Shown here: positions 1 to 64,000 of the stretch, piece after piece
Position numbering within the stretch: the first letter of the stretch is position 1
Layout: each line of letters begins with the position of its first letter
DNA from: Pseudomonadota bacterium
GTDB taxonomy: Bacteria > Pseudomonadota > Alphaproteobacteria > Rhodobacterales > Rhodobacteraceae
Length of the DNA stretch: 64,000 bases
NCBI GenBank assembly: GCA_038532285.1
Contig: JBCBAV010000002.1
Span: 2,679-66,678, forward strand
Direction of reading: 5' to 3'
The notes under the pieces: generated by a model
Seen by the model: only the letters and a program-made list of their open reading frames with translations
The model's database searches: none
What the model was told of the DNA's origin: nothing
Made by a program: the position numbers and the translations under genes

Positions 1-376
1 TCTGGTACATCGGGAACATCGCGCAGGAGCCGGTCATCTGCAGACCGGGTGCGATCGGGTTGGTGCCCTGCAGCGATTCCGCGGCCGGACCCATCGTGGT
101 CATGCCGAACTGTGCGTCGCCGGTGTGCACCAGCGCCATGTTCTGCATGGGACCACCGGTGACTTCGCCGCCGCCCGACAGGCCCAGCTCTTCGGCGACA
201 AGGTTCGCCCAGCCCGACCCGTAGGCAAAGTATGTGCCGCCTTGCGACGCCGTGCCAACGGTAAAGCTCTCGGGCCAGCCGGTGCGGTCCTGATGGCCGT
301 CGGCCAGGGCCACGCCCGCGCTGAGTGTGGTCGCGACAACCGCGGCGGTGAACCGCGTGAACGCTGTGTATTGCAT
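1..376 (-). CDS. TRAP transporter solute receptor, TAXI family (first 125 codons; gene runs off the left edge)
   Basis: Absent from the ORF track because it has no stop in the window. Reverse complement from ATG at 376 (GGAGGA at 381-386) reads MQYTAFTRFTAAVVATTLSAGVALADGHQDRTGWPESFTVGTASQGGTYFAYGSGWANLVAEELG... This shows a signal peptide plus the GGTYxxxG segment typical of TAXI receptors. Confidence 0.7.
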   Translation of the reverse strand, partial: MQYTAFTRFTAAVVATTLSAGVALADGHQDRTGWPESFTVGTASQGGTYFAYGSGWANLVAEELGLSGGGEVTGGPMQNMALVHTGDAQFGMTTMGPAAESLQGTNPIAPGLQMTGSCAMFPMYQ

Positions 377-578
377 GTGATCCTCCAATTTTATCTCCCG
401 GATTTATGCTCAGCACCTCCTCCAAGGGGTGCTGTCCGGTGTCACCTAGTTTTAGGCGTGCGGAAAACTACAGTGATGCGCCGGGGATGCTCAAGAGCAA
501 AACTGGCCCCAAGGCGCGGCACCCGCCGAACTTTTTGTGAGTGCCGCGAATGACCGCAAGAACGACGGGGAGCGCCAT

Positions 579-1652
579 ATGCGCCAACATAAGATTGCCG
601 CCATCCCCGCCGACGGGATTGGACCCGAGGTGATTGCTGCCGGATTGCACGTGCTTGACGCGCTCGCGGCGCGCGAGGCCGATGTGGCGTTTGACGTGAC
701 CCGGTTCGACTGGGGATCAGATTTTTTCAGGCGCCACGGCGTCATGATGCCCGACGACGGGCTGGACCAGCTAAAACCCTTTGACGCGATCTTTTTCGGG
801 GCTGTGGGCGCGCCAGACGTGCCGGATCACGTGACGCTCTGGGGCCTGCGCCTGCCGATTTGTCAGGGGTTTGACCAATACGCAAATGTGCGCCCCACCC
901 GCATCCTGCCCGGCGTGCGCGCCCCGCTTGCAGGTGTTGGACCAGGCGATCTCGACTGGGTCATCGTGCGCGAAAACTCCGAAGGGGAATACGCAGGCCA
1001 CGGCGGGCGCGCCCATCGCGGCCTGCCCGAGGAGGTCGCGACCGAAACCGCGATTTTCACCCGCGTGGGCGTCACCCGGATCATGCGCTATGCCTTTGCG
1101 CAGGCCGCGTCGCGTCCGCGCAAGCATCTGACCGTGGTGACAAAATCCAACGCCCAGCGGCACGGGCTGGTGATGTGGGACGAGATCGCCGCCGAGGTGG
1201 CGGCCGAATTTGCCGATGTCAACTGGGACAAGGAACTGGTCGACGCGATGACCGTGCGTATGGTCAAACGCCCCGCCAGCATCGACACCGTCGTGGCCAC
1301 CAACCTGCACGCCGACATCCTGTCGGACCTCGCGGGCGCGCTGGCCGGGTCGCTGGGGGTGGCCCCCACCGCCAACATCAACCCCGAACGCCGCTTTCCG
1401 TCGATGTTCGAACCGATCCACGGCTCGGCCTTTGACATTACAGGCCAAGGGATCGCCAACCCCGTGGCCACGTTCTGGACCGCCAGCCAGATGCTCAACC
1501 ACCTCGGCGAGGCGAGCGCCGCTGCCCGCCTGATGCGCGCGGTAGAACAGGTGTGTGCAAGCGGCATCCTGACCCCTGACGTGGGCGGCACCGCCACCAC
1601 CAAAGACGTCACTGACGCCGTTTGCGAAGCGATCCGCGCCGACAACGCCTGA
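579..1652 (+). CDS. Tartrate dehydrogenase/decarboxylase-type enzyme (isocitrate/isopropylmalate dehydrogenase superfamily)
   Basis: Track ORF 537..1652. The in-frame ATG at 579 is preceded by GGGGAG. KIAAIPADGIGPEV N-terminus and NLHADILSDLAGALAGSLG segment. At 357 aa it fits tartrate/D-malate dehydrogenases. Confidence 0.75.
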   Translation: MRQHKIAAIPADGIGPEVIAAGLHVLDALAAREADVAFDVTRFDWGSDFFRRHGVMMPDDGLDQLKPFDAIFFGAVGAPDVPDHVTLWGLRLPICQGFDQYANVRPTRILPGVRAPLAGVGPGDLDWVIVRENSEGEYAGHGGRAHRGLPEEVATETAIFTRVGVTRIMRYAFAQAASRPRKHLTVVTKSNAQRHGLVMWDEIAAEVAAEFADVNWDKELVDAMTVRMVKRPASIDTVVATNLHADILSDLAGALAGSLGVAPTANINPERRFPSMFEPIHGSAFDITGQGIANPVATFWTASQMLNHLGEASAAARLMRAVEQVCASGILTPDVGGTATTKDVTDAVCEAIRADNA

Positions 1653-1751
1653 CCCCATCCCCGGCATTTTCTGGGACTGCCGGTTGCACTGTTGCCAATT
1701 CTGTTCAAAGCTTGAGCCAAGGGGAAGAACCCCAAGAACAGGGAGTGCAAC

Positions 1752-3335
1752 ATGAACACCTATCTCGATTACCTCAAAGTCCGTGCGGCCTTGGGCCAGA
1801 TGTCACGACGCGAATTCATCGGTCGCGCCATGGCGCTGGGTCTGACGGCGGCGGCGGCAAACACGATGCTGGCCAGCGCGGTGCGCGCGGCTGGCCCGCA
1901 AACCGGCGGCACGTTGCGCATGGGTCTGCAGGGGGGTGCCACCACCGACAGCCTCGACCCCGCGCTCGCCGCCAACCAGACCGCGCTGTCCGTGACGCGC
2001 CTCTGGGGGGAATCGCTGGTGGAGCTGTCCGACGACGGCGGCATCCGCGGCCTTGTCGCCGAAAGCTATGAAAGCTCGCCCGATGCGGCCACATGGCGGT
2101 TCAAGATCCGCTCCGGCATCACCTTCTCCAACGGTCAGGCCGTCACTGCCGAGGACGCCGTGAAATCGCTCCAGCGCCATTCGGGCGAGGACACCAAATC
2201 CGGCGCGCTCGGCATCATGCGGTCGGTCAAGAACGTGTCCGCCGATGGTGACAACGTGGTTGTGGAACTCGACGGCCCCAATGCCGACCTGCCCTACCTG
2301 ATGGCCGACTATCACCTGATCGTGCAGCCGGGTGGCGGCATGGATGACCCCGCCGCAGGCATCGGCACCGGACCTTATGTCCTGAAAGAGATCGACATGG
2401 GCGTCCGCTTTGTCGCGGAGAAAAACCCAAATTACTGGGGCGACTACGGCTATGCGGGTATCATCGAACTGATCGTGATCAATGACAACACAGCCCGTGT
2501 GGCCGCCCTGCAATCGGGCCAGGTTGACATGATCGACCGTGTCCCGCCCAAGACCGCAGGCCTTGTCGCGCGCGCGCCCACGATCAACGTGCACCGCACC
2601 GCAGGCCCCGGCCACTATGTGTTCATCGCGCACACCAACACGGCGCCGTTCGACAACCCCGACCTGATGCTGGCGCTGAAATACGGTATCAACCGGCAGG
2701 AAATGGTGGACAAGATCCTGTTCGGCTACGGCTCGGTCGGCAACGACACCCCGATCAACGCAGCCTATCCCTATTTTACGCAGCTTGAGCAACGTGAATA
2801 CGATCCCGACAAGGCCAAGTTTCACTTTGACAAATCGGGCCACGACGGGTCGGTGCTGCTGCGCACATCGGAAAACTCGTTCCCCGGCGCGCCCGATGCC
2901 GCCGCCCTGTTCCAGCAGTCGCTGGCCAGCGCAGGTGTCCCGCTTGAGATCAAGCGAGAGCCCAACGACGGCTACTGGTCCGAGGTCTGGAACAAGCAGC
3001 CGTTCTGCACATCCTACTGGGGCGGACGGCCGACACAGGACCAGATGTTCACCACGGCCTACCTGTCCACGGCGGACTGGAACGACACGCGGTTCAACAA
3101 CTCGCAGTTTGACGACCTGCTGTTCTCGGCCCGCGCCGAACTGGACGACGCCCGCCGGACGCAGATGTATGCCGACATGGGCAGCATCCTGCACAACACC
3201 GGCGGCCTGATCTGCCCGATGTTCAACGACTTTGTCGACGCCACATCGGACAAGATCGAAGGCTGGCAGGACGATACCGCGGGCTTTGCCCTGATGAACG
3301 GCTATGCGCCGATGCGGATGTGGGTAAAGGCCTAA
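1752..3335 (+). CDS. ABC transporter substrate-binding protein, family 5 (peptide/opine/nickel type)
   Basis: 527 aa with the twin-arginine-like leader SRREFIGRAMALGLTAAAA. CAGGGAG lies 7 nt upstream of the ATG. It is followed by two permease genes and a fused ATPase gene. Confidence 0.85.
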   Translation: MNTYLDYLKVRAALGQMSRREFIGRAMALGLTAAAANTMLASAVRAAGPQTGGTLRMGLQGGATTDSLDPALAANQTALSVTRLWGESLVELSDDGGIRGLVAESYESSPDAATWRFKIRSGITFSNGQAVTAEDAVKSLQRHSGEDTKSGALGIMRSVKNVSADGDNVVVELDGPNADLPYLMADYHLIVQPGGGMDDPAAGIGTGPYVLKEIDMGVRFVAEKNPNYWGDYGYAGIIELIVINDNTARVAALQSGQVDMIDRVPPKTAGLVARAPTINVHRTAGPGHYVFIAHTNTAPFDNPDLMLALKYGINRQEMVDKILFGYGSVGNDTPINAAYPYFTQLEQREYDPDKAKFHFDKSGHDGSVLLRTSENSFPGAPDAAALFQQSLASAGVPLEIKREPNDGYWSEVWNKQPFCTSYWGGRPTQDQMFTTAYLSTADWNDTRFNNSQFDDLLFSARAELDDARRTQMYADMGSILHNTGGLICPMFNDFVDATSDKIEGWQDDTAGFALMNGYAPMRMWVKA

Positions 3336-3339
3336 GCCC

Positions 3340-4299
3340 TTGTCATCACTCTTGAAACTTCTCGCCCAGCGCATTGCGCTGGGCGTGCTTCTGCTGTTTC
3401 TCGTGTCCATCCTGATCTTTGTGGGCACGATCATCCTGCCGGGTGATGTGGCCGAATCCATCCTCGGCCAATCCGCAACGCCCGAGGCGCTGGAAAACAT
3501 CCGCCGCGATCTGGGCCTGAATGACCCGCCGGTGCAACGCTACTTTGCTTGGCTCGGCGGCGCGCTGACCGGAGACCTTGGAACCGCGCTCACCTCAGGC
3601 CAGGAGATTGCACCTGTGCTGGGCGCGCGCATGGCCAATACGCTGTTCCTTGCGTTCTGGGCGGCGGTCATCTCTGTCCCGCTGGCGATCTTCCTCGGCC
3701 TTCTCGCCGTGCGCTATCGCGAGCGCTGGCCCGATAAGCTGATTTCGGGCGCGACGCTGGCGTCGATCTCGGTGCCGGAATTCCTGATTGGCTACATCCT
3801 GATGTTCGTCGTGGGGGTAAAACTAGGCTGGTTCCCCTCTACCGCCATCGGCTTTCGACCCGACGCGCCCGTGCTGGACAAGCTGCACGCCATCGCGATC
3901 CCGGTCATGGTGCTGACGCTGGTGGTGCTGGCGCACATGATGCGCATGACCCGCGCCGCGATCCTGAACGTGATGCAATCGGCCTATGTCGAAACCGCCG
4001 AGCTCAAGGGCTTGGGCATGTTCACGATCATCTGGCGGCATGCGTTCCCGAACTCCATCGCGCCCATCGTGAACGTGGTGATGCTGAACCTGGCCTACCT
4101 CGTTGTTGGCGTCGTGGTGGTTGAGGTGGTGTTCGTCTACCCGGGCATGGGGCAGTACCTGGTGGATCACGTGTCCAAGCGTGACGTACCGGTGGTGCAG
4201 GCCTGCGGGTTGATATTTGCCGCCGTCTATATCGGGCTGAACCTTGTCGCGGACATCGTGTCGATCCTCGCCAATCCTCGGCTAAGGCATCCAAAATGA
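3340..4299 (+). CDS. ABC transporter permease (DppB/OppB-like)
   Basis: 319 aa polytopic membrane protein in an ABC operon. The start is TTG at 3340 (an alternative TTG lies at 3352); there is no ATG nearby. Confidence 0.8.
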   Translation: MSSLLKLLAQRIALGVLLLFLVSILIFVGTIILPGDVAESILGQSATPEALENIRRDLGLNDPPVQRYFAWLGGALTGDLGTALTSGQEIAPVLGARMANTLFLAFWAAVISVPLAIFLGLLAVRYRERWPDKLISGATLASISVPEFLIGYILMFVVGVKLGWFPSTAIGFRPDAPVLDKLHAIAIPVMVLTLVVLAHMMRMTRAAILNVMQSAYVETAELKGLGMFTIIWRHAFPNSIAPIVNVVMLNLAYLVVGVVVVEVVFVYPGMGQYLVDHVSKRDVPVVQACGLIFAAVYIGLNLVADIVSILANPRLRHPK

Positions 4300-4408
4300 C
4301 GTGCCGAAACAAGTTTCACCACGTCATTTCGTGCGGACAGAGCGGGTTTCAATCAGAAACACGCGGAGTCCGGCACCCCTTCGATCCTCCGGGCGCTGGA
4401 GGCCGGTC

Positions 4409-5224
4409 ATGAAAAACATTTCTCTTGCTGCGGGCCTTGGCCTGTTCTTTACGGCGGCGTTTTTCCTCATGGCGCTCTTCGCGCCGCTCATCGCCCCGTA
4501 CGGCATGGCCGAGGTCGTGGGCGGCGTGTGGGAGCCTGCGTCGGACAAGTTTCTTCTGGGCACCGACAGCATCGGGCGCGACCTGCTGAGCCGCCTGATC
4601 TATGGCGGGCGCACCACGATTTTCATCGCGACTGCCGCCACTTTGCTCAGCTTTTCGTTGGGCTCGGTCCTCGGGTTTTTGGCAGCCGTCATGGGCGGTT
4701 GGGTGGATCAGGTACTGTCGCGCTTTGTCGATCTGCTGATGTCGATCCCGTCGCTGATCTTTGCGCTAGTCGTGCTGTCGGTGATGCCGGTGACCGTGCT
4801 GGTGCTGATCCTTGTCATGGGCCTCCTGGACGCTACGCGAGTCTACCGATTGGCGCGCGCGGTGGCGGTGGACATCAACGTCATGGATTACGTCGAAGCG
4901 GCGACGCTGCGCGGGGAAGGACGGGCATGGATCATCTTTCGCGAGATCCTCCCCAACGCATTGTCGCCGCTCGTGGCTGAAATGGGATTGCGGTTTATTT
5001 TCATGGTCTTGTTCGTCTCGACCTTGTCGTTTCTCGGCCTGGGCGTACAACCGCCGCAGGCCGATTGGGGCGGGATCGTGAAGGAAAACGCCGAAGGGAT
5101 CGTCTATGGCATCGGGGCCGCGTTGTGGCCCGCGGTGGCGATTGCGACGCTGGCGATTTCGGTGAACCTCGTGGCGGACTGGGTGCTGAACCGGACCACG
5201 TCTTTGAAAGGGGGTCGGGGATGA
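4409..5224 (+). CDS. ABC transporter permease (DppC/OppC-like)
   Basis: Track ORF 4301..5224. I prefer the ATG at 4409 (MKNISLAAGLGLFF...) because GGAGG lies 7 nt upstream. Hydrophobic, with an EAA-loop-like segment EAATLRGEGRAWIIFREILPN. Confidence 0.85.
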   Translation: MKNISLAAGLGLFFTAAFFLMALFAPLIAPYGMAEVVGGVWEPASDKFLLGTDSIGRDLLSRLIYGGRTTIFIATAATLLSFSLGSVLGFLAAVMGGWVDQVLSRFVDLLMSIPSLIFALVVLSVMPVTVLVLILVMGLLDATRVYRLARAVAVDINVMDYVEAATLRGEGRAWIIFREILPNALSPLVAEMGLRFIFMVLFVSTLSFLGLGVQPPQADWGGIVKENAEGIVYGIGAALWPAVAIATLAISVNLVADWVLNRTTSLKGGRG

Positions 5225-6894
5225 ACAGGCCCTCAAGTAGCGAAGCGGTAGAGCCCGATCGAGAGCCACTTCTGAAAGTGCGCGATCTTAAGATCGGCGC
5301 GACCGTCTATCCGCCCGGACAAAAGCCGCATGACATCGAGATCGTGCACGGTGTGTCCTTTGACCTGCAACCCGGTAAGGTTTTGGGATTGATCGGAGAA
5401 TCCGGCGCGGGCAAGTCCACGATTGGCCTCGCCTCCATGGCCTACGGTCGTGGCGGGGTTGAGATCACCGGTGGTGAAGTGTGGGTCAACGGGCGCGATA
5501 TTCTGGCCACCACGACGGGCGATGTGAAGCGGCTGCGGGGGGGTGAGGTGACGTATGTGTCGCAGTCTGCGGCGGCGTCGTTCAATCCTGCGAAGCGGAT
5601 TTTGGAGCAGGTGGTTGAGGCGGCGGTGCGGCATGGGAAGCTGAGCCGCAAGCAGGCCGAGGCCAAGGCGATTTTATTGTTTGAAAAGCTGGGGTTACCG
5701 GATCCGGCGAATATCGGGAAGCGGTATCCGCATCAGGTGTCAGGCGGGCAGTTGCAGCGGTGCATGACGGCGCTTGCGTTGTGTCCGGACCCAGATCTTG
5801 TGGTTTTTGACGAACCGACCACTGCGCTGGACGTCACCACGCAAATCGACGTGCTGATGGCGATCAAGGAAGCGATCCGCGACACCGGCGTCGCGGCGAT
5901 CTATATCACACATGATCTTGCGGTTGTGGCGCAGGTCAGCGACGACATCATGGTGCTGAAGATGGGTGAGACGGTCGAATACGGCCCCACCGACCAGATC
6001 ATCAATGCCCCGCAGGAAGCGTATACGCAGGCGCTGGTGTCGGTGCGGTCGATCCAGCACGAGGAGAAGGCGCCGACGCCCGATCCGGTGCTGCGCGTGT
6101 CGGGTGTCACGGCGCGGTACAGGGGGCTGAGCTTTGACGTTCTGCGGGACGTATCAGTCGACGTGCATCCGGGCCAAACCCTTGCCGTTGTTGGCGAATC
6201 CGGGTCGGGCAAGTCGACGCTGGCGCGTGCGATCACCGGCCTTTTGCCGCCCTCGGCGGGGCGGATCGAATTTGCCGGGCGCACCCTGTCGCCGGATCAG
6301 CAGAGCCGCAGCAAGGAGGATCTGCGCGAGTTGCAGATGATCTACCAGATGGCGGATGTGGCGATGAACCCGCGCCAAACGGTGGGCACGATCATCGGGC
6401 GGCCGCTGGAGTTCTACTTTGGCCTGCGCGGGGCAGAGAAGCGCAAGCGGATCAAGGAGCTGCTGGACGAGATCGAGATGGGCGACGGGTTCATCGACCG
6501 CTATCCCGCTGAACTGTCCGGCGGGCAGAAACAGCGGGTGTGCATCGCCCGCGCACTGGCGGCCAACCCCAAGCTGATCATCTGTGACGAGGTGACCAGC
6601 GCGCTTGATCCTCTGGTTGCAGATGGCATCCTGAAGCTGTTGTTAAATCTACAGAAAATCGAAGGCGTGTCGTACCTGTTCATCACCCACGATCTGGCCA
6701 CGGTGCGCAGCATCGCCGACAGTATCGCGGTGATGTATCAAGGCGAAGTGGTGCGCTATGGCCCCAAATCGCAAGTGCTGGCGCCGCCCTTTGATGACTA
6801 TACCGATCTGCTGCTGAGCTCGGTGCCGGAGATGCGGTTGGGCTGGCTGGAAGAGGTGATCGCCACCCGCAAGATGGAGAGTGCCGGCAACTAG
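5221..6894 (+). CDS. ABC transporter ATP-binding protein with two fused ATPase domains (DppD/DppF-like)
   Basis: ATG at 5221 overlaps the upstream TGA (ATGA). Two Walker A motifs (GESGAGKST, GESGSGKST) and two signature motifs (VSGGQLQR, LSGGQKQR). Confidence 0.9.
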   Translation: MNRPSSSEAVEPDREPLLKVRDLKIGATVYPPGQKPHDIEIVHGVSFDLQPGKVLGLIGESGAGKSTIGLASMAYGRGGVEITGGEVWVNGRDILATTTGDVKRLRGGEVTYVSQSAAASFNPAKRILEQVVEAAVRHGKLSRKQAEAKAILLFEKLGLPDPANIGKRYPHQVSGGQLQRCMTALALCPDPDLVVFDEPTTALDVTTQIDVLMAIKEAIRDTGVAAIYITHDLAVVAQVSDDIMVLKMGETVEYGPTDQIINAPQEAYTQALVSVRSIQHEEKAPTPDPVLRVSGVTARYRGLSFDVLRDVSVDVHPGQTLAVVGESGSGKSTLARAITGLLPPSAGRIEFAGRTLSPDQQSRSKEDLRELQMIYQMADVAMNPRQTVGTIIGRPLEFYFGLRGAEKRKRIKELLDEIEMGDGFIDRYPAELSGGQKQRVCIARALAANPKLIICDEVTSALDPLVADGILKLLLNLQKIEGVSYLFITHDLATVRSIADSIAVMYQGEVVRYGPKSQVLAPPFDDYTDLLLSSVPEMRLGWLEEVIATRKMESAGN

Positions 6895-6920
6895 ATGTTG
6901 TGGTGGCGCGTTTTGCGACC

Positions 6921-6961
6921 CGGCCCTCCGGGGGCGGTTTATTTGGCGAAATGAAGATTGG
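6921..6961 (+). repeat. Dispersed intergenic repeat, copy A (cggccctccgggggcggtttatttggcgaaatgaagattgg)
   Basis: Identical 41/41 to 11243-11283. The core gcggtttatNtggcNaaNtgaag also occurs at 11190-11212 and, inverted, at 22905-22943. Confidence 0.85.
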
Positions 6962-7006
6962 ATCGTACGCCGCGGTTAACGGGGCGTGCGGTGGTGGTGA
7001 TTGCGG

Positions 7007-7114
7007 GTTTTGATGAAAACGGGCCGGGTTTTGTACAAAACGCGGGCTGGTTTCGGGGCGGATTTGGCCCTGTTTTGGCGTTTTGTTCAAAATGGGGGCT
7101 GTTTTGTACAAAAC
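7007..7114. repeat. Array of four 14-bp AT-rich palindromes (GTTTTG-N2-CAAAAC), arranged as two 2-site modules
   Basis: gttttgatgaaaac 7007-7020; gttttgtacaaaac 7028-7041 (perfect palindrome); gttttgttcaaaat 7080-7093; gttttgtacaaaac 7101-7114 (perfect palindrome). Centre spacing is 21, 52 and 21 bp. It lies between two convergent gene ends. Confidence 0.8.
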
Positions 7115-7202
7115 GGCGCGGTGGTGCGCATTAACGGGGTGTTAGGGCTTTGCGTTTGTTAAGGATTGGGCGGGCACGTTTACGTTTCTTTGGGATTTGG
7201 GC

Positions 7203-9209
7203 CTAGACGAGGTCGCGGGGGATGTCTTCGGACCAGTTTTGGCTGTGGACCGTGCCGTCCTGATCTGTCGCATTCAGAGTGGCGGTGATCTGCCAGACCT
7301 CGCGCAGGGCGGCGACGGTCACGGTGGTTTCGACCTGCGCATGCCAATCGTCGCGGGCGTAGGATTTGAGCCAGTGGATCGTGGCGCGCGCGCTGTTGGG
7401 ATCGTCCGGGTGGATGTCGAACCGTTCGGAGAAAGCATTGCGCACGACAAGGCCGGTGTGCAGGTGGCGTTCTGCGCCGCTGTCGGCCTCGGTCAGGTGC
7501 GTCTCGACCCCGGTGATGAGGTTGGTGGTGTGGGTGCGGGTGCGCGTGCCTTGGGTGAGCTGTTCGGTTTGCAGGGGCGTGGCGCCTTGCGCTGGGGCGA
7601 AGGGCGCGAGGGTTTCGTCCTCGGGGCGCGAGGGGCGCAGGGGGAGGTCGAGTTTCATGTTTTCGAGCGTGAGGGTGGCGGCGGTTTGCGATGGCCAGAT
7701 GATCGGCCAGTAGGACGTGGCGAGTGACAGGCGCAGGCGCTGGCCCGCGGCGATGCGCTGACCGCAGGCGTTGAGTTGCATTGTGATGTCCTGGGGGTCG
7801 CCCGGGGGCATGGGTTCGGGGTGCGCGTGGCTGTGCCGGTGCGCGAGGTTCAGCACGCCGTAGCTGATGAGCGTGGCGCGGCCCTGATCGTCCACCGCCG
7901 AGAGGACGGCGGCGAGGTTGGCTTGCGGGGCGTCGGAGGTGATGCGCGCGTGGAGAATGGGAAAGCCGAGGAGCGTGAGGTCTTCGCCGAGTGGCGCGGT
8001 CTCGTAAGACGTCATCAGGCCCGCCTCGCCCATCTGGTCGGCGGCGGCGTCGGGGACGAGGCCGTAGCCGAACCATGCGCCCGCGGTCCAGCCTGCGGTC
8101 TGCGGGGCGGCGAGCGTGATGGGTGCCTGCTGCCCCGCTGTGCTCAGGCCCTCTGGCCCCGGGTGCAGGGTTTGGGTGGTGATCGCCGTGCCGTGCCATG
8201 CGGGTTCGGCGACCCATGTGCCGGGCCACGTGGCGCGGTAGGTGCGCGGGCGGTCAGGCTCTTGCATCCAGGCGCGCAGCATCGGTTCGGCCATGATGCC
8301 GGTGTCGATGCCCTTGAGGTGGTGGTCCCACCATCGCAAGGCCTCTTGCAGGAAGCCGATCTGGGGGCCCGGTTTGGCGAAGTGGGGGTACTTGTGCGCC
8401 CAGGGGCCGATCAGCCCCTTTTTGGGTCCGGGCAAGTGGTCGAGCGTGCGCAGGACCGCGTTGGTGTAGCCGTCGGCCCAGCCGCCGACCATGTAGACAG
8501 GGATGTCGATGTCGGCGTAATCCTCGCACACGGATCCGTGGGCGTAGAACGCGTCGCGACGCTGGTGGCGGAACCAGTCAAAGAGCCAGCAGCCATTGTT
8601 TTGCAGGCGTTCCAGCCAGAGGTCGCGCCACGCCGCGCCGACGATGGCGGGGTCTGGCGGCGTGTGGGCGATGGAAAAGGCGGTGGCGCCCCAGCGCGCC
8701 TTGTCCGTCAGCACGCAGCCGCCCATGAAGTGGATGTCATCGGCATAGCGGTCGTCGGTGGAGCAGATCGAGATGATGGCACGCAAAGGGGGAGGTCGGC
8801 GGGCGGCGACCTGCAGGCCGTTGAAGCCGCCCCAGGAGATGCCGATCATTCCGACCTGTCCGCTGCACCACGGTTGTTGCGCCAGCCAGTGGATGACGGC
8901 GATGGCGTCGTCCTGTTCCTGGGCGAGGTATTCGCCGAGGCAGACCCCTTCGCTATCACCCGTGCCGCGCATGTCGACGCGGACGCCTGCATAGCCGTGG
9001 CCCGCGAAATAGGGATGCGTGAGGTGGTCGCGTTCGACGGTGCCGTCGCGTTTGCGGTAGGGCAGGTATTCGAGAATGGCGGGAACGGGGTCGTCTTCGG
9101 CGTCGGCGGGCAGCCAGATGCGGGCGGCAAGGCGGGTGCCGTCGGGCATGGGGATCCAGGTGTTTTCGATCTCGCGCACGGGGCGCGGGAAGGTGGTGAT
9201 GTGCTCCAT
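7203..9209 (-). CDS. CocE/NonD family hydrolase (S15 X-Pro dipeptidyl-peptidase-like alpha/beta hydrolase)
   Basis: 668 aa. N-terminus ...IPMPDGTRLAARIWLP...PVPAILEYLPYRKRDGT, nucleophile elbow GISWGG, long C-terminal beta-domain. Confidence 0.8.
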   Translation of the reverse strand: MEHITTFPRPVREIENTWIPMPDGTRLAARIWLPADAEDDPVPAILEYLPYRKRDGTVERDHLTHPYFAGHGYAGVRVDMRGTGDSEGVCLGEYLAQEQDDAIAVIHWLAQQPWCSGQVGMIGISWGGFNGLQVAARRPPPLRAIISICSTDDRYADDIHFMGGCVLTDKARWGATAFSIAHTPPDPAIVGAAWRDLWLERLQNNGCWLFDWFRHQRRDAFYAHGSVCEDYADIDIPVYMVGGWADGYTNAVLRTLDHLPGPKKGLIGPWAHKYPHFAKPGPQIGFLQEALRWWDHHLKGIDTGIMAEPMLRAWMQEPDRPRTYRATWPGTWVAEPAWHGTAITTQTLHPGPEGLSTAGQQAPITLAAPQTAGWTAGAWFGYGLVPDAAADQMGEAGLMTSYETAPLGEDLTLLGFPILHARITSDAPQANLAAVLSAVDDQGRATLISYGVLNLAHRHSHAHPEPMPPGDPQDITMQLNACGQRIAAGQRLRLSLATSYWPIIWPSQTAATLTLENMKLDLPLRPSRPEDETLAPFAPAQGATPLQTEQLTQGTRTRTHTTNLITGVETHLTEADSGAERHLHTGLVVRNAFSERFDIHPDDPNSARATIHWLKSYARDDWHAQVETTVTVAALREVWQITATLNATDQDGTVHSQNWSEDIPRDLV

Positions 9210-9242
9210 TGGGTCCCCTTTTGCCGCCAGAGTATCCGCGTA

Positions 9243-9623
9243 TCAGTCGGTGTCGAGCACCTTGCGGGCGACGCGGAAGCATTCGAGTGCCTGGGGGACG
9301 CCGCAGTAGATGCCGATGACGTGGATGATGGCGCGGATTTCCTCGCGGCTGACGCCGTTGGTGACGGCGCCGCGGCAGTGGATTTCCCATTCGGTCATCT
9401 TGCCCAGCGCGCCGATCATGGCGAGGTTCATCATCGACCGCGTCTTGGCGTCGATGACGTCGTCGCCCCAGCCGAAGCCCCAGCACCAGGCGGTCATCGC
9501 CTCCTGGAACGGACGTGTGAAATCGTCGGCGGCGGCGAGGTTTTTTTCGACATAGGTGGCGCCGAGGGTGGATTTGCGCTGTTCGAGGCCTTTTAGGAAG
9601 AGGTCTTCGTCGAAGGTGGACAT
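9243..9623 (-). CDS. Carboxymuconolactone decarboxylase family protein (PcaC-like)
   Basis: 126 aa. ...TAWCWGFGWGDDVIDAKTRSMMNLAMIGALGK..EWEIHCRGAVTNGVSREEIRAIIHVIGIYCGVP is the typical CMD domain. Confidence 0.8.
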   Translation of the reverse strand: MSTFDEDLFLKGLEQRKSTLGATYVEKNLAAADDFTRPFQEAMTAWCWGFGWGDDVIDAKTRSMMNLAMIGALGKMTEWEIHCRGAVTNGVSREEIRAIIHVIGIYCGVPQALECFRVARKVLDTD

Positions 9624-9676
9624 GTTTTGGGGTTCCTTTTGGTTACTTTAGCCTGATCGGAATACTCTATGCGCGC

Positions 9677-11119
9677 TTAGCTAAGCCGGATCGCGACGTT
9701 CTTCGTCTGCACGTAGTTCCACAGGGCCTCGCGGCCCTTTTCGCGGCCGTAGCCGGATTTGCCGTAGCCGCCGAAGGGGGTTTCGACGCCGCCTGCGAAC
9801 CATTCGTTGACAAAGACCTGGCCCGCGCGGATCTGGCGGGCCCCTGACGTTGCGCGGTCGAGGGAGCGGGTGAAGACGCCGCCGACGAGGCCGTAGGGGG
9901 TGCCGTTGGCGATGCGGATCGCCTCGGCGTCGTCGGTGAAGCGCAGGACAGACAGGACGGGGCCAAAGACCTCTTCCTGCGCGATGGTCATGTCGGGGGT
10001 GACGCCCGTGAGCACCGTGGGTTCGAGGAACGCGCCGGGGTTGTTCAGGGGGTGGCCGCCGGTGACGATCTCGGCCCCTGCGGCGGCGGCATCGGCCACC
10101 ATGCCCGCGGCGCGGTCGCGTTGGGCGTGGCTGACCATGGACCCCATGGTGGGGCCAAATTCGGGTTGGTCGATGCCGGGCAGCACGGTGAGCGAGCGCG
10201 CGACGCCTGCGATGCGGTCAACGAGGGCGTCATGGATGCTGTCGTGGGCGATCACGCGGCTCATCGCGGAACAGACCTGGCCTGCGTTGAAATAGATGCC
10301 CCAGCGCACGTCGTTTTCGAACGCGTCGAGATCGGCGTCGTCATGCACGATGGCCGCGGATTTGCCGCCAAGCTCGAGCACGCAGGGGACCACGTTTTGT
10401 GCCGCTGCGGTGGCGATGGCGATGCCGGTGGGGACCGAGCCGGTGAAGACGATCTGGTTGACGTCCGAGTGCGCCGACAGGGCCGCCCCCGCCGCGTGCC
10501 CCAGACCACAGAGGATGTTCACAGCCCCCGGTGGCAGGCCGACATGTTCCGCGGCGTGGGCAAACCACGCGTTCGAGAGCGGCGTGAGTTCCGGCGTCTT
10601 GACCACGCAGGCGTTGCCGGTGGCGAGACCCGCCGAGAGAGAGCGGGCGGTCATCTCAACCGGGTAGTTCCACGGGATGATCTGGGCCGACACGCCGAAG
10701 GGTTCGTAATGCGTGAAGTCGAAATAGTCGCGACCCAGCGGGATGGAGCGGCCTTCGACGGTTTCGGCCTGGTTGCCGTAATATTCGAAGTAGCGGGCCG
10801 CACCGCGGATTTCGATCTGCGCCTCCCAGAGCGGTTTGCCCTGTTCCAGTGTCAGCACCTCGGCGATGTCGTCGATATGATCGAGCAGGTAGCGGCCCAT
10901 GGCCTGGACCATGCGGCCGCGTTCCACCGGTCTGAGATCGCTGAGCGCGCCCGAGGCGTGCACGCGTTTGGCGGCCTGTACGGCGCGGTCGATGTCGGTT
11001 GCATCGGCCAGCGCGTGTTCGGCGAGCTTTTGACCCGAGGCGGGGTTGATGATGTCGATCCGTCCCGCGCCGCCGTTCTGCCACGCGCCGTCGATGTAGT
11101 TTTGCCAGTAGGGTTTCAT
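9677..11119 (-). CDS. NAD(P)-dependent aldehyde dehydrogenase
   Basis: 480 aa with VLELGGKSAAIV and FNAGQVCSA (catalytic Cys) motifs. Confidence 0.9.
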   Translation of the reverse strand: MKPYWQNYIDGAWQNGGAGRIDIINPASGQKLAEHALADATDIDRAVQAAKRVHASGALSDLRPVERGRMVQAMGRYLLDHIDDIAEVLTLEQGKPLWEAQIEIRGAARYFEYYGNQAETVEGRSIPLGRDYFDFTHYEPFGVSAQIIPWNYPVEMTARSLSAGLATGNACVVKTPELTPLSNAWFAHAAEHVGLPPGAVNILCGLGHAAGAALSAHSDVNQIVFTGSVPTGIAIATAAAQNVVPCVLELGGKSAAIVHDDADLDAFENDVRWGIYFNAGQVCSAMSRVIAHDSIHDALVDRIAGVARSLTVLPGIDQPEFGPTMGSMVSHAQRDRAAGMVADAAAAGAEIVTGGHPLNNPGAFLEPTVLTGVTPDMTIAQEEVFGPVLSVLRFTDDAEAIRIANGTPYGLVGGVFTRSLDRATSGARQIRAGQVFVNEWFAGGVETPFGGYGKSGYGREKGREALWNYVQTKNVAIRLS

Positions 11120-11189
11120 TGCGTGGTCCTTTTTTGCTGGTGACGGACTGTTTTTTATCGGCGCACTGGGGGCCAGCCCCCAGACCCCC

Positions 11190-11212
11190 GCGGTTTATCT
11201 GGCGAAATGAAG
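11190..11212 (+). repeat. Dispersed intergenic repeat, copy C (core only: gcggtttatctggcgaaatgaag)
   Basis: Shares the 23-nt core with copies A, B and D, with one mismatch to A/B. Confidence 0.75.
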
Positions 11213-11242
11213 CGGGATGGGGGGGGGATTTTGGTGGCGGAT

Positions 11243-11283
11243 CGGCCCTCCGGGGGCGGTTTATTTGGCGAAATGAAGATTGG
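11243..11283 (+). repeat. Dispersed intergenic repeat, copy B
   Basis: 41/41 identical to 6921-6961. The upstream flank (ttggtggcgg) also resembles the flank of copy A (tgtggtggcgcg). Confidence 0.85.
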
Positions 11284-11320
11284 GGCGTTTGGATTTGCGA
11301 GTGTCGGCATCGGGGGGCGC

Positions 11321-12067
11321 TTAGGCAGGTGGTTTCAGGCGGTGGGCGTGGAGGTGATCGTAGTGCGGTTTCATGCGGCGGTGCACCTGTTTGACGCGGG
11401 CGGGCGCGTCGGCGAGTTCGACATAGCGGCGCGTTTGCGGCGTCAGGCCGGTGGATAAGGCGAGGTTGGCGTGGAACGACCCGCCGTCCCACCAGCTGTG
11501 GGCCGCGGGGTCGCCGCCGGGGGTCCAGGTGAGGGCCTCGGGGAGGAAGGGGATGTCGACGGCTTTGCAGAACGCGCGGGTCATGTCCGCGGGCGCCTCG
11601 AGCAGGTCGTCGCTGTCGATCACGGGGGCTGGTGATCCGTTCAGGGCCGTCAGCAGGTCAAAGAGCGCGCGCTGTTCGGGAAAGCCGACCTCCAGTTCGT
11701 CGAAATCGGGCCATTTGTCGTAGATCGACGTGATGGTTTTGGCGGGGTCGCGGATCAGGAAGGCGTGGGTGAACTGCGCGAGGAAGTCCGGCGTCCAGAT
11801 GTGGTGGATGTAGTGGGGAAAATCCTTGAGGAAGACAGGGCCGGTTTGGGCGCGGGTCTGAATCTCGGCCCAGACGCTGTCGAGGGTGAGGCCCGGTGTG
11901 GTCTTGTCGCCCGGTTGAAAGCGGGGCCAGAGCGGGTCTTCGCCCTGGTACCACGCCTCGCCAAAGGGTTCGTGCAGGCAGTCGAGGTCGCCGCGCTGGC
12001 GCATCATCCATTCGAAGGCGGTGGAGGTGGAGCGGGGGACGGCCCAGAGGGCGATTATTCTATTCAT
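11321..12067 (-). CDS. P-loop sulfotransferase-like protein (function uncertain)
   Basis: Track ORF 11321..12310. The upstream 81 codons are Arg/Ser/Pro-rich shadow sequence, so I prefer the ATG at 12067 (MNRIIALWAVPRSTSTAFEWMMRQRG...). The PRSTST loop resembles the PAPS/5'-phosphosulfate-binding loop of sulfotransferase-fold proteins. Overlaps the upstream gene by 8 nt. Confidence 0.45.
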   Translation of the reverse strand: MNRIIALWAVPRSTSTAFEWMMRQRGDLDCLHEPFGEAWYQGEDPLWPRFQPGDKTTPGLTLDSVWAEIQTRAQTGPVFLKDFPHYIHHIWTPDFLAQFTHAFLIRDPAKTITSIYDKWPDFDELEVGFPEQRALFDLLTALNGSPAPVIDSDDLLEAPADMTRAFCKAVDIPFLPEALTWTPGGDPAAHSWWDGGSFHANLALSTGLTPQTRRYVELADAPARVKQVHRRMKPHYDHLHAHRLKPPA

Positions 12068-12896
12068 TGGCGGGCGCGGGGCGGAGGGTTTCGAGGAGCG
12101 CGCCCTGCGGCGTCGTGGGGGCGATGCCGAGGTCGGCCATGATGCGCCAGTAGAGCGCGATGTCGTGGCCGATGACGGGTTTGCCCAGCCGCGCCTCGAG
12201 ATCGCGGGCCAGGTGCAGGGGGCGTTGTGGCAGTCCGCCCGGGCCGGTGCGGAAGTTGCACATGCCGTTGATGAGGTACGCGTCGGCGTGCGGGGCCTGT
12301 TCGGCGACATAGTCGAAGCTGCGCTGTGCCAGATCGCCGTCGAAGATCCAGCGGCGGGCGTTGACCGCGTCCTGATCGGGGAACCAGCCCTGATCGACGA
12401 AATTGCCGGCCCAGAGGACGTCGAAGCCAGCCTCGCGCAGGAAGGCTGCGGTGCCCTGCCACCAGTCGGGCCAGTGGTAGGCGGCGTTGAGGGCCAGTTT
12501 TTCGACGCCCAAGGCGCGCAGGGCCTCGACCATGGCGTAGCCGGCCATGTGGAACCGGGTTTGGTATTTGTCCGAAAGGTCGGCGCAGTGCTGGCGGATC
12601 CCCTCGACGCCGAGGCCGCTGGCGTGGACCCAGTTGGAGCCGACCTGTCCGCACACGTCGACGCCGTTGCGGGACATGTTGTGGACGAAATCCTCCATCA
12701 TGCCGAAATTGGCGCGGCGCTGGTCGAGGCCGTGGGCGTAGTCGGGGACGTGCAGCATCCAGCCGTGCACGCCGACGGTGTCGGGGCACATGCGCAAAAA
12801 GTCCGAAGGGCCGGCGTCGTAGTCGAAGGGCGGACAGGTGAAGCCGACCTGATGCGGGAAGAGCTTGTGTTCGGGGTGCCAGTCGCGGGGCATCAT
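12060..12896 (-). CDS. Asp/Glu/hydantoin racemase superfamily protein (maleate isomerase / arylmalonate decarboxylase-like)
   Basis: Start MMPRDW... at 12896 overlaps the Rieske gene stop (12893-12895). 278 aa with two candidate catalytic Cys contexts (GVDVCGQVGSN and INGMCNFR). Confidence 0.55.
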   Translation of the reverse strand: MMPRDWHPEHKLFPHQVGFTCPPFDYDAGPSDFLRMCPDTVGVHGWMLHVPDYAHGLDQRRANFGMMEDFVHNMSRNGVDVCGQVGSNWVHASGLGVEGIRQHCADLSDKYQTRFHMAGYAMVEALRALGVEKLALNAAYHWPDWWQGTAAFLREAGFDVLWAGNFVDQGWFPDQDAVNARRWIFDGDLAQRSFDYVAEQAPHADAYLINGMCNFRTGPGGLPQRPLHLARDLEARLGKPVIGHDIALYWRIMADLGIAPTTPQGALLETLRPAPANE

Positions 12897-13972
12897 GGTC
12901 CGTCGATCCCGTCGCGCATCCATCGCTGCAGGTGCATGACGGGGTGTTCGGAGTTCACGCCGCCGTTGGGGTCGACGACCAGCGGGCCCGGGACATAGCC
13001 GCGGGAGTTGAGGCCGCGCTGGACGCTTTCGACGAGGTGGATGTCTTCTTCGACCGTGGTGTCGCGGTCCTGGCGGGCGAGTGTGCGGATTTTGGGGTCG
13101 TCCACGCCATGAGCGGTGTACCAGCCGCGCCAGACCACCACGTGGGAGGCGTCGACCACGCGCCAGTGGTAGGTGTTGAGCACGTTGCCGGGGTAGACCT
13201 GGAACGAGAACATGGGCCAGAGGAACCAGCTGGAATATTCGTCGAAGTGATCGAAGCCCGAGTGGATGTCGTAGGTCATGTCCTCGAGGCTTTGGCATTC
13301 GGTGGTGTGGCGCAGGCAGTGTCCCTGGGGCTGGATGTCGTAGGTTTCGGGTTTGACCACGCCGCTGGCAAAGGTCGGGTGGCAGAGCGCGCAGTGGTAG
13401 CATTCGGAGTAGTTTTCGACCGAGACTTTCCAGTTGCAGCGTTCGGGGATGTCGACCCATTCGAGGGGTCTCAGATCGGCCCAGTTGGGCACCCATTCGG
13501 CCAGTTCGGCGCGGGCGTCGGGGAACCAGTCGTCCATGGGGGCGGCATCCGGGTCGAGGTTCACGAAGAGGAAGCCGAGGAATTCTTCGGAGCGGACTTC
13601 GGTGAGGCAGATGGTGGATTTGTCGAAACCTTCGACCGCCTTGATGTTGGGGCCTGCGCGCAGTTGGCCGGTCAGCTCGTAGGTCCAGGCGTGGTAGGGG
13701 CAGACGACCACCCGTGTGGTCCCTGCCCCGCTGACCAGCTGGTGCGCGCGGTGCTGGCAGACGTTGTAGAACACGCGGATCACATCGTCGCGACCACGGA
13801 TGGCGAACAGGCTTTCGCCCGCGATGTCGAAGGTGGTGTAGGCGCCTGGTTCGGCCAGGTCCGAGACGTGGCAGCCAAACTGCCAGGTTTTGGCCAGAAG
13901 GCCCTGTTTTTCAACCTCGAACACTTGGCTGTCGGTGTAGTAGCGCGCGGGCAACGAGCGGATGGGCGCCAT
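12893..13972 (-). CDS. Rieske [2Fe-2S] non-heme-iron oxygenase, alpha-subunit type (GbcA/Stc2-like N-demethylase class)
   Basis: Start MAPIRSLPARYYTD... at 13972. Rieske motif CQHRAHQL-x-CPYHAW. Mononuclear iron motif ENYSECYHCALCH. 359 aa. Confidence 0.8.
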   Translation of the reverse strand: MAPIRSLPARYYTDSQVFEVEKQGLLAKTWQFGCHVSDLAEPGAYTTFDIAGESLFAIRGRDDVIRVFYNVCQHRAHQLVSGAGTTRVVVCPYHAWTYELTGQLRAGPNIKAVEGFDKSTICLTEVRSEEFLGFLFVNLDPDAAPMDDWFPDARAELAEWVPNWADLRPLEWVDIPERCNWKVSVENYSECYHCALCHPTFASGVVKPETYDIQPQGHCLRHTTECQSLEDMTYDIHSGFDHFDEYSSWFLWPMFSFQVYPGNVLNTYHWRVVDASHVVVWRGWYTAHGVDDPKIRTLARQDRDTTVEEDIHLVESVQRGLNSRGYVPGPLVVDPNGGVNSEHPVMHLQRWMRDGIDGP

Positions 13973-13973
13973 G

Positions 13974-14858
13974 TCAGGGGTCCTGATGGTAGAGGCCAAG
14001 CTGGTGGCGGCGTTTGTGGAAGGTGGCGACGCGGTCGGGGATTTCGTCGCTGGCGACGGCCACGACGAAGGACAAAAGGGTCTCCAACAGTGCGATGATG
14101 CTGACCGAGGATGGAAAGAACTGCGGCGTGTCAACGGACACGGTAAAGCCGTGGGCGACGTTGTGCAGGATCGGGCTGGCGAGGCTGTCGGACAGCGACA
14201 CGATGGTCAGGCCCTGTTCGCGGGCAATCTGCACGGCTTCGACCACCTCGGCCCGGTAGGGCTTGCAGGTGATGGCGATCAGCACGTCGCGCCCGTCGGC
14301 CCACGCGAGATCATCCACCGGGGTGGAGCCTGCGCGCGGGATGGCGTGGATCTGTTTCATGCCGGTGGAGGCGAGATAGGTGAAGTTGCGGGCGTTGGAA
14401 TTGTTGATGCCCACGCCCAGCACAAAGACATTGCGGGCGTTCCAGATCGCGATAGCTGCGGCTTCGAGCGCGTCGGGGGTGACGCTGGCAAAGGTTTCCT
14501 CGACATTGCGAAGCGTGTCGCTGACCATGTCGGCAAAGAGGCCACCCAGATCACCCGATTTGCGGATGTCCTGCAGCCAGCGGGCGCGGTCGGGAAAGTC
14601 GGTCTCGCCCCGGCGGATGGCGTCGCGGAAGGGGGTGCGGAAATCCTCGTACCCGTCAAAGCCCACCTGGCGGGCCATGCGCACCACGGTGTTGGGTTTC
14701 ACGCCCGAGGCCTGCGCAATCTCGCGCACGGTCGACACGCCCACGTCGCGCGGGTTTTCCAGCACGTAGGCCGCGGCCTTGCGCGCCTCGGGCGTGAGGG
14801 CGGGCAGTTCGGCAGCGAGCCGTTCGAGAATCGCGTCTGATACATTTGTCCCATTCAT
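13974..14858 (-). CDS. MurR/RpiR family transcriptional regulator (HTH + SIS domain)
   Basis: 294 aa with an N-terminal HTH (AAAYVLENPRDVGVSTVREIAQASGVKPNTVVRMARQVGFDGY) and a C-terminal SIS fold. The stop lies 1 nt before the Rieske start. Divergent from the gene at 14924. Confidence 0.85.
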   Translation of the reverse strand: MNGTNVSDAILERLAAELPALTPEARKAAAYVLENPRDVGVSTVREIAQASGVKPNTVVRMARQVGFDGYEDFRTPFRDAIRRGETDFPDRARWLQDIRKSGDLGGLFADMVSDTLRNVEETFASVTPDALEAAAIAIWNARNVFVLGVGINNSNARNFTYLASTGMKQIHAIPRAGSTPVDDLAWADGRDVLIAITCKPYRAEVVEAVQIAREQGLTIVSLSDSLASPILHNVAHGFTVSVDTPQFFPSSVSIIALLETLLSFVVAVASDEIPDRVATFHKRRHQLGLYHQDP

Positions 14859-14923
14859 GATTGACGATGGTATTTTTGTCCGCTTAGCCTGTCGAGTGAA
14901 AAACGACTCGAAGGAGTGGCCTG

Positions 14924-17512
14924 ATGTCGGATCTTCCCAGCCATGCGCGTGTGGTGATTGTAGGTGGTGGCGTCATGGGGGTTGGCCTGGCCTATCACCT
15001 GGGTCACGAGGGGTGGGGGCCGGAGACGGTTCTGCTGGAAAAGGCGGAGCTGACCAGCGGCAGCACCTGGCACGCGGCGGGGCAGATCACGCATTCCACG
15101 TCCAGCTTTGGCTTGGGCAAGTGCGTGGACTACAACATTGATCTTTATAGCCGTTTGCTGGAGGCCGAGACCGGGCAGCCGGTGACATGGCACGGCTGCG
15201 GGTCGTTCCGGCTGGCCTATACGACGGACGAAATGGACTGGCTGCGGCACACGCTGTCGGTGGGCCGCGCGCTGGGGTTCAATATCGAGCTGGTGGGGCC
15301 CGAGCAGGTCGCGACGCTGCATCCGTTTTACAACCTTGATGGCGTGTTGGGCGCGCTGCATACGCCCGACGATGGGCACGTGGACCCGACCAATGTGACC
15401 ATGGCGATGGCGGCGGGCGCGCGCCAGAAAGGCGTGCGGATCGTGCGGCAGTGCCGGGCGACAAACATCACGCAGCTGCCCAGTGGCGAGTGGCAGGTCG
15501 AGACCGAGCGCGGCACGATCACCTGCGAACACGTGGTGAATGCGGGCGGCACCTATGCAAGGCAGATGGGCGAATGGTCGGGGCTGCAACTGCCCATGAC
15601 GTCGATGACGCACCATTATTTCGTGACCGAGCCGGTGCCGGAATTTGCCGATCTGGAGACCGAGTTGCCGGTGATCCGGGATGATCGCAAAGTCTCGGGC
15701 TACATCCGGATGGAGCAGAAGCGCGGGCTGATCGGGATTTACGAGAAGGAGAACCCGAACTCCGTCTGGCACGACCATTGCCCGTGGGACTACGAAAACT
15801 GGCTGTTTGACGCGGATTACGACCGGGTGATGCCGTATCTGGAGGAAAGCCTGAACCGGATGCCGATCTTTGCCGAGTTGGGCATTCAGCGCGAGGTGCA
15901 TGGCGCCATTTCGCATCCGCCCGATGGCAACCCGCTGATTGGCCCGGCGCCCGGTGTGCGCAATTACTGGTGCTGTTGCGGCACGCAGATCGGGATTGGG
16001 TGGGGCCCGGGGTTGAGCCGCGAGTTGGCGCGGTGGATGGTGCACGGGGCGGCGGATATCTCGATGCGCGAGTATGACCCGCGCCGGTTTGGGGCCTATG
16101 CCACCAAGGACTGGCAGGTGGTGAAGGCGGAAGAGGATTATTGCCTGCGCCACGAGATCCCGTTTCCGCATTTCAACCGGCTGGCGGGGCGGCCGATCAA
16201 GCCGTCGCCGCTGCACGATGTGCTGGCGGCGAAGGGCGCGGTGCATGAGGAAGTCTACGGCTTCGAGCGGCCGCGGTTCTTTGCGCGCGGGATAGACCAG
16301 CGGGATCACTACGGGTTCAACCGGACGCCGGTGGACGAGATGGTGGCGCAGGAGGTGGCTGCCGTACGGGAACGTGTGGGGATCATCGACGTCACTGCCT
16401 TCACCAAGGTGCTGGTCGAGGGGCCGGATGCCTATGCCCTGCTCGACCGGCTGACGGCGAACCGGATGCCGCAAAAGGTGGGGTCGATCACGCTGACGCA
16501 CATGCTGAACCGGCGGGGGCGGATCGAGGTGGAGACGACGATCGTGAACCTTGGCCCCGCCCCGGCCTCCGCCCCGGCCCCCGAGCCGGGGCCTCGCAGC
16601 CAAGAGGCCCCGGATCAAGTCCGGGGCGGGCTCCCGGGTCAAGTCCGGGGCGGGCTCCCGGGTCAAGCCCGGGGCGGGCTCCCGGATCAGGTCCGGGGCG
16701 GGCGGTACTACCTCGTCTGTGCGGCGTTTTTCGAACAGCGGCTCTTGGATCATCTCGCGCAGCATCGCGATGGCGCGGATGTGACGGTGACCGCGGTGTC
16801 CGAGGCCTGGTCGGCGCTGGCTATCAACGGGCCAAGGGCGCGGGATGTGCTGGGGGCGTGTACCGCGGCGAACCTGTCCAATGCCGGGTTCCGCTGGCTG
16901 TTGGCGCAGGAGATTGACGTCGCGGGGCACCGCATCTGGGCGATGCGGATGTCGTATGCGGGCGAGTTGGGGTGGGAGTTGCACATGCCCAACGCCGCCT
17001 GCCGCGATGTCTATGATGCGCTGTGGGCTGCGGGTGTTCCGCATGGAATTGCCGACTACGGCAGCTTTGCCATGAACGCGCTGCGCATGGAAAAGGGGTT
17101 CAAGGGCGCAGGCGAGTTGACCAACGAGGTGACCCTGGCCGAGGCGGACGTGCTGCGCTTTGCCCGGCGGGACAAGGTGTTTTTGGGGTCCGACAAGACC
17201 TTCAACGAGGATGTGCCGTGGGTGTGTGCCTATCTCGAGATCACGCCCGATGGCGTGGCCGATGGCCATGGCGGCGAGGCGGTGATGATGGGCGGCGTGG
17301 TCGTGGGATCGACGGCGTCGGTGGCCTATGGGCCGAGCGTGGGCAAGATCCTTGCCTTTGCCTATGTCACGCCTGACGCGGCTGTGCCCGGCACGGCGCT
17401 GGAGGTCGTGATCCACGGGGTGCCGCGGGCGGCGCGTGTGCTGGGCGAGCCGGCCTATGATCCGCAGAGCCTGCTGCCGCGCACCGATGGCGCGCGGGAG
17501 GCGGCGGAATGA
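14924..17512 (+). CDS. FAD-dependent oxidoreductase fused to a GcvT-type aminomethyltransferase domain (dimethylglycine/sarcosine dehydrogenase family), carrying an in-frame repeat insertion
   Basis: 862 aa. N-terminal VVIVGGGVMGVGLAYHL dinucleotide fold. The C-terminal half has GcvT-like segments (GIIDVTAFTKVLVEG, YAGELGWELH). See the repeat at 16609-16704. Confidence 0.85.
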   Translation: MSDLPSHARVVIVGGGVMGVGLAYHLGHEGWGPETVLLEKAELTSGSTWHAAGQITHSTSSFGLGKCVDYNIDLYSRLLEAETGQPVTWHGCGSFRLAYTTDEMDWLRHTLSVGRALGFNIELVGPEQVATLHPFYNLDGVLGALHTPDDGHVDPTNVTMAMAAGARQKGVRIVRQCRATNITQLPSGEWQVETERGTITCEHVVNAGGTYARQMGEWSGLQLPMTSMTHHYFVTEPVPEFADLETELPVIRDDRKVSGYIRMEQKRGLIGIYEKENPNSVWHDHCPWDYENWLFDADYDRVMPYLEESLNRMPIFAELGIQREVHGAISHPPDGNPLIGPAPGVRNYWCCCGTQIGIGWGPGLSRELARWMVHGAADISMREYDPRRFGAYATKDWQVVKAEEDYCLRHEIPFPHFNRLAGRPIKPSPLHDVLAAKGAVHEEVYGFERPRFFARGIDQRDHYGFNRTPVDEMVAQEVAAVRERVGIIDVTAFTKVLVEGPDAYALLDRLTANRMPQKVGSITLTHMLNRRGRIEVETTIVNLGPAPASAPAPEPGPRSQEAPDQVRGGLPGQVRGGLPGQARGGLPDQVRGGRYYLVCAAFFEQRLLDHLAQHRDGADVTVTAVSEAWSALAINGPRARDVLGACTAANLSNAGFRWLLAQEIDVAGHRIWAMRMSYAGELGWELHMPNAACRDVYDALWAAGVPHGIADYGSFAMNALRMEKGFKGAGELTNEVTLAEADVLRFARRDKVFLGSDKTFNEDVPWVCAYLEITPDGVADGHGGEAVMMGGVVVGSTASVAYGPSVGKILAFAYVTPDAAVPGTALEVVIHGVPRAARVLGEPAYDPQSLLPRTDGAREAAE
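16609..16704 (+). repeat. 4 x 24-bp tandem repeat inside the coding sequence (unit cccggRtcaRgYccggggcgggcK)
   Basis: Units at 16609, 16633, 16657 and 16681 translate as PDQVRGGL/PGQVRGGL/PGQARGGL/PDQVRGG. Each unit contains a ccgg..N..ccgg inverted repeat. Same family as the 23-bp array at 27926-28017. Confidence 0.9.
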
Positions 17513-18591
17513 GCATTCCCGAGACGATGCGCGCGATGGTGACGGTGGGGCACGGGGGGCTGGACCAGATGGTCTGGCACGAAGATTGGCCGGTGCCGGT
17601 GCCTGCGGCGGGCGAGGTGTTGATCCGCGTGGGCGCGTGCGGGTTGAACAACACGGACGTGAACACGCGGTCGGGCTGGTACTCCAAGGCGGTGACCGCG
17701 CCCACCACCGGCGACGGGTTCGCCACGGTAAGCGAAGAGGACCCGACATGGGGGGCCGCGCCCATCGCGTTTCCGCGCATTCAGGGGGCGGATGTGTGCG
17801 GGGAGATCGTGGCGGTGGGCAGCGGTGTGGACGCCGCGCGCGTGGGCCAGCGGGTGATCACCGACAACTGGCTGCGCGATCCGGACGATCCCGGTGACAT
17901 GACCAAGACGGGCTATTTCGGGTCCGAGCGGGATGGCGGCTTTGCCGAGTACACCACGATCCCCAGCGTGAACGCGGTGGCGATTTCTTCGCCGTTGAGT
18001 GACGCGGAGTTGGCGACGTTTTCGTGTTCGTATTCCACCGCCGAAGGGATGCTGACCCGCGCGGCGGTGACCGGGGCCGATACCGTGCTGGTCACGGGCG
18101 CGTCGGGTGGCGTTGGCGGGGCGCTGGTGCAACTGGCCAAGCGGCGTGGGGCGCGGGTGATTGCGATGGCGTCGGAGGTCAAGCACGCCGATGTGGCGGC
18201 GTTTGGGCCTGACAGGATGCTGCCGCGTGCACCGGACGATCTGCGCGCCGCTTTGGGCGATGAGAAGGTCACCGTGGTTGCCGACATCGTCGGCGGGCCC
18301 TACTGGCCGACGCTCATCGACGTGCTGGAACGCGGCGGGCGCTATACCTGTTCGGGGGCGATTGCCGGGCCGATGGTGGAGCTGGATTTGCGCACGTTTT
18401 ACCTGCGTGATCTGACCTTTACCGGGTCGACCGTGATCCCGCCGGAGGTAACGCGGAACCTTGTGGCTTACATCGAGGCGGGGGCTGTGCGCCCTGCCCT
18501 CGCCGCGACCTATCCGTTGAAGGACCTGCACGCCGCCCAGGCCGCGTTCATCGCCAAGGAACATACCGGCAATATCGTGGTGGTGCCGTGA
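17509..18591 (+). CDS. Zinc-type (MDR) alcohol dehydrogenase / quinone oxidoreductase family protein
   Basis: 360 aa. ATGA overlap with the upstream stop. GEVLIRVGACGLNNTD and VLVTGASGGVGGALVQLAK Rossmann segment. Confidence 0.8.
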   Translation: MSIPETMRAMVTVGHGGLDQMVWHEDWPVPVPAAGEVLIRVGACGLNNTDVNTRSGWYSKAVTAPTTGDGFATVSEEDPTWGAAPIAFPRIQGADVCGEIVAVGSGVDAARVGQRVITDNWLRDPDDPGDMTKTGYFGSERDGGFAEYTTIPSVNAVAISSPLSDAELATFSCSYSTAEGMLTRAAVTGADTVLVTGASGGVGGALVQLAKRRGARVIAMASEVKHADVAAFGPDRMLPRAPDDLRAALGDEKVTVVADIVGGPYWPTLIDVLERGGRYTCSGAIAGPMVELDLRTFYLRDLTFTGSTVIPPEVTRNLVAYIEAGAVRPALAATYPLKDLHAAQAAFIAKEHTGNIVVVP

Positions 18592-19190
18592 CACGGGCGG
18601 CCTTTCAGGCGCTCTATGATGCAGCGGGGCGGCTGGTGGCGGAGACCCCTGCCCTGCGCGATTTCGGGACGTGGCCCGCGATGCCTGCCTTTCGCAAGCG
18701 CAAGCCCACGGTCATCCCGGCGATACAGCTGATCACGGCGCGGCCCGATCCGCCGTTGTGTTCACCTGCGCAAAGTGCCTTTCTGGCGGCTTTGCGTGCC
18801 GCCGCCCCGTTTGCCCGGTGGTATCGCAGCTACACGCGCGCGCAGGTGGGGCGGGATTTTCTGGACCGCTATGGCTGGTTCGAACTGCTTGGCCCGTCGG
18901 GCCATTTCCGCAGCGACGCGGCGCGCGCCTATATCGCCTATTGGGGCGACGGGTTGGTGTACCCGGATCACGCGCACGCGGCGGAAGAGATCTACTATGT
19001 CGTGGCGGGCGGCGCAGATTTTGCCAGCGACGGGGTGCCGTCGGCGACGCTCGCCCCCGGAGACACGCGGCTGCACGGGGCGTGGCAGAGCCACGCGATG
19101 ACCACCACGACCAGCGATATCCTGACGCTGGTCCTGTGGCGGGGCGCGGGGCTGGCGGGCAAGCCGGTCATGCTGGAGGCGCGCCCGTGA
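18588..19190 (+). CDS. dddQ: DddQ-like cupin (annotated family: dimethylsulfoniopropionate lyase DddQ)
   Basis: 200 aa with GTG start in a GTGA overlap. RYGWFELLGPSGHF, YIAYWGDGLVYPDHAHAAEEIYYVVAGG and TRLHGAWQSHAM match my recollection of roseobacter DddQ, including the spacing of the H-x-H-x3-E-x-Y ... H metal ligands. Confidence 0.6.
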   Translation: MTRAAFQALYDAAGRLVAETPALRDFGTWPAMPAFRKRKPTVIPAIQLITARPDPPLCSPAQSAFLAALRAAAPFARWYRSYTRAQVGRDFLDRYGWFELLGPSGHFRSDAARAYIAYWGDGLVYPDHAHAAEEIYYVVAGGADFASDGVPSATLAPGDTRLHGAWQSHAMTTTTSDILTLVLWRGAGLAGKPVMLEARP

Positions 19191-20299
19191 AGATCACCCG
19201 CATCCGCATCTACCAGACCGGGCTGCCTTATGTGGGCGGGGCCTATGTCTGGGGCGCGGGCAATGCGATCGAGGTGGCACAGGCGAGCGTCGTGGTGATC
19301 GACACCGATGCGGGCCTGCAAGGCTGTGGTGAGTTCACGCCGTGCGGTGAGAATTACATGGTCGCCCATTCCGAGGGGGTCGCGGCGCTGGCGCGGCTGG
19401 TGGCCCCCAAGCTGATCGGGGCGGACCCGCGACAGGTGGGCATGATCGAGCAGATTTTGGACCACGCGGTGCAGGGCCACGGCTATGCCAAGGCGCCGTT
19501 TGATGCGGCGTGCTGGGACATTCTGGGCCAGGCGGTGGGCCAGCCGGTGTGGATGCTTCTGGGCGGCAAGCTGACCGATGGCGCGCCGATGTACCGGGTC
19601 GCGCCGCAGAAGGCGACCGATGAGACGCTGGCCGAAATGCAGCGCTATCGCGCGCAGGGTTACCGCCAGTTCCAGATCAAGGTGGGCGGCGATTGGCGCG
19701 GGGACATTGACCGCATTCATGCCGGTGTCGGCCTGTTGGAACGTGGTGAAAAGGCGATGGCGGATGCCAATCAGGGCTGGCGCGTGGATGACGCGATCCG
19801 GGTGGCGCGGGCGACCCGCGATCTGGATTACATCCTCGAACAGCCGTGCCGCACCTACGAGGAATGCCAGCAGGTGCGGCGGGTGGCCGAACAGCCGCTG
19901 AAGCTGGATGAGTGCCTGACCGGCATGGCCGCGGCGCAGCGCATCGTGGCGGACCGGGGGGCGGAGGTCTGTTGTCTGAAGCTGTCGAACCTCGGCGGGC
20001 TGACCAAGGCGCGGCGGGTGCGGGATTTTCTGGTGGAAAACCGCATTCCGGTGGTGGCGGAGGACACGTGGGGCGGTGAGATCACCACCGCCGCCGTGGC
20101 GCATTTTGCGGCCTCGACGCCCGCGGATTATCTGCAGAACACCACCGATCTGATGAACTACAACACCCGGTCGACCGGTATCGGCGGGCCCGAGGCGCGG
20201 GGTGGCAAGCTATACGCCAGTGATGCGCCCGGGTTGGGGGTTGCGCCGGATTTCGACAGCCTTGGCGCGCCGGTGGCAGCGTATGGAGGTGCGACATGA
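19187..20299 (+). CDS. Mandelate racemase/muconate lactonizing enzyme family protein (enolase superfamily), paralog 1
   Basis: Track ORF 18671..20299. The part upstream of 19187 overlaps dddQ in another frame, and the GTG at 19187 sits in a GTGA overlap. VKITRIRIY..., FQIKVGG, ADANQGW, LEQP, KLDE, CLKLSNLGG. Confidence 0.85.
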   Translation: MKITRIRIYQTGLPYVGGAYVWGAGNAIEVAQASVVVIDTDAGLQGCGEFTPCGENYMVAHSEGVAALARLVAPKLIGADPRQVGMIEQILDHAVQGHGYAKAPFDAACWDILGQAVGQPVWMLLGGKLTDGAPMYRVAPQKATDETLAEMQRYRAQGYRQFQIKVGGDWRGDIDRIHAGVGLLERGEKAMADANQGWRVDDAIRVARATRDLDYILEQPCRTYEECQQVRRVAEQPLKLDECLTGMAAAQRIVADRGAEVCCLKLSNLGGLTKARRVRDFLVENRIPVVAEDTWGGEITTAAVAHFAASTPADYLQNTTDLMNYNTRSTGIGGPEARGGKLYASDAPGLGVAPDFDSLGAPVAAYGGAT

Positions 20300-20700
20300 C
20301 ACCGGTTCCGACAGAGATTGCGGCGGTTTTCGATGCGGCCCCTGAGGCGGTGCGGGCGCGGCTTTATGGCCTGCGGGCCATGGCCTTTGCGGCGGCGGAG
20401 GCGACAGGCACTCTACCGCTGGAGGAAAGCCTGAAGTGGGGGCAGCCCGCGTTTCGCCCCAAGGCGCCGCGGACGGGAACGACCCTGCGGCTGGGCTGGC
20501 GGGCGGAGGCCTGCACGCTGTTTGTGCCGTGCCAGACGGATTTGCTGGACCAGTATCGGGCGCGGTTTGCCGGCCTCTTTGCCTTTGACGGCGACCGGGC
20601 GGTGCATGTGCCCGTGGCCCCCGGCCCGGACGAGGCAGCACTCCAGCAGATGATGGCCATGGCGCTGACCTATCACCGCGACAAGAGGGGCCGCGCATGA
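20296..20700 (+). CDS. DUF1801 (YdhG-like) domain protein
   Basis: 134 aa with ATGA overlaps at both ends. LKWGQPAF... segment typical of DUF1801. Confidence 0.5.
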   Translation: MTPVPTEIAAVFDAAPEAVRARLYGLRAMAFAAAEATGTLPLEESLKWGQPAFRPKAPRTGTTLRLGWRAEACTLFVPCQTDLLDQYRARFAGLFAFDGDRAVHVPVAPGPDEAALQQMMAMALTYHRDKRGRA

Positions 20701-21803
20701 AGATCACGGGGCTGACCGTCTACCAGGTCGATCTGCCGCTGGAGCATCCCTATTGGCTGTCGGGCGGGCGGCTGAAATTCGAATGTCTTGATGCGACGCT
20801 GGTGAAGCTGGAGACCGATGCCGGGATCACCGGCTGGGGTGAAGGCACGCCGTGGGGGCACACCTATGTGCCGGCGCATGGGCCGGGGATACGTGCGGGG
20901 ATCGAGACGATGGCGGGCTTTGTCCTCGGACTTGATCCGCGGCGTGTACTGGAGGTCGAGCGGGCGATGGACACCGCCCTGCCCGGTCACCTGTATGCCA
21001 AGAGCCCGATCGACATGGCGTGCTGGGACATTGCGGGGCAGGACGCGGGCCTGCCTATTGCCGACCTGATGGGCGGTGGGTCACGCACGCCGCGGCCCAT
21101 TGCGTCGTCAGTGGGCGCCAAGACGGTAGAAGAGACGCGCGAGGTGATCGCGCGGCACCGCGCGCGCGGCTACATCGCGCATTCGGTCAAGATCGGCGGC
21201 GACGTGGCCCTTGACATCGCCCGCATCCGCGATGTGGAGGCGTTGCGCGCGCCGGGTGACATCATGCTTTATGACGTGAACCGCGGCTGGACGCGGCAGC
21301 AGGCGTTGCGGGTGATGCGGGCGGTCGAGGATCTGCAAGTGATCGTGGAACAGCCCTGCGAGACGCTGGATGACATTGCCGCCATCGCCCCGCGCCACGC
21401 GACCCCGGTGTCGGTGGACGAAACCCTCGTCACCCTGCAGGACGCCACGCGCATCGCGCGCGATGGGCTGGCCGAGGTGTTCGGCATCAAGCTGAACCGC
21501 GTGGGCGGGCTGACCAAGGCGGCGCGGATGCGGGACGTCGCACTCGCCCACGGCATCGACATGTTCGTGATGGCCACCGGCGGCAGCGTGCTGGCCGACG
21601 CTGAGGCGCTGCATCTGGCGGCGACCATTCCCGATGCCCATTGCCACGCCGTGTGGGCCTGTCAGGACATGCTGACCGCGGACATCGCGGGCGGGCGTGG
21701 GCCGCGCAACATCGCGGGCCACCTGCACCTGCCCGAGGCACCGGGCCTGGGCGTGCACCCGGACGAAGACGCGCTTGGCGCACCAGTGGCGGCGTATAGA
21801 TGA
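20697..21803 (+). CDS. Mandelate racemase/muconate lactonizing enzyme family protein, paralog 2
   Basis: 368 aa. MKITGLTVYQVDLPL..., HSVKIGG, YDVNRGW, VEQP, SVDE, GIKLNRVGG. Confidence 0.85.
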   Translation: MKITGLTVYQVDLPLEHPYWLSGGRLKFECLDATLVKLETDAGITGWGEGTPWGHTYVPAHGPGIRAGIETMAGFVLGLDPRRVLEVERAMDTALPGHLYAKSPIDMACWDIAGQDAGLPIADLMGGGSRTPRPIASSVGAKTVEETREVIARHRARGYIAHSVKIGGDVALDIARIRDVEALRAPGDIMLYDVNRGWTRQQALRVMRAVEDLQVIVEQPCETLDDIAAIAPRHATPVSVDETLVTLQDATRIARDGLAEVFGIKLNRVGGLTKAARMRDVALAHGIDMFVMATGGSVLADAEALHLAATIPDAHCHAVWACQDMLTADIAGGRGPRNIAGHLHLPEAPGLGVHPDEDALGAPVAAYR

Positions 21804-22903
21804 AGATCAACAAGCTCACCCTATGGTCCGTGGACCTGACCAGCCACGCCACCTACTACATGGCCGAGGGCAAGACCTGTGCCACCGTGACCACGCATAT
21901 CCTGCGGCTCGACACCGATACCGGCCTGAGTGGCTGGGGCGAGGTGTGCCCGATCCCGCATTACCTGCCGGATTTCGCGGGCGGTATCCCGGCAGCAGTG
22001 ACCGAGATGGCGCCGCAGATCCTTGGGGTGAGCCCGTTGGGGGTGGACGCGCCGATGCGCAAGCTGGACGGGTTCCTGATCGGGCACCGGGCGGCGAAAT
22101 CGCTGGTGGACATGGCGCTGTGGGATCTGTTTGGCCGCGCGGTGGACCTGCCGCTTTATGCGCTGCTGGGCGGGCGGACGCGGGCGGACATGCCGCTCTA
22201 TCATTCCATCACCTGCGTTGATCCGGACGAGATGGCGCGCATGGCGCGGGAGGCCTATGGCACCGGCATCCGGCAGTTTCAGGCCAAGCTGGGGGCGGAT
22301 GCCAGCTGGGAAGCCGATGCCGCGCGCCTGATCAAGGTACGCGAGGCGGTGGGGCACGGCCCGCTGGTCTATGGCGACTGGAATTGCGGCGCGACCAAGC
22401 TGCAGGCAACGCGCACGGGGCGCGCGGTCGCGCATCTCGACATCATGCTCGAACAGCCCTGCAAGACGCTGGAGGATTGCGCGGCGGTGCGTGCCGCCAC
22501 CGGCCTGCCGATGAAGATCGACGAATGCGCGCATGATCTGGCCAGCCTGCAACAGGCGCGCGATCTGGGGTGTCTGGATGCCGTCGCCCTCAAACTGTCG
22601 AAATTTGGCGGTCTGTCGGCGATGTGCCGGGCGCGCGACCTGACGGTGCATCTGGGTGCGGAGATTTGCGCCGAATGCACGTGGGGGTCGGACATCGTGA
22701 CCGCCGCCAGCCTGCACTTTGCCGCCTCCACCCCGCAGGGCAGCCTGCTGAACACCTGCGACCTGTCGGGCTATGTCGGCCCGCGCGTGGCCCCCGATTG
22801 CCCCACCCGCCAAAACGGGCGCATTGCCCCACCCGAAGGTCCGGGCCTGGGCATCACACCGGATGCAGATGTCCTTGGCCCTGCCCTTCTCGAAATAGAT
22901 TAG
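21800..22903 (+). CDS. Mandelate racemase/muconate lactonizing enzyme family protein, paralog 3
   Basis: 367 aa. MKINKLTLWSVDL..., FQAKLGA, GDWNCG, LEQP, KIDE, ALKLSKFGG. Confidence 0.85.
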   Translation: MKINKLTLWSVDLTSHATYYMAEGKTCATVTTHILRLDTDTGLSGWGEVCPIPHYLPDFAGGIPAAVTEMAPQILGVSPLGVDAPMRKLDGFLIGHRAAKSLVDMALWDLFGRAVDLPLYALLGGRTRADMPLYHSITCVDPDEMARMAREAYGTGIRQFQAKLGADASWEADAARLIKVREAVGHGPLVYGDWNCGATKLQATRTGRAVAHLDIMLEQPCKTLEDCAAVRAATGLPMKIDECAHDLASLQQARDLGCLDAVALKLSKFGGLSAMCRARDLTVHLGAEICAECTWGSDIVTAASLHFAASTPQGSLLNTCDLSGYVGPRVAPDCPTRQNGRIAPPEGPGLGITPDADVLGPALLEID

Positions 22904-22904
22904 A

Positions 22905-22943
22905 CTTCACTTTGCCAGATAAACCGCCGCCGGAGGCTCCCCC
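22905..22943 (-). repeat. Dispersed intergenic repeat, copy D (inverted); supplies the Shine-Dalgarno of the next gene
   Basis: The reverse complement ggagcctccggcggcggtttatctggcaaagtgaag matches the core of copies A-C with 2 mismatches to C. The GGAGG at 22932-22936, 7 nt before the ATG at 22944, lies inside the element. Confidence 0.75.
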
Positions 22944-24215
22944 ATGAACAGAATGCACACACAGTCGGACTGGATCGCGCGGGCGCAAGAGGTGCTGCCT
23001 GCCGCGGGCTTTGGCAATTTCGATCCCGGCATCATCATCGCGCGGGGCGAAGGATCCCGCGTCTGGGACGCGGACGGCGCGGAATATGTCGATTACCTGA
23101 TCGGCTCGGGCCCGATGCTGCTGGGCCATGGGCATCCGGAGGTGATGGAGGCGGTGCTGGAACAGTTGCCGCGCGGCATGACGTTTTTTGCCAACAACGC
23201 CAAGGGTATCGAACTGGCCGAGGCGATCTGCGACGCGGTGCCGTGTTGCGAACAGGTGCGCTTTGTCGCCTCGGGCGGTGAAGCGGACATGTACGCCATG
23301 CGGCTGGCGCGCGCCTATACCGGGCGCGATAAAATCCTGAAGTTCGAGGGCGGCTATCACGGGATGTGTGCCGAGGCGCAGATGAGCCTTGCGCCCGCGC
23401 GGCGGGTGAATTTTCCGCAGGCGGTGCCGGACAGCGCGGGCATCCCGCAGGCGGTGGCCGACCAGATGCTGATCGCGCCGTTCAACGATCTGGAGGCCGT
23501 GGCGGCCCTGCTGGCCGAACACGACGATATCGCCGCCATCATCGCCGAGCCGTTGCAGCGGATCATCCCGGCAGAGCCGGGGTTCCTGCAGGGGCTGCGC
23601 GATCTGTGTGATCGGCACAGGGTGCTGTTGATCTTTGACGAGATCGTCACCGGGTTTCGGCTGGCCTATGGCGGGGCGCAGGAACGCTATGGCGTCACCC
23701 CGGACATCTGCACGCTGGGCAAGATCATCGGCGGGGGTTTTCCGCTGGCGGCCCTTGGGGCCAGTGCCGAGATCATGGCGCATTTCGACAAGGGGCGCGT
23801 GGGCGCGGACAAGTGGCTGATGCAGCTCGGGACGCTGTCGGGCAATCCAGTGGCGTCTGTTGCGGGGCTGAAGACGATGGAGGTGCTGGCGCGCGACGGG
23901 GCTTATGACCGGCTGCGCGACATTGGCGGGACCTTGCAAGGCATGCTGCGCGACGCGCTGGGGTACGCGGGCATTGCGCACCAGATCGTGGGCGATGAGA
24001 CGTTGTTTGACGTCTATTTCACCGACACCCCCTGCCGCGATTACCGCAGTGCCGCCCATGACGATCCGCAGCGCAACGTGACGTTCAACGCTGTGCTGCG
24101 GCAGCACGGCGTGTTCAAATCGCCGGGCAAGCTGTATCCGTCGCTGGCGATCACCGAGGATGATCTGGCGCTGACGCGGGATGCGATCCGCGCGGCGGTG
24201 CAGGCGATCTGCTGA
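22944..24215 (+). CDS. Class III (PLP) aminotransferase, glutamate-1-semialdehyde aminomutase-like
   Basis: 423 aa. ASGGEADMYAMRLAR, FDEIVTGFR, TLGKIIGGGFP (PLP lysine). Confidence 0.85.
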   Translation: MNRMHTQSDWIARAQEVLPAAGFGNFDPGIIIARGEGSRVWDADGAEYVDYLIGSGPMLLGHGHPEVMEAVLEQLPRGMTFFANNAKGIELAEAICDAVPCCEQVRFVASGGEADMYAMRLARAYTGRDKILKFEGGYHGMCAEAQMSLAPARRVNFPQAVPDSAGIPQAVADQMLIAPFNDLEAVAALLAEHDDIAAIIAEPLQRIIPAEPGFLQGLRDLCDRHRVLLIFDEIVTGFRLAYGGAQERYGVTPDICTLGKIIGGGFPLAALGASAEIMAHFDKGRVGADKWLMQLGTLSGNPVASVAGLKTMEVLARDGAYDRLRDIGGTLQGMLRDALGYAGIAHQIVGDETLFDVYFTDTPCRDYRSAAHDDPQRNVTFNAVLRQHGVFKSPGKLYPSLAITEDDLALTRDAIRAAVQAIC

Positions 24216-24221
24216 GCCGCG

Positions 24222-24872
24222 CTAGCCTGCGGCAGCGGCTTCGGCGGCGGTGCCGTAGCGGGGCAGATCGTGTTCCGTCTTGCCGTGGGCGGACATCAGC
24301 GTGTCGCGGACATAGGCGATGTGTGCCGTTTCCTCGATGATCTCGGCGAGATATTGCGCCTTCATCAGAGTGGGGCCGACGCCGATGGTGCCGTGATTGG
24401 CAAGCACGGCGGCGCGGATGTTGGGGTCGCGGAAGACGGGGCTGATCTCCACATCGGTTTGCGGGCCACCCTGGGCCGACAGCGGGATCAGCGGCATGCG
24501 CCCGATCTTTTCGATGGTTTGCACGGTGAGGCACGGGATTTCGAGCCCCGCGCTGGCATAGCCCGTGGCCCAAGGGCTGTGGCAGTGCACCACCGCGCGG
24601 ATGTCAGGGCGGATGCGGTAGAGGTCGAGGTGAAAGTCGAGATCCTTGGATGGCTTGTAATCGCTGGGTTCGATCGTGCCGTCGAGGTGGACCACCTGCA
24701 GGTTCTCGCGGGTGCATTCGTTGAAGCCCACGCCCGAGGGTTTGATCACGATGGCGTCGCGGTCGTCGAGGCGCACCGAGAGGTTGCCGCCCGCGTTGGT
24801 CTGCAGGCGCAGGTCAAAGCAGCGTTTGGCGGTGGCGATCAGGGCGTCTTTCTTGGCGATGAGGTCGGTCAT
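24222..24872 (-). CDS. Class II aldolase/adducin family protein
   Basis: 216 aa. NAGGNLSVR, IKPSG, VVHCHSPW, LANHGTIGVG. Confidence 0.8.
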   Translation of the reverse strand: MTDLIAKKDALIATAKRCFDLRLQTNAGGNLSVRLDDRDAIVIKPSGVGFNECTRENLQVVHLDGTIEPSDYKPSKDLDFHLDLYRIRPDIRAVVHCHSPWATGYASAGLEIPCLTVQTIEKIGRMPLIPLSAQGGPQTDVEISPVFRDPNIRAAVLANHGTIGVGPTLMKAQYLAEIIEETAHIAYVRDTLMSAHGKTEHDLPRYGTAAEAAAAG

Positions 24873-26020
24873 ATCGCTCCTGCGGGTTTGAGGTCGTGGA
24901 GGGCATCGATGATGGCGGTGGTGATCGCCGGGTCGCAGATGTGGTCCTGCGTTACGGTGATCCGGATGTCGGGCGAGAGGTGCTCTTGCATCGTGTCGCG
25001 GAAGACGTGGCGCAGTTCTGGGTCTTCGATGGCGCCGCCCGGGCGGTCCTGATGGGAAAAGCCGCCCATGGGCACGATGACGTGGACAGGGCCGGTGTGG
25101 GCATTGAGCGATGTGGCCAGTTCGCGGGCCACGCGGGCCATTTCGGGAGCGGACAGTTTCACGTGGGTGAAAAAGCCGGAATGGGCGTATTGGGGCCGGG
25201 ATTTATAGCGGTCGGGCAGCGATGCCTGTTCGCCCAGACCGATGAAGTTGAGCGCACCCGGCAGCACCACGCGGGGCAGATCGCCGCCCGCGCTGAACCG
25301 GTCGGGCATGTCGACGTGGACGCCTGCCACGTGCAGGCGGGTCATCTCGTGCGGGGCGAGATCGACAAGCGCGTGAAAGGCGCCGCGCTGGATGAACCGG
25401 GTGAAGGCGGCACCGCCATAGCCGTTGGAGTGGAAGACGGTGGTTTCCTCGCCCTGTGCGCGCAGGGCCGAGATCAGCGACGCCACCGCCCCTTCGGTGG
25501 CACCGAGTGCGGTGATCCCAACGGACGTGTCATCGACGCAGGCGCCCGAGGTGCGGCGGGTGGCGCAGAGGCCCGCGGTGAGGGCTGCGGCGTTTTCCAG
25601 AAGCTCGCGCAGGGTGGCGTTGAGGCCGCAGATATCGGCGAGCGTGGGCACGATCACGATGGAGCTGTCTGCGGCGGCAATGCGCGGATCGAAGGGCAGC
25701 GTGCTGAGCAGGACCTTGGGGTACGTGATCGGCAGCGCGCGCAGGACGCGCAAGGCAATCTCGCCCCCGGTGCCGCCGCCGATGGCCAGCACGGCGTTGA
25801 TGTCGTCGCACATGGCGCCCGCCACGGCACTGGTGGCGCGGGCAACGGCGGTGTCCATCGCCTGCAGCTTTTCCGCGCCGCCCAGCACGGTGGTGGCATT
25901 GAGCGACAGGTCGATCACCTGCGCGTCGACCCCGTGGAACGCGAGCCGGTCGGTGAGGTATGCGGTTTCCTCGGCCTTGGTCTGCAAGGTCACCAGAAGC
26001 AGAACCCGCGACGTGGTCAT
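24869..26020 (-). CDS. Tm-1-like ATP-binding (UPF0261) family protein
   Basis: 383 aa. The N-terminus VLLLVTLQTKAEETAYL and overall size resemble UPF0261/Tm-1-like proteins. This call is from memory of the family only. Confidence 0.5.
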   Translation of the reverse strand: MTTSRVLLLVTLQTKAEETAYLTDRLAFHGVDAQVIDLSLNATTVLGGAEKLQAMDTAVARATSAVAGAMCDDINAVLAIGGGTGGEIALRVLRALPITYPKVLLSTLPFDPRIAAADSSIVIVPTLADICGLNATLRELLENAAALTAGLCATRRTSGACVDDTSVGITALGATEGAVASLISALRAQGEETTVFHSNGYGGAAFTRFIQRGAFHALVDLAPHEMTRLHVAGVHVDMPDRFSAGGDLPRVVLPGALNFIGLGEQASLPDRYKSRPQYAHSGFFTHVKLSAPEMARVARELATSLNAHTGPVHVIVPMGGFSHQDRPGGAIEDPELRHVFRDTMQEHLSPDIRITVTQDHICDPAITTAIIDALHDLKPAGAI

Positions 26021-26023
26021 GGC

Positions 26024-26953
26024 CTAGCCCTTTACTGCCCCAGCGGTCATGCCGGTGATGATCTGGCGCGAGGCGAACAGTGTAAAGATGATCGGCGGGA
26101 TGGCGAGCAGCATGCCGGTGGCCATGATCACCCCCCATTCGACGTTAAACTCGGACATGTTGTTGACGATCAGGATCGGCACCGTCTTTGTGTTGCGGTC
26201 CGAGAGCGCCGAGGCGAGCAGATATTCGTTCCACGCGATGCGGAAGGTGAAGATCGCCGCCGCGGCAAGGCCCGGTTTGATCAGGGGCAGCACGATCTTG
26301 AAGAACACCTGAAACGGCCCTGCCCCGTCGACGCGCGCGGCCTCTTCCAAGGATCGCGGGACCTGCACGATGAAGCTTTGCAGGATCCAGATCACGAAAG
26401 GCAGATTCATCGCCACGTAGATCAGGATAATGCCCGAATGCGTGCCAGCCAGGCACACGTCCCCGCGCCCGCCAAAGGTGTCGCGGATCGCCCCGCCGAT
26501 CAGCCCGTCGCGGTCGAGGCAAAATTCGTTGTTCCACAGGCCAAAGACCGGCACGAGCAGCACCGCAGGTGGCACCATCCGCACCATCAGCGTGGTCAGC
26601 GACACGGTATCGCGGCCCATGAACCGAAAGCGCACCAGCGCATAGGCGGCCATGGTGCCGATCACCAGTGTGAGCACGGTCGAGACCAGCGCGATGATCA
26701 GCGAATTGATGAAGGCGCCGCCGAACTTGAGCGCGCAGAAATCCAGATGCTCGGGTTCGTACCAGAGGATGTCGCAGAGCGCTGTTTCGTAGTTCTGGAT
26801 CGTGGGCAGGAAGATCAGCCCGGAGGTGCCCGAGATGATGTCCACGTCCAGTTTGAACGAGTTGGCGAACATCAGCACGATCGGCCCCACGGCCATGACG
26901 ATCAGGGCCGCGAGCAGCGCGTAGAAGGCGGGGTTCTGGCGTTGGTATTCCAT
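26024..26953 (-). CDS. Carbohydrate-type ABC transporter permease (MalG-like)
   Basis: 309 aa membrane protein. EAA loop EEAARVDGAGPFQVFFKIVLPL. Confidence 0.85.
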   Translation of the reverse strand: MEYQRQNPAFYALLAALIVMAVGPIVLMFANSFKLDVDIISGTSGLIFLPTIQNYETALCDILWYEPEHLDFCALKFGGAFINSLIIALVSTVLTLVIGTMAAYALVRFRFMGRDTVSLTTLMVRMVPPAVLLVPVFGLWNNEFCLDRDGLIGGAIRDTFGGRGDVCLAGTHSGIILIYVAMNLPFVIWILQSFIVQVPRSLEEAARVDGAGPFQVFFKIVLPLIKPGLAAAAIFTFRIAWNEYLLASALSDRNTKTVPILIVNNMSEFNVEWGVIMATGMLLAIPPIIFTLFASRQIITGMTAGAVKG

Positions 26954-26954
26954 C

Positions 26955-27860
26955 TCAGCCTTCCTCCTGGATCTGGCGGGCGAGGCGTGCGGCGCGGGCC
27001 TCTTGCAGGCGGGTGATGGCGAACATGGCCACGGTCAGGCCCAAAAGCAGCAGGAGCAGATAGTTCGACATGGCCGCCGCCACGCCCAGTTCGCGGAACT
27101 CGGTGGCGGTGCGGCTGATGCGCAGGGCGACGATCTCGGTGGAGAGACCCGGGCCGCCTTCGGTCATCACGAGGATCACCTCGAGCACCTTGAACGCGTC
27201 GATCAGGCGCAGCAGCGCGGTGACGATCAGCACGGGCATCATCAGCGGGATCTTGATGTGCCAGATCTGTTGCCAGGCGGTGGCCCCGTCGATGCGCGCG
27301 GCCTCGAGCGCGGATTGCGGCAGCGATTGCAGGGCGGCCAGCGCGAGGATGAAGATGAAGGGTGTCCATTGCCAGATGTCGGCGATGATGACGGACATCA
27401 GCGCGTGCTGGCCCAGCCAGTCCACGGTGGGCAGACCCAGACCATCGAGCATGCGGTTAAACGTGCCCACGGTGGGGTGATACATGTAGCGCCACATCAG
27501 GCCGACCACGACCGGCGCGATCATCATCGGCAGGATGAACAGCGTGCGGAGCACCGACATGCCGCGAATGTTGCGATCCAGCAGCAGCGCGAGGCCAACG
27601 CCAATCACCATCTCGGCGATCACCACGGTGGCGGCAAAGATCAGCGTGACGCTGAGGCTTTCGCGGAAGGCGGGATCGAACCAGAGGGTGACGTAATTCT
27701 TGAGCCCGACAAATTCGGTTTCCCCGATGGCCTGGCTGGGGTCCCAGTCGCGGAACGACCCGTAGATCATGTAGCCCAGCGGGTAGAGCAACGCGATGGC
27801 CATGATGATCGCAGCCGGGGCCATGAACATGTAGGGCGTGAAACGGTTGGTCAGATTCAT
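26955..27860 (-). CDS. Carbohydrate-type ABC transporter permease (MalF-like)
   Basis: 301 aa. EAA loop LEAARIDGATAWQQIWHIKIPL. Confidence 0.85.
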   Translation of the reverse strand: MNLTNRFTPYMFMAPAAIIMAIALLYPLGYMIYGSFRDWDPSQAIGETEFVGLKNYVTLWFDPAFRESLSVTLIFAATVVIAEMVIGVGLALLLDRNIRGMSVLRTLFILPMMIAPVVVGLMWRYMYHPTVGTFNRMLDGLGLPTVDWLGQHALMSVIIADIWQWTPFIFILALAALQSLPQSALEAARIDGATAWQQIWHIKIPLMMPVLIVTALLRLIDAFKVLEVILVMTEGGPGLSTEIVALRISRTATEFRELGVAAAMSNYLLLLLLGLTVAMFAITRLQEARAARLARQIQEEG

Positions 27861-27925
27861 GGGTCAGGTCCCAAGAGGTCCGCGGGGGACCGGGGCGCCT
27901 GAGCAGCGCCCCGGGGGAGGAGGTC

Positions 27926-28017
27926 CCGGATCAGGTCCGGGACAGGCGCCGGATCAGGTCCGGGACAGGCACCGGGTCAGGTCCGGGACAGGCACCGGGT
28001 CAAGCCCGAGGCCGGTG
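27926..28017 (+). repeat. 4 x 23-bp tandem hairpin repeat (unit ccggRtcaggtccgggacaggcR) between the SBP and permease genes
   Basis: Units at 27926, 27949, 27972 and 27995 (the last is degenerate). Preceded by the hairpin ggggcgc-ctgagca-gcgcccc at 27892-27912. Related to the 24-bp coding array at 16609-16704. Confidence 0.9.
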
Positions 28018-28022
28018 TGGCG

Positions 28023-29354
28023 TTACTGCCAGGTGTAGTATCCGGCTTCTTCCATCACGGCGCGGGTGCGTTCTGCGACGCCGTCAAGTGCCGTCTGGAT
28101 GTCCAGATCCTCGGTCAGGACCTTGGACATGGTCGTGCCGATGTCGGCGTTGATCTTGCCCCACACGGGGATGATCGGACGCCAGTCGGGGTCGGCGAAT
28201 TTCAGCGCCTCACCAAAGGTCGATGCGAAGGGATACTTTTCGTTCAACCCGGCATCCTGATAGGTCGAGAAGCGCGACGGGTTGCCGCCTTCCATGGCCA
28301 CCATCAGGTCACCCTTTTTCGAGGTCAGCCACTGCATCAGCAGGAACGCGGCCTCTTTGTTTTCGGCGTTCTTGGGGATGCCGATGCCAAAGCCGCCGGT
28401 CTGGCTGCCGCGGCGCACACCCTCGGGGTGCATGGCGTAGCCGACCTTGCCGACAACCTTGCTGCGGTCGGGGTTTTCGAACCCGGGCATGAAGGCGATG
28501 GAGTCCATGAACATGGCTGCGTCACCGTTGGCGAACGCGTTGGCGGCTTCGGCGGGGCCAAAGCTCATGGCGCCCTGTGGGCCGCAATCGACGATGGATT
28601 TCAGCGCTTGGGCGGCCTCGACGCCGGCGGCGTTGTTGATGATCGGGTTCCATGCGTCGTCAAAGACGCGACCGCCCAGCGGGGCGAGGTGCAACAGGAA
28701 CGCGTGGCTGGCCTGGTGACCGGAAGCCGCGCGGGATGCCATGCCGCCCATGCCCGGTTCGACCTCGGGGATCTTGCAGGCTGCATCGAGCAGTTGGTCA
28801 TAGTTTTCAGGCGTGGCAATGCCGTGCTTTTCAAAAATGTCCTTGCGATAGGCCAGGACGGATGTCTCGGACCCGAAGGGGATACCGAAAAGCGAGCCTG
28901 TGGGACCCGGCAGATACCCTTTGAACCCGCCTGCGACGCCGATGTTTTCGACGTAGCCGTCGATCAGGTCGCCTGCGTCATAGCTTGGGTCCGCCAGCTT
29001 GGGGTTCATGAAATACTTGGCGAGGTTTTCCAGCTGGTCGGCAAACACGTAGTCGGCCTTGGAAAACACCACATAGGCGATGAGGTCATATTCGCCCTCG
29101 TCCTGCGCCAGCTCAAGGGTCTGACGCTCGCGCATCTTGAGGTAGGGCAGCTGGTCCACCTCGACCTCGATGCCCGTCTCCTTGGTGAACTCTGGCAGCA
29201 CTTTCATGGCGGCGTTGTAATGCGGGTGCGCGGGGAAATTGACGATCAGCGTCGTGCCCGCGTATTCGGCATACGGCCCGCCATGCCCGTCGGCCAGCGC
29301 CGTTGTCGCGGCCATTGCCGTGACCAGCGCCGTGGTCTGAAGTGTCTTTAGCAT
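28023..29354 (-). CDS. ABC transporter substrate-binding protein, family 1 (sugar/polyol type)
   Basis: 443 aa with signal peptide MLKTLQTTALVTAMAATTALA. First gene of the transporter operon. Confidence 0.85.
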   Translation of the reverse strand: MLKTLQTTALVTAMAATTALADGHGGPYAEYAGTTLIVNFPAHPHYNAAMKVLPEFTKETGIEVEVDQLPYLKMRERQTLELAQDEGEYDLIAYVVFSKADYVFADQLENLAKYFMNPKLADPSYDAGDLIDGYVENIGVAGGFKGYLPGPTGSLFGIPFGSETSVLAYRKDIFEKHGIATPENYDQLLDAACKIPEVEPGMGGMASRAASGHQASHAFLLHLAPLGGRVFDDAWNPIINNAAGVEAAQALKSIVDCGPQGAMSFGPAEAANAFANGDAAMFMDSIAFMPGFENPDRSKVVGKVGYAMHPEGVRRGSQTGGFGIGIPKNAENKEAAFLLMQWLTSKKGDLMVAMEGGNPSRFSTYQDAGLNEKYPFASTFGEALKFADPDWRPIIPVWGKINADIGTTMSKVLTEDLDIQTALDGVAERTRAVMEEAGYYTWQ

Positions 29355-29386
29355 CGGTTTCCTCCCATGTGCTAAACGTGTCGCGT

Positions 29387-30472
29387 CTAAAGCGCGTGCT
29401 CTTTCGTGCGGTCAAACAAGTGGATGCCCTCAGGTCTGACCGCAAACCTGAGCGTTTCACCAAGCGCGATGGGGGTTTCTGACTTCAACTCCACCGTCAC
29501 ATCGGCATTGCCGCAGGCGCACATCAGGACCGATTGCGCGCCGATATATTCCGAGATTTTGACCCGCAGATCGAAAGCACGATCGTCGGACGCCTCTGCA
29601 TCGTAGGTCAGATCGCTGGGGCGGATGCCCAGCGTCACCGTTCCGCTGGTCTGGGCCAGCTGTTTGGCCTTTGCGTCGGGGATCGCGATCTCGAACCCCT
29701 CGCCCCGGGCCATGAGCGTGTCGCCCTCTTGGCCAAGTTCCGCGTCGAGAAAGTTCATCGGTGGCGAGCCAAGGAACCCCGCCACGAACTTGTTGGCGGG
29801 TGATTTGAACAGGGTTTCGGGGTTGCCTTCCTGCTGGATCACGCCCGAGTGCATGACGACGATCCTGTCGGCCAGCGTCATCGCCTCGATCTGGTCGTGG
29901 GTGACGTAGATCATGTTTTTCTGCACACGCTGGCGCATGACGGCCAGTTCGGCGCGCATCTGGCCGCGCAGTTTCGCGTCGAGGTTCGAGAGAGGTTCGT
30001 CAAAGAGGAAGGTTTGCGAATCCTTGGCCAGCGCGCGGGCCATTGCGACCCGCTGGCGTTGGCCGCCCGACAGGGCGCCGGGCTTGCGGCCCAGAAAATC
30101 GGTAAGGCCCACGATGTCGGCCACCTCGCGCACCTTGGCGTCGATTTCGGATTTCGGGCGTTTTTGCAGGCGCAGCGCGAACGAGATGTTTTGCGCAACG
30201 TCCATGTGCGGGTAGAGCGCGTAGTCCTGAAACACCATGGCAAGGTTGCGGTCCTTCGGCTCCAGCGTGCTGACCGGCGCACCACCCATGAAAATCTCGC
30301 CATCCGACACGCTTTCGAGTCCCGCGATCATGCGCAGGGTCGTGGATTTGCCACAGCCCGACGGGCCCACCAGCACGGTGAATTCGTTTTCAGCCATATC
30401 CAGGTCGATGCCATGCAGCACTTCGACCGAACCATACCGTTTGGTCAGGTTTTGAAGACGGATTTCAGGCAT
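29387..30472 (-). CDS. ABC transporter ATP-binding protein (MalK/UgpC-like)
   Basis: Track ORF 29387..30574. I prefer the ATG at 30472 (MPEIRLQNLTKRYG). GPSGCGKST, LSGGQRQRVAMARAL, and a C-terminal TOBE-like domain. Confidence 0.9.
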   Translation of the reverse strand: MPEIRLQNLTKRYGSVEVLHGIDLDMAENEFTVLVGPSGCGKSTTLRMIAGLESVSDGEIFMGGAPVSTLEPKDRNLAMVFQDYALYPHMDVAQNISFALRLQKRPKSEIDAKVREVADIVGLTDFLGRKPGALSGGQRQRVAMARALAKDSQTFLFDEPLSNLDAKLRGQMRAELAVMRQRVQKNMIYVTHDQIEAMTLADRIVVMHSGVIQQEGNPETLFKSPANKFVAGFLGSPPMNFLDAELGQEGDTLMARGEGFEIAIPDAKAKQLAQTSGTVTLGIRPSDLTYDAEASDDRAFDLRVKISEYIGAQSVLMCACGNADVTVELKSETPIALGETLRFAVRPEGIHLFDRTKEHAL

Positions 30473-30504
30473 AGGATTCCCCACCTCGGCTGTCAGCCAT
30501 AGTT

Positions 30505-30514
30505 TTGTATACAA
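30505..30514. promoter_or_regulatory. Candidate GntR/FCD operator (TTGTATACAA palindrome) in the divergent promoter region
   Basis: Perfect 10-bp palindrome 33 nt upstream of the ATPase start, between it and the GntR gene. Same core as 31296-31309. Confidence 0.4.
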
Positions 30515-30601
30515 TTCAAAAAGTAAATATACAAATTTGCCTTTTGCTGTGAATTCAGGGTATGAAAGGGCCAAAGTGCCCAGCAGACAGCGCGAGGTCC
30601 G

Positions 30602-31258
30602 ATGCCTGACACCGCCAAACCGTTTCCCAAACGATCTACCGCGCAGCGGATCGAACAGGAACTGATCGCAGAGATCGCCGCCGGGGCTGTGGCCGCTGGC
30701 GAGCGGCTGGATGAAACCCGGCTGGCCGAACGCTTTGGTGCGTCACGCACGCCGGTCCGCGAGGCTTTGTCGCGCCTGACGGCGCAAGGGGTGCTTGTGT
30801 CTGGCGAAAAGCGCGGCGTGTTTGTGGCCGAATATTCGCGCGAGCAGTTGAGCCAAATCTTTGAGGCCATGCACGAAATCGAGGCTGCGTGCGCCAGAAT
30901 CGCCGCCCAACGCCTGAATTTGCTGACCCGCGCCGAGATCGAGGCGGCGCAGGCACAATGTGTTGCCGCCGCCGAAAGTGGCGACCGCGGTGCGTATCTG
31001 AAAGCCAATGAGGCGTTTCATACGGCCATCTATCGCGCCACCGGCAACCCCTACATGGCCGAAATCGCGACTGAGTTTCGCCAACGTACGGGACCGTTCC
31101 GCGCCAAGAAGTTTGCCACGCCCGAGGACCTGATCGCGTCGGCGCGCAGCCATCAGGATCTGATCGACGACATCTTTTCCGAAGATTCGGCGACCGCGGG
31201 TCAAAGCATGCGTGCGCACATGACCCAAAGCTTTATCGACGCGCTCAAAGCCAACTGA
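30602..31258 (+). CDS. GntR family transcriptional regulator, FadR/FCD subfamily
   Basis: 218 aa. wHTH ERLDETRLAERFGASRTPVREALSRLTAQGVLV followed by an all-helical FCD domain. Confidence 0.85.
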   Translation: MPDTAKPFPKRSTAQRIEQELIAEIAAGAVAAGERLDETRLAERFGASRTPVREALSRLTAQGVLVSGEKRGVFVAEYSREQLSQIFEAMHEIEAACARIAAQRLNLLTRAEIEAAQAQCVAAAESGDRGAYLKANEAFHTAIYRATGNPYMAEIATEFRQRTGPFRAKKFATPEDLIASARSHQDLIDDIFSEDSATAGQSMRAHMTQSFIDALKAN

Positions 31259-31295
31259 CAGCAAAATATGCTTGCACATGTGTTCGAGTTGGGTT

Positions 31296-31309
31296 TTTTG
31301 TATACAAAA
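31296..31309. promoter_or_regulatory. Candidate GntR/FCD operator (TTTTGTATACAAAA, perfect 14-bp palindrome)
   Basis: Lies 28 nt upstream of the MBL gene start. The T.GTATAC.A core fits the generic GntR-family operator pattern. Confidence 0.5.
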
Positions 31310-31336
31310 CCTCAAAATTGAACGCGGAGCACAGCC

Positions 31337-32272
31337 ATGGGCGTTGCAGAGACCAAAATCTACCCGATCAACACCGGCTGGCTCGAGGCGGATCTTGGCA
31401 CCTACATCTTCTGGAAGGGGCCCGCGGGCAAGAAATACTGGAACCCGGTATATTGCCATTATGTCGATACCGGCGAGCACAAGATCCTGATCGACACCGG
31501 CCTGTGTGACGAGGCGCGCGCCACCGAGTATCACCACAAATGCGAAAAGCGCGGCTGTCTCGAGGTGCATGATCACCTTGAACAGAAGCTTGGCGTGCAC
31601 CCGGACGAGATTGATGCCATCGTGTTTACCCACCTGCACTGGGATCACGTGCAGAACATGAAAATGTTCAAGAACGCCCGCTATATCGCGCCCAAGGGCG
31701 AGATCGAAATGGCCTACAATCCGCTGCCCTTGTACTACCGCACCTACGAATGCGGGATTCTCGGGATCGAACCGGCCTATGCCGGGTGCGTATTTGAAGC
31801 GGTGGAAGACGAATGCGAGGTGTTGCCCGGCATCACCATGTTCCACACGCCCGGCCATTCGGTGGGCCACATGGCGGTTACGGTCGCCACGGCGATGGGT
31901 GACATCGTGATCGCGGGCGACGCGATTTTTGTGGAACGCAACCTTGAACCGAACCCATCCGAGATGTGGCGCCACTGGGTGCCTGCGCGGTTCGTAAATT
32001 CCTACGAAGGCTGGAAGTCGGTCGAAGAGATCGACAAGCGCGCCGATTACGTCCTGCCCTGCCATGACGAGGCGGCCAATGCCCGTTCGGATGTGTTCCC
32101 GTACGAGGGCATGCCCTTGCGCAAGCGGCGCCAGCCAATTCCGGGATTCCAGTTCTATTTCGGCGATATGCCGGCGGGGACGGCCCACAAGGCGGCCCCG
32201 GCGATGAGCGCGGACGAGGCGAAAGCGTACCTTGCGGGGCTTGTCGATCCAAAGGACATGGCCGAGTACTGA
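31337..32272 (+). CDS. MBL-fold metallo-hydrolase
   Basis: 311 aa. THLHWDH (HxHxDH) and TPGHSVGH motifs. Confidence 0.8.
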   Translation: MGVAETKIYPINTGWLEADLGTYIFWKGPAGKKYWNPVYCHYVDTGEHKILIDTGLCDEARATEYHHKCEKRGCLEVHDHLEQKLGVHPDEIDAIVFTHLHWDHVQNMKMFKNARYIAPKGEIEMAYNPLPLYYRTYECGILGIEPAYAGCVFEAVEDECEVLPGITMFHTPGHSVGHMAVTVATAMGDIVIAGDAIFVERNLEPNPSEMWRHWVPARFVNSYEGWKSVEEIDKRADYVLPCHDEAANARSDVFPYEGMPLRKRRQPIPGFQFYFGDMPAGTAHKAAPAMSADEAKAYLAGLVDPKDMAEY

Positions 32273-32280
32273 GCGCTTCG

Positions 32281-33114
32281 GTGACACGCGACATTGCATC
32301 GCTGGCCGACATTGCGGGCGGTTATGACGCCATCGTTCTGGACCAGTGGGGCGTTCTGCATGACGGCACGACGCCCTATCCCGGAGCGGTTGCCGCGCTT
32401 GAGACTCTGCGGGCTCGCGGACATCGGTTGGCGGTTTTGTCGAATTCGGGCAAACGCGCGGCGCCGAATGCAGCCCGGATCACAGACATGGGGTTTGCCG
32501 AGGGCATGTTCGAAATCGTGATGACCAGTGGCGAAGCGTTGTGGCGCGATCTGCGTGATGGCGCGATTGTCGAGCGCCGGTTTTTCCCGATTGAGCGCGC
32601 GCCCGGCGATGCCGCAGCTTGGGCTGAAGGGTTGAACATCGTCCTGGGTGATCTTGACAGTGCAGAGGCCGTCCTGCTGATGGGCCTGCCCGACGGCAGC
32701 GCCCTGCCCGACTGGGCGGAGACGATGCACGCGGCACAGGCCCACGGCCTACCGGTCTATTGTTCCAATCCGGATCGTCATTCGCCGCGGGCCGGTGGGC
32801 TGGTTGTGTCGCCCGGCGCGCTGGCCTTTGACTATGCGGACCGTGGTGGCCGGGTGCGGTTTTACGGCAAGCCTCATGTCCCGGTCTTTGAGGCGCTGGA
32901 GCGGCATCTGAAGGCACAGCGCATCCTGATGGTCGGCGACAGTCTGGAACATGACATTGCGGGCGCGCAGGCGGCGGGCTGGGACAGCGTGCTGGTGCGC
33001 GGCGGGCTTTATGCACAAAGGTTCGCGGCAGGACCCGTGACGGACGTGCTGGACCAGTTGGTTGCCGCACACGGGTGCGCGCGGCCCACATTCACCATGG
33101 GGCAGCTACAATGA
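32281..33114 (+). CDS. HAD-superfamily hydrolase, subfamily IIA (TIGR01459-like)
   Basis: 277 aa with GTG start. IVLDQWGVLHDG motif I region, VLSNSGKR, MVGDSLEHDI. Confidence 0.7.
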   Translation: MTRDIASLADIAGGYDAIVLDQWGVLHDGTTPYPGAVAALETLRARGHRLAVLSNSGKRAAPNAARITDMGFAEGMFEIVMTSGEALWRDLRDGAIVERRFFPIERAPGDAAAWAEGLNIVLGDLDSAEAVLLMGLPDGSALPDWAETMHAAQAHGLPVYCSNPDRHSPRAGGLVVSPGALAFDYADRGGRVRFYGKPHVPVFEALERHLKAQRILMVGDSLEHDIAGAQAAGWDSVLVRGGLYAQRFAAGPVTDVLDQLVAAHGCARPTFTMGQLQ

Positions 33115-34085
33115 CCACGAAACCTGATCTTTTGACCGACGAATTCCGCGCTTTGTCTGCGCGTCTGGGCAGCGATCCGTTGCAGGTGCAGGGCGCAGGC
33201 GGGAACACGTCGATCAAGGACGGCGCGGTCATGTGGATCAAGGCCAGCGGTACGCAATTGGCGCAGGCGAACACCGAGGAGATCTTTGTCGCCGTGGACC
33301 GACGGGCGGCGCTTGCCGAGGCGCGCGAACAGGCGGGCGACGGAAGTTGCAAGACCACGGTCATCGACCCCGCCGTGACGCTGCGCCCGTCGATTGAAAC
33401 AACCTTTCATGCTGCGTTCGACCACGCGGTGGTTGCCCACACGCATTCGATTTCAACACTGGTCCATGTCATCTGTGCCGAGGGGCGCAAGGAAGCGGCG
33501 CGCAAACTTGAGGGTTTGCCCTTTGTGCTTGTGCCCTATGCCAAGCCGGGGCTGCCCCTGACGCGCGAGATCATGGCGAGGGTGACGCCTGAGACGCAGG
33601 TGGTGCTGCTGCAAAACCACGGGCTGATCTGCTGCGGTGGGTCGGTGACCGAAGTCAGTCATTTGATTGCAGATGTGGAGCACCGATTGAGGCTGGGGCC
33701 GTCGTCAAAGCCCGACAACGCGTCAACGGGTGCTGTACCGGATGGGTATGCGTGGTCCGACCACGGTTGGATCGGGCGTGATCCGCGGGCGGCCAAGGCA
33801 GCTTTGGCCGGGTCCTATTATCCGGATCACGTTGTTTTTCTCGGCCCCGGCCTGCCCGGTCCGGACACTGCAGAAGGCCGCCCGGCGGTTGTTGTCGAAG
33901 GACAAGGTGTCCTGCTGCGCGAGGATGCGACCGCCGCACAACGCGCGATGCTTAAATGCCTGTCGGATGTGCTGCAACGGGTGCCCGAAGGCTGGCACCC
34001 CGAACCCATCGGCCCCGAGGCGGAAGCGGAATTGTTGAACTGGGACGCCGAGAAATACCGCCAGGCGCTTGCGGCGCGATCATGA
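33111..34085 (+). CDS. Class II aldolase/adducin-domain protein (like the N-terminal half of bifunctional aldolase/SDR proteins)
   Basis: Track ORF 33075..34085. The ATG at 33111 sits in an ATGA overlap. GAGGNTSIK, IKASG, VAHTHS, LQNHGLICCG. Confidence 0.7.
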   Translation: MTTKPDLLTDEFRALSARLGSDPLQVQGAGGNTSIKDGAVMWIKASGTQLAQANTEEIFVAVDRRAALAEAREQAGDGSCKTTVIDPAVTLRPSIETTFHAAFDHAVVAHTHSISTLVHVICAEGRKEAARKLEGLPFVLVPYAKPGLPLTREIMARVTPETQVVLLQNHGLICCGGSVTEVSHLIADVEHRLRLGPSSKPDNASTGAVPDGYAWSDHGWIGRDPRAAKAALAGSYYPDHVVFLGPGLPGPDTAEGRPAVVVEGQGVLLREDATAAQRAMLKCLSDVLQRVPEGWHPEPIGPEAEAELLNWDAEKYRQALAARS

Positions 34086-35349
34086 CGCTTGGGCTTGGCA
34101 TCGACATCGGCACCTCTGGCGTTCGGACCGCGGTGGTGAACAGCGCACGCGCCGTGCTGTCGATGGCGCGTGCGCCGCATTTGCCGCAAGACCCCGACCA
34201 CATGGACGCATCCCTATGGTGGGAGGCGGTAAAGACCTGTCTGGGCCACCAGGTCGAGGCGCTCAGGTCCGCGGGCATTGATCCCGCGACTATCGATCGG
34301 ATCGCAGTCGACGGCACATCGGGCAGCATGGTCTTGGTGGATGGGAATATAGACCCGGTCAGCCCTGCATTGATGTACAATTCCAAGGGGTTCGAAGCTG
34401 AAGCTGCAGTGATAGATGCAGTCGCGCCCGCAGGTCACATCACCCGTGGATCGAATTCCGCGCTGGCCCGTGCCATGCGCCTGCGGGAGCGTGCCAAGGC
34501 TGCTCCGGCGCATTTGTTGCATCAGGCGGATTTCGTTGCGGCAAAACTGACGGCGCATCCGGGGTGCAGCGACCACAACAACGCGCTCAAGACCGGATTT
34601 GATCCTGAAACGGAAAGCTGGCCGGATTGGATTGACGCCGTGTTCGATGCGGAACTTTTGCCGGAGGTCTTGCCGGTCGGGACACCGTTTGCGCCGTTGT
34701 CGCGCGCAGTGGCCGACCAGTTTGGACTGTCGCGCGAGGCGGTGGTCTGTGTCGGAACAACCGACAGCATCGCGGCCTTCTTGGGGCCGCCCCGCTGGAA
34801 CCGGGTGTGGCGGTGACATCGCTGGGATCGACCCTTGCGGTCAAGATGCTGAGCGCGCAACGTATCGATGACACCGCGATCGGGCTGTATTCGCATCGGT
34901 TGGGCGATCAGTGGCTGGTGGGCGGCGCGTCAAACACCGGCGGCGCAGTATTGGCGCAGTTCTTTGACAGTGACAGGATTGCCGCACTCAGCGCCGAGAT
35001 CGATCCGAGTTTGCCGACGGGCCTCGACTATTATCCGCTGCCACGGTGCGGCGAGAGGTTTCCGATCAACGATCCGACGCTCGCACCGCGGATGGAACCG
35101 CGCCCGCCTGAGGATGCGCGATTCCTTCAGGCTTTGCTGGAAGGCATCGCTGCCATTGAGGCGCGGTGCTATGCTGAAATCGCGGCGCGTGGCGCAGGCA
35201 CGGCAGCGCGGATATTGACGGCGGGAGGCGGCGCCAAGAATACGACATGGTCGCAAATACGGGCCGCGCACCTTGGGCGCGTTCCGGAGGTGGCCAAGAA
35301 CTCCGAGGCCGCCATTGGTTCGGCATTTGTCGCTTTGATGCTGACCTAG
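34082..35349 (+). pseudogene. FGGY-family carbohydrate kinase interrupted by a -1 frameshift in a G run (or a homopolymer sequencing error)
   Basis: Two track ORFs in different frames: 33956..34816 ending ...[18 protein letters not shown], and 34807..35349 starting [25 protein letters not shown] at the N-terminus, GGGAKN near the C-terminus. Adding one G to GGGG at 34783-34786 gives ...[20 protein letters not shown]... and one 422-codon ORF. Confidence 0.7.
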
Positions 35350-35587
35350 CCCATTTGCGCCGGAGATTGGCATAAGCCGGCACGCATGACAGTGACAAAT
35401 ATGCTCCCCACCATGCCCAGCGCTGAAGCATGGCTGCATGGCGCGGACGGCTGAGTTTGACCGTTGCAAATCCAATTGTGAGGCGGCCACTTTTACCGCC
35501 CAGTCACGCCCTGCGCCCCGCGTGGCGTAAAGGTTATTCGGCGGTTTGGACGTAACCTCTTGAACCACTCCGCACCGGGCGTTCGGG

Positions 35588-35609
35588 CAGCGCGGACGTG
35601 CCCGCGCTG
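35588..35609 (-). terminator. Stem-loop downstream of bphP (cagcgcgg-acgtgc-ccgcgctg)
   Basis: Perfect 8-bp GC-rich stem 14 nt past the bphP stop. No U-tract follows, so an intrinsic terminator function is uncertain. Confidence 0.3.
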
Positions 35610-35622
35610 TGTCTTGATGTGA

Positions 35623-38190
35623 TCAGGTGCTTTGAAGCACGCTGGACAGTGCCGATTTCAAACCGTCCGAGGTGTAGGGTTTGTTCAGAACCGGCACGTC
35701 TGGAAACCGCTCGACGAGGTCAAGGTTTGCGCCATACCCCGTTGCAAGGATCGTCGGGATGCCCAATTCCCGGCATTTCTCGATCACTGGCAGAGATGTC
35801 TCGTCGCCCAGATTCACGTCGAGCAGCGCAACGGATACGCTGTGTCTGGAAACAATGCCAAGCCCGTCTGTTACCGTGCTGGCGGTGTGCACGTAACTTG
35901 CGCCCAACGCGGACATCATGTCCGACGCGTCAAGCGCGATCACCATGTTGTCTTCGAGAACGAGGCAATGACCATCAAGACGCACCTGAGCCGCCTCGGC
36001 TTTTGTCTGTTCGAGCGGCGCGGGTACGGGTTTTTCGGAAATCCGCACATGGGCCGACGGCAAGACGAAATCCGCTTCAAAACCTGTGACGCGGAACCGT
36101 GTGTCGGCCTGCCCCTTGAGTTCGAAGGGAATGGATCTTTCGATGATAGTGGTTCCGAACCCACGTCTTTTGGGCGCTTGGACTGGTGGGCCGTTCTTTT
36201 CCCGCCATGACAGTTTGGCGACGCCATCCGGTTGCAGCCGCACGTCGAGATCGACAGCACCCGAGGAGTCATTCAGCGCGCCGTACTTGGCCGAATTGGT
36301 CACGAGTTCATGAATGACAAGTGCAAGTGTGGAAAACGCGGTGGGCGACAGATCAATTTCATCGCCGGTGATGTTTACCCGCGATGCCTTGGAGGTCACG
36401 AACGCCTTCACCTCGGTTGTGACCAGAGACCGGAACGACACCCAATCCCATTCGGTTTGCGTCAACTGATCATTCGCCCGCGCCAGGGCAAATATGCGAT
36501 CCTCCAACACGGACCGATAGTCATCGAGCGACTTGGCGTCTTCCTTGCCCTGCGAGACGAGGCCGCGGATCAGGTTCAGAATGTTCCTGACGCGGTGGTT
36601 CAGTTCTGCAACCAACAGCTCTTGCTGATCCTGCGCCCGTTTGCGCACGGCATTGCGTTCATCTGCCATTTTCAGAACAACTTCGAGCAGCGTCACGCGC
36701 AGCGCATCTGCGGCCCTGAGTTCCGAGCCGCGCCACGGTGCGGATTTCCCGCGAACGACTTCCTGCCAGGCATCAAAGCTCTTTCGGGGTGTCAGGCGTA
36801 TGCCATTCGGCCCAAGCTCCACCGGCTTTTCGGGGTTGCCGGCCCATTTGACAGATGACGCAATTTCACGGCGGAACAGAACCAGATAGTCCCGTGGCGT
36901 ACGCGACACTGGCAGCGCCAGGATACCAGCGACCCGATCGGAAAAACTGTCGGCCGCGGGATATCGCGTCGACAAAGCGTTTGTTTGATAAACCTGCCCC
37001 GATGGGGTCGTGTTCAGAAATCGCGCAAGTCCGAAAAACTCTTCTTTTGTTGGCGCAGCACCTGCTGATTTGTAATCACCGTCGGTAAACACCGCAGCGC
37101 CATCGAACGGGATCACTTCCTGGATGTTTTCGGACAGGATATCGAAGGCTTCCGACATGGATGTGCCGCCAGACAACTGTGTCATCAATCGATCGTGCAG
37201 TTCCCGTGCACGGGCCAGTTCGGTCAATTCCGACGTCAGTTCGACCTGTGCAAGCTGATAGTTGAAAAGCTCCGAGAAAAGCTCGATCTCGCTGCGCAGT
37301 TCGTAGCTGATATATCTTGGCGTCTGGTGGTGGCATGCGAACAGACCCCACAACTCTCCGTTGCGAATGATCGATATGGACATCGACGCAGCCACGCCCA
37401 TGTTGCGGAGGTATTCCAGATGGATCGGGGACATCGCACGGGTGACCGCCAGCGATAGATCAAGAGGGCGCCCATTCGGATCAAGTTCGGGACTGATCGC
37501 ATAGGTTTCCGCATCAATGTCGGCGATAATCCGCAAAGGGCTTTTGAGATACAGCGCGCGCGCCTGCTTTGGGATATCGCTGGCCGGATATCGCAGGCCC
37601 ATGAAAGGTTCCTGGTCGGGTTCGGCAACTTCGGCGATGACCGTTCCGCTGTCATCTTCGTTGAACTTGTAAGCCATGACCCTGTCGAACCCCGAGAGTA
37701 TCTTGATCGCTCGGACCGCTTCGCGCGCCATGTCTTCGACAGTTTCGTTGCGTTTGACCCGCCCGATCAGTGCACGCACCGTTGACCGATCGAGGTCACC
37801 TTGCGCCTCGTGCCTGCGCGGTTCGAATTCGAGGATGATATTGTGGTCGCTTTGGCTGATCGAAATGTCAAAAACCCGGTCATCCGCCATGGCAGGATAG
37901 GCAAACAGGCGGGCAGCGTCCGTCTGATAGCTCAGAACCTGCATCTTGGTTCTCAGGTGGTGGACTGTCTCTTCCGGGAAAACATCGATGATGCGCGCGC
38001 CGATGATCTGCTGGGCGTCGAAACCAAGAAGATCGGCGCAGTTTTCAGATGCTTAGGTCACCATCCAGTCGGCTGAAAATGCGACCAGACATCCGTAGCT
38101 TTGGACGCGCCCAAGGATATGGATCGGCTCTCGGTCGCAATTGGTGAGATCGAGGCCTTCCTGCTGTTGGATCAGGCTCAGCTCGGGCAT
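35623..38190 (-). pseudogene. bphP: Bacteriophytochrome (PAS-GAF-PHY, HWE histidine kinase, C-terminal receiver) with one in-frame TAA at codon 46
   Basis: Track ORF 35623..37944 (773 aa) has GAF (RVMAYKFNEDDSGTVIAE, GLRYPASDIPKQAR), HWE kinase (HRVRNILNLIRGL, GFGTTIIERS) and REC domains. The same frame continues upstream to the ATG at 38190, reading MPELSLIQQQEGLDLTNCDREPIHILGRVQSYGCLVAFSADWMVT*ASENCADLLGFDAQQIIG... The TAA is at 38053-38055. Confidence 0.8.
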
Positions 38191-38747
38191 TGCGTGCCCC
38201 TTTCATGGATGGGTGAGCGCGCGCACTCTTGGTAAACTTGGAAAATCAGGTCGACATCTTGTGTAATTTGCTCAGCCAACGGACCGTTCGGCACCATTGC
38301 TTCCGACGTTTCACAGAATGCCTTCCAGACCTCAACGTAGCTTGGCGCGGTGAAGTAAGCGTCGGCGCGACGCACGTCCGGATCGTTCGCGGCGAGCCAT
38401 CTTTTCTTGAGAACCTGGGTTCCGAGCCGTGAACCGGCGACCACGTAGTCAATTGCCAACGGATGAACGGGCCGCATCTGTATCGGGCGTGTGTGGTCCG
38501 TTGGCGCAAATGTCCGTAAATCGGACTCGGCACGCTGCATCAAGTCATTCAGCGCGTGCAGTGACCGTGCATTTTTTGCATGCGGCGCAATCGACCGCAT
38601 CGCCGCGCACTGCATTTGAATGAAATTCAGAAAGCCCGGCTGAGTCGTCAAGTCAAACAGAGACACATGTCTGTCGAGGTCATCGTGCGTGGCGCGCGTG
38701 TCAGATCGTAGACGCGTGCGCAAAGAAATGCGCTCATGCTTGGTCAT
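38178..38747 (-). CDS. bphO: Heme oxygenase (biliverdin-producing, BphO-like)
   Basis: 189 aa. N-terminal LRSDTRATHDDLDRHV (proximal-His helix pattern). Its end overlaps the bphP start by 13 nt. Confidence 0.7.
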   Translation of the reverse strand: MTKHERISLRTRLRSDTRATHDDLDRHVSLFDLTTQPGFLNFIQMQCAAMRSIAPHAKNARSLHALNDLMQRAESDLRTFAPTDHTRPIQMRPVHPLAIDYVVAGSRLGTQVLKKRWLAANDPDVRRADAYFTAPSYVEVWKAFCETSEAMVPNGPLAEQITQDVDLIFQVYQECARSPIHERGTQCPS

Positions 38748-39241
38748 TCTCTCAGTATCTCGATATCCCTCGAAACTGCAATGCAGTGTGGTTTAGACCG
38801 TTAACCATTCAACTTCGAATTTTGCGCGGTCTCTGCCGGATATTCTGGCCGGTACCGCGGCAGCAGCCTTGTCGTATTTTCACAGTTGCGGATCGAAAGA
38901 CCCTGAGGGCCCTTCAAAAAGCGAGGTATTGAACACGTCAGGCTGACTGGTTTTTCGGACTCACGCGCAAGCGATGTGCAAAAAACCGCGTTCCGGAGCG
39001 TCCTTTTTCGCAGCAGATTTTGCGCCGCGCCGAACAATATCGCCAACGTCGTGCCATTTGCCGCCTCGGGCGTGCGTTCGCGCCGTGCGCTACGATGGAC
39101 CGCCGCAGACCTCTGATCGAATTTCAGCATTGAAAAAGCTTTCGGTGCGACATCGAAAAAACTTTTAGCGTGCCGTGGGCTGCCTTGGCTTTCACCTGCG
39201 GCTCGTGGTGGGATGAAGAGTCGTGAATATGTGAGAGCAAG

Positions 39242-40822
39242 ATGATGAAGGACATTCCTGCGATGACCGCTGGCGGCGCTCTATTTGCCAAGCTCAGGGC
39301 GCTCGGGGTCGAGTATGTTTTTGCCAATTCGGCGACAGACTTCCCCCCATCATCGAAGTGCTGATCGAGGCGAGGGACAATGGCATTGATCTGCCCCGGG
39401 CGATTGCGATGCCTCACGAACATGTGGCGGTTGGCATGGCGCACGGGTTTTACCAGATGTCAGGTCGGTCGCAGGCCGTGATGTTGCACACCAATGTCGG
39501 CCTTTCCGATGGTGCTACAGGATTGATCAATGCCGCCTGCGACCAAGTACCGATGTTTGTGATGTCCTAGCGAACGCCGGTCACGGAATGCGGCCGTTTT
39601 GGGGGCCGAACGGTCCCCTTCGGTTGGGGCCAGGAGATGTACGACCAAACCGCCCTCGTGCGCGAGGCATGCAAGTGGGATTGCGAACTCCGCTTTTCCG
39701 AACAAGTGGTCAGCGTCCTTGATCGCGGTTGGGCCATCGCCAACTCGACACCGAAACGGCCTGTATACCTTGCGCTGCCAAGAGAGGGTTTGTGCGAACC
39801 GTGCCCGCCCGACGGTCTGGACACGCCATCAATGCTCAGACCTGCCCGCCCGTCTCCTTCGCGACATGACCCAGAATATGCAGCCGAACTGTTGGCGCGT
39901 GCGGAACGCCCCCTTATCATCGCAAAACGCGGGGCCGGATCGCAGGCGGCGTTCGATGCGCTGACCGCTTTCGAGGAACGCTGCGCTATCCCGGTGTCCC
40001 ATTACTAGGCAAATCAGATCTCTGTCCCCATGACCAGCGACGCACACGTAGGCTGGTTTCCCGATGACCTGCTGAGCGAGGCGGCTGTCATCGTCGTGTT
40101 GGACGCCCTCGCACCTAGGTAGCCGGACCGAGCGGCACCCGCTCTTGACGCGAAGATCACTCAATTGGGACCGGACCCGCTTTTTGCGCGTGCGTCTCCC
40201 CTGCGATCCTTCCGCTCTGACGTGACACTTACGGGTGACACCGGGCCAACCCTGATTGATCTTATTGCGGCGGTGGACAAGCACCCTGCCGAGTCAGCCA
40301 TATTCGATCGCCGGAAAAAGACCATAACGGCAATTTCGACCGCAGAACGCCAAAGGATCGTGGATATCGCGGAACAAGGTTGTCGCGCTCCGATGACAAA
40401 GGATTGGGTAGGGGCTGCCAGCCGCCATGGGCGCACACTTGGCCGAGCCAGACCGTCTGGTTTTCGCGACCATGGGCGACGGCAGCTATATGTTCGCCAA
40501 CCCAACGGTTTGTTACCAGGTCTGCGAGGCGGCCACTCTTCCGGTGGTTACACTGGTGCTGAACAATGAAGAATGGGGTGCGGTGCGTCGATCCGTCAGC
40601 GGCCTTTACAAGGGCGGGCTGGCATCAAAGTCGAACGATGTCCCGCTGACGCACAGGCCAAGCCCGGATTTCTGTAAAACAGCCGAAGCCAGCCGAGCGT
40701 ATACTGAGACGGTAACAGACGGGGCCGATCTGCCTGCGGCCGTGAGCAGGGCAATCGACGTTGCAACCACGGAAAAACGCCAAGTCCTGCTCAACATCGC
40801 AATCGCGCGAGAAGATGCATAG
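39242..40822 (+). pseudogene. Decayed thiamine-pyrophosphate enzyme gene (acetolactate synthase/benzoylformate decarboxylase family)
   Basis: Fragments MMKDIPAMTAGGALFAKLRALGVEYVFANSATDF | PPIIEVLIEARDNGIDLPRAIAMPHEHVAVGMAHGFYQMSGRSQAVMLHTNVGLSDGATGLINAACDQVPMFVMS* ... GDGSYMF...LNNEEWG. Lesions are a frameshift in the C run 39343-39348; in-frame TAG at 39568, 40006, 40120 and 40409; and a further frame change near 40400. Confidence 0.8.
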
Positions 40823-41040
40823 CAAAGTTTAGTGCAATGCGTGGCCTGTACGCAGTCTTACGTTGAACAGGTCAGAGGGAAGGCGCCGCAGTTGCACCCC
40901 GTCACGGGTATGTAGCGCGTGGTGCCGTGGGTTGTTGAAGCGGCAAAGCAAGTCGGAACGATGATCCCAAAAGGCGCAATTCTTCGTGGCACTATTAAAC
41001 TAGTTGATTAATTAACTGATTGGCGTAATACTGCGGCGAC

Positions 41041-41373
41041 ATGAATGACGACACACTGAGCGCCGCTTTTTCCGCGTTGGCGCATCCCACACGGCGGGCC
41101 ATCGTTGCCCGACTTGCCAAGGGCACTGCCAGCGTGAATGAACTGGCCGAACCGTTTGACATGACCTTGCCCGCCATTTCCAAGCACATTCGCGTCTTGG
41201 AGAGCGCCGGACTGATTTCGCGCGAAAAGGCCGCGCAGTTCCGGATATGCAAACTCGAGACGCAACCGATCCAGGACATCTCAAGTTGGACCGAGCAATA
41301 CCGACATATCTGGGACGCCCGTTTTGAGGTCATGGGCAACCTGCTCGAAGCCCTAAAGGAGAAGGACAAATGA
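41041..41373 (+). CDS. ArsR/SmtB family transcriptional regulator
   Basis: 110 aa. ALAHPTRRAIVARLAKGTASVNELAEPFDMTLPAISKHIRVLESAGLI. A TTAATTAA palindrome lies about 25 nt upstream. Confidence 0.85.
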   Translation: MNDDTLSAAFSALAHPTRRAIVARLAKGTASVNELAEPFDMTLPAISKHIRVLESAGLISREKAAQFRICKLETQPIQDISSWTEQYRHIWDARFEVMGNLLEALKEKDK

Positions 41374-41867
41374 CCGAACACAACCCGTGGGTCCGCGTGG
41401 AGCGTGAACTGGACGCACCCATTGATCTGGTCTGGAAACTGTGGACCGATCCTGAGCTGTTCAAACAATGGTATGGACCGAACGGCATGTCTGTTCCGAT
41501 CGCTGAAATGGATGTTCAAGCCGGCGGCACACGAAAAATATGCATGTCGATGCAGACGCCGGAACGCGCAATGGAGATGTGGTTCATCGGTGTCTTCAAA
41601 GAGGTCACTGAGCCCACCCGTCTGATTTACACGGAAAGCATGTGTGACGCCGATGGCACAATAATTAAACCGCAGTCCATGAGGATGCCGGATACGTTTC
41701 CCGATGTCACCGAAATCATCGTCGAATTGAGCGAGGCCGGAGGCAAAACAAGGATGGTCATGGTCCATGTGGGCGTCGAAGAGGGTTCGGCTGGCGCGGG
41801 TGGCTGGAACCAGGCTTTTGACAAACTGACAGCTTTGGCGATTTCGCTGGCAAACAAGGGTATGTAG
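41370..41867 (+). CDS. SRPBCC (Aha1/START-like) domain protein
   Basis: 165 aa with ATGA overlap to arsR. VERELDAPIDLVWKLWTDPELFKQWYGP is typical of the Aha1-N/SRPBCC fold. Confidence 0.75.
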   Translation: MTEHNPWVRVERELDAPIDLVWKLWTDPELFKQWYGPNGMSVPIAEMDVQAGGTRKICMSMQTPERAMEMWFIGVFKEVTEPTRLIYTESMCDADGTIIKPQSMRMPDTFPDVTEIIVELSEAGGKTRMVMVHVGVEEGSAGAGGWNQAFDKLTALAISLANKGM

Positions 41868-41988
41868 CCCGCGCGTGTTCGAGCCGCTTTTTTCACAGCG
41901 TCTGACGACGGTTGCTGTCTTGCGATCCGGCCCGCTTGAGACCTGTCCGTCGGATGTAACGAAGATGCGGCCCAAAGGGGGTAGCCAA

Positions 41989-42450
41989 ATGAGCAAGGCC
42001 AACTACCGGAAATCCATCGAGGTGACATCACATGCATCAGCCGCCTTTGATGCCGTCACGCTCGGCGTGGAGCACTGGTGGACCAAGCCGGACCAACCGC
42101 TGCGGAAGATCGGCGACCGTGCAAAATTCGGCTTTCCTCCGGGTCGGTCATACTGGACCTTCGAACTTGTCGACGCGGTCAGACCGCATCGTGTCGTATG
42201 GCACTGCGTGGACGCGTTGCACATTCACCAAGGTCAGCCGAAAGAGATCGAGACAGAGTGGCTTGGAACGACGCTGGAATGGGGCATCGTCGAAACGGGA
42301 AACTGCACCATTGTCACGTTTGAACATTGCGGTCTCACGCCCCAGTTGCTGTGCTACGACGTGTGCGAAACCGGTTGGGACATCTTTTTTCTCGGCAGCC
42401 TGAAAGCGTATCTGGACACTGGAAAGGGTGCGCCGCATCAGGTTTCCTGA
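41989..42450 (+). CDS. SRPBCC domain protein (second copy)
   Basis: Track ORF 41875..42450. I prefer the ATG at 41989 (MSKANYRKSIEVTSHASAAFDAVT...), preceded by AAGGGGG. 153 aa. Confidence 0.6.
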   Translation: MSKANYRKSIEVTSHASAAFDAVTLGVEHWWTKPDQPLRKIGDRAKFGFPPGRSYWTFELVDAVRPHRVVWHCVDALHIHQGQPKEIETEWLGTTLEWGIVETGNCTIVTFEHCGLTPQLLCYDVCETGWDIFFLGSLKAYLDTGKGAPHQVS

Positions 42451-42695
42451 CGCGCAGTCGGTGTGTCAGAGACGCCACATTCCGGACGTCAGCCATGTGC
42501 TCCATTGCCGCGACTTGCCACGTAACGATGCGAGCCGTGCGAGCGGATACTCAGAGTTTCGACCTTTGAAGCGAGAGCCTTGCGGCCTTGTTGACCCTGG
42601 TCACGCGCACTTTGCTGCAGAGTGCTTCATTGCCCGGCGCCAGTGTGACTGGGTTTTGACAGAGGTCATCGGGTGAAGATCGCGGGAAAGCGGTG

Positions 42696-43475
42696 TCACA
42701 TCGGCCGTCTGGCCAGCGAAAACACCTGACCCGTTGGTCCCCCCGGTGGGTAGCTTGCGATATGCAAAGCCAATGCCGCGACCTCATCGGGATGCTTGAC
42801 CCGCTCCCAAGCTGGCAACCCCTTTGGCAAGGCGCCCGGACCGCTTGACAGGATGTCATCGGCGCTGCGTTCCTGACCAGCGGGTGCGTTGTCAAAGGTT
42901 GCCGTCGCTGTCGGCCCGGGAACGAGGCTGTTAACCTCGATTTCGTGTGTCCACAGCTCGTTTGCGAGGCCTTCTGTCATCATGTTCAGCGCTGCCTTGG
43001 ACACGTGATAGGCGCTGCTATTGGCGCCTGCCGAAAAACCCTTGCCCGAGGTCAGGTTGATGATCTTGCCGCCTTTACGCATGGCACCAGCAAGATACCT
43101 CGACATCAGATAAGGGCCACGAACATTGACCTTCAATGTCTGCCACCACAGGTCCGGATCGCTGTCCGCAAACGCGCCACGCTCAAAATAGGCACCTGCG
43201 TTGTTCACGAGGATATCAACGGTGCCAAAACGCCGGATGATCCTCTGACAGAACCTGGTGGTTTGCGCCTTGTCTGCCAGATCCACAGGTTCACAGAAAC
43301 ACTGCCGCCCCAGCGCTTCGACCTCGGATCGCACGGCACCAATCTCGTTCTTGCGACGGGCGCAGATTGCTACATCTGCCCCGGCCCTGGCGAACGCCAA
43401 CGCAATGGATTTACCAATCCCGCGACCTGCACCGGTGACAACCGCAACCTTTCCCGCGAGCACGTCTTCAGTCAT
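42696..43475 (-). CDS. Short-chain dehydrogenase/reductase (SDR)
   Basis: Track ORF 42696..43544. The ATG at 43475 (MTEDVLAGKVAVVTGAGRGIGKS) overlaps the upstream gene by 8 nt. NNAG and YHVSK active-site motifs. Confidence 0.85.
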   Translation of the reverse strand: MTEDVLAGKVAVVTGAGRGIGKSIALAFARAGADVAICARRKNEIGAVRSEVEALGRQCFCEPVDLADKAQTTRFCQRIIRRFGTVDILVNNAGAYFERGAFADSDPDLWWQTLKVNVRGPYLMSRYLAGAMRKGGKIINLTSGKGFSAGANSSAYHVSKAALNMMTEGLANELWTHEIEVNSLVPGPTATATFDNAPAGQERSADDILSSGPGALPKGLPAWERVKHPDEVAALALHIASYPPGGPTGQVFSLARRPM

Positions 43476-44313
43476 GCCGACTGGCCTCCAATGTCGCGAG
43501 AGTTGCGGCAATCTCTGCAACACCCGCATCCCAATCCACGGCACCTTTTGCTGTGTAATGGGCCATCGGAAGCGCGCGTTGCAGACAGTCTATCCCATCC
43601 CAAAGCCGCGTGTCGCAGATCATCACGAATGGCTTGCCTTTGGTTGCACGGGCTTCTGCGAATGTGTCGACGAGCTCGCGCGTGTCCGTGCCGCTGATGC
43701 GCCGCGACGCGAAGCCGAAGGCTTCAAACTTTTCAGGAACCGGTTCGACGGCCATTACGTCCGCCGCATGGCCCGATGCCTGCATGTCGTTGTTGTCGAT
43801 GATGTAACACAGGTTATCCAGCTTCTGGTGACCCGCAAACATTGCTCCTTCCCAGGTATTGCCCTCTTGCAGTTCCCCGTCAGAGAACAGGCAATACACC
43901 CGTTGGTCAGACCCTTTCTGGCGCAATGCCCAGGCAAGCCCCGCCGATTGGCTCGCCCCCTGCCCCAGTGACCCCGCAGTCATCTCAAAGCCAAGCTGGC
44001 CTTCGATTGGGCTTTGATCCACCCAGGAGCCGTCCGCGTTGATGGTGCGCAGATCTTCGATTGAATAGTGGCCTGTCTCGGCCAGTGCCGCATAGGTCAT
44101 GATTGCGTCATGACCGTTGGACAGGACAAATCGGTCGTAAAACCAGCCGTCATTGTCGGGTCTGAGTTCGTCGAAATAGAGCGCGGCAGCAATGTCCGCC
44201 AAAGCCACGCCCTGTGCTGCGTAGCCACCCCTCTGGCGACAAATCTCAAGCACGTGAGCGCGAATTTTAGCGGCGATTATGTCCAGATCATTGATGGATT
44301 GAGTGCGTCTCAT
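43468..44313 (-). CDS. Transketolase-like protein, N-terminal (TPP-binding) section, pair 1
   Basis: 281 aa. LSNGHD, SDGELQEGNTWEG...IIDNN (TPP-binding GDG-x-N pattern). Confidence 0.85.
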   Translation of the reverse strand: MRRTQSINDLDIIAAKIRAHVLEICRQRGGYAAQGVALADIAAALYFDELRPDNDGWFYDRFVLSNGHDAIMTYAALAETGHYSIEDLRTINADGSWVDQSPIEGQLGFEMTAGSLGQGASQSAGLAWALRQKGSDQRVYCLFSDGELQEGNTWEGAMFAGHQKLDNLCYIIDNNDMQASGHAADVMAVEPVPEKFEAFGFASRRISGTDTRELVDTFAEARATKGKPFVMICDTRLWDGIDCLQRALPMAHYTAKGAVDWDAGVAEIAATLATLEASRHD

Positions 44314-45281
44314 GCGGCCATCTCCGCAATGCGGCGCGCCATGGTTTCTGCATCAAGACCGAGGGCCTGGCGAATGTGAGACAGTGTTCCGCCGGGTGCC
44401 CACCGGTTGGGCAGACCCATGCGCGTGATCCGCGGGCCCCTTCCGATGTCCGACACGATCTCGGTCACGAGCGATCCGAGCCCGGTGACGATTTGGTGGT
44501 TCTCGACCGTGACAATCTGGTTATGCGCAAAAGCAAACGCGGCGACCTCGTGCTCACGCACGGGTTTGAGCGTCGGCACATGCAGCAAAGAATGGTCAAC
44601 GCCTTGGTTTTCCAGCAGTCTAGAGGCTTCAAGCGCCCACTGCGTGCCGTGCCCTGTCGCGATTATCCCGATGCCTTTGCCCTCTTTCAGACGATAGGTC
44701 TTGCCCAGTTCAAAGGTGAATTTCTCCGGGTCGAGCAGACGCGGCGTGTCGCCCCGGTGACCCCGTATGTAGATCAGACCGGGAAGATCCACGGCAGCAT
44801 TCACAGCGGCGCGGAAATCTGTTGGGTCCATCGGATCAATTACAGTCGCGTTTGGAATCGCACGCACCATGCCAAGATCCTCAGCCGCCTGATGGTGAAT
44901 GCGCGCCGGATTGGCGATGCCGGGCGTAAAGCCAACGGCGATGTTGGTTGGCCCGGCTTCCCGGTTGGTGCCCGGCCCGCTGCCCGTGCCCATGCAGATC
45001 ATCATTTGATCATAGGCACGCCGCGTGATGTAGCAGGCAAAGCAGGTTGCAATCGGAATATACCCACCTTTGGCCACGCCCGCTGCGACAGAGAGCAGGT
45101 TCTGTTCGGCCATGCCAACATCAAGGTGTTGGTCCGGCAGTTCGGTTTTGACCCGCACAACCTGGCAGTACTTGCTGAGATCTGCGCTCATGATCACCAC
45201 GTCTTTGCGACGCGAGGCGAGATCAAAGCTGATGTCGTCAAATGGAGCGGGATCAAAAGATATGGGACCGTTCAGCAGCAT
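44310..45281 (-). CDS. Transketolase-like protein, C-terminal (pyrimidine-binding) section, pair 1
   Basis: Track ORF 44310..45353. The ATG at 45281 shares one base with the sulfatase stop. VGMAEQNLLSVAAGVAKGG, ...ARIHHQAAEDLGMVRAIPN. Encoded upstream of its N-section partner. Confidence 0.8.
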   Translation of the reverse strand: MLLNGPISFDPAPFDDISFDLASRRKDVVIMSADLSKYCQVVRVKTELPDQHLDVGMAEQNLLSVAAGVAKGGYIPIATCFACYITRRAYDQMMICMGTGSGPGTNREAGPTNIAVGFTPGIANPARIHHQAAEDLGMVRAIPNATVIDPMDPTDFRAAVNAAVDLPGLIYIRGHRGDTPRLLDPEKFTFELGKTYRLKEGKGIGIIATGHGTQWALEASRLLENQGVDHSLLHVPTLKPVREHEVAAFAFAHNQIVTVENHQIVTGLGSLVTEIVSDIGRGPRITRMGLPNRWAPGGTLSHIRQALGLDAETMARRIAEMAA

Positions 45282-46765
45282 CAGTTCACATGTATCGCAT
45301 TGGGCAAAAGGACAGTTTCGAGATGCGCCTTGGCTTCGGCATGGGTAACCCAATCGGGTGGCGGGAAATCAGCCGACATGTCCCAGTCATCGCCTGTCTT
45401 TTCCATATGCGCCGCGAGGTCGCGATCAAACTGGTCCATCATCTGAGCATAGGTGGGGTCCTCGACAAGGTTCACCTGTTCGTTAGGGTCGACCCGCTGG
45501 TCGTAGAGATAGGCGCGGTGATCCTTGCGACGGACATACAGCCAGTCCTTGGATCGAATGCCACGTTCCGCGTATGGTGTGTATTCAATCGGATTGCCCC
45601 CTGTCTGGCGAAAGACTTGATACCAAAGCTGACGTCGATGCTCGGTCGCGGTGCCGTTAAGCACCGGCAGATAGCTTTTGCTGTCTCTCCCCTGAGGCAT
45701 GTCTATGTCGAGAAGATCAAGGATCGTCGCCATCATGTCGACGCCGACGTCGATCATTGCCTGCGTTCGCCGCGGTTTGAACCGTGCCGGATAGCGTACC
45801 ATCAAAGGCACGTGCATGGACGCACGAAAGGCCTGGTTCTTGAGTCCGCAGAACGACCCGTGCTGGCCCAACATGTCACCGTGATCCGATAGAAAGACCA
45901 CCATTGTGTCTTCGGTGATCCCCAGTGCATCCAGATGGTTTAGAATACGGCCTACGTTGAAATCGATATTGTGGATCATCCCGTAATATTCCGCGATGAA
46001 CTCCCTGATTTCCGCCTCGGTCTCAACTTCGCCGACGGGCTTGGTTTCGTGGCTGCAATGGCTTTTGTGTCCCGAGCGGGGATCGCCGCCACAAAGAATG
46101 TTGGTCCTGTGATCCTGCACGCGTGTCTGCAATTCAGCATCTGGCACGCCGGGGGGAAGCGGCACCTCTTCCGGTCTGTAAATGCGACGCAAGTGATCGG
46201 GCATGTCCATGGGAAAGTGAGGTGGCCCGTAGCTGAGATAGCCGAAGAAAGGCGCGTCTTTCTTGGCCGCGTTGTCCATGAAGTCGATGAACTGGTCGGT
46301 CTGGTAATCCGGCTCGTACCGCGTCGAGTGATAGGCCTGCCCCGCGTCGTCATAGTAGATCGACGAAAGATAGTCATGACCCCGATTGAACCCGACGAAA
46401 TGATCAAAGCCGAACCTTCGATCCGATGGCACGAACCCCGGCTTGGGGCCGCCCTCCAGATGCCATTTGCCGATATAGCCAGTCTGATAACCCGCATCCC
46501 TCAGGAACTCGGCCAGGAAGCCTTGCCCACCCCGAAGCGGGAAATGGTTTTGGATCATTCCGTGGCCTTGGGCGTACTTTCCAGTCAGCATCGAAGCGCG
46601 GAACGGACAGCAAATTGGGTAGCTTGTGTAGGCCTCTTCGAAATGCACGCCCTCGTTGGACAGTCTGTCGATATTGGCCGTCCGGATGACAGGATTGCCC
46701 GTGCATCCCATCGCGTCATAGCGCATCTGGTCCGCGTATATGATCAGGATATTCGGGCGCGTCAT
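45281..46765 (-). CDS. Type I sulfatase (Cys-type), no signal peptide
   Basis: Track ORF 45281..46795. The ATG at 46765 sits in an ATGA overlap with tctA. MTRPNILIIYADQMRYD, CCPFRASMLTGK (CxPxR), GYIGKWHL. 494 aa. Confidence 0.85.
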   Translation of the reverse strand: MTRPNILIIYADQMRYDAMGCTGNPVIRTANIDRLSNEGVHFEEAYTSYPICCPFRASMLTGKYAQGHGMIQNHFPLRGGQGFLAEFLRDAGYQTGYIGKWHLEGGPKPGFVPSDRRFGFDHFVGFNRGHDYLSSIYYDDAGQAYHSTRYEPDYQTDQFIDFMDNAAKKDAPFFGYLSYGPPHFPMDMPDHLRRIYRPEEVPLPPGVPDAELQTRVQDHRTNILCGGDPRSGHKSHCSHETKPVGEVETEAEIREFIAEYYGMIHNIDFNVGRILNHLDALGITEDTMVVFLSDHGDMLGQHGSFCGLKNQAFRASMHVPLMVRYPARFKPRRTQAMIDVGVDMMATILDLLDIDMPQGRDSKSYLPVLNGTATEHRRQLWYQVFRQTGGNPIEYTPYAERGIRSKDWLYVRRKDHRAYLYDQRVDPNEQVNLVEDPTYAQMMDQFDRDLAAHMEKTGDDWDMSADFPPPDWVTHAEAKAHLETVLLPNAIHVN

Positions 46766-48240
46766 CGCGTGAGCCTTGATGTGACTGGCCCCCAAAGGAT
46801 CGTCAGCGCGAGGGCCGCATAGATTGTAATGCCAATGGGCGTGTTGAAGAATTCGAAGACGGACCCATCGGCGATAGTGAGCGATTGGCGCAGAGAGTTC
46901 TCGAGGATGGGTCCAAGCACGAAGCCGATGGAGAGCGGCGCAATGGAGTACCCCAGCTTTCGCACCACGTAGCCAAGTATGCCAGCGCCCAACAGCACGC
47001 CAACATTGAAGAACGAATTCGAGACGGAGTAAATGCCAACGAAACTCAACAGCAGCACGGTCGGTACGATAACCGACGTCGGAACGCGGATCAGCTGCGC
47101 CGCAAAGCGGATCGCGATCAGGCCGATGAACATCATCAGGATGTTGATCACAAACAACCCGATAAAGATTGCGTACATCAGATCCGGTTCATCCGTAAAA
47201 AGCTTTGGCCCGGGCGTCAGTCCCTGGATCAGTAACGCCCCCAGCAACACTGCAGCAGCAGGCGAGCCGGGCACGCCCAAAGTCAACGTCGGGATCAGCG
47301 CGCCTCCGACCGTCGCGTTATTGGCGGTTTCGGGTGCAATGATGCCTTCGGGGATGCCAGTACCGTATTTCTCGGGTGTCGCGGATCGTCGTTTGGCTTC
47401 GGAATAGGCAAAAAATGCGCCGACCGCGGCGCCCTCGCCCGGAATTATCCCGATGACGGTGCCGATGATCGACGAGCGCAAGATCACATCCTTGAGCCGG
47501 CCAAGCATCTTGAAGCCAGGGAGCTTGACTGTCAGGCTTTCCATGGAAAAATCGACCTTGCGCGCCGCGCGCTCGGCTCCGATCAACACTTCGGACATCG
47601 CAAAAAGCCCAACGAGGAAAGGCACGAGTGGCAGGCCTTCGTAGAGGTGGTAAGTCCCAAAGGTATAGCGCTCGGTCCCGTTCAATTCGTCCAGTCCCCA
47701 GGTGGTCAAAAAGATGCCGAGCGCGCCGACAAGCAGACCCTTTGGCAGGCTTTGTCCCGCCACGCGAACCACGACAATCAGTCCGAAAACCGAGATGGCA
47801 AGGTATTCCCGCGGCCCGAACTTTGCGGCCAGTTGCGCCATGAATGGCGCAATAAGCGCAAGGCAGATCGCAGAAAATAGACCGCCGACGATAGACCCTG
47901 TAAGTGATAAGCCAAGCGCTTCGCCGCCGCGGCCCTGTTTGAACATGTTATTGCCATCCAGCACGGTGGCGATGGCGGCCCCAGTGCCCGGAATTCCGAC
48001 CGCAATAGCTGAAATCGAGCCGCCGTATATCGCCGCCGAGTAGATACCCAGCAGCAAAACCATCGATGGAACAGTGTCCATGTAGAACGTGAATGGCAGC
48101 GCCAGCGCAATCGCGATGGGCGGCCCGAGACCTGGCAGAATGCCGATCACAAGACCCAAGACAATGCCCAGAACCAAAAGCGCAAGCGTAAGGGGATCTG
48201 CCAAGAGCCAAAACGCGGAAATGAGCGCCGCTCCATCCAT
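46762..48240 (-). CDS. tctA: Tripartite tricarboxylate transporter, large permease TctA
   Basis: Track ORF 46762..48411. The ATG at 48240 (MDGAALISAFWLLADPLTL...) shares one base with the tctB stop. 493 aa polytopic protein with ILPGLGP and GIIPGEGAAVGAF segments. Confidence 0.85.
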   Translation of the reverse strand: MDGAALISAFWLLADPLTLALLVLGIVLGLVIGILPGLGPPIAIALALPFTFYMDTVPSMVLLLGIYSAAIYGGSISAIAVGIPGTGAAIATVLDGNNMFKQGRGGEALGLSLTGSIVGGLFSAICLALIAPFMAQLAAKFGPREYLAISVFGLIVVVRVAGQSLPKGLLVGALGIFLTTWGLDELNGTERYTFGTYHLYEGLPLVPFLVGLFAMSEVLIGAERAARKVDFSMESLTVKLPGFKMLGRLKDVILRSSIIGTVIGIIPGEGAAVGAFFAYSEAKRRSATPEKYGTGIPEGIIAPETANNATVGGALIPTLTLGVPGSPAAAVLLGALLIQGLTPGPKLFTDEPDLMYAIFIGLFVINILMMFIGLIAIRFAAQLIRVPTSVIVPTVLLLSFVGIYSVSNSFFNVGVLLGAGILGYVVRKLGYSIAPLSIGFVLGPILENSLRQSLTIADGSVFEFFNTPIGITIYAALALTILWGPVTSRLTR

Positions 48241-48701
48241 CAGATCAACTGGACCCCAAGGCCAAACATAAAGATCGCAGTGACAACCGCCGTGAGCGCC
48301 AGAACAACAGCGTAGACAAGTGGCGTGCGGACACCCATCGCCAAAAGACTGAGTGGCCCGAGCACACAGGCCATCGGTAAAAACCCGACATAGCGCCAGA
48401 TTGCATAGCACCCAACAGCGACAAAAAGCATAAGCAAGCCTTGCCGAGCCTCGCGGCCATCAGCAAAGACCGCCTCGCCTTCGTCGCCACCGGCTGAGCC
48501 GTGCTTCAGGTATGAATATCCCACTATGAGCGCACACAAAGCCGCAAGCCCCAGCATCAGTTGCGGAAAGAACTTCGATGGCAGTCCAGCGCTGGCCAGC
48601 AGCCCGGATGTTGTGAACCCTTGCGCCACCCACGCGAAATATCCGCATGCACACAGGACAATGACGACAAAGACCATATTCGCAACGCGTTGGCTGAGCA
48701 T
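48240..48701 (-). CDS. tctB: Tripartite tricarboxylate transporter, small membrane protein TctB
   Basis: Track ORF 48240..48797. I prefer the ATG at 48701 (MLSQRVANMVFVVIVLCACGYF), preceded by GGGGG. About 153 aa with 4 predicted TM helices, located between tctC and tctA. Confidence 0.65.
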   Translation of the reverse strand: MLSQRVANMVFVVIVLCACGYFAWVAQGFTTSGLLASAGLPSKFFPQLMLGLAALCALIVGYSYLKHGSAGGDEGEAVFADGREARQGLLMLFVAVGCYAIWRYVGFLPMACVLGPLSLLAMGVRTPLVYAVVLALTAVVTAIFMFGLGVQLI

Positions 48702-48768
48702 TCTCGCCCCCCGAAGGCACAAAACGTCGCGCAAGAATGCCTGCGCGACGCTTCCAAAGTATAAGCGC

Positions 48769-49734
48769 TTACTTCTTGAGCAGGCCGAGACCGTCAAGCA
48801 GAGGCGAATACAAATCGATGCCCGATTGGATCAGCGCGGTCGTCTCATCGACACCGTGGGTCCAGTCGTAACTGACAGCCCTGGGAACTTTGGCGATAAA
48901 GGCATCTTCGCCCATCGACTGGGACGCTTGCAGCAGCTTGTCCACAATCTCTTGGGGGGTACCGGCTTTTACGGCAAGACCACCGTGCACCCAAGTGCCC
49001 GCCTCTTTGCCGGGGAAGGCCTCACCCACGGTGCGCACGCCGGGCAGGTCCTTTTCATAATAAGGCTTGCGGTCGTTATCGAGGATGATGAGCGGGCGGA
49101 TCTCATCGCCGTAGGCGTGGATCGAGGCGACCTGCCCGACTGCGACATCCACCTGACCGCCAATCAGCCCTGCGAGCGTTGCCGGAACCGTCTTCAGAGC
49201 GATCGTATTGAACTCGAGCCCGAACTCAGACGCCATTTGCACAGCGGACAGGTTCGGCGGCGCGCCAAAGTTGTTTACACCCATGGTCAGCTTGTCAGCC
49301 TTGGCCCCTTCGATGAATTCTTCGAAGGTTGTGTACGGGCTATCGGCCCGCACGTAGAGAGCGTTCGACGCCGAGATCCCAGCATAAAGCGGGATGAAGT
49401 CCGTGAGTGGATCGTAGGGCGTGTCGCGCGTCAGAGGCACAACCATGAAACTCGGCGGCGACCAGTTGAAAACAGTGTATCCGTCTGCCGGCGCTTCAAG
49501 CACACTCATCGTTGCGGGGATATGCGCGCCACCCGGCTTGTTGACGACATTTACCGGCACGCCGAGCGCTTGGCTCAGCACGTCTGCGTTCATCCGAGCG
49601 ACGATATCGGCGTTTCCTCCGGCACCGAAGGATACAACATATGTGATCGGTTTTTCCGGCCATTCAGCCAGCGCCGCGCTCGTCATAAGCCCAAGCGCCG
49701 CAAACCCGGCGACCGCCAGTTTCATCAGTTTCAT
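48769..49734 (-). CDS. tctC: Tripartite tricarboxylate transporter substrate-binding protein (TctC/Bug family)
   Basis: 321 aa with signal peptide MKLMKLAVAGFAALGLMTSAALA. GGNADIVAR and NKPGGA segments typical of Bug proteins. Confidence 0.85.
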   Translation of the reverse strand: MKLMKLAVAGFAALGLMTSAALAEWPEKPITYVVSFGAGGNADIVARMNADVLSQALGVPVNVVNKPGGAHIPATMSVLEAPADGYTVFNWSPPSFMVVPLTRDTPYDPLTDFIPLYAGISASNALYVRADSPYTTFEEFIEGAKADKLTMGVNNFGAPPNLSAVQMASEFGLEFNTIALKTVPATLAGLIGGQVDVAVGQVASIHAYGDEIRPLIILDNDRKPYYEKDLPGVRTVGEAFPGKEAGTWVHGGLAVKAGTPQEIVDKLLQASQSMGEDAFIAKVPRAVSYDWTHGVDETTALIQSGIDLYSPLLDGLGLLKK

Positions 49735-49778
49735 GTGAAGCCCTCCCTGCTTCGTGCCACGGCCTTTTGGCCATTAAT

Positions 49779-49796
49779 GGTCTAGATATGCATACC
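49779..49796. promoter_or_regulatory. Candidate HutC-type GntR operator upstream of tctC (GGTctagatatgCATACC)
   Basis: Lies 45-62 nt upstream of the tctC start. Contains TGGTCTAGA, a classic HutC/DasR-like half site. Shares the GGT-N9-CATACC frame with 50573-50590. Confidence 0.35.
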
Positions 49797-49831
49797 TTTT
49801 ATGGAACGCCGTCGTGAGTCAAGTTTGCATT

Positions 49832-50548
49832 TCATGCGCCTTCGGTGGCGAATTCCATCTCTAGCTCAAGCATGTCTCCGGGGTAGGATAGCGTGGCAGA
49901 GTAGATCAGTCGGCCTTCGCAATCGAGAAATTCGCGCAGCACGCGAAAGACGGCAGAATTCACCTTGATCCCCAAGGCGCGCGCCATTGCAAAATCCGCG
50001 TGTGCAATAGTGACCCTTTGGCGCGCCTTGTGAACGTTCACGCCAAGATCCCGCAGCACCGAAACAACGATCTCTTGTGCGAAACGCTCGGGTGCGCGAT
50101 CAAAAATCTGATCGTCCAGCTTTATGTCCACCTGACAGAACGGCTTGCCCAAACGTGCGTGAATACGCGTCATGGCCCTGAAATAGCGCCCATCTTCCGC
50201 TTTCTCTATCATGGCGTCGTTTTGTGTGACCGACACTTCCAACTGATCCACCATTTCATAAATCTGCGAGATGTCCGCCTTCATCTGCATGGTATGCCGT
50301 GTGGGCCTTTTGACGGCTTTGACAAACGTGCCCCTGCCAGAGTGCTTTTCGATCAACCCTTCGTCTTCGAGCGTGTTCATGGCCTGAACCACGGTCATGC
50401 GCGCCACGCCAAGCTGTTCAGTCAACTCTCGAAGCGCTGGAAGCTTGGCTCCGGCCGTCAAATCACCTGACATGATCTGGTGCCGCAAAACCTCGGCCAC
50501 CTCGGCATGCAACGGCACAGAGGCGCGCTTCATCGCCTGAAGATTCAT
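49832..50548 (-). CDS. GntR family transcriptional regulator, HutC subfamily (wHTH + UTRA)
   Basis: 238 aa. LPALRELTEQLGVARMTVVQAMNTLEDEGLIEKHSGRGTFV followed by a UTRA-like C-terminal domain. Confidence 0.85.
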   Translation of the reverse strand: MNLQAMKRASVPLHAEVAEVLRHQIMSGDLTAGAKLPALRELTEQLGVARMTVVQAMNTLEDEGLIEKHSGRGTFVKAVKRPTRHTMQMKADISQIYEMVDQLEVSVTQNDAMIEKAEDGRYFRAMTRIHARLGKPFCQVDIKLDDQIFDRAPERFAQEIVVSVLRDLGVNVHKARQRVTIAHADFAMARALGIKVNSAVFRVLREFLDCEGRLIYSATLSYPGDMLELEMEFATEGA

Positions 50549-50568
50549 ATTGACAACCTCCCCAATTC

Positions 50569-50594
50569 AATAGGTACAAAGGTCCATACCTATT
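50569..50594. promoter_or_regulatory. Inverted repeat AATAGGTA-N10-TACCTATT in the divergent promoter (contains GGTacaaaggtcCATACC)
   Basis: Perfect 8-bp arms located between the GntR start (50548) and the GTG start at 50614. Confidence 0.4.
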
Positions 50595-50613
50595 AACCAT
50601 AACGAGCGCGCTT

Positions 50614-51441
50614 GTGAAAGAAAAACACAATCTTTCAGAACTCGAAGCAATCGCCACGCGTTTGCGGTTGCATGTGGTGGATATGGTGGCGCCGTCTGGC
50701 CAGGGCTATGTGCTGCAAGGGCTCGGCGCTGCAGATATCTTTGCGACGCTCTACTTTGCCGAGGCAACGATGGACCCTGCCAATCCGGACTGGCCGGAGC
50801 GAGATCGCGTTTTTCTGACAACAGCACACAACACGGCAATCTTCTATGCAACCCTGGCCGAACGGGGCTTTTTCCCGGTCGAAAAGCTCAAAAGCTACGT
50901 GACCGACGGCTCTGCGCTGGAGATCAATTCATCAGAACGGATGGGGACGTTTGTCGAGGCAACCTGCGGGTCTCTTGGTCAAGGTTTGTCTGTGGCCATC
51001 GGCTGCGCCCTGAGCGCGAAGCGACAGGGCCGATCCAGCCGTTTTTACGCGATCGTCGGCGATGGCGAGATGCAGGAAGGCCAGATCTGGGAAGCCGCAA
51101 TGCTTGCCGGGGCTTGGGCGCTCGACAATCTCGTGGTGATCGTTGACTACAATTTTGTTCAGTCCGAGGGGCCAATGGACAGGGTGATGACCCTGGATCC
51201 GCTGATGGAAAAGATGGAGAGCTTTGGCTTCGCCTGCCAGGAAGTGGATGGAAACGATATCCCAACCCTTTTGGCCGCCTTTGACGTAGCGCGCGACACA
51301 CAAGGAAAACCAAGCTTCATAAAGGCCAACACCCTGATGGGCAAAGGAGTGCCGTCACTCGAAGGGCTGATGTTCCACCAACTGCGCTTTCCACCCGAGG
51401 TCGCGGCATCCGCGCGCGCTGAACTGGAAGCGCCACGATGA
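50614..51441 (+). CDS. Transketolase-like protein, N-terminal (TPP-binding) section, pair 2
   Basis: 275 aa with GTG start. GDGEMQEGQIWEAAMLAG...IVDYN. Confidence 0.85.
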   Translation: MKEKHNLSELEAIATRLRLHVVDMVAPSGQGYVLQGLGAADIFATLYFAEATMDPANPDWPERDRVFLTTAHNTAIFYATLAERGFFPVEKLKSYVTDGSALEINSSERMGTFVEATCGSLGQGLSVAIGCALSAKRQGRSSRFYAIVGDGEMQEGQIWEAAMLAGAWALDNLVVIVDYNFVQSEGPMDRVMTLDPLMEKMESFGFACQEVDGNDIPTLLAAFDVARDTQGKPSFIKANTLMGKGVPSLEGLMFHQLRFPPEVAASARAELEAPR

Positions 51442-52418
51442 ACACGCTCACCCAACTCGAAGCAGCCGATTTCATCAACCGCTCGTTCAAGCCACTCCCG
51501 CGTGCATATGGCGACGCTCTCGTAGAAGCAGCGCAGGCCGATCCACGAATTGTCGCGCTATGTGCCGACCTTGTGCCGCCCACGGAAACCGACCGTTTTC
51601 GCGACGAGTTGCCAAATCGCTTTCACAATGTCGGCATTGCCGAGGCAAACATGATAGGCATTGCCGGGGGTATGGCCCGCTCGGGCGAAATTCCTTTCTG
51701 TCACTCGTTTTGTGCCTTCATCACCAAACGGGTACTGGATCAGATCGCGATGCAGGCCGCCTATCCCAATCTGCCCGTCAAGCTGGTTGGCTTTTTGCCC
51801 GGAGTGGCAACGTTGCTGGGTGTCTCCCATCAGGCGATCGAAGATGTGGCGATCCTGCGCGCGGTGCCCAACATGGCGATATTCGAACCATCCGGACCCG
51901 AGTATCACGCGGCCATGGTCAAATTGGCGCTTGATTGGGATGGCCCGGCGTATCTGCGAATGAAACGGCCCGAAACCCTGCCGGACGCATTTGAACCGAA
52001 ATCCCTCGATGTTGGAAAAGGCGTGATCCGGCGCGAAGGCGGGGATGCCACAAAAATCTCAGCCGGTCTGAGCGTTGTAGAAAGCTTGAACGCGGCGGAA
52101 GTATTGAGCCACGAAGGGATAGAGGCCCGCGTGGTCGACATCGCATCGCTCAAACCGCTCGACGGCAATCTGATCCTTGAAAGCGCAGACCGGACCGGCG
52201 CGATTGTGACAGCGGAAAACCATTCGATTATCGGTGGACTTGGCTCTGCCGTCTCAGAGGTGCTGATGGACGAAGGCATCGGCCTGCCGTTTCGCCGCGT
52301 GGGTATTCAGGATCGCTTCTGCGAAGGCGGCTCGACCCCCTATTTGATGAACAAATTTGGCCTTGATGCCCCTGCCATCGCGCAGGCCGTTCGCACCGTG
52401 ATGGAGAAAAAGACATGA
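51438..52418 (+). CDS. Transketolase-like protein, C-terminal (pyrimidine-binding) section, pair 2
   Basis: 326 aa with ATGA overlap. VGIAEANMIGIAGGMARSG, GVSHQAIEDVAILRAVPNM. Confidence 0.85.
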   Translation: MNTLTQLEAADFINRSFKPLPRAYGDALVEAAQADPRIVALCADLVPPTETDRFRDELPNRFHNVGIAEANMIGIAGGMARSGEIPFCHSFCAFITKRVLDQIAMQAAYPNLPVKLVGFLPGVATLLGVSHQAIEDVAILRAVPNMAIFEPSGPEYHAAMVKLALDWDGPAYLRMKRPETLPDAFEPKSLDVGKGVIRREGGDATKISAGLSVVESLNAAEVLSHEGIEARVVDIASLKPLDGNLILESADRTGAIVTAENHSIIGGLGSAVSEVLMDEGIGLPFRRVGIQDRFCEGGSTPYLMNKFGLDAPAIAQAVRTVMEKKT

Positions 52419-53827
52419 GCTTTCGCTATGAATTCGGCGCGGGCGGTGACGCCTGCGAAACTGTCAACCCGGCGAACCCCTCCGAAAAAATTGGCCGCTA
52501 TGGGGTAATGGATGCCGGTGAGTTGGCGAAAACCATCGAACGCGCCAATGCGGCGCAGGCGGAATGGGCCCGAGTGCCGGGGCTGGAGCGATCGCAGCGT
52601 CTGAACGCTTTCATCGATGCAGTAGAGGCACGGGCCGACGCGTTGGCGACAGCAGGCACGCTCGAGCAGGGAAAGCTGTTCCGCGAAAGCAAAGGCGAGA
52701 CGATGAAGTCTTGCGCCGAAGGCCGGTTCTCGGTTGGCGAAGCCGCGCGCATGGGTGCAATGGCCATTGCAACCGGGCGGGCTGGGTTCTCGAACCAGAT
52801 CCTGCGGCGACCTCGCGGCGTAATTTTTTGCATCAGTCCATGGAACTTCCCGATCTCGACGCCCATGCGCAAGATCTGTCCGGCGCTCGCATTCGGCAAC
52901 GCGGTGGTCATGAAGCCTTCGCAGTTCACGCCAGCGGCGAATTTCCTGCTGGCAGAAATTTCGGCAGAGTTCTTCCCGAAAAACCTGATCCAGGTCGCAA
53001 TGGTATCGGGTCGCGTGGCAAGCGAAGCGATTGCTTCGGCAGATATCCATGGCGTCAGCTTTACCGGCTCGGTGCCTACCGGCAAACTGGTCTATGCAGC
53101 CGCAGCCCAGAATCTGGTTCCTGTGCAACTTGAACTTGGCGGCAAAAATGGCGCGATCCTAAATGATAGCGATAATCTCGAAGGCGCGATTGGCCAGATA
53201 CTCGGTGCCGCGTTCATGACCTCGGGCCAACGCTGCACCGCCATCAGTCGGATCATCGTGCAAAAGGACATCGCCGACGAAGCAAAGGACATTCTCACAG
53301 CCAAGGCGGCCGCAATGCAAATGGGCCCGGGCATGAGTGATGACAGCGATATTGGCCCCCTGTGCAACCACCCCCATTGGCAGGATGTGTGTGATGCAAC
53401 AGCCAGGGCCATCGCGGAAGGCGCATCGCCTCTCACCGGCGGCTCGGCACCCGGGGCTCCGGACGATGGATACTTCTTTGCGCCGACGGTTCTGGATGGT
53501 GTCGAGCATAATTCGATTGGTGGTCAACACGAGATCTTTGGACCCGTACTGTCGGTTCTAGAATACGATACATTCGATCAAGCCATGGGTATCTTGAACG
53601 GGACCGAATTTGGTCTGACATCCGCTCTTTTTTCCAATCGCAATGACCTGATCCAGCGCTTTTTGTCCGAAAGCCAGAACGGGATGATCCATGTGAACCA
53701 TGGCACCGTACCCGACAACAATATGCCCTTTGGCGGCATCAAAAACTCGGGTGTGGGCGCTTATTCAGTGGGCCCGACAGCGGTAAATTTCTACACGTCC
53801 GAACATTCCGCCTACGTCGCCTGGTAG
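52415..53827 (+). CDS. NAD(P)-dependent aldehyde dehydrogenase
   Basis: 470 aa. QLELGGKNG and TSGQRCTA motifs. Confidence 0.9.
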   Translation: MSFRYEFGAGGDACETVNPANPSEKIGRYGVMDAGELAKTIERANAAQAEWARVPGLERSQRLNAFIDAVEARADALATAGTLEQGKLFRESKGETMKSCAEGRFSVGEAARMGAMAIATGRAGFSNQILRRPRGVIFCISPWNFPISTPMRKICPALAFGNAVVMKPSQFTPAANFLLAEISAEFFPKNLIQVAMVSGRVASEAIASADIHGVSFTGSVPTGKLVYAAAAQNLVPVQLELGGKNGAILNDSDNLEGAIGQILGAAFMTSGQRCTAISRIIVQKDIADEAKDILTAKAAAMQMGPGMSDDSDIGPLCNHPHWQDVCDATARAIAEGASPLTGGSAPGAPDDGYFFAPTVLDGVEHNSIGGQHEIFGPVLSVLEYDTFDQAMGILNGTEFGLTSALFSNRNDLIQRFLSESQNGMIHVNHGTVPDNNMPFGGIKNSGVGAYSVGPTAVNFYTSEHSAYVAW

Positions 53828-53828
53828 C

Positions 53829-54962
53829 GTGCGCTTCTCACGTTCCATAACTTTGGATAGCATCACAGCCATCCCGATCCGCGCCTCGGGTGGTGTGTCC
53901 CCGAAGATGGCTCTTGGCACCATGCCAACCCGTCCTGCCTTGCTCGTGCGCGTCGAGGACCGGGCGGGGTGTTTTGGATGGGGCGAAATCTGGGCCAACT
54001 TTCCGGCGCGTGCGAACCTGCACAAGGCGCACATTGTCGAGGACGTTATTGCCGCGCACCTGAACGGTTTCAGCTTTTGTGACCCGCGCGAAGTTAACGA
54101 AGCGCTGCGGTCGCAACTGTCCGTGTATTTTTTGCACGTCGGCCAGCAACAAGTGTTTGAGCATGTTCTGGCAGGCCTCGATACTGCGCTTTGGGATCTG
54201 TGCTTGCGTAATTCCGACCAGAGCTTTGTCGATGCCATGGGCCTGCGCGAAAAACAGGCGAAATCCTATGCGACCTCGATCAATGCCGAAGATCTGGAAC
54301 GGTTGATCCCGCTTCATGCGTGCCTTGGGCAAAGCCATTTCAAGTTGAAAATCGGGTTCGCGGACCATGGCAACGTCCAGATTGTCGAACAAGCCACAGC
54401 ACTTTGCCCGCGCGGGACGCGGATCATGGTCGACAGCAATCAAAGCTGGACCCTCGAAGGCGCAAGGACATCCCTGCGCGCCATCGAGAGTTTCGCGCCA
54501 TTCTTTGCCGAAGAGCCCTTGCGCGCAGACGCACCAGCCCACGATTGGGAGTGCTTGGTGAATTCAACGGACATCCCCCTCGCCGGTGGCGAGAATATCT
54601 ATGGCATCGACGATTTCCTGCGCATGGCCGATCTTGGTTTGCGATTCCTGCAACCGGATGTGGCCAAATGGGGCGGGATGTCCGGCGCGCTCGACCTTGC
54701 CGAAAAGGTGCCGGATGACGTGTCGATCTGGCCTCATTTCATGGGCACATCGGTTGGTCAAATCGCCGCCCTTTCGATCAGTGCCGCCGTTGGCGCAAGA
54801 TCCTTTTGCGAGGTCGATGTCAACAAAAACGCATTGCGCACAGAATTGAGCGGTGACGTGATCCGCATCGAAAATGGAGTCGTGTCTTTGCCCTCGGAAC
54901 CAGGATTGGTCGCACCGCCAAAGCCCGAAGCGCTGACCGCGTTCGCCGAAGTGAGTACCTGA
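53829..54962 (+). CDS. Mandelate racemase/muconate lactonizing enzyme family protein (enolase superfamily)
   Basis: 377 aa with GTG start. FKLKIGF (full KxK), VDSNQSW, AEEP, GGEN, PDVAKWGG. Confidence 0.8.
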   Translation: MRFSRSITLDSITAIPIRASGGVSPKMALGTMPTRPALLVRVEDRAGCFGWGEIWANFPARANLHKAHIVEDVIAAHLNGFSFCDPREVNEALRSQLSVYFLHVGQQQVFEHVLAGLDTALWDLCLRNSDQSFVDAMGLREKQAKSYATSINAEDLERLIPLHACLGQSHFKLKIGFADHGNVQIVEQATALCPRGTRIMVDSNQSWTLEGARTSLRAIESFAPFFAEEPLRADAPAHDWECLVNSTDIPLAGGENIYGIDDFLRMADLGLRFLQPDVAKWGGMSGALDLAEKVPDDVSIWPHFMGTSVGQIAALSISAAVGARSFCEVDVNKNALRTELSGDVIRIENGVVSLPSEPGLVAPPKPEALTAFAEVST

Positions 54963-54967
54963 GACCG

Positions 54968-56590
54968 ATGTCTGCGCAAAACTGGCTGTTTAAATTTGCC
55001 AAGGTCGTCCCATCAGGCAACGCAGACGAAATTGCCGAACTCTTTGCACCAAATGGTTTCTGGCGCGATTATCTCCCCTTCGGCGGCACTTTGCAGACTG
55101 TCGAGGGGTGTGCGGCAATCGCCGCTTTCGCCGCGCGCACCGATGCCGCTTGCGGTTTGCAGAATGTGATTTTCGAAGGCGCGGCGGACGCGAACGAAGG
55201 CTTTTTTCGGTTTTCCGTCGCCGCGGGCCACGGTCGCGGCTACCTGCGCTGCAAGAATGGTCTTTGCGAAACGCTGTTTACCCAACTTGGCGATCTCGCA
55301 CATCCACCAGCTCGCTCCGACGACAACACCGCGCCTTTCGTTCTGGTGGTTGGTGGGGGGCAAGGCGGGCTCGCTCTGGGCGCACAGCTTGCCGATCTGG
55401 GGGTCCCGTATCTCATCATAGACAAGCACCCACGGGTGGGTGATCAGTGGAGATCCCGCTACGACAGTCTCGTGCTACACGACCCTGTCTGGTACGATCA
55501 CATGCCGTTCAAACCGTTCCCCGAGGATTGGCCGGTGTTCACGCCCAAGGACCGAATGGGCGACTGGCTCGAAGCCTATGCAAAAGAGTTGGGCTTGAAC
55601 ATTTGGACCAACGCCGCCCTGACATCAGCGAAATATGATGGAACGACGTGGTCCGCCGACGTGATGCGCGATGGTAACCCGACCACGGTAAAGCCTAGCC
55701 ATCTGGTCATGGCCCTTGGCCTTTCCGGCTTTCCGAATGTGCCTCAATTTCCGGGTCAGGATATCTTTGCGGGTCGTCAAGAGCACTCGAGCGTCTTTGA
55801 TCTCAAGGGGTGCTACGCCGGAGAGGATGTCGTCATCATCGGAGCAAACAATTCAGCGCATGACATTGCGTCGGATCTGGTTGGGATCGGTGCGCGTCCG
55901 GTGATTGTTCAACGGTCGTCGTCTCTGGTCGTGCGGCAAAGCGATTATTGCGAGAAAGTCCTTGGCCCGCTTTATTCCGCTGATGCGGTCGCCCGAGGCA
56001 TCACAACGGACAAAGCAGACATATTGCAGGCGTCCATGCCGCTACGTTTGCTGGAAAAGCGTCACAAGGCGATCTGGGATGAAATCCGCGCCGATCAACG
56101 TGAATACTATAAGCGTCTGACGGATGCAGGTTTTGCCTTGGACTTTGCCGAGGATGAAACCGGCCTCGGCATGAAATACCGCCGCACCGCCTCTGGCTAC
56201 TACATTGATGTGGGTGCTGCCGAAATGGTGATGGATGGTCGGATTGCAGTATGCTCCGGCACTGGTATCAGCCACCTCAGCACCCAAGCCGTTCATCTTG
56301 AGGATGGCGCGTCTCTGACCGCCGATGCTGTTGTCTATGCGACGGGATATGGTGACATGACGGACTGGGTTGCCGCGCTGGTTGACCAAGACACAGCACG
56401 CAAGGTCGGCCCATGCTGGGGGTACGGTTCCGGCACCAAAGGTGATCCCGGCCCGTGGATCGGAGAACTACGCAACATGTGGGTCGAGACGGCGCAACCC
56501 GGCCTTTGGTTCACGGGCGGCAATCTCAGCCAAGCGCGTTACTACTCCCGCTTTCTGGCGCTGCAGCTGGCACAACGGTCTTTGACATGA
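54968..56590 (+). CDS. Flavin-containing (class B) monooxygenase / NAD(P)/FAD-dependent oxidoreductase
   Basis: 540 aa. VVGGGQGGLALG (FAD), DVVIIGANNSAHD (NADPH), and a roughly 120-aa N-terminal extension. Confidence 0.75.
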   Translation: MSAQNWLFKFAKVVPSGNADEIAELFAPNGFWRDYLPFGGTLQTVEGCAAIAAFAARTDAACGLQNVIFEGAADANEGFFRFSVAAGHGRGYLRCKNGLCETLFTQLGDLAHPPARSDDNTAPFVLVVGGGQGGLALGAQLADLGVPYLIIDKHPRVGDQWRSRYDSLVLHDPVWYDHMPFKPFPEDWPVFTPKDRMGDWLEAYAKELGLNIWTNAALTSAKYDGTTWSADVMRDGNPTTVKPSHLVMALGLSGFPNVPQFPGQDIFAGRQEHSSVFDLKGCYAGEDVVIIGANNSAHDIASDLVGIGARPVIVQRSSSLVVRQSDYCEKVLGPLYSADAVARGITTDKADILQASMPLRLLEKRHKAIWDEIRADQREYYKRLTDAGFALDFAEDETGLGMKYRRTASGYYIDVGAAEMVMDGRIAVCSGTGISHLSTQAVHLEDGASLTADAVVYATGYGDMTDWVAALVDQDTARKVGPCWGYGSGTKGDPGPWIGELRNMWVETAQPGLWFTGGNLSQARYYSRFLALQLAQRSLT

Positions 56591-57318
56591 ACCGGCTTGA
56601 TGGAAAGGTCGCCCTGATCACCGGCGGGGCACGCGGGATAGGTGCAGCCGAGGCTGCGCTTTTTGCTGAGGCAGGCGCCCAAGTCGTTATGACCGATGTG
56701 GATCAGACCGAAGGCGAGACCGTCGCCGACGCTATTGGAGACGCGTGCACGTTTCATTTTCAGGATGTGGCGTCGGAAGAAGACTGGGATGAGCTCATGG
56801 TCTTTATCAAACGCACATATGGCGCGCTTGACGTGTTGGTGAACAATGCTGGGATCTTTCGGGTGATGGGTACAGAAGAAACCAACCTGGACACTTGGAA
56901 CCAACTTGTCGCCATCAACCAGACCGGAACATTCCTGGGCATTCGCAGCGCTGTGCCATTGATGAAACGCGGCGGCGGCGGCAGCATCATCAATTCATCA
57001 TCGATCGCAGGGCTTGCCGCGACGCCGCGCGCATCGGCGTATGCAGCAACCAAATGGGCAGTGCGCGGTCTGACAAAATCTGCTGCCGTCGAATTCGCGC
57101 CATTCGGAATCCGTGTAAATTCAGTCCATCCGGGACTGATTGACACACGGATGATGCAGGAACTGAACCAGTCCGCCGAAGAACGTGACGCGCGTGTCCC
57201 GCTTGGGCGTCAGGGAACGGTGCATGATGTTGCCAAGCTCGTTCTTTTCCTCGCGTCCGACGACTCTGCCTATTGCACCGGACATGAATTCGTAGCGGAC
57301 GGTGGACTGAAGGCATAG
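56587..57318 (+). CDS. Short-chain dehydrogenase/reductase (SDR)
   Basis: Track ORF 56455..57318. The ATG at 56587 sits in an ATGA overlap. GKVALITGGARGIGAA, NNAGI, YAATKWAV. Confidence 0.85.
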   Translation: MNRLDGKVALITGGARGIGAAEAALFAEAGAQVVMTDVDQTEGETVADAIGDACTFHFQDVASEEDWDELMVFIKRTYGALDVLVNNAGIFRVMGTEETNLDTWNQLVAINQTGTFLGIRSAVPLMKRGGGGSIINSSSIAGLAATPRASAYAATKWAVRGLTKSAAVEFAPFGIRVNSVHPGLIDTRMMQELNQSAEERDARVPLGRQGTVHDVAKLVLFLASDDSAYCTGHEFVADGGLKA

Positions 57319-57546
57319 TTCCCGTGGCCGTTTTGCTTGTAACGTGACGCAGCAAGAACGCTCGCAACGGCAGATTTCTTCCATGGTTGGCGATCGCGGT
57401 GAGATCAGGTGTTCGGGGATCACACAACTGTCGGTCCGGCGTTCATCAAATGCTTTCGCAGAACTGGTAAGCAGCCCGAGCTCGTAACGTCAAAGCCCAA
57501 ACTTCTGTATCAAAGCTGGAAGCAAGCGCAGACAGCGCATCCAGCC

Positions 57547-57765
57547 TCATGCACTTTTTTCATTGATCTCTGCCTTTCGACCCGCGAGGGAAATGACGTT
57601 CTCAGGCATTTCATCTGGGTCAACTCGTTCCGTCGGAACGGCCGTTGCGGCCTTGCTTGGCCACCGCAAATCGGCTTCGAGCGCTGCGCGCAGTTGGGGA
57701 TGCAACCCGCTTCCGTAAGGGCGCGCAACATCATCCATCCGCAGTAAATCATTGAAAATCGTCAT
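57547..57765 (-). CDS. Hypothetical small protein (72 aa), weakly supported
   Basis: Part of track ORF 57547..57960. The ATG at 57765 (MTIFNDLLRMDDVARPYG...) has GGAAAG 9 nt upstream. I recognise no family. It lies in a 660-bp AT-richer gap. Confidence 0.2.
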   Translation of the reverse strand: MTIFNDLLRMDDVARPYGSGLHPQLRAALEADLRWPSKAATAVPTERVDPDEMPENVISLAGRKAEINEKSA

Positions 57766-57978
57766 GGGGTCCAGCTTTCCTTTTCGCAACGCTCGCAACG
57801 CTTGCATCAGTTTTGCACCGGGCGAGACAGAAAGGGTGTTCCAGCTAGGTGACATTCTCCTGACAGATTTAATCAGAATTGGCAATGGCAGCAAAAGGCG
57901 CGGCAACGTGAATTCGCACCGCCGCAAAAAGGGCGCGCAATGACTGGCCGCCCTTTCCATTTGCGCATGAAATGTGAG

Positions 57979-60051
57979 CTAGAATTCGAACGTGGCTGAG
58001 ACCTTGAAGGACCGTCCCGGCTGCGGCAGTTCGTTGGGGAAGATCGTGTATTGCTCGTCAAAGACGTTGTCGATGCTGGCCCGAAACACGGCGTTCTCGA
58101 GCGGTCCACGCGATGGGCCCCAAGATCCGAACAGGTCAACGACCGTATAGGATTCGCCAGCACGCCCGCCAGACGGTACGTCGTTTTGATCACCGGCAAA
58201 GGTCACGCGGCCCCCAACTGTCCACTCTGACGTTGGCCGAAAGCCCAAGGTCGCACTCAGACGCGGTTGGGGAATAGACCCCAGTTCGTCTCCCGGTTCC
58301 TTGGATTTTCCGTCTGCCAGCGTCAAAGCAAGTCCGCCAAACCAATTGCCCGCATTATAGTCCACCTCAGCTTCAAAACCATACAGCTCGGCGTCAACGT
58401 TCCGCTGGAACGTGTCCCCAAGAGCCGTACTGAAAGTCGGCGGCCCAAGGCGCGAGAAATCCGGGCCTGTCACAACTGTGTCGATGAAGTTTTTGACATC
58501 TGCATAATAAACATTGGCTGAAAACCGCAGCGCGTCACCGGGTCGGAACCTATTTGCCCTTTCAAAGCGTGCGCCAATTTCGATCTGTGTGGATTCTTCC
58601 GGTTTCAAATCCGGAGTGGGCACGAAATTGTTGGTGATCTCCGTCGGAGGGGTGCCTGGAGGACCAAGAACAACTGTTCCATAGGGGAAGTGCACCCCGT
58701 CATTATACAACTCGGTCAGCGTTGGCGCACGGAACGCGCGCGCCACGTTGCCGAATACTTGCCAGTTGTTATTCGGGCGGAAACTAATCCCGATCCGAGG
58801 CGAGAAGAAGTCATCCTCCACATCCGCCAGCGTGGGATCGTCCACGTCGCGATCATAGCTGTCAAAACGCACACCCGCGATGACGTCCAACCGGTCCGAC
58901 ACTCCGAATGTCGCTTCGGCGAACACACCGTAAGTGGTGGCTTCGGCATTAGGGAATTGCGTCCGGGGTCCACCGCTGCGCGTGCCGGTCTGCTCATCGC
59001 GGAATGCCTCAAGGCCGTAGACCAAATCAATTGGCACACCCATGTTGAACTGCGACCGGTTCACGACCTCGAACCCGATTGTGTCATATTCCGTGACGTC
59101 AGCGCGGCCGTCGCGAATACGGTCATCTGTGATCTCAAGCGTATTGCCAAAGAACAGCACGGACAGATCGACCAAGTTGGAATTCTCTGGGTTCCAATCC
59201 CAGGACAGCCGATAAGTAAAGATCTCTGAAGCCCGATCAGAATCGTTCCCATCCACAGGATCGAGATTGGCGGTGGTGTTCGCGTTGGGAGGGATGCGCC
59301 CTTCGTCTTCGAAGTAAGACAGATTCAGCTCAAACCGCTGGTCCTCATTTGGTTCGAAGCCGAGCTTGAGCAGCCCGTTAAGGGAATCAACTTCAGACCG
59401 CAGAATTCCATTGCCATTGCCATCATCCTGGTCTTCACCGGCTTCGCGCCCACCGATGAACGCCAAATAGTCGAAAGCGCCAAAGTCGCCGAAAACTGTA
59501 GCGCTTGGGCTGTAGATTTCGCCGTTGTCGGTAAAGCCAAACCGCAGTCGCGCGCCAGTGGTCTGGTCGGGGCGCAGCAGGTCTGCTGCGTCTTTGGTTT
59601 CAACAGCAATAACGCCGCCGATGGCGCCGGATCCGAACAGCGTGGACCCGCCGCCGCGCACAACCTCGACCCGCTGCACGATGTCTGGATCAAAAAAGAA
59701 GCGTCCGCTATGCGCCCGGTTAAAGTTCAACCGGCCGCCATCCAGCCGCAACACGACCTGCTCGTCCTGAAACCCGCGGATATTCGGCTCCTGCGCCACG
59801 CCGCGCGGCCCGCCTTCAATCAGAACCCCGGGTAGCTCGCCGACCAATTCCTCGTAGGTGTCCGCCTGCCGTTGTTCCAGCTCTTCACCGTCGATTATGG
59901 ACGCAGCAACCGGCGTATCCAGAATGTCCCGATCATCTCGTAGGGCAGTCCCCAAAACCAGCGGCGGCAATTCCACCGGTTCCTCCTGCGCCTGAACGAA
60001 ATTCGCACCGACGGCCAGCATGACCGCACCCCCGAAAATGCATTTCTGCAT
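57979..60051 (-). CDS. hmuR: TonB-dependent heme/hemoglobin receptor
   Basis: 690 aa with a signal peptide and a plug domain. FRAP box (ARAFRAPTLTELY) followed by a His-containing loop and TPDLKPE (NPNL-box position). C-terminal ...KVSATFEF. Confidence 0.85.
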   Translation of the reverse strand: MQKCIFGGAVMLAVGANFVQAQEEPVELPPLVLGTALRDDRDILDTPVAASIIDGEELEQRQADTYEELVGELPGVLIEGGPRGVAQEPNIRGFQDEQVVLRLDGGRLNFNRAHSGRFFFDPDIVQRVEVVRGGGSTLFGSGAIGGVIAVETKDAADLLRPDQTTGARLRFGFTDNGEIYSPSATVFGDFGAFDYLAFIGGREAGEDQDDGNGNGILRSEVDSLNGLLKLGFEPNEDQRFELNLSYFEDEGRIPPNANTTANLDPVDGNDSDRASEIFTYRLSWDWNPENSNLVDLSVLFFGNTLEITDDRIRDGRADVTEYDTIGFEVVNRSQFNMGVPIDLVYGLEAFRDEQTGTRSGGPRTQFPNAEATTYGVFAEATFGVSDRLDVIAGVRFDSYDRDVDDPTLADVEDDFFSPRIGISFRPNNNWQVFGNVARAFRAPTLTELYNDGVHFPYGTVVLGPPGTPPTEITNNFVPTPDLKPEESTQIEIGARFERANRFRPGDALRFSANVYYADVKNFIDTVVTGPDFSRLGPPTFSTALGDTFQRNVDAELYGFEAEVDYNAGNWFGGLALTLADGKSKEPGDELGSIPQPRLSATLGFRPTSEWTVGGRVTFAGDQNDVPSGGRAGESYTVVDLFGSWGPSRGPLENAVFRASIDNVFDEQYTIFPNELPQPGRSFKVSATFEF

Positions 60052-60273
60052 GTCATCCCCACATGTTGCCCCTGGTCCAGCGCGGGGCCTGCCGAGTGTG
60101 GGGTGGAGCGCGCGTTAACGCTAAAATTATTTATCCCGACAAAAGAAGTAAAGAATTTTGTGGCGCGCCATTGCGCCGCAATCACCGACCGACTAACCTA
60201 TTCACTCAAGCACCATAGCCACGCCGTCTGGCCCAGCAATTGGGAACCTCTCTTTTGAGCGAGACCGGCCACC

Positions 60274-61314
60274 GTGCAAAATCAAACATTCACAGCTGCA
60301 GATATCCGCGCCCGCCGCGCAGAAACCCCCCGGCCGCGTGACCGCGACTTTGCCGAATCTCTTGGCATCAGCGAGGCCGCCCTTGTTGCCGCGTATTGCG
60401 GCAAGGGTGTGACCCGGATTGATGCGCATCCGGATGTTGTCATGGAGGCCGCGCAAGACCTGGGCGAGGTTATGGCGTTGACCAGAAACGCATCCTGCGT
60501 GCATGAAAAGGTAGGTGTCTACGACAATTACCATCCGGGCAACCACGCAGCGATGATCCTGACCGAGGACATCGACCTGCGCATTTTCCCCAGCCGCTGG
60601 CAACACGCCTTTCTCGTTGAACGCGATGGCGATGCAGCCACGCAGTGCAGTTTGCAGGTGTTTGATGCCGCAGGCGATGCGGTTCACAAGATTTTCCTTC
60701 GCGACGGTTCAGATCACAAAGCATTCGCGCAGATGACGCGGACCATGGCTTCAGACAATCAGTCACCCGAAGCTCAGTTTGCGGATCGCGCGCCAGTCGA
60801 AGCTGCCAAGATCGCCGAGGACAAGATCGACATCCTGCGCAAGGAATGGGCGCGACTGACCGATACGCATCAATTCCTGCGCCTTGTGTCCAAGTTGAAG
60901 ATGAACCGTCTTGGGGCCTACCGGGCGGCGGGCCTGCCCTTAGCCCGTCAGCTTTCGCCCGATGCGGTCGACGCGCTGCTGATCAACCTGCAAAGCTCCG
61001 GCACTGAGGTGATGCTGTTTGTCGGCAATCATGGGTGCATTCAGATCCACACCGGGGCATTGCACACACTCAAACCCATGGGGCCGTGGCAAAACGTGAT
61101 GGATCCCGGATTTAACCTGCACCTGCGCCGCGATGAAGTGGCCGAGGTCTGGGCTGTGGACAAGCCTACGCAACGCGGTACCGCCACATCGGTCGAGGCC
61201 TTTGATGCCCGCGGGGCACTGATTTTCCAGGTGTTTGGCGTGCCCAAGGAAGGGCGGGACAGTCGCCCGGCCTTCCGCGCGATTGTCGAAGACTTGCAAG
61301 AGGTTCCCGCATGA
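60274..61314 (+). CDS. hmuS: Hemin-degrading/transport protein (HemS/ChuS/HmuS family)
   Basis: 346 aa with GTG start. Internally duplicated architecture, positioned directly upstream of hmuTUV. Confidence 0.8.
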   Translation: MQNQTFTAADIRARRAETPRPRDRDFAESLGISEAALVAAYCGKGVTRIDAHPDVVMEAAQDLGEVMALTRNASCVHEKVGVYDNYHPGNHAAMILTEDIDLRIFPSRWQHAFLVERDGDAATQCSLQVFDAAGDAVHKIFLRDGSDHKAFAQMTRTMASDNQSPEAQFADRAPVEAAKIAEDKIDILRKEWARLTDTHQFLRLVSKLKMNRLGAYRAAGLPLARQLSPDAVDALLINLQSSGTEVMLFVGNHGCIQIHTGALHTLKPMGPWQNVMDPGFNLHLRRDEVAEVWAVDKPTQRGTATSVEAFDARGALIFQVFGVPKEGRDSRPAFRAIVEDLQEVPA

Positions 61315-62165
61315 TGGATCGACGCAGTTTTCTCAGCCTGTCTCTCGCACTGGGAGTTATGCCCGCGCGGCTTCTGGCAGCAGGCGGCACGCAGGACGTG
61401 ATTTCCATCGGCGGGGATGTCACCGAGATCATTTTTGCGCTTGGTCAAGATCACAGGTTGCTGGCGCGCGATACAACATCCACATTCCCCGCGGCTGCAC
61501 AAAAATTGCCGGATGTAGGATACATGCGCAGCTTGTCAGCCGAAGGGGTGTTGTCTTTCGCACCGGAACTGATCGTGTCCGCCGAAGGGGCTGGCCCGCC
61601 CGAGGTCATCGATATCCTGCGCGCGGCGTCTGTCGAATTTGCGGAAGTGCCGACGGGTTATGACACGGAAGCGATCGTACGCAAAATCGAAACTGTAGGT
61701 GCGGCCCTTGATGTCCAAGATCGTTCGGCGAAACTGGCCACCGAAACCCGCGATGCGCTGAACATGGCGCTCAATCGCGCGGCTCGCAGGGATGAAGACA
61801 AAGCGCGTGTCATGTTCATCCTTTCGACCCAGGGCGGGCGCATCCTGGCGTCCGGCACAGGTACTGGGGCTGACGGCATCATCCAGATGGCGGGCGGTGT
61901 GAACGCCATATCCAGTTTTGAAGGATACAAACCTCTTTCGGACGAGGCAGCGAGCGCAGCAGCTCCGGATGTCATCCTGATGATGGATCGTGACGGAGGA
62001 CATGCCTCGACCGATGCTGAATTGTTCGCTTTGCCCGCCCTGTCGGCGACACCCGCCGCAGAGATACGCAAGGTCGTGCGCATGGATGGGCTGTTCCTGT
62101 TGGGGTTTGGTCCTCGTACGGCTGACGCGGTGACTGCACTGAACCGCGCGCTCTACCCCACATAA
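61311..62165 (+). CDS. hmuT: Hemin ABC transporter periplasmic binding protein
   Basis: 284 aa with ATGA overlap. Tat/Sec-like leader MMDRRSFLSLSLALGVMPARLLAAG. Class III (cluster A) PBP. Confidence 0.8.
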   Translation: MMDRRSFLSLSLALGVMPARLLAAGGTQDVISIGGDVTEIIFALGQDHRLLARDTTSTFPAAAQKLPDVGYMRSLSAEGVLSFAPELIVSAEGAGPPEVIDILRAASVEFAEVPTGYDTEAIVRKIETVGAALDVQDRSAKLATETRDALNMALNRAARRDEDKARVMFILSTQGGRILASGTGTGADGIIQMAGGVNAISSFEGYKPLSDEAASAAAPDVILMMDRDGGHASTDAELFALPALSATPAAEIRKVVRMDGLFLLGFGPRTADAVTALNRALYPT

Positions 62166-62169
62166 GCCC

Positions 62170-63228
62170 ATGGCTCTGGCCGATCATATGCCGCAAAGCC
62201 GTGTCGCACGTGCCCGGCAAATGCATCTGGTTCTGGGGGTCGCTCTACTGCTCGTGGGCTTGTTCAGCCTGACAGTGGGGGCAACGGACGTATCCCTTGG
62301 CCCTGCCCTTCTGAAGCTTGCGCAGGGCGAAGAGCTGACCCGGATGGAGGCCATCGTTCTCTGGGATATCCGCGCGCCACGGCTTGTGCTGGGACTGCTT
62401 GTGGGTGCGGCCCTTGCCGTCGGTGGCGCAGTGATGCAGGGCCTTTTTCGCAACCCTTTGGCAGATCCCGGCTTGGTCGGGGTCAGCGCAGGCGCGGGCC
62501 TTGGTGCGATCGCGGCCATTGTTCTGGCCGGTTTTGCCCCCATTTGGCTTGCTGCTGCGGTGGGCGATCAATTGGTGCCGGTAGCCGCCTTTCTGGGCGG
62601 CTGGGCCAGCACAATGGTGCTGTATCAGGTTTCAACGCGCCGGGGGCGAACTTCAGTGGCCACGATGCTGCTGGCTGGTATCGCGCTTGGCGCCCTGGCG
62701 GGGGCGTTGTCCGGTATCCTCGTTTACATCTCGGATGACCGACAATTGCGCGATCTCACCTTCTGGGGCCTCGGATCGCTTGGTGGGGCGAGTTGGACCA
62801 AGGTCGTCGTAGCCGGGCCGATCATCCTGATTGCAGTAATTGCGGCCTGTGCGCTGGGGCGTGGGCTTAACGGTCTGGCTCTTGGCGAAGCAACCGCTGC
62901 GCATATCGGTCTAAACGTCCAGAGGGTCAAAAACCTTGCCATCCTGACTGTTGCTGCGGCAACAGGTGCGGCTGTCGCGGTATCGGGTGGCATCGGCTTT
63001 ATCGGCATCGTGGTGCCGCACCTCTTGCGTCTTGGCACAGGCCCTGACCACCGTCCGCTCCTGATCAACGCCGCCCTTCTGGGCGCGCTGCTGCTGGTAC
63101 TAGCGGACGTGATCGCGCGGGTGATCATCGCACCCGCCGAGCTGCCGATCGGCATCGTAACGGCGGTGCTGGGCGCACCCGTCTTTCTCTGGATCCTTTT
63201 GCGACAGCGCGGGATGGTGGATCTATGA
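62170..63228 (+). CDS. hmuU: Hemin ABC transporter permease (FecCD family)
   Basis: 352 aa polytopic protein. ...GIGFIGIVVPHLLR... is typical of FecCD permeases. Confidence 0.85.
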   Translation: MALADHMPQSRVARARQMHLVLGVALLLVGLFSLTVGATDVSLGPALLKLAQGEELTRMEAIVLWDIRAPRLVLGLLVGAALAVGGAVMQGLFRNPLADPGLVGVSAGAGLGAIAAIVLAGFAPIWLAAAVGDQLVPVAAFLGGWASTMVLYQVSTRRGRTSVATMLLAGIALGALAGALSGILVYISDDRQLRDLTFWGLGSLGGASWTKVVVAGPIILIAVIAACALGRGLNGLALGEATAAHIGLNVQRVKNLAILTVAAATGAAVAVSGGIGFIGIVVPHLLRLGTGPDHRPLLINAALLGALLLVLADVIARVIIAPAELPIGIVTAVLGAPVFLWILLRQRGMVDL

Positions 63229-64000
63229 CGCTCACCGTGCGCGACCTATCTGTTTCCTATGGCCGAAATAAGGTCCTGCACGGGCTGGCGATGGACGCAC
63301 TGCCTGGCACGCTGACGGCAATCGTCGGCCCAAACGGATCTGGGAAATCGACCCTGATCAAAGCGGTCTGTGGTGACCTCCCTTACGACGGCCGCATCCA
63401 TCTGAACGGTATGGAGGTCGCACAGGCCAAGCCTTGGGATCTGGCAGCAATACGCGGAGTGCTGCCACAGGCGTCCACGCTCGCCTTCCCGTTTCATGCC
63501 ATCGAGGTGGTGCGGATCGGTCTGACCGCTGGTTTGGGCGCAGATCACGCTGGCCGCGCCGAAGCGGCGCTTGCCCGTGTAGGTCTCCAAAATTACGCGC
63601 ACCACTTTTATCAGGAGCTGTCAGGCGGCGAACAGCAGCGCGTGCAACTGGCCCGCGTGCTGGCCCAGATTTGGGAGCCGATCGCCGACGGCGGTCCCCG
63701 CTGGCTGATGCTGGATGAACCCGTCTCGTCGCTCGACATAGCACACCAGCTTCAGGTCATGTCCCTTGCCCGCTCCTTTGCCGAGGCCGGGGGCGGCGTG
63801 GTCGCGGTCATGCATGATCTGAACCTCACCGGCCTATTTGCCGATCACGTACTTATCATGGCCGACGGGCAGGTTCTGGCCGCTGGTTCGCCAGCCGAAG
63901 TGATGACCGACGAAATCTTGTCGCGCACCTATGGGTGCAGCCTGAACGTCAATGCGACGCCCGTGGGCCTCGCCCCTTTTGTGCTGCCGCACAGCGCGCA
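63225..64000 (+). CDS. hmuV: Hemin ABC transporter ATP-binding protein (3' end beyond the window)
   Basis: Absent from the track because it has no stop in the window. The ATG at 63225 sits in an ATGA overlap. My translation is MTLTVRDLSVSYGRNKVLHGLAMDALPGTLTAIVGPNGSGKSTLIK...LSGGEQQRVQLARVL...WLMLDEP. Confidence 0.85.
   Translation, partial: MTLTVRDLSVSYGRNKVLHGLAMDALPGTLTAIVGPNGSGKSTLIKAVCGDLPYDGRIHLNGMEVAQAKPWDLAAIRGVLPQASTLAFPFHAIEVVRIGLTAGLGADHAGRAEAALARVGLQNYAHHFYQELSGGEQQRVQLARVLAQIWEPIADGGPRWLMLDEPVSSLDIAHQLQVMSLARSFAEAGGGVVAVMHDLNLTGLFADHVLIMADGQVLAAGSPAEVMTDEILSRTYGCSLNVNATPVGLAPFVLPHSA

Follow-up and report, generated by a model that had tools for sequence, protein, structure and literature searches.

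The region 9243-24215 of the window (the whole 64,000-nt stretch of DNA analysed here) holds the dddQ gene cluster of roseobacters in its typical form, which we read, with a probability of about 0.6, as a divergently transcribed, probably RpiR-controlled unit catabolising a carboxylated N-methylated or quaternary amine, i.e. a betaine-type osmolyte, with DddQ as an optional member. A link of the dddQ cluster to betaine-type breakdown was already in the literature. Todd et al. 2012 described the co-transcribed MDR028 gene near dddQ (PMC3338564), while Lei, Tawfik and colleagues reported MR-like and DMGDH neighbours in 2017 and proposed a role in proline-/hydroxyproline-betaine catabolism, with a promiscuous DMSP lyase activity of DddQ (bioRxiv 10.1101/161257); both sources bear out the statement in the first-pass annotation that published roseobacter dddQ loci look alike. 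What is new here is that the reverse association, from operon to dddQ, fails: across genomes, DddQ is an optional, fast-evolving insert, variable in copy number and place and conserved less than any other protein of the operon. Also new are the assignment of the Rieske oxygenase as CntA-like and the recognition of two classes of MR/MLE enzymes, which look like parallel entry points.

The conserved cluster is bounded by the CMD protein on the left and the aminotransferase on the right (Table 1). Consecutive plus-strand genes are joined by start-stop overlaps, read from the sequence, of the ATGA type at 17509, 20296, 20697 and 21800 and of the GTGA type at 18588 and 19187, and the ATG of the aminotransferase gene lies 40 nt past the stop at 22903. 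The six overlaps, the gap of 40 nt and the families of the genes, as described from the letters alone, are all present in the sequence and the Pfam assignments; the plus-strand gene list was right as far as it went but had missed the MDR oxidoreductase and the DUF1801-like ORF, both of them links of the coupled chain. The minus-strand genes are tightly packed, with 1-nt spacing, one ATGA overlap between the Rieske stop and the start of the Amdase-like gene, and one 8-nt overlap. Here too the genes named earlier are confirmed, but the cluster does not end at 11321; further left, the part conserved across genomes goes on with the genes of an aldehyde dehydrogenase and of a PcaC-like CMD protein. 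Neither a dedicated transporter nor a Rieske reductase partner occurs in the conserved cluster. Since no cluster protein reaches an NCBIfam equivalog cut-off, the aldehyde dehydrogenase included, every step is assigned by family resemblance.

Table 1. Features of the dddQ cluster in the window
Feature	Position	Strand	Basis
PcaC-like carboxymuconolactone-decarboxylase-family (CMD) protein, 126 aa	9243..9623	-	Pfam CMD
Aldehyde dehydrogenase, 480 aa	9677..11119	-	Pfam Aldedh 503 bits
Sulfotransferase-like protein (accessory)	11321..12067	-	Pfam Sulfotransfer_5 60.6 bits
Arylmalonate-decarboxylase / Asp-Glu-racemase-fold protein (accessory)	12060..12896	-	Pfam Amdase 30.4 bits
Rieske non-haem-iron oxygenase alpha subunit, CntA-like (quaternary-amine group Va)	12893..13972	-	Pfam Rieske + Ring_hydroxyl_A
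RpiR/MurR-family regulator	13974..14858	-	Pfam HTH_6 + SIS
Divergent control region, conserved promoter-like and palindromic motif	14859..14923		alignment of 59 distinct intergenic regions
DMGDH-like FAD/folate N-methyl oxidoreductase, 862 aa	14924..17512	+	Pfam DAO, FAO_M, GCV_T, GCV_T_C
MDR-superfamily NAD(P)-dependent oxidoreductase ('MDR028' gene of Todd et al. 2012)	17509..18591	+	Pfam ADH_N, ADH_zinc_N
DddQ-family cupin, 200 aa, GTG start	18588..19190	+	Pfam DMSP_lyase PF16867 61.8 bits, cut-off 27
MR/MLE paralog 1 (MR1)	19187..20299	+	Pfam MR_MLE_N + MR_MLE_C
DUF1801-like small ORF (rare accessory)	20296..20700	+	Pfam DUF1801 E = 6e-4, below cut-off
MR/MLE paralog 2 (MR2), betaine-epimerase-like class	20697..21803	+	Pfam MR_MLE_N + MR_MLE_C; HpbD tryptophan kept
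MR/MLE paralog 3 (MR3)	21800..22903	+	Pfam MR_MLE_N + MR_MLE_C
Class-III aminotransferase, glutamate-1-semialdehyde-aminomutase-like subgroup	22944..24215	+	Pfam Aminotran_3

The enzyme set of the operon is that of N-methylated/quaternary amine catabolism, and the earlier argument from context for betaine-type breakdown holds in a synteny comparison with 80 species-level dddQ loci from other genomes. About 65 of these carry the same neighbours as the window: MDR genes are found in 65, MR/MLE genes in 65-66, the aminotransferase in 64, RpiR in 60, the DMGDH-like gene in 57 and the Rieske gene in 54. The window layout, DMG-MDR-Q-MR1-(DUF1801)-MR2-MR3-AT, is the commonest one (18 loci) with one rare ORF added. 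The same operon, comprising DMGDH-like, MDR028, DddQ, MR/MLE and aminotransferase genes with divergent RpiR and Rieske genes, is present in Ruegeria pomeroyi DSS-3 (SPO1596), Roseovarius nubinhibens ISM (dddQ1/dddQ2; locus L047 of the set) and Ruegeria lacuscaerulensis ITI-1157, and the proteins most similar to the crystallised DddQ of R. lacuscaerulensis (69-75% identity) are encoded at the same place in the operon. The window differs from these published loci in its DUF1801-like ORF, its pair of Amdase-like and sulfotransferase-like genes, an insertion of 47 aa that is unique to its DMGDH-like gene, and its DddQ, which belongs to a divergent lineage with at most 57% identity to all but one sister MAG.

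Viewed from the operon, dddQ is mostly absent. It is lacking in 12 of 14 complete metagenomic operon copies, a small sample in which dddQ was scored within 10 kb and a copy elsewhere in the genome is possible, and it is missing also from the operons on the chromosome of Loktanella sp. IMCC34160 and on a conjugative plasmid of Sulfitobacter sp. SK012. These DddQ-less operons are otherwise orthologous, their proteins being 64-89% identical to those of the window. The copy number of DddQ ranges between 0 and 3, and it occurs at two different positions; its median pairwise identity is 48.5% versus 70.5-82.9% for five partners, and no protein is less conserved than DddQ in 653 of 743 locus pairs. 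On the reading of the first-pass annotation and of Lei et al., DddQ would be obligatory, converting a specific intermediate of proline-/hydroxyproline-betaine-type catabolism, and DMSP cleavage would be pure promiscuity. The GTGA overlaps that flank the window dddQ, the location of about 65 of the 80 dddQ loci in this operon and the resemblance of the MR/MLE paralogs to HpbD and c3LHypD agree with this published hypothesis (bioRxiv 10.1101/161257), which is nevertheless weakened by the absence of dddQ from most sampled operon copies, by its shifting number and position and by its much faster evolution than that of every partner. Moreover, the known hpb pathways need neither a lyase nor an aminotransferase (PMC3950512, in which the word 'aminotransferase' has zero occurrences). 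Hence, an obligatory role of DddQ appears unlikely.

The window DddQ itself is translationally coupled and catalytically intact: it matches the R. lacuscaerulensis DddQ structures 5jso/4la2 at E = 3e-51 and has kept every metal and catalytic residue known from the characterised enzyme. DMSP could be a real substrate of DddQ, which counts against the preferred reading, because release of DMS from DMSP has been attributed to DddQ (Todd et al. 2011, as cited in PMC3338564 and PMC12992908) and, according to the same two papers, joint removal of dddP, dddQ and dddW abolished DMSP lyase activity. DddQ might thus be a genuine lyase of DMSP (or of DMSOP or another sulfonium compound) riding in an unrelated amine-catabolic operon and using its promoter, so that its neighbours would be uninformative on its substrate; the independence of dddQ presence from the operon and the roughly 15 of 80 dddQ loci outside it fit this picture. 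Against it, the low catalytic efficiency noted earlier agrees with published values (kcat/KM for DMSP of only 32-46 M-1 s-1, KM >20 mM; table in PMC11497337), and dddQ transcription is low, not acrylate-inducible, independent of DmdR and not co-regulated with DMSP genes (PMC12992908). In addition, no acrylate-handling genes lie nearby, the linked MDR gene fails to rescue acrylate sensitivity (PMC3338564), and two annotated non-operon dddQ loci again show nitrogen-related neighbours (Amt transporters, class-III aminotransferase, GS-like protein, DAO, BKACE). A riding DMSP lyase is therefore considered improbable.

The Rieske protein, earlier taken as GbcA/Stc2-type, is by sequence closer to the carnitine monooxygenase CntA. 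Among solved structures it best matches CntA of Acinetobacter baumannii (6y8j), at 225.6 bits along the full length, versus 113 bits, restricted to the N-terminal part, for Stc2. The Rieske ligands and the equivalents of the pi-cation Tyr203, the bridging Glu205 and His208, His213 and Asp323 are all conserved, whereas the pocket residues are altered (Y295R, Y315D, F319T), no CntB reductase is adjacent and the operon partners are others. One might thus suppose that the substrate of the operon is a carnitine- or gamma-butyrobetaine-like trimethylammonium compound, split to trimethylamine and an aldehyde through C-N cleavage of the CntA type, and not a proline-type betaine that is N-demethylated stepwise. 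In line with this, the Rieske protein retains the group-Va Tyr, a conserved aldehyde dehydrogenase gene lies beside the Rieske gene, a paralogous Rieske-ALDH-MDR-MR/MLE module occurs on Leisingera plasmids and BKACE lies near dddQ in L042. However, the replaced pocket residues and the missing reductase count against such a route, the DMGDH-like demethylase and GFA (formaldehyde-activating family) genes are in better agreement with demethylation that releases formaldehyde, and the characterised MR/MLE relatives act on proline-type substrates (PMC3950512), which leaves it highly unlikely. GFA genes occur in 13 related loci, adjoining the Rieske gene in L081 and lying within the same gene string in L082.

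The three MR/MLE paralogs all keep the Lys/Lys and Asp/Glu/Asp catalytic set, and by their signatures they fall into two classes, one HpbD-like with the Trp, the other resembling 3-hydroxyproline dehydratase. Trp321 is kept in MR2 only, which carries the signature MA/WA in 35/35 orthologs and matches PDB 3eez at 727 bits. MR1 (2rdx 675 bits, 4mgg 353 bits) has the ED/TD signature of 4mgg, is 45% identical to the c3LHypD-type 3-hydroxyproline dehydratase and shares its ED and Thr-Asp positions; MR3 (4mgg 242 bits) is 37% identical to this enzyme, carries E[CD]/CD in 39/39 orthologs and precedes the aminotransferase in most layouts. Nevertheless, the paralogs score 410 (MR1), 321 and 296 bits against NCBIfam HProlDhtase, all below the equivalog cut-off of 500, and the genomic context of the dehydratase is not that of the window cluster. 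With the hpb clusters of Pelagibaca bermudensis, Paracoccus denitrificans and Rhodobacter sphaeroides the window shares the MR/MLE 2-epimerase with Lys164/Lys266 and the Asp/Glu/Asp metal site, as well as the Rieske attack on a quaternary amine followed by flavin demethylase and aldehyde dehydrogenase (PMC3950512). On the other hand, its MR/MLE proteins are only 31-36% identical to pdHpbD, Asp293 is not kept in MR2, the betaine-binding Trp is confined to MR2, the Rieske protein is of group Va instead of the Stc2/HpbB type and the demethylase is DMGDH-like; MDR, GSAM-like aminotransferase, CMD and RpiR genes are additional, and no reductase or D-amino-acid-oxidase genes are seen in the window cluster. 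Because the paralog count varies from 1 to 4 per genome and two active-site classes exist, the three successive enolase-superfamily steps envisaged earlier are unlikely, and the paralogs look like parallel entry points.

Among the remaining members, the DMGDH-like gene carries a lineage-specific in-frame insertion, the 47 aa mentioned above, which contains four tandem repeats of 24 nt (16609-16704) and was found in none of the orthologs examined. In R. pomeroyi, SPO1592 is enriched when carbon is limiting; from its annotation and its number, adjoining that of SPO1593, we take it to be the ortholog of the DMGDH-like gene. The MDR protein has its best PDB match in 4j6f, a structure of unknown function, with the GASGGVG cofactor motif present and the GHE motif absent. 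The aminotransferase scores 376.9 bits against NCBIfam PRK00062 (cut-off 398) and 311 bits against PDB GSAM 2cfb, and the CMD protein 114.6 bits against PcaC (cut-off 155.7), with homologs of up to 93% identity in 57 related loci. The aldehyde dehydrogenase adjoins the cluster in 26 related loci and is annotated in the DddQ-less clusters L081, L082 and L084. Accessory genes are scarcer: the Amdase-like gene occurs in 20/80 and the sulfotransferase-like gene in only 18/80 dddQ loci, nearly always together, and homologs of the DUF1801-like ORF are confined to L001, L003, L015, L087 and L089 (50-99% identity). The control region has the consensus GATTGACGA-TGGTACAnnTGT....TTAgCcTGTCgAG...CGACTC. 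A regulator of the RpiR/SIS type is unusual for betaine clusters and counts against the preferred reading, as do the lack of a transporter and of a Rieske reductase partner in the conserved cluster and the scores below every equivalog cut-off.

While the gene content, coupling, synteny, optional status of DddQ and active-site signatures are shown by the analysis, the substrate class and the way in which the chemical steps run and follow one another are inferred. The proposal is a betaine-type route with an invariant core of CMD, aldehyde dehydrogenase, Rieske, DMGDH-like, MDR, at least one MR/MLE and GSAM-like aminotransferase proteins. The CntA-like Rieske oxygenase would attack the carbon adjoining the quaternary nitrogen, the DMGDH-like enzyme would act as a folate-linked demethylase and the MDR protein as a reductase, while at least one HpbD/c3LHypD-like MR/MLE enzyme would abstract an alpha-proton for epimerisation or dehydration. 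Further MR/MLE paralogs most likely let in stereoisomers or related compounds side by side, with one class serving the quaternary betaine and the other the demethylated hydroxy-amino acid. DddQ, in turn, most likely contributes a side or entry reaction, a beta-elimination on an onium-carboxylate analogue, and its weak cleavage of DMSP would be a related or promiscuous activity, not an obligatory step of the pathway.

Within the window, dddQ lies in an ordinary member of a known gene cluster, whose features are compiled in the table below. From 14924 to 22903 the consecutive plus-strand genes overlap by ATGA or GTGA, with junctions at 17509, 18588, 19187, 20296, 20697 and 21800 that were read in the sequence as the first-pass annotation had described them, and the aminotransferase gene starts 40 nt past the last stop of this chain. 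According to Pfam, the plus strand encodes, in this order, a DMGDH-like protein (DAO, FAO_M, GCV_T, GCV_T_C), an MDR oxidoreductase, a DMSP_lyase/cupin protein, an MR/MLE protein (MR1), a weak DUF1801-like ORF, two further MR/MLE proteins (MR2 and MR3) and a class-III aminotransferase. The tightly packed minus strand comprises genes for RpiR, a Rieske oxygenase, an Amdase-fold protein and a Sulfotransfer_5 protein. Hence, the families listed previously are present, though the MDR gene and the DUF1801-like ORF had been omitted from that list. None of the cluster proteins could be assigned by NCBIfam at the equivalog level.

Features of the dddQ cluster and adjoining regions, with the number of dddQ loci (best 80 of 143) in which tblastn recovered each protein
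Feature	Position	Strand	dddQ loci	Remark
Whole cluster	9243-24215			
PcaC-like CMD protein	9243-9623	-		part of conserved unit; 57 related loci, identity up to 93%
Aldehyde dehydrogenase	9677-11119	-		part of conserved unit
Gap	11120-11320			201 nt
Sulfotransferase-like		-	18/80	four-gene arm 14858-11321
Amdase-like		-	20/80	same arm
Rieske oxygenase		-	54/80	same arm
RpiR		-	60/80	same arm
Control region	14859-14923			divergent
DMGDH-like	14924-17512	+	57/80	
Insertion in DMGDH-like gene	16550-16704			in frame, 47 aa
Tandem repeats in insertion	16609-16704			four of 24 nt
MDR	17509-18591	+	65/80	
DddQ	18588-19190	+		
MR/MLE, MR1	19187-20299	+	66/80 (MR/MLE)	
DUF1801-like		+	3/80	
MR/MLE, MR2	20697-21803	+		
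MR/MLE, MR3	21800-22903	+		
Aminotransferase		+	64/80	
Adjoining upstream genes	537-9209			
Low-G+C segment	about 36000-62000			

The gap between the sulfotransferase-like and aldehyde dehydrogenase genes has no equivalent in Thalassococcus (locus L081), where the counterparts overlap. The adjoining upstream region encodes a tartrate dehydrogenase whose score of 576 bits exceeds the equivalog threshold of 470, a peptide/opine-type ABC transporter (SBP_bac_5, two permeases and a fused ATPase) and a CocE/NonD-family hydrolase. Apart from transporter homologs in one TARA contig (L108), these genes are not kept with the cluster in other loci, and their membership was rejected for this reason, as was that of the downstream aldolase II and UPF0261 genes, for which conservation with the cluster is likewise absent. 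Moreover, G+C falls from about 0.62-0.68 in the first 36 kb to about 0.57-0.59 in a segment that is possibly an island or a stretch of different composition; past 33 kb, no genes were predicted by a GC3-based caller, which had been tuned to the GC-rich portion.

Loci of this kind have been described before. The dddQ genes of R. pomeroyi and R. nubinhibens are probably co-transcribed with an MDR028-type gene, which did not rescue acrylate sensitivity (Todd et al. 2012, PMC3338564). Lei, Tawfik and colleagues reported that the MR-like and DMGDH neighbours of dddQ are conserved and proposed that DddQ functions in proline-betaine or hydroxyproline-betaine catabolism, its DMSP lyase activity being promiscuous (bioRxiv 10.1101/161257). 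The similar neighbourhoods mentioned in the first-pass annotation are thus documented in both papers, and since the latter contains the neighbourhood as well as the betaine proposal, the earlier interpretation is reasonable and partly supported but already published. A later paper naming the operon substrate was not found in the literature searched, the question having been in print since 2017. A study of 2026, in which DddQ continues to be regarded as a DMSP lyase, describes dddQ transcription as low, not acrylate-inducible and independent of DmdR (PMC12992908).

Judged by its sequence, the cupin of the window is a full member of the DddQ family: it scores 61.8 bits against PF16867 (cut-off 27) and matches the solved DddQ proteins 5jso/4la2 over residues 9-195 (E = 3e-51). 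The metal/catalytic set of R. lacuscaerulensis DddQ, by our own count on the 4la2 alignment Tyr120, His123, His125, Glu129, Tyr131, His163 and Trp178, corresponds to Tyr125, His128, His130, Glu134, Tyr136, His169 and Trp184 of the window protein, all of which are invariant columns in an alignment of 20 sequences. Its nearest relatives are one protein of a sister MAG with 95% identity and others sharing only 52-57%. For published DddQ relatives, kcat/KM values of 46.5 and 32 M-1 s-1 are tabulated with DMSP (PMC11497337).

A scan for dddQ in one genome per species yielded 143 relatives; comparison with the window proteins used the 80 best loci. The neighbours are kept with dddQ, foremost the MR/MLE and MDR genes. 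Since the gene order of the window equals the commonest layout (18 loci) with one rare ORF added, it represents a standard dddQ locus. In three loci with dddQ copies outside the operon, the neighbours include other nitrogen-related genes: in a Roseovarius MAG (L042), Pfam identified two Amt-family transporters, a BKACE enzyme, a CMD and a GST-like protein; a second Roseovarius MAG (L068) has the two Amt genes in common with it (tblastn); and in a third locus (L048) dddQ is accompanied by a DAO oxidoreductase, a class-III aminotransferase and a glutamine-synthetase-like protein. A general association of dddQ with Amt transporters was rejected, as it is limited to 8 loci, mostly of Roseovarius.

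A second search, anchored on the MDR gene rather than on dddQ, recovered operon copies 64-89% identical to the window proteins, and mostly without dddQ. The gene occurs in only 2 of 14 metagenomic contigs spanning DMGDH to aminotransferase, and is missing from the operon of Loktanella sp. IMCC34160 as well as from a minimal operon on plasmid NZ_CP025807.1 of Sulfitobacter sp. SK012 (L084, positions 4633-14465), which consists of CMD, ALDH, Rieske and RpiR genes and, divergently, DMGDH, MDR, one MR/MLE and aminotransferase genes. This 92.8-kb plasmid is conjugative (MOBP, MPF_T), rendering the pathway mobile, and its operon adjoins sulfatase-like genes and a tripartite tricarboxylate transporter. 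Operons with dddQ hold one to three copies of it, located at either of two sites: following MDR, or ahead of the final MR/MLE gene. Over 743 locus pairs the median identity of DddQ is 48.5%, versus 70.5-82.9% for MDR, DMGDH, aminotransferase, RpiR and Rieske, and DddQ is the least identical of the six proteins in 653 of these pairs. Hence, the neighbours are conserved with dddQ, whereas dddQ is not conserved with its neighbours. This asymmetry weakens the inference of a necessary DddQ step, and with it the earlier proposal that the cupin acts on an intermediate of a betaine-like route. In the best-supported model, to which we assign a probability of roughly 60%, the operon serves the catabolism of a betaine-type amine and DddQ would act as an accessory, fast-evolving lyase.

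The Rieske oxygenase had been regarded as an N-demethylase of the GbcA/Stc2 type, an assignment that could not be upheld: the GbcA model, whose cut-off is 670, reached 154.3 bits and only in the N-terminal half, and Stc2 (3vca) matched residues 6-219 only (113 bits), whereas carnitine monooxygenase CntA, the best structural relative, matched over the full length with 225.6 bits. The Rieske cluster, the mononuclear-iron ligands, the bridging Glu and the Tyr two positions earlier are all kept; the motif Y-S-E-C-Y-H-C-A-L-C-H aligns with CntA Y203/E205/H208/H213, and D323 is aligned too. Tyr at this distance from the bridging Glu provides a pi-cation contact to the quaternary ammonium and defines group Va (PMC7948474). 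The CntA pocket (F258, Y225, N270, Y295, Y315, F319), on the contrary, is altered by Y295R, Y315D, F319T, N270Q and F258Y, the Y225 position being ambiguous. As Arg, Asp and Thr replace three of these residues, the substrate would not be carnitine itself, and a carnitine monooxygenase as such was rejected. No CntB-type reductase was found among the identified genes of the cluster, all of which belong to other families, or in L081, L084 and a further related locus, L082. Genes of the GFA family occur in 13 related loci, adjoining the Rieske gene in L081 and within the same gene string in L082, and hint at formaldehyde release; the oxygenase may accordingly act by demethylation or by C-N cleavage.

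For the MR/MLE paralogs, the active-site comparison relied on the residues given in the mBio 2014 paper on HpbD, a 4-hydroxyproline/proline betaine 2-epimerase (PMC3950512). Residues K164, K266, D194, E219 and D242 of the P. denitrificans enzyme (pdHpbD) are kept in MR1, MR2 and MR3. The substrate-binding tryptophan, close to the quaternary ammonium, is named Trp312 in that paper (PMC3950512) and was equated with the sole Trp of the region in our own numbering of 4e8g, residue 321. This position holds Trp in MR2, Thr in MR1 and Cys in MR3, while that of Asp293 holds Met in MR2 and Glu in the other two, so that none of the three combines both HpbD residues; MR3 shows a Cys-Asp signature. The Trp of MR2 is kept in 35 of 35 orthologs and also in a 2qdd-type fourth paralog of other genomes. 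All three paralogs (410.3, 321.4 and 296.1 bits) remain below the equivalog cut-off of 500 bits of NCBIfam HProlDhtase. Three successive enolase-superfamily steps had been envisaged; however, operons contain one to four MR/MLE genes and the fate of the Trp differs by paralog, which favours a parallel arrangement. The paralogs may be entry enzymes that admit, in parallel, a quaternary substrate on the one hand and demethylated hydroxy-amino acids or stereoisomers on the other, MR2 being predicted to act on quaternary compounds and MR1 and MR3 on demethylated ones. Literature searches by PDB code (3EEZ, 2RDX, 2QDD and others) returned unrelated papers only.

The aminotransferase belongs to a glutamate-1-semialdehyde-aminomutase-like subgroup. 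The MDR protein contains the GASGGVG cofactor motif, the GHE motif being absent, and no function has been assigned to its closest relative of solved structure. Pairs of MDR and MR/MLE genes also occur on Leisingera plasmids, alongside genes for a Rieske protein and an ALDH, and in Acinetobacter baumannii, where the ORFs suggest the order TetR-MDR-MR/MLE-MFS, with TetR and MFS labelled by reading N-terminal sequences instead of by Pfam scans; this recurrence suggests a reusable module. In the DMGDH-like protein the DAO, FAO_M, GCV_T and GCV_T_C architecture is complete, with no equivalog model matched. R. pomeroyi SPO1592, which we infer to be its ortholog, is enriched under carbon limitation, fitting a catabolic role. 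The in-frame insertion splits the GCV_T domain and consists of a Pro/Ala-rich stretch followed by the tandem repeats (about DQVRGGLP x 4), the unit of which has no other occurrence in the window. None of the orthologs examined contains it, that of the sister MAG (L001) included; the remaining cluster proteins of this MAG share 92-99% identity. The divergent control region is strongly conserved, the same region being found in 58 other distinct loci, and features TTGACGA, the near-palindrome TGGTACAnnTGT in the spacer and TTAGCC; the leader of the DMGDH-like gene contains a short inverted repeat, GTCGAG...CGACTC, and some loci possess a second half-site copy upstream. These motifs probably constitute a promoter and an RpiR operator. 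In a scan for promoter and terminator consensus sequences, sites were no more frequent than in shuffled sequence.

Computation did not discriminate among 3-hydroxyproline betaine, beta-alanine betaine, homoserine betaine/DGTA head group and carnitine analogues. A more far-reaching reading, which we put forward tentatively and consider rather unlikely, is that the operon, with or without dddQ, constitutes a complete pathway, so far uncharacterised, for some quaternary amine abundant in the sea other than proline betaine, 4-hydroxyproline betaine or carnitine, a possibility raised by the CntA-like oxygenase with its Arg/Asp/Thr pocket, the GSAM-like aminotransferase and the MDR reductase. DddQ would then be a recently recruited onium lyase by which a sulfonium or beta-ammonio analogue gains access to the pathway, and DMS from DMSP would, if this is true, be a by-product of nitrogen-osmolyte metabolism.

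With the betaine-type operon and its accessory lyase as the preferred model, the window is one more ordinary example, and what is added is the comparison across genomes, according to which the pathway does not depend on DddQ. In ocean metagenomes, counts of dddQ are used to mark DMS production. Should DddQ be an optional passenger of an amine-catabolic operon, such counts overstate the potential for DMSP cleavage, and the operon, which is widespread in roseobacters and resides on at least one conjugative plasmid, would then mark nitrogen-osmolyte turnover.

What the first reader, a model, noticed from the sequence alone, without database searches (positions are those of the whole stretch)
16552..16706. 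Hairpin tandem-repeat element inserted in frame inside the DMGDH-like gene
Four exact-period 24-bp units occur at 16609, 16633, 16657 and 16681: cccggatcaagtccggggcgggct / cccgggtcaagtccggggcgggct / cccgggtcaagcccggggcgggct / cccggatcaggtccggggcgggcg. They are translated as PDQVRGGL-PGQVRGGL-PGQARGGL-PDQVRGG. A Pro/Ala-rich run (GPAPASAPAPEPGPRSQEA) precedes them. The insert lies between ...IEVETTIVNL and RYYLVCAAFF, which in GcvT-fold dehydrogenases is, to my knowledge, a short turn. The 862-codon ORF stays open. The same repeat family occurs in intergenic DNA at 27926-28017, where the period is 23 bp. The coding copy has a period divisible by three. This looks like a REP/MITE-like element that landed in, or expanded within, a gene and was tolerated as a surface loop of about 50 residues.
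Basis: partly seen in the sequence, partly recalled or inferred. Interest (0 to 1): 0.65.

Follow-up and report, generated by a model that had tools for sequence, protein, structure and literature searches.

The report
REP hairpin cluster inside an enzyme gene
A small selfish hairpin-repeat element (a REP cluster common in alphaproteobacteria) has landed in frame inside a dimethylglycine-dehydrogenase-like gene of a marine Roseobacter-group bacterium and is carried as a 47-residue floppy loop; this is real, but it is a new example of a published phenomenon, not a new kind of thing.

Summary
Four 24-nt hairpin units (16609-16704) follow a Pro/Ala-coding leader, inside an intact 862-codon DAO/GcvT gene. 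A related array lies at 27926-28017.

All 120 closest orthologues, including two with the same gene neighbourhood, lack the segment. They have a 5-residue turn (RMAED) where this protein has 52 residues, a net gain of 141 nt.

Independent metagenome assemblies carry the insert, so it is not an assembly artefact. One variant about 97% identical spans it completely and has a 12-nt in-frame deletion. Between strains, 30 of 38 flanking differences fall at third codon positions, so the gene is still under selection.

The element is a REP of the CGTC superfamily (Di Nocera 2013). The leader is an inverted partner REP, followed by a spacer and a tandemly amplified arm. The same composite lies in frame in DnaE, NrdJ, GlyS, IleS, CarB, an EF-G-like gene and Nnr of other Rhodobacterales.

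A 24-nt period is the commonest period found in the scan, not an adaptation to coding. Intragenic REPs, including clusters encoding 43-82 aa, are already published.

This is a new member of a known kind, of moderate interest.

The parts
14924..17512 (+). Host gene: an 862-aa FAD-dependent oxidoreductase of the DMGDH/GcvT family, substrate unknown, interrupted in frame by the element.
   Evidence: ORF. Pfam DAO 9-371, FAO_M 374-426, GCV_T (two stretches, second 593-742 = model positions 102-251) and GCV_T_C 771-846. Best solved relative is rat DMGDH 4pab, E=3e-142, with the alignment broken between query 546 and 609. No NCBIfam equivalog reaches its cut-off.
16547..16702 (+). The region that replaces the 5-codon turn (RMAED) of orthologues: codons N542-G593. 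Net gain is 47 codons, or 141 nt.
   Evidence: Protein alignment with 120 orthologues. DNA alignment with the empty sites L117 and L118. No target-site duplication is recognisable.
16557..16568 (+). A 12-nt slippage duplicate of the 5' half of the partner REP (ccgccccggcct beside ccgccccggccc). It is absent in a related strain.
   Evidence: TRF period-12 rows at 16553-16589. The contig of run X2 lacks 12 nt at 16557.
16569..16595 (+). Inverted partner REP, read head first: head CGCC, stem GCCCCGGC (16571-78) pairing with GCCGGGGC (16585-92), loop CCCCGA, tail CCTC. It is translated as part of APAPEPGP.
   Evidence: The same module precedes 31 of 48 unique Rhodobacterales-type arrays; the head is CGTC in 14 and CGCC in 14. 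It is shared with the Nnr insert in L078. It folds with unit 1 into a long hairpin, -47.8 kcal/mol over 64 nt.
16596..16603 (+). Spacer between the partner REP and the array.
   Evidence: Spacers in the family are 6-31 nt, most often 12-13.
16604..16704 (+). The amplified arm: tail GAGG followed by four head-to-tail 24-nt REP units (starting at 16609, 16633, 16657 and 16681). Each is a CCCGG(A/G)-TCAAG/TCAGG-(T/C)CCGGG hairpin plus GCGGGCT. They are translated as PDQVRGGL, PGQVRGGL, PGQARGGL and PDQVRGG.
   Evidence: The closing pair of the hairpin covaries between A-T and G-C across 360 family copies, 91% of them Watson-Crick.
27861..28022 (+). Second, intergenic composite of the same family. 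It has a leader hairpin (27890-27898 pairing with 27906-27914), then GGAGGAGGT, then three to four units of period 23 (27926-28017) with a GACAGGC tail, which is a TGTC head on the opposite strand.
28023..29354 (-). Solute-binding-protein gene of an ABC transporter. Its stop codon lies just beyond the last, degenerate unit of the intergenic array (36 nt from the last full core match).
   Evidence: Pfam SBP_bac_1, E=5e-43. Context.
26955..27860 (-). ABC transporter permease gene, downstream of the intergenic element in the same operon.
   Evidence: Pfam BPD_transp_1.

Best explanation
The segment is a composite REP (repetitive extragenic palindrome) element related to the CGTC-tagged superfamily that is typical of alphaproteobacteria. 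It consists of one REP hairpin in one orientation, a short spacer, and the inverted partner REP amplified head-to-tail into four 24-nt units. In other words, it is a REPIN-like tail-to-tail doublet with one arm expanded.

The element entered the codons for a beta-hairpin turn in the folate-binding (GcvT) domain of a DMGDH-family enzyme. The route of entry is unknown.

In this orientation the units have no stop codon in any frame, and the net gain is a multiple of three (141 nt). The ORF therefore survived, and the element is translated as a 47-residue Pro/Gly/Arg-rich, probably disordered loop.

The insert is best seen as selfish or neutral DNA that is tolerated, not as a functional module of the enzyme. 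Replication slippage later changes its length in frame.

What is shown: the identity of the element, the empty site in orthologues, presence in independent samples, continued purifying selection on the gene, and recurrence of the same composite in other genes.

What is inferred: that the loop is surface-exposed and harmless, that the protein is made with the loop, and how the element was inserted.
For: - Empty site. All 120 best homologues are 798-832 aa, nearly all 810-823. 119 of them have a 5-residue turn here and one has 5 further residues. The orthologues L117 and L118 share the same neighbours (Rieske oxygenase, SIS regulator, Zn-ADH) and have an empty site at DNA level.
- Dispersed family. 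The genome scan found at least 116 loci with tandem hairpins of this core. A large share come from Rhodobacteraceae/Paracoccaceae (about a third of the titles shown name that group), and most are intergenic, typically 15-40 nt past a stop codon.
- Composite architecture. The partner REP, four units and the end GGGGCGGGCGGT are shared with an insert in the Nnr gene of another genus. 31 of 48 arrays have the inverted partner.
- Recurrent in-frame insertions, confirmed by Pfam: NrdJ, DnaE, Nnr and GlyS; IleS, an EF-G-like gene and CarB. GlyS carries it at the same site in three genomes.
- Real hairpin. The closing pair is A-T in 241 copies, G-C in 88, A.C in 17 and G.T in 7.
- Not an artefact. 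Contigs of run X1 match both junctions exactly. A contig of run X2 spans 16279-17300 with 31 substitutions and a 12-nt in-frame deletion. Run X3, from another study, covers the left junction.
- Selection on the gene. 30 of the 38 listed strain differences outside the insert are at third codon positions (positions).
- Position in the protein. The insert lies between strands 534-545 and 593-600, and residues 549-591 have pLDDT 24-36. The alignment to rat DMGDH breaks at the same place.
- Literature. PMC3733652 describes CGTC REPs as mainly alphaproteobacterial and describes intragenic REPs in DnaE and tRNA synthetases, with clusters encoding 43-82 aa. Its supplement lists an S. alaskensis CGTC-1 REP in TruB translated as WTPDQVRGD, the same hairpin in the same frame.
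Against: - No target-site duplication or clean insertion boundary can be seen, and the five turn codons were replaced rather than simply split.
- No transposase was looked for or found, and the mobilising mechanism of CGTC-type REPs is unknown (PMC3733652, Table 1).
- The units in the coding copy carry CGCC, not the canonical CGTC head.
- The head-to-tail array arrangement is described as negligible or rare for published CGTC families.
- The structure model is poor overall (mean pLDDT 46.9), so surface exposure rests on alignment and local secondary structure only.
- No expression or protein data exist for this gene.
Confidence: 0.85

Rival explanations
1. The repeat arose on the spot by slippage or duplication of host coding sequence. 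On this view it is an ordinary intragenic tandem repeat, and its likeness to the intergenic array is coincidental.
For: Slippage does act here. There is a 12-nt duplicate in the leader that is missing in the X2 strain. CarB arrays have 2 or 3 units in related contigs.
Against: Orthologues have no seed sequence at the site. The same 24-nt unit, with the same partner REP and the same end, occurs in unrelated genes and in intergenic DNA of many genera. The units are translated in two or three different frames in different genes, so what is conserved is the DNA, not the peptide.
Confidence: 0.03
2. The insert is kept because it does something. It might act as a flexible loop with a role in the enzyme (partner binding, localisation). 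It might instead act as an RNA or DNA structure inside the gene that tunes translation, mRNA stability or replication.
For: - The insert has persisted across strains that differ by 3-4% in sequence, always in frame.
- Hairpin pairing is conserved by covariation across the family.
- Intragenic copies show an orientation bias opposite to intergenic ones: 7 sense to 1 antisense, against 5 to 16, Fisher p=0.003. This suggests orientation-dependent selection at the RNA or DNA level.
- Hits recur in replication and translation genes (PMC3733652).
Against: - All orthologues at 80-84% identity work without it.
- The peptide is low-complexity and predicted to be disordered.
- The peptide differs by reading frame between host genes, so no common protein function is plausible.
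- Persistence over 3-4% divergence is also expected for a neutral insertion.
- The orientation statistic rests on small numbers and on heuristic gene calls.
Confidence: 0.08
3. The gene is a pseudogene in decay or an assembly chimera, and the open frame is fortuitous.
For: High-GC DNA often keeps long ORFs open by chance. For example, the 964-aa antisense shadow ORF at 14855-17749.
Against: The codon-position GC pattern is that of a real gene on both sides of the insert. 30 of 38 strain differences are at third positions. All four Pfam domains are complete. Three independent metagenome runs from two studies carry the junctions.
Confidence: 0.02
4. The hairpins are tRNA-like (T-arm-like) modules or members of another structured-RNA family, not REPs.
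For: A CCCGG stem with the 7-nt loop ATCAAGT resembles a T-arm (TTCAAGT). There is a weak tRNA-Sec hit of 19.7 bits.
Against: ARAGORN finds no tRNA. All Rfam hits are far below their gathering scores, here 19.7 against 47. With the A-T closing pair, which covaries, the loop is 5 nt, as in published CGTC REPs.
Confidence: 0.02

Closest known systems
CGTC-tagged REPs, family CGTC-1 (Di Nocera et al. 2013, BMC Genomics 14:522, PMC3733652)
   Same: - Short GC-rich hairpin with a 5-nt loop.
- Predominantly alphaproteobacterial.
- Mostly located just downstream of genes, between unidirectional or convergent ORFs.
- No known transposase.
- Occasional in-frame intragenic copies in DnaE, tRNA synthetases and TruB.
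- The published S. alaskensis TruB insert WTPDQVRGD encodes the same hairpin in the same frame. Sister variants found here (Thioalkalivibrio, Binatia, sphingomonads) read CGTC-ACCCCGGA-CTTGA-TCCGGGGT-CCA on the opposite strand, which is the canonical layout.
   Different: - In the Rhodobacterales variant the head is CGTC, CGCC, TGCC or TGTC. In this window it is CGCC in the coding copy and TGTC in the intergenic copy.
- The tail is CCTC, not CCA.
- The units are arranged as a tail-to-tail doublet with one arm amplified head-to-tail 2-7 times. The paper reports head-to-head dimers as predominant, head-to-tail dimers as negligible and clusters as rare.
- Rhodobacterales genera (Rhodobacter, Paracoccus, Ruegeria, Roseobacter, Jannaschia, Dinoroseobacter) are not mentioned in the paper's main text.
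Rickettsia palindromic elements (RPE; Ogata et al. 2000; RPE-4 and RPE-6 are classed as CGTC REPs in PMC3733652)
   Same: Palindromic selfish DNA inserted in frame into conserved protein-coding genes, keeping the ORF open and adding a peptide segment. Hosts are alphaproteobacteria.
   Different: RPEs occur in obligate intracellular, AT-rich, reduced genomes. This case is in a free-living, 62% GC marine Roseobacter-group bacterium. The insert here is a cluster of five hairpins, not a single RPE unit, and no sequence comparison with RPEs was made.
REPINs mobilised by RAYT transposases (Bertels and Rainey 2011, PMC3116915; Nunvar et al. 2010, PMC2817692)
   Same: Two inverted REPs separated by a short spacer, able to fold into one long hairpin, and dispersed through the genome.
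   Different: REPINs carry GTAG heads and have a cognate single-copy RAYT gene. Here the head is of the CGTC type, no RAYT was sought or found, and one arm is tandemly amplified.
BIMEs / REP clusters in E. coli operons (e.g. malE-malF)
   Same: The window's second copy lies between the binding-protein gene and the permease gene of an ABC transporter operon. This is the classical position where REPs stabilise the upstream mRNA (established knowledge; context).
   Different: BIMEs alternate REP orientation and bind IHF, gyrase or Pol I. None of this was tested here, and the units are unrelated in sequence to E. coli REPs.

Membership tests
CGTC-tagged REP superfamily (PMC3733652) | Short (20-40 bp) GC-rich palindromic unit, multi-copy, mostly extragenic and close to the 3' ends of genes. 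| tested here: met
   24-nt units. At least 116 loci in species-representative genomes and 64 in metagenomes. Most lie between unidirectional or convergent genes, 15-40 nt past a stop codon.
CGTC-tagged REP superfamily (PMC3733652) | An unpaired CGTC tetranucleotide at one end (TGTC and CCTC are accepted variants). | tested here: inconclusive
   Window coding units and their partner carry CGCC. The window's intergenic units carry TGTC. Across the family, partner REPs carry CGTC in 14 of 31 and CGCC in 14 of 31. Sister variants in other clades carry CGTC.
CGTC-tagged REP superfamily (PMC3733652) | Stem of 8-9 bp and loop of 4-5 nt. | tested here: met
   Unit 1 has the stem GCCCCGGA/TCCGGGGC (8 bp) and the loop TCAAG (5 nt). 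Internal units have 6 bp plus a G.U pair. The partner REP has an 8-bp stem but a 6-nt loop.
CGTC-tagged REP superfamily (PMC3733652) | A short unpaired tail fitting CCA. | tested here: not met
   The tail is CCTC (GAGG on the array strand) in Rhodobacterales-type elements. Sister variants elsewhere do have TCCA.
CGTC-tagged REP superfamily (PMC3733652) | Head-to-head dimers predominant; head-to-tail dimers negligible; clusters rare. | tested here: not met
   The arrangement is a tail-to-tail doublet plus head-to-tail arrays of 2-7 units.
CGTC-tagged REP superfamily (PMC3733652) | Sequence identity of the hairpin with a published member. | tested here: met
   The supplement lists the S. alaskensis CGTC-1 REP in TruB, encoded peptide WTPDQVRGD. 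This is consistent with TGG ACC CCG GAT CAG GTC CGG GGT GAC (a back-translation; the DNA itself is not given there), the same core and frame as PDQVRGG here.
REPIN-RAYT system | Two inverted REPs with a short spacer that can form one long hairpin. | tested here: met
   31 of 48 arrays have the inverted partner 6-31 nt upstream. The window's partner plus unit 1 fold at -47.8 kcal/mol.
REPIN-RAYT system | A cognate RAYT (Y1 HUH transposase) gene flanked by the REPs in the same genome. | not tested
   No complete source genome was available, and the window's ORFs were not screened for Y1_Tnp. PMC3733652 (Table 1) reports no transposase association for CGTC REPs.
REPIN-RAYT system | A GTAG-type head recognised by RAYT. 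| tested here: not met
   Heads are CGTC, CGCC, TGCC or TGTC.
Rickettsia palindromic elements (RPE) | Palindromic element inserted in frame in conserved protein genes with the ORF preserved. | tested here: met
   The window gene and seven other genes.
Rickettsia palindromic elements (RPE) | Sequence homology to RPE-1 through RPE-8 consensus sequences. | not tested
Only the paper's classification of RPE-4 and RPE-6 as CGTC REPs is known.
MITE | Terminal inverted repeats plus a target-site duplication. | tested here: not met
   The partner and the array units are inverted relative to each other. However, no target-site duplication is visible at the junctions when compared with the empty sites.

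The most novel reading that the evidence does not exclude
The Rhodobacterales form could be a distinct, currently or recently active composite element: a tail-to-tail REP doublet with a tandemly amplified arm. On this reading its insertion or retention depends on orientation. It sits antisense to transcription when intergenic but sense when inside genes, and it repeatedly ends up in replication and translation genes (DnaE, NrdJ, GlyS, IleS, EF-G-like, CarB). That would point to a mobilisation or selection mechanism tied to transcription or replication of highly expressed genes. It would also give a free-living, culturable analogue of the Rickettsia RPE phenomenon in which that mechanism, still unknown for CGTC-type REPs, could be studied.
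Probability: 0.25. Interest if true: 0.55.

Novelty: new member of a known kind. Interest (0 to 1): 0.4.

Why it matters
The case adds a well-documented example of selfish hairpin DNA being absorbed into a working enzyme as an extra loop. The evidence includes an empty site in orthologues with the same gene neighbourhood, independent samples, an in-frame length polymorphism and continued purifying selection.

It extends the published intragenic-REP phenomenon to the marine Roseobacter/Rhodobacter group, and it shows a composite architecture there that the 2013 catalogue did not describe.

In practice, such inserts inflate protein lengths, split domain matches and create spurious repeat peptides in annotation. 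They also mark permissive surface sites in conserved enzymes.

How CGTC-type REPs move remains open. Culturable Rhodobacterales with several intragenic copies would be a convenient system in which to find out.

Tried and rejected
- Known RNA families. Rfam at permissive thresholds gave only sub-threshold noise on both sites. ARAGORN found no tRNA. The T-arm resemblance was dropped.
- Exact-sequence literature search for six forms of the core: no paper holds any of them.
- Source organism. The window's own protein is not in the protein collection and none of the fetched loci is the source genome. The best homologues are 84% identical Roseobacter-group proteins.
- Target-site duplication or clean boundaries: none found against the empty sites.
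- Period divisible by three as an adaptation to coding. This was rejected. Among Rhodobacterales-type arrays, 24 nt is about six times commoner than 23 nt, so finding only period 24 in 8 intragenic cases is not significant.
- Structure model. It had low confidence overall (pLDDT 46.9, shallow alignment), so only local secondary structure and pLDDT were used. No fold search was run.
- RNA evidence. Only one RNA run holds 4% of the words, so it was not usable.
- Many ORFs that seemed to span arrays proved to be shadow ORFs, or the array lay outside the real gene, upstream of the start or at the C-terminal end (L014, L016, L019, L030, L098, L106, L141 and others). They were not counted as intragenic.
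- Which strand is structural. A.C intermediates (17) outnumber G.T (7), which hints at the opposite strand. This is not significant and the copies are not independent.
- A contig joint in run X1 from 16482 to 16706 (223 nt skipped, only a 23-nt anchor) was considered as an empty allele. It is out of frame and too weakly supported, so it remains unexplained.
Full report
**1. The observation**

Tandem Repeats Finder reports an array at 16609-16703 with period 24, 4.0 copies, 92% matches and score 162. It reports a second array at 27926-28002 with period 23 and 3.3 copies.

The hairpin core CCGGRTCARGYCCGG occurs eight times in the 64-kb window against 0.13 expected from shuffles. All eight are on the + strand and only at these two sites. 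A wider scan for CCCGG-N5-8-CCGGG hairpins finds nothing else of this kind in the window.

The 862-codon ORF 14924-17512 is open. It has the full DAO, FAO_M, GCV_T and GCV_T_C domain set of the dimethylglycine-dehydrogenase family. The GCV_T match is split, resuming at residue 593. The best solved relative is rat DMGDH (4pab, E=3e-142), and that alignment breaks between query residues 546 and 609.

**2. The segment is an insertion**

A search of the large protein collection gave 7,928 homologues. The 120 best are Roseobacter-group Rhodobacteraceae at 80-84% identity, and all are 798-832 aa long. In a joint alignment, 119 of them have TTIVRMA-ED-RFYLVCAAFF where this protein has TTIVNLG-[47 extra residues]-RYYLVCAAFF; the remaining one has five further residues.

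Two of these orthologues were fetched with their DNA (L117, L118). They have the same neighbours as the window gene: a Rieske oxygenase and a SIS regulator upstream on the other strand, and a Zn-alcohol dehydrogenase downstream. They are therefore true orthologues.

At DNA level their site reads GTG|CGG ATG GCG GAG GAC|CAG TTC. The window has GTG AAC CTT GGC ... GGG CGG TAC, a net gain of 141 nt. No target-site duplication is recognisable.

**3. It is not an artefact, and the gene is alive**

Five marine metagenome runs hold near-identical sequence. Laying their contigs on the gene gave three results:
- Run X1 matches both junctions exactly (16298-16630 and 16632-17300). The unitigs break only inside the repeat.
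- Run X2 has one 1,230-nt contig spanning 16279-17300. It has 31 substitutions and a single 12-nt in-frame deletion at 16557.
- Run X3, from a different study, covers the left junction at 96% identity.

Word depth rises three- to six-fold over the repeat, and many different flanks join it, as expected for a dispersed repeat. Of the 38 listed substitutions outside the insert, 30 fall at third codon positions. This was computed from the positions against the frame. The gene is therefore under purifying selection in strains that carry the insert.

**4. What the element is**

Many are from Rhodobacteraceae/Paracoccaceae (Rhodobacter calidifons, Roseovarius, Marinovum, Tabrizicola, Defluviimonas, Albidovulum and several MAGs). 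Others come from Acetobacteraceae, Bradyrhizobium, sphingomonads, Thioalkalivibrio, Binatia and Thermaceae.

*Period.* The spacing between units is 24 nt in 63 cases, 23 in 48, 25 in 17 and 22 in 6. Period-11 hits are unrelated simple repeats.

*Conservation of the hairpin.* The stem and loop are conserved, while the flanking tail differs by clade. It is GCRGGCT in Rhodobacterales and GTGACG or ATGACG elsewhere. On the opposite strand the latter reads CGTC-ACCCCGGA-CTTGA-TCCGGGGT-CCA.

*Pairing.* Across 360 copies the loop-closing pair is A-T in 241, G-C in 88, A.C in 17 and G.T in 7. That is 91% Watson-Crick with covariation, so the hairpin is a conserved structure.

*RNA families.* No Rfam family and no tRNA model fits.

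**5. The Pro/Ala leader is part of the element**

The leader aligns with the sequence upstream of an array in the Nnr gene of Rhodobacteraceae HLUCCA08. That array also has four units and the same GGGGCGGGCGGT end.

I inspected the 75 nt upstream of the 48 unique arrays that begin with GAGRYC. In 31 of them an inverted REP lies 6-31 nt upstream, most often 12-13 nt. It reads C-CG(T/C)C-CCGG-loop-CCGG-GRC-CTC. The head is the canonical CGTC in 14 and CGCC in 14.

The element is therefore a tail-to-tail REP doublet, REPIN-like, whose second arm is amplified head-to-tail. In the window its parts are:
- partner REP 16569-16595: head CGCC, 8-bp stem, loop CCCCGA, tail CCTC;
- spacer 16596-16603;
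- array 16604-16704.

The partner and unit 1 fold together at -47.8 kcal/mol over 64 nt. Positions 16557-16568 are a 12-nt duplicate of the partner's 5' half. This is exactly the piece missing in the X2 strain.

**6. Genomic context of the family**

I called genes with a codon-position GC test. Most arrays lie between unidirectional or convergent genes, typically 15-40 nt past a stop codon, and few lie between divergent genes. This is the published REP pattern.

The window's second copy lies between the solute-binding-protein gene and the permease gene of an ABC transporter operon. This is the classical position of REPs such as the one at malE-malF.

**7. The same composite sits in frame in other housekeeping genes**

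Candidates were found from spanning ORFs that have a true coding signature on both flanks. They were then confirmed by Pfam:

| Host gene | Locus (organism) | Encoded peptide | Orientation |
|---|---|---|---|
| Class II ribonucleotide reductase (NrdJ) | L040 | ...EAPDQVRGWLPDQVRGG... | sense |
| DnaE, inside the HHH_6 domain | L041 | | sense |
| Nnr/YjeF, inside Carb_kinase | L078 (also L165) | | sense |
| GlyS beta, same site in three genomes | L089 (Defluviimonas denitrificans DSM 18921), L105, L162 | | sense |
| IleS | L130 | | sense |
| EF-G-family GTPase | L140 | | sense |
| CarB | L152, L166, L173 | PGLTREPA, 2 units in one contig and 3 in another | antisense |

The units are translated in different frames in different hosts (PDQVRGGL, PGSGPGRA/PGSSPGQA, PGLTREPA). 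What is conserved is therefore the DNA, not a peptide.

All confirmed intragenic arrays have period 24. But 24 nt is also about six times commoner than 23 nt among intergenic Rhodobacterales-type arrays, so this is not evidence of adaptation to coding.

*An orientation effect.* Seven of the eight host genes carry the array in the sense orientation, which has no stop codon in any frame. The opposite orientation has TGA in one frame. Rhodobacterales-type arrays between co-directional genes show the reverse pattern, 16 antisense and 5 sense (Fisher p=0.003). The numbers are small and the gene calls are heuristic, so I report this as a lead only.

**8. Where the insert sits in the protein**

The AlphaFold model is poor overall (mean pLDDT 46.9, from a shallow alignment). 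Locally it shows strands 534-545 and 593-600 (pLDDT about 60-74) flanking a coil at 549-591 with pLDDT 24-36.

The orthologues have a five-residue turn here, and the alignment with the solved rat enzyme breaks at the same place. Together these support an insertion at a beta-hairpin turn of the folate-binding domain. Surface exposure and harmlessness are inferred, not measured.

**9. Comparison with what is known**

Di Nocera et al. 2013 (PMC3733652) sorted REPs into GTAG- and CGTC-tagged superfamilies. According to that paper:
- CGTC REPs are mainly alphaproteobacterial.
- They have 8-9-bp stems, 4-5-nt loops and CCA tails.
- They form mostly head-to-head dimers.
- They show no transposase association.
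- They lie mostly downstream of genes.

The paper also reports intragenic REPs, many in replication and repair genes, in tRNA synthetases and in TruB. REP clusters encoding 43-82 aa are reported in Thauera and R. conorii, and RPE-4 and RPE-6 of Rickettsia are classed as CGTC REPs.

Its supplement lists an S. alaskensis CGTC-1 REP in TruB translated as WTPDQVRGD, which is the same hairpin and frame as here. It also lists a REP dimer in the GlyS beta subunit of E. litoralis.

The paper's main text does not mention Rhodobacterales genera. No paper in the library holds the core sequence.

The Rhodobacterales form differs from the described CGTC families in three ways:
- the head is degenerate (CGTC, CGCC, TGCC or TGTC);
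- the tail is CCTC;
- the units are organised as a tail-to-tail doublet plus a head-to-tail array.

**10. Verdict**

The thing is a REP cluster of the CGTC kind inserted in frame at a turn of a DMGDH-family enzyme. It is tolerated as a 47-residue, probably disordered loop, and slippage is changing its length in frame.

This is a new member of a known kind. The phenomenon of intragenic REPs, of the RPE type, has been published since 2000 and 2013.

Three things are new here: the extension to free-living marine Rhodobacterales, the composite architecture, and the list of eight host genes with a possible orientation rule.

Noticed in passing
window 27861-28022: A second composite of the same REP family (leader hairpin plus 3-4 units of period 23, TGTC head). 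It lies between the solute-binding-protein gene and the permease gene of an ABC transporter operon, in the orientation antisense to transcription. This is the classical REP position for differential mRNA stability within an operon.
   Followed up: partly
L152:3082-3120 and L166:292-354 (metagenome contigs VFQQ010008922 and VFQR01000208): CarB genes of closely related contigs carry the array in the opposite orientation (PGLTREPA), with 2 units in one and 3 in the other. This is an in-frame copy-number polymorphism inside an essential gene.
   Followed up: partly
L089:2073-2111, L105:5249-5287, L162:4721-4762 (+ strand locus coordinates): GlyS beta subunit genes of three Rhodobacterales genomes, including Defluviimonas denitrificans DSM 18921, carry the composite at the same site. 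Di Nocera et al. list a REP dimer in E. litoralis GlyS beta as well. The cause is either an old inherited insertion or a hot spot.
   Followed up: partly
Family-wide: Intragenic arrays are in the sense orientation in 7 of 8 host genes. Arrays between co-directional genes are antisense in 16 of 21 cases (Fisher p=0.003). All six intragenic composites with a recognisable partner have partner loops without TGA (CCNCCGAG, GCTCGAC, TCCCCGAA), whereas about half of all partners have loops that contain TGA.
   Followed up: partly
L010 (CP059262.1, labelled MAG: Exiguobacterium profundum SSD5 chromosome, 4.26 Mb): This record carries a Rhodobacter-type composite whose flank is nearly identical to Rhodobacter calidifons L034. 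It is probably mislabelled or misbinned.
   Followed up: no
window 12893-20299: The gene cluster is conserved in the orthologous loci L117 and L118: a GbcA-like Rieske oxygenase (12893-14134, -), a SIS/RpiR-type regulator (13974-14858, -), the DMGDH-like gene, a Zn-ADH/quinone-reductase-like gene (17509-18591), a 200-aa protein with no family hit (18588-19190) and an MR_MLE-type enzyme. It looks like a catabolic cluster for an N-methylated amine or betaine. No NCBIfam equivalog reaches its cut-off.
   Followed up: partly
window 14855-17749 (-): A 964-aa ORF antisense to the DMGDH-like gene. It has the codon-position GC pattern of a shadow ORF (high GC at position 1, not position 3) and is not a gene.
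   Followed up: yes
window 16482/16706 (run X1): One low-depth contig joins 16482 directly to 16706, skipping 223 nt (not a multiple of three), with only a 23-nt anchor on one side. It is probably an alignment artefact of a short unitig and remains unexplained.
   Followed up: no
L119-L182, soil metagenome loci with leader AACCGGTATCCACC: A second large sub-family of the same 24-nt tandem hairpin, in contigs of about 60% GC from soil. It has a different leader (TCCACC, which gives a CCA-type tail on the opposite strand) and no GAGGCC. It probably belongs to other alphaproteobacteria and is closer to the canonical CGTC layout.
   Followed up: no

Follow-up and report, generated by a model that had tools for sequence, protein, structure and literature searches.

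Two operons of opposite orientation in the window, i.e., the whole 64-kb stretch of DNA analysed, are conserved across about 70 species of marine bacteria, and we lean towards the view that they form a horizontally mobile catabolic unit under a HutC-type repressor, by which the cell takes up a sulfated hydroxy-carboxylate or acid sugar, desulfates it in the cytoplasm and then degrades it without phosphorylation. Most likely the substrate is such a compound with one carboxylate and one sulfate ester, and it is likely to stem from algal or animal sulfated glycans. The ligand types of TTT importers, the motifs of the mandelate-racemase (MR) subgroup enzyme and the best models for the aldehyde dehydrogenase (ALDH) point to a carboxylate-bearing, carbohydrate-like compound, while cytoplasmic sulfate-ester hydrolysis is suggested by an invariant formylglycine motif, the lack of a signal peptide, neighboring genes for a formylglycine-generating enzyme (FGE) and the relationship to structurally characterized carbohydrate sulfatases. 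No description of a pathway with this gene set was found in the literature searched, in agreement with the first-pass annotation, which had termed the system a candidate undescribed one.

All 14 genes of the cluster were confirmed by ORF coordinates and by domain or structure matches. On the minus strand, tctC (48769-49734, periplasmic solute-binding protein, Pfam TctC 4e-29) is followed by tctB (48240-48701, small membrane subunit, Pfam TctB 1.3e-7, above its cut-off), tctA (46762-48240, large membrane subunit of the TTT importer, Pfam TctA 1.5e-142), the gene for a cytoplasmic type I (formylglycine) sulfatase (45281-46765, Pfam Sulfatase 9e-56 and SGSH_C), those for the C-subunit (44310-45281, Pyr and C-terminal domains, Pfam Transket_pyr and Transketolase_C) and the N-subunit (43468-44313, ThDP/PP domain, Pfam Transketolase_N 1.5e-34) of a non-canonical transketolase-like enzyme, TK1, and finally the gene for a short-chain dehydrogenase, SDR1 (42696-43475, Pfam adh_short 2e-50). 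The plus-strand operon encodes the N-subunit (50614-51441, Pfam Transketolase_N 2.6e-38) and the "LL type" C-subunit (51438-52418, Pfam Transket_pyr and Transketolase_C) of a further non-canonical enzyme, TK2, followed by ALDH (52415-53827, Pfam Aldedh 5e-127), an enolase-superfamily enzyme of the mandelate-racemase subgroup (MR/MLE; 53829-54962, Pfam MR_MLE_C 5e-35 and MR_MLE_N), a type II flavin monooxygenase (FMO) of the Baeyer-Villiger type (54968-56590, match to PDB 8acs, 3e-157) and, as final gene product, a second short-chain dehydrogenase, SDR2 (56587-57318, Pfam adh_short_C2 3e-65). The overlaps noted earlier on the minus strand (48240, 46762-46765, 45281, 44310-44313 and 43468-43475) and on the plus strand (51438-51441, 52415-52418 and 56587-56590) fit the ORF coordinates, as does the gap of 67 nt between tctC and tctB. 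The tctA stop and the sulfatase start overlap by 4 nt, the TK1 N-subunit and SDR1 genes by 8 nt and the FMO stop and SDR2 by 4 nt. An independent gene call for a public contig yielded identical TctB/TctA/sulfatase boundaries (TctA 492 aa, TctB 153 aa), and the sulfatase is predicted to be translationally coupled to the importer. Neither a kinase, a phosphatase nor a glycoside hydrolase is present within the cluster, just as had been stated in the first-pass annotation, and none recurs across 80 related loci. None of the cluster enzymes scores above the cut-off of any curated family.

Sulfatase orthologues (at least 65% identity) were found in 74 species-level genomes, among them Rhodobacteraceae/Paracoccaceae, Granulosicoccaceae and sponge symbionts. 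In nearly all of these genomes tctCBA is located directly 5' of the sulfatase gene, with tctA immediately upstream in 69/74 loci, and most contain the GntR gene, one or both TK-like pairs and the MR/MLE gene. In these 74 genomes, genes near the sulfatase comprise those for TctA (69/74 genomes), TctC (66/74), GntR (60/74), the TK2 N-subunit (54/74), TK1 (49/74), MR/MLE (44/74), SDR1 (38/74), ALDH (30/74) and FMO (25/74), all of these counts being lower bounds because contigs are cut. SDR1 follows TK1 in 38 related loci, and SDR2 orthologues (61-72% identity) close the TK2/MR/MLE side in four (L028, L029, L059 and L067). The cluster is thus no chance neighborhood, and the genome-neighborhood comparison that had been proposed at the outset established conserved synteny of the sulfatase with the TK pairs in the 74 genomes. 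As a separate point, which weighs against the degradation route favored here, the MR/MLE (44/74) and ALDH (30/74) genes are not universal, contigs being cut. One genome contains the TK2-ALDH-MR/MLE module at a site unlinked to the sulfatase locus.

The gene for the HutC-type GntR regulator (49832-50548, minus strand, Pfam GntR 1e-20 and UTRA 5e-11) precedes tctC in the same orientation, separated by its own promoter/operator gap, and occurs in 60/74 loci. Each operon is equipped with one operator-like 20-mer of the HutC type. Candidate operator O2 (49779-49798), within the promoter region of tctC, reads AAGGTATGCATATCTAGACC on the minus strand, while O1 (50573-50592), in the intergenic stretch that separates the TK2 operon from the regulator gene, reads TAGGTATGGACCTTTGTACC, likewise on the minus strand; each occurs only once in the window, against a chance expectation of 0. 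In 43 loci the O2 consensus AAAGGTAYRTACATCTAGACCA is kept and preceded by a conserved TTGAC box; the O1 consensus AAAGGTMTRGACCTTTGTACC is kept in 41 loci. Synteny and a candidate operator common to both promoters substantiate that the two operons constitute one conserved, co-regulated system.

With regard to uptake, TctC, whose N-terminus MKLMKLAVAGFAALGLMTSAALA resembles a signal peptide and which has no more than remote relatives among the Bug/TctC proteins of solved structure, would capture the substrate in the periplasm for import by TctAB. Known ligands of TTT systems, among them sulfolactate and galactarate/glucarate, bear a carboxylate together with either a second one or a different group (PMC5812351). 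The sulfatase, on the other hand, starts with MTRPNILIIYADQ and lacks a signal peptide. Its formylglycine motif C52-C-P-F-R56 is invariant in 73 orthologues, as are D12/Q13, K100/H102, H183, D294/H295 and K309, and its closest solved structures are the carbohydrate sulfatases 5g2v and 2qzu. The intact motif, the missing signal peptide and tctA upstream in 69/74 loci agree with the first-pass annotation, which had tied a cytoplasmic sulfatase to the TTT importer. Release of sulfate would probably be the first reaction in the cytoplasm. FGE genes adjoin the cluster in 27 loci, none being found inside the 64-kb window. A choline or aryl sulfatase without TK neighbors was considered and rejected, the score against the choline-sulfatase model amounting to 174 bits (cut-off 433) and the TK synteny being conserved.

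Comparison of TK residues using E. coli and human TK numbering and about 50 orthologues per subunit bore out the two split N/C-section pairs recognized earlier and showed that they are not canonical transketolases. The E. coli positions H26, H100, S385, H461 and D469 are invariantly replaced, only R520 being kept, and the contacts to the C1-OH of the ketose, to the 2-OH of the acceptor and to most of the phosphate are lost. In human numbering, the TK1 N-subunit features H37->Y and H110->S while retaining H77, D155 and N185 (50/50 orthologues); the TK1 C-subunit exhibits S345->Y, H416->T/N, D424->A and an NPAR insertion, with E366 and R474 kept in 48/48. The corresponding exchanges in TK2 are H37->Y and H110->N in the N-subunit (51/51 orthologues) and S345->P, H416->L and D424->L in the C-subunit, where R474 is kept (50/50). 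The Pro/Leu/Leu replacements in TK2 give a hydrophobic pocket. The TK2 C-subunit belongs to a large family with a common L/L signature, and the canonical His/Asp pair is retained in only 35/115 of the nearest split-TK families. E. coli TK mutated at the replaced positions shifts its preference to non-hydroxylated donors, and such variants also favor non-phosphorylated, non-alpha-hydroxylated aldehydes. In all loci the TK1 C gene precedes the N gene. An acetolactate-synthase-like (ALS-like) ThDP enzyme substitutes for TK1 in 17 loci, and 16 loci additionally contain an AcoAB-like E1 alpha/beta pair. Judged from their active-site residues, the TK-like enzymes do not appear to be sugar-phosphate transketolases. 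These two ThDP enzymes of transketolase fold may instead catalyze cleavage or decarboxylation beside a keto group, a slot that is occupied by an aldolase or hydrolase in known oxidative sugar pathways.

The keto groups would be generated by the SDR dehydrogenases, joined in some genomes by a GMC oxidase. MR/MLE enzymes require a carboxylate substrate. The representative studied here carries the motifs FKLKIG171, D202, E228, E256, D277 and H303, has its closest structure in 3ddm, a protein of unknown function, and is probably an acid-sugar dehydratase or cycloisomerase; in the proposed route it would dehydrate an acid sugar, yielding a 2-keto-3-deoxy acid. ALDH (E240 and C274 present) may oxidize the aldehyde product; its best NCBIfam models describe semialdehyde dehydrogenases from acid-sugar routes (alpha-ketoglutaric semialdehyde and 2,5-dioxovalerate dehydrogenase), none of them matched at its cut-off. 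The flavin monooxygenase contains the motifs FAGRQEHSSVF267 and YATGY457 and might turn a ketone intermediate into an ester. It counts against the favored route that no known sugar-acid pathway has a place for a Baeyer-Villiger monooxygenase (BVMO). A classical type I BVMO takes the place of FMO in seven Granulosicoccaceae loci, and a Baeyer-Villiger step thus seems to recur via non-orthologous replacement. The matched structure, 8acs, is that of JsFMO, which belongs to the type II FMOs and has BVMO activity (PMC10028610).

The closest outside relatives of both TK types reside in clusters that lack a sulfatase and comprise carboxylate or sugar importers; most of these clusters also hold MR/MLE dehydratases and SDRs, and several hold acid-sugar enzymes. 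One TK2-type sister combines a TRAP importer with MR/MLE, SDRs, a GMC oxidase, a UxaA-type dehydratase and a PfkB kinase, another a TRAP importer with LarA and a beta-hydroxyacid dehydrogenase. TK1-type sisters adjoin rhaM/rhaA, share the gene order SDR, TK-C, TK-N (C before N also in L093/L094) and contain a sugar ABC importer, lactonase-like genes and MR/MLE dehydratases that are not close to that of the window; the MR/MLE of sister cluster L082 has the same motifs as the latter. Other LL-type relatives stand beside aminotransferases and amidases, and the family is therefore not restricted to acid sugars.

Two alternative routes can be weighed. A non-carbohydrate substrate, i.e., a sulfated alicyclic or aliphatic secondary alcohol with an acid group such as a sulfated cyclitol or hydroxy-cycloalkane carboxylate, is possible but unlikely; after desulfation, SDR would yield a ketone, the BVMO would open or esterify it, ThDP enzymes would cleave acyloins or 1,2-diones and ALDH would finish a sequence resembling cycloalkanol or inositol-type pathways. 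Retention of the BVMO function by non-orthologous replacement, the best model for SDR2 (trans-4-hydroxycyclohexanecarboxylate dehydrogenase, below cut-off), the AcoAB-like E1 and ALS-like enzymes of variant loci and a compatible hydrophobic TK2 pocket speak for such a route, but carbohydrate sulfatases provide the structures closest to the sulfatase, sugar or sugar-acid genes occur in sister clusters of either TK type, neither an esterase nor a lactonase is present in the 64-kb window, and FMO is found in only 25/74 loci, with type I BVMO in 7. The first-pass annotation had likewise proposed import and cytoplasmic desulfation of an anionic sulfated compound; its further suggestion that sulfate replaces phosphate as the TK handle, akin to the sulfonate in the sulfo-TK route for sulfoquinovose, fared less well. 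A sulfated ketose or polyol would then be processed while still sulfated, the sulfatase acting late on a small fragment, which we regard as decidedly unlikely. The split TK pairs are indeed conserved beside the sulfatase and a kinase is lacking in the cluster; both C-subunits retain R474 (E. coli R520), the TK2 C-subunit has a conserved Arg/Lys adjoining the lost R318, and the TK1 C-subunit has acquired Tyr345 and His427 along with an Arg-containing insertion, so that the TK-like enzymes might conceivably accept an anionic (sulfated) substrate. In addition, a TK2-type sister encodes an anion exporter of the TauE family together with a YihU-like dehydrogenase, a hint at organosulfur sugars. Against this stand replacement of all five E. 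coli positions, including loss of the Asp reading the sugar 2-OH, the hydrophobic Pro/Leu/Leu of TK2, the exchange of TK1 for an ALS-like enzyme and the E1-like variants, relatives working in sulfatase-free clusters, the lack of an aldose-ketose isomerase and the predicted coupling of the sulfatase to the importer.

Desulfation of an imported acid sugar or hydroxy-carboxylate also has to be set against hydrolysis of a phosphonate monoester or phosphate diester by a PMH/PehA-like formylglycine enzyme, in which case the island would serve P or S scavenging and not carbon catabolism. Weak matches to PehA/phosphonate monoester hydrolases in NCBIfam (203 bits vs. a cut-off of 900) and to PDB 2vqr (6.5e-39) notwithstanding, this is highly improbable, as carbohydrate sulfatases score better, nine genes for carbon-processing enzymes are transcribed together, control is exerted by a HutC-type regulator that has operators of its own, and seawater is rich in sulfate. 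One related locus, L061, moreover has a candidate SulP/STAS sulfate permease gene, read by eye, after the sulfatase gene.

The cluster comprises two operons on opposite strands around a gene for a GntR/UTRA regulator (49832-50548, minus strand), which belongs to the HutC subfamily according to its domains, an N-terminal GntR-type winged helix-turn-helix (1e-20) and a C-terminal UTRA domain (5e-11). The minus-strand operon consists of the genes for TctC (48769-49734), TctB (48240-48701), TctA (46762-48240), a sulfatase (45281-46765), the Pyr/C-terminal (44310-45281) and N-terminal (43468-44313) subunits of a transketolase-like pair termed TK1, and a short-chain dehydrogenase, SDR1 (42696-43475). 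On the plus strand, the N-subunit (50614-51441) and C-subunit (51438-52418) genes of a second pair, TK2, are followed by those for an aldehyde dehydrogenase (ALDH, 52415-53827), an MR/MLE protein (53829-54962), a flavin monooxygenase (FMO, 54968-56590) and a second dehydrogenase, SDR2 (56587-57318). ORF listing and Pfam scans thereby recovered exactly the gene list of the first-pass annotation, including all stop/start overlaps quoted there, and gene calls on a public contig with an identical sulfatase are the same as in the window. The earlier statements that the cluster lacks any kinase, phosphatase or glycoside hydrolase and that it encodes a tripartite tricarboxylate transporter (TTT) also hold: tctC, tctB and tctA are adjacent and each of the three Pfam families scores above its cut-off. 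The N-terminus of TctC is signal-peptide-like, and the sulfatase has no signal peptide. Searches with the cluster enzymes against NCBIfam gave no match above a meaningful curated cut-off, and PDB sequence searches with TctC and ALDH returned distant or generic relatives only.

Alignment of the intergenic regions from 46 loci brought out two conserved elements in the promoters of the two operons, both putative operators of the GGT..ACC type. The element O1 (window 50573-50592, consensus AAAGGTMTRGACCTTTGTACC) is located between the regulator gene and the TK2 N-subunit gene, while O2 (window 49779-49798, consensus AAAGGTAYRTACATCTAGACCA) is located between the regulator gene and tctC, with a conserved TTGAC box upstream of it. 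Both are unique within the 64-kb window, where no occurrence would be expected by chance, and their GGT...ACC cores are similar to operators of the HutC family. Because such unique conserved elements are present in both promoters, we infer that the two operons share the regulator and are probably co-repressed by it. A consensus promoter/terminator scan stayed below shuffle expectation and was therefore disregarded.

A scan at one genome per species yielded 80 loci, 74 of them with a sulfatase at least 65% identical to that of the window, in which neighboring genes were mapped by tblastn with the window proteins and accessory proteins. TctA was found in 69 of these 74 loci, TctC in 66, the regulator in 60, the TK2 N-subunit in 54, TK1 in 49, MR/MLE in 44, SDR1 in 38, ALDH in 30 and FMO in 25, all of which are lower bounds since many contigs stop inside the cluster. 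The gene set thus recurs across 74 species-level genomes, the conserved synteny on whose absence the first-pass annotation would have given up its proposal, and synteny and shared operators together rule out that two operons merely came to lie side by side by accident. The Sox genes found close to some loci are flanking genes only. Carriers are Rhodobacteraceae/Paracoccaceae including strain HIMB11, Granulosicoccaceae, Thioalkalivibrio sp. HK1, metagenome-assembled genomes (MAGs) labeled Rhizobiaceae and Geminicoccaceae, and Candidatus Rhodobacter oscarellae together with other MAGs bearing sponge-related names; a Planktotalea sp. record carries the gene as well. HIMB11, Primorskyibacter sedentarius DSM 104836, a Marinovum isolate (2_MG-2023) and Thioalkalivibrio sp. 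HK1 are in culture.

TctA, sulfatase and TK2 N-subunit of the gammaproteobacterial Granulosicoccaceae are 70-86% identical at the amino acid level to their counterparts in the alphaproteobacterial window. In one genome the TK2-ALDH-MR/MLE module lies away from the sulfatase locus, next to a DDE transposase, and G+C content across the cluster and its neighbors (window 36000-62000) is 0.565-0.59 vs. 0.64-0.68. Taken together, these features are read as horizontal mobility, and the low G+C stretch is consistent with acquired DNA. A search of a plasmid collection gave no match.

The sulfatase matches Pfam PF00884 (9e-56, residues 4-354), and its assignment as a CxPxR type I enzyme is borne out by a formylglycine motif, C52-C-P-F-R56, that is invariant in 73 orthologs. 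The same is true for the metal- and sulfate-binding residues D12/Q13, K100/H102, H183, D294/H295 and K309, so that the protein is predicted to be a competent cytoplasmic formylglycine enzyme. In PDB sequence searches its nearest solved relatives are carbohydrate sulfatases, namely the GlcNAc-6-sulfatase 5g2v (4.6e-50) and the YidJ-like 2qzu, and aryl, choline and phosphonate-ester enzymes score below these. Database names of homologs are generic (sulfatase, choline-sulfatase, arylsulfatase A-like). A choline sulfatase, which would have spoken against the original proposal, is not indicated, as the protein reaches 173.7 bits with TIGR03417 vs. a cut-off of 433.45; a choline sulfatase system was rejected on this ground and because the importer is of the wrong type. 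A gene with a formylglycine-generating enzyme (FGE) domain and without signal peptide adjoins the cluster in 27 of the 74 related loci, and the 64-kb window holds no FGE gene. In Primorskyibacter sedentarius the gene after the sulfatase, its translation read by eye, looks like a SulP/STAS sulfate permease.

For the transketolase-like pairs, residues were mapped onto the human and Carboxydothermus transketolases and checked in about 50 orthologs per subunit. The ThDP/Mg motif and the cofactor-activating Glu (D155, N185, H77, E366, human numbering) are kept in all of them, and to this extent the designation transketolase stands; it fails at the donor-site His, the phosphate residues and the 2-OH Asp. 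At H37/H26 (human/E. coli numbering throughout), presumably part of the donor site, both TK1 and TK2 carry Tyr, while H110/H100, which we take to contact the donor C1-OH, is Ser in TK1 and Asn in TK2; these two positions are replaced in every ortholog (50-51/50-51). Among the positions that we assume to bind phosphate, S345/S385 is Tyr in TK1 and Pro in TK2, H416/H461 is Thr/Asn and Leu, and R318/R358 is Pro in both, with an adjacent Arg/Lys in TK2, while R474/R520 is kept in both. D424/D469, presumably the reader of the acceptor 2-OH, is Ala in TK1 and Leu in TK2. Hence R520 is the only one of R358, S385, H461, R520 and D469 to be kept, and the substitutions are invariant across orthologs. 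Judged by these residues, TK1 and TK2 would not be transketolases in the usual sense. In the window (43468-45281) and in all related loci the TK1 C-subunit gene precedes the N-subunit gene, a reversed order retained in distant TK1-type relatives; the TK2 genes are arranged N before C.

These positions are the engineering hotspots of E. coli transketolase, for which the laboratory-evolved variants H26Y, H100L/F/T, H461S, D469T/E/A, S385Y and R520Q/V exist. His100 mutants accept pyruvate in place of hydroxypyruvate, D469T/E/A prefer non-alpha-hydroxylated aldehydes, H461S and R520V prefer non-phosphorylated acceptors and S385Y/D469T/R520Q accepts aromatic aldehydes (PMC3657141; bioRxiv 10.1101/719906; PMC5073344). 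The natural active sites resemble these products of directed evolution, being changed at the same positions (H26 to Y, H100 to N/S, S385 to Y/P, H461 to L/T, D469 to L/A), but belong to two-subunit enzymes under purifying selection, unlike the E. coli point mutants. By analogy, therefore, TK1 and TK2 seem suited to donors that lack a free C1-OH and to acceptors other than sugar phosphates or 2-hydroxy aldehydes. When 1.84 billion representative proteins were searched, the canonical His/Asp pair was present in just 35 of the 115 nearest full-length split-transketolase C-subunits and the catalytic Glu in 114 of them. The split "transketolase" superfamily is functionally diverse and largely uncharacterized.

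The composition of the cluster varies. TK1 is replaced by an acetolactate synthase (ALS)-like ThDP enzyme of 570 residues in 17 loci, in 10 of which SDR1 is also exchanged for a different SDR. In 16 loci the TK2 subunit genes are separated by an inserted SDR gene together with a PDH/acetoin-type E1 alpha/beta pair, and five loci have a third transketolase type in place of TK2, again with Tyr at the H37 position. Among variant loci numbered L035 to L057 the E1 insertion comes without E2/E3, parts the TK2 pair by about 3 kb and is located roughly 2-5 kb upstream of the gene for the regulator. Of the 52 loci that extend for 8 kb or more on each side, 49 encode one ThDP enzyme or more, and 38 encode at least two ThDP families. 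The FMO carries the class B type II sequence features, with two Rossmann motifs and the FxGxxxHxxx(Y/F) fingerprint (GGGQGG129, FAGRQEHSSVF267, GANNSAHD292, YATGY457), and matches JsFMO, a type II FMO with Baeyer-Villiger activity (8acs, 3e-157); seven Granulosicoccaceae loci lack it and have a classical type I Baeyer-Villiger monooxygenase (BVMO) with the FxGxxxHxxxWP fingerprint. The MR/MLE protein matches both Pfam MR_MLE_N and MR_MLE_C and, read from its sequence, has the KxK motif (K172-L-K174), the three metal-binding carboxylates and the Asp-His dyad of the mandelate racemase subgroup (D202, E228, E256, D277, H303); no characterized dehydratase model in NCBIfam matched it. A DauA/DauB-type module for 3,6-anhydrogalactose was discarded, as the protein is no nearer to DauB/ACI (5olc 8e-18, 5xd7 1e-13) than to other family members. 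From this variation the recurrent predicted functions can be listed: TTT import, the sulfatase, oxidation by SDRs alongside C-C chemistry that depends on ThDP, an enolase-superfamily enzyme of the MR subgroup, a putative Baeyer-Villiger step and, often, an ALDH.

Relatives of both pairs occur in clusters of other kinds. TK2-type relatives (40-47% identity) have in common the Leu/Leu signature at H416/D424. In an AT-rich marine bacterium (L082-L085, 1-17500) TK2-type N- and C-subunits stand without a sulfatase alongside a TRAP importer (DctPQM), AcnX, several SDRs, a beta-hydroxyacid dehydrogenase, a PfkB kinase, a UxaA/GarD-type dehydratase, TauE and EamA exporters, an MR/MLE protein with the same motif pattern as that of the window and a GMC oxidase 42% identical to the one flanking the sulfatase cluster in other genomes; we know of no description of this cluster. 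In three further loci (L088, L090, L091) Leu/Leu genes lie inside a TRAP transporter operon with LarA, LarB and LarC (nickel-pincer hydroxy-acid racemase) and beta-hydroxyacid dehydrogenase genes, an arrangement that recurs in many metagenomes. The same family is found in quite a different context in Bradyrhizobium, Rhizobium and a metagenome (L086, L087, L089), where it is accompanied by a class III aminotransferase, dimethylformamidase-like or amidase genes and an ABC importer. TK1-type relatives (44-47% identity) have the Tyr/Ser signature and the gene order SDR, TK-C, TK-N of the window, and their neighbors are sugar ABC importers, MR/MLE dehydratases, SMP-30 or MBL-type lactonase-like genes and, in one case, rhaM/rhaA.

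Enzymes of the MR/MLE family require a carboxylate substrate. Characterized TTT ligands include sulfolactate, taken up by SlcHFG, and galactarate/glucarate (PMC5812351); these importers are of the TctCBA type and adjoin their own catabolic genes, as in the cluster, and their cargo has a carboxylate and a second anionic group or is an acid sugar. The contexts of the sister clusters match both points and, by analogy, point to acid-sugar chemistry. The TctC of the cluster is only distantly related to characterized binding proteins, and no TTT system tied to a sulfate ester or a sulfatase was found in the literature searched.

In the sulfo-transketolase pathway for sulfoquinovose (SqwGH) the substrate of a split transketolase is a sugar derivative that is anionic but carries no phosphate, and no kinase is involved. 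The cluster would be alike in these respects, and one TK2-type sister cluster has a TauE-family exporter as well. The handle in that pathway, on the other hand, is a sulfonate and not a sulfate ester, and the cluster enzymes lack canonical donor and acceptor residues. The pathway also needs a sulfoquinovosidase, an SQ isomerase, a sulfoacetaldehyde reductase and an isethionate exporter alongside SqwGH, none of which is seen among the families annotated for the genes of the window or among those that recur across the 80 related loci. Choline-O-sulfate utilization (betC sulfatase, betA GMC dehydrogenase, betB ALDH) also relies on a cytoplasmic sulfatase of the Cys type, after which the alcohol and then the aldehyde are oxidized; in 10 loci the cluster is flanked by a GMC gene resembling choline dehydrogenase, and it includes an ALDH. 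Choline sulfate enters through ABC or BCCT carriers, however, not through a TTT anion system, and that route has no counterpart of the ThDP enzymes, MR/MLE and BVMO. The oxidative, non-phosphorylative Weimberg/Dahms, L-rhamnose/L-fucose LRA and uronate Udh-Gci-KdgD-KGSADH routes combine an SDR, an MR/MLE dehydratase or cycloisomerase and a semialdehyde dehydrogenase without a kinase, as does the cluster by its predicted functions, and the TK1-type relatives amid lactonase, MR/MLE and rhaM/rhaA genes add to this likeness. The cluster, for its part, encodes no aldolase, KdgD or FAH-type hydrolase; transketolase-fold ThDP enzymes would take their place, and sulfatase, importer type and BVMO are additions.

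In general terms, we lean, without great assurance, toward a pathway in which a sulfated hydroxy-acid or acid sugar would be imported, desulfated and degraded via ThDP enzymes. TctC would bind the di-anionic compound, the importer-coupled sulfatase would remove the sulfate, the SDRs would oxidize the skeleton and MR/MLE would dehydrate it to a 2-keto-3-deoxy acid that the transketolase-fold enzymes could cut or decarboxylate; the aldehyde would be oxidized by ALDH, and the BVMO would take a ketone branch. Substrate and reactions are inferences. One chemically consistent option would lead from a hexonate to 2-keto-3-deoxy-hexonate, oxidized at C5 by an SDR to a 2,5-diketo-3-deoxy acid, in which a ThDP enzyme would break the C4-C5 bond to yield a C2 unit and formylpyruvate, the latter being converted to oxaloacetate by ALDH. 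If right, this sketch would account for the loss of the Asp that reads the 2-OH, for the Arg that is kept and for the changes in the donor pocket.

Among the other readings, that of the first-pass annotation lets the sulfate replace phosphate as the handle recognized by the transketolases; the sulfo-transketolase pathway offers a parallel, most of the presumed phosphate residues are exchanged, and we consider this handle quite improbable. A non-carbohydrate alicyclic or aliphatic substrate would go with a Baeyer-Villiger enzyme and less readily with a relative of carbohydrate sulfatases, and appears unlikely. A role in phosphorus or sulfur scavenging, to which the sulfatase might be fitted and the long suite of carbon-skeleton enzymes hardly, is very improbable indeed. 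Returning to the degradation of a sulfated acid, its boldest form would see in TK1 and TK2 naturally occurring C-C lyases or decarboxylases that serve a new acid-sugar route without phosphorylation, a ThDP enzyme standing in for the aldolase, with at least TK1 acting on a still-sulfated intermediate. We put this forward tentatively and with doubts that outweigh our confidence, and within it the sulfate ester may be held in the remodeled pocket of TK1, a detail viewed with the same reserve.

Should the still-sulfated reading of TK1 be true, the island would provide both the first route for the catabolism of a sulfated sugar acid and the first sulfate-ester TTT importer, in bacteria associated with sponges, kelp and phytoplankton. 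Catabolic operons joining an importer and a sulfatase are already known; a set of TTT, cytoplasmic formylglycine sulfatase, remodeled transketolase-fold enzymes, MR/MLE and BVMO was not described in the literature searched. Sulfated glycans of algae, diatoms and animals form a large, slowly degraded pool of marine carbon and sulfur, and their known degraders employ secreted or periplasmic sulfatases. The island suggests a second strategy, applying to common Rhodobacteraceae, Granulosicoccaceae and sponge symbionts, in which a small sulfated acid would be taken up whole and desulfated in the cytoplasm, and it would give a first physiological role to two large uncharacterized families of split "transketolases." The system is widespread and bears on the fate of marine sulfated carbon as well as on the function of split transketolase-like enzymes, and the question is directly testable because cultured carriers exist.

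The surroundings of the cluster deserve brief mention. About 2 kb beyond SDR1, a fragmented ALS-like ThDP gene (window 39397-40822, plus strand; TPP_enzyme_C at 40427-40822) matches the ALS-like enzyme of the variant loci at 22% in tblastn; stops and a frame change interrupt the coding sequence, and it is therefore probably a pseudogene. Genes for an ArsR-type regulator and an AHSA1/SRPBCC protein (window 41041-41867, plus strand) lie between it and SDR1, and a bacteriophytochrome-type sensor kinase with GAF, PHY and HWE histidine kinase domains is encoded at 35623-37944 on the minus strand. Directly after the plus-strand operon follows a heme uptake locus (window 57979-63228) with genes for a TonB-dependent receptor, a HemS/ChuX heme-degrading protein, a Peripla_BP_2 binding protein and a FecCD permease.
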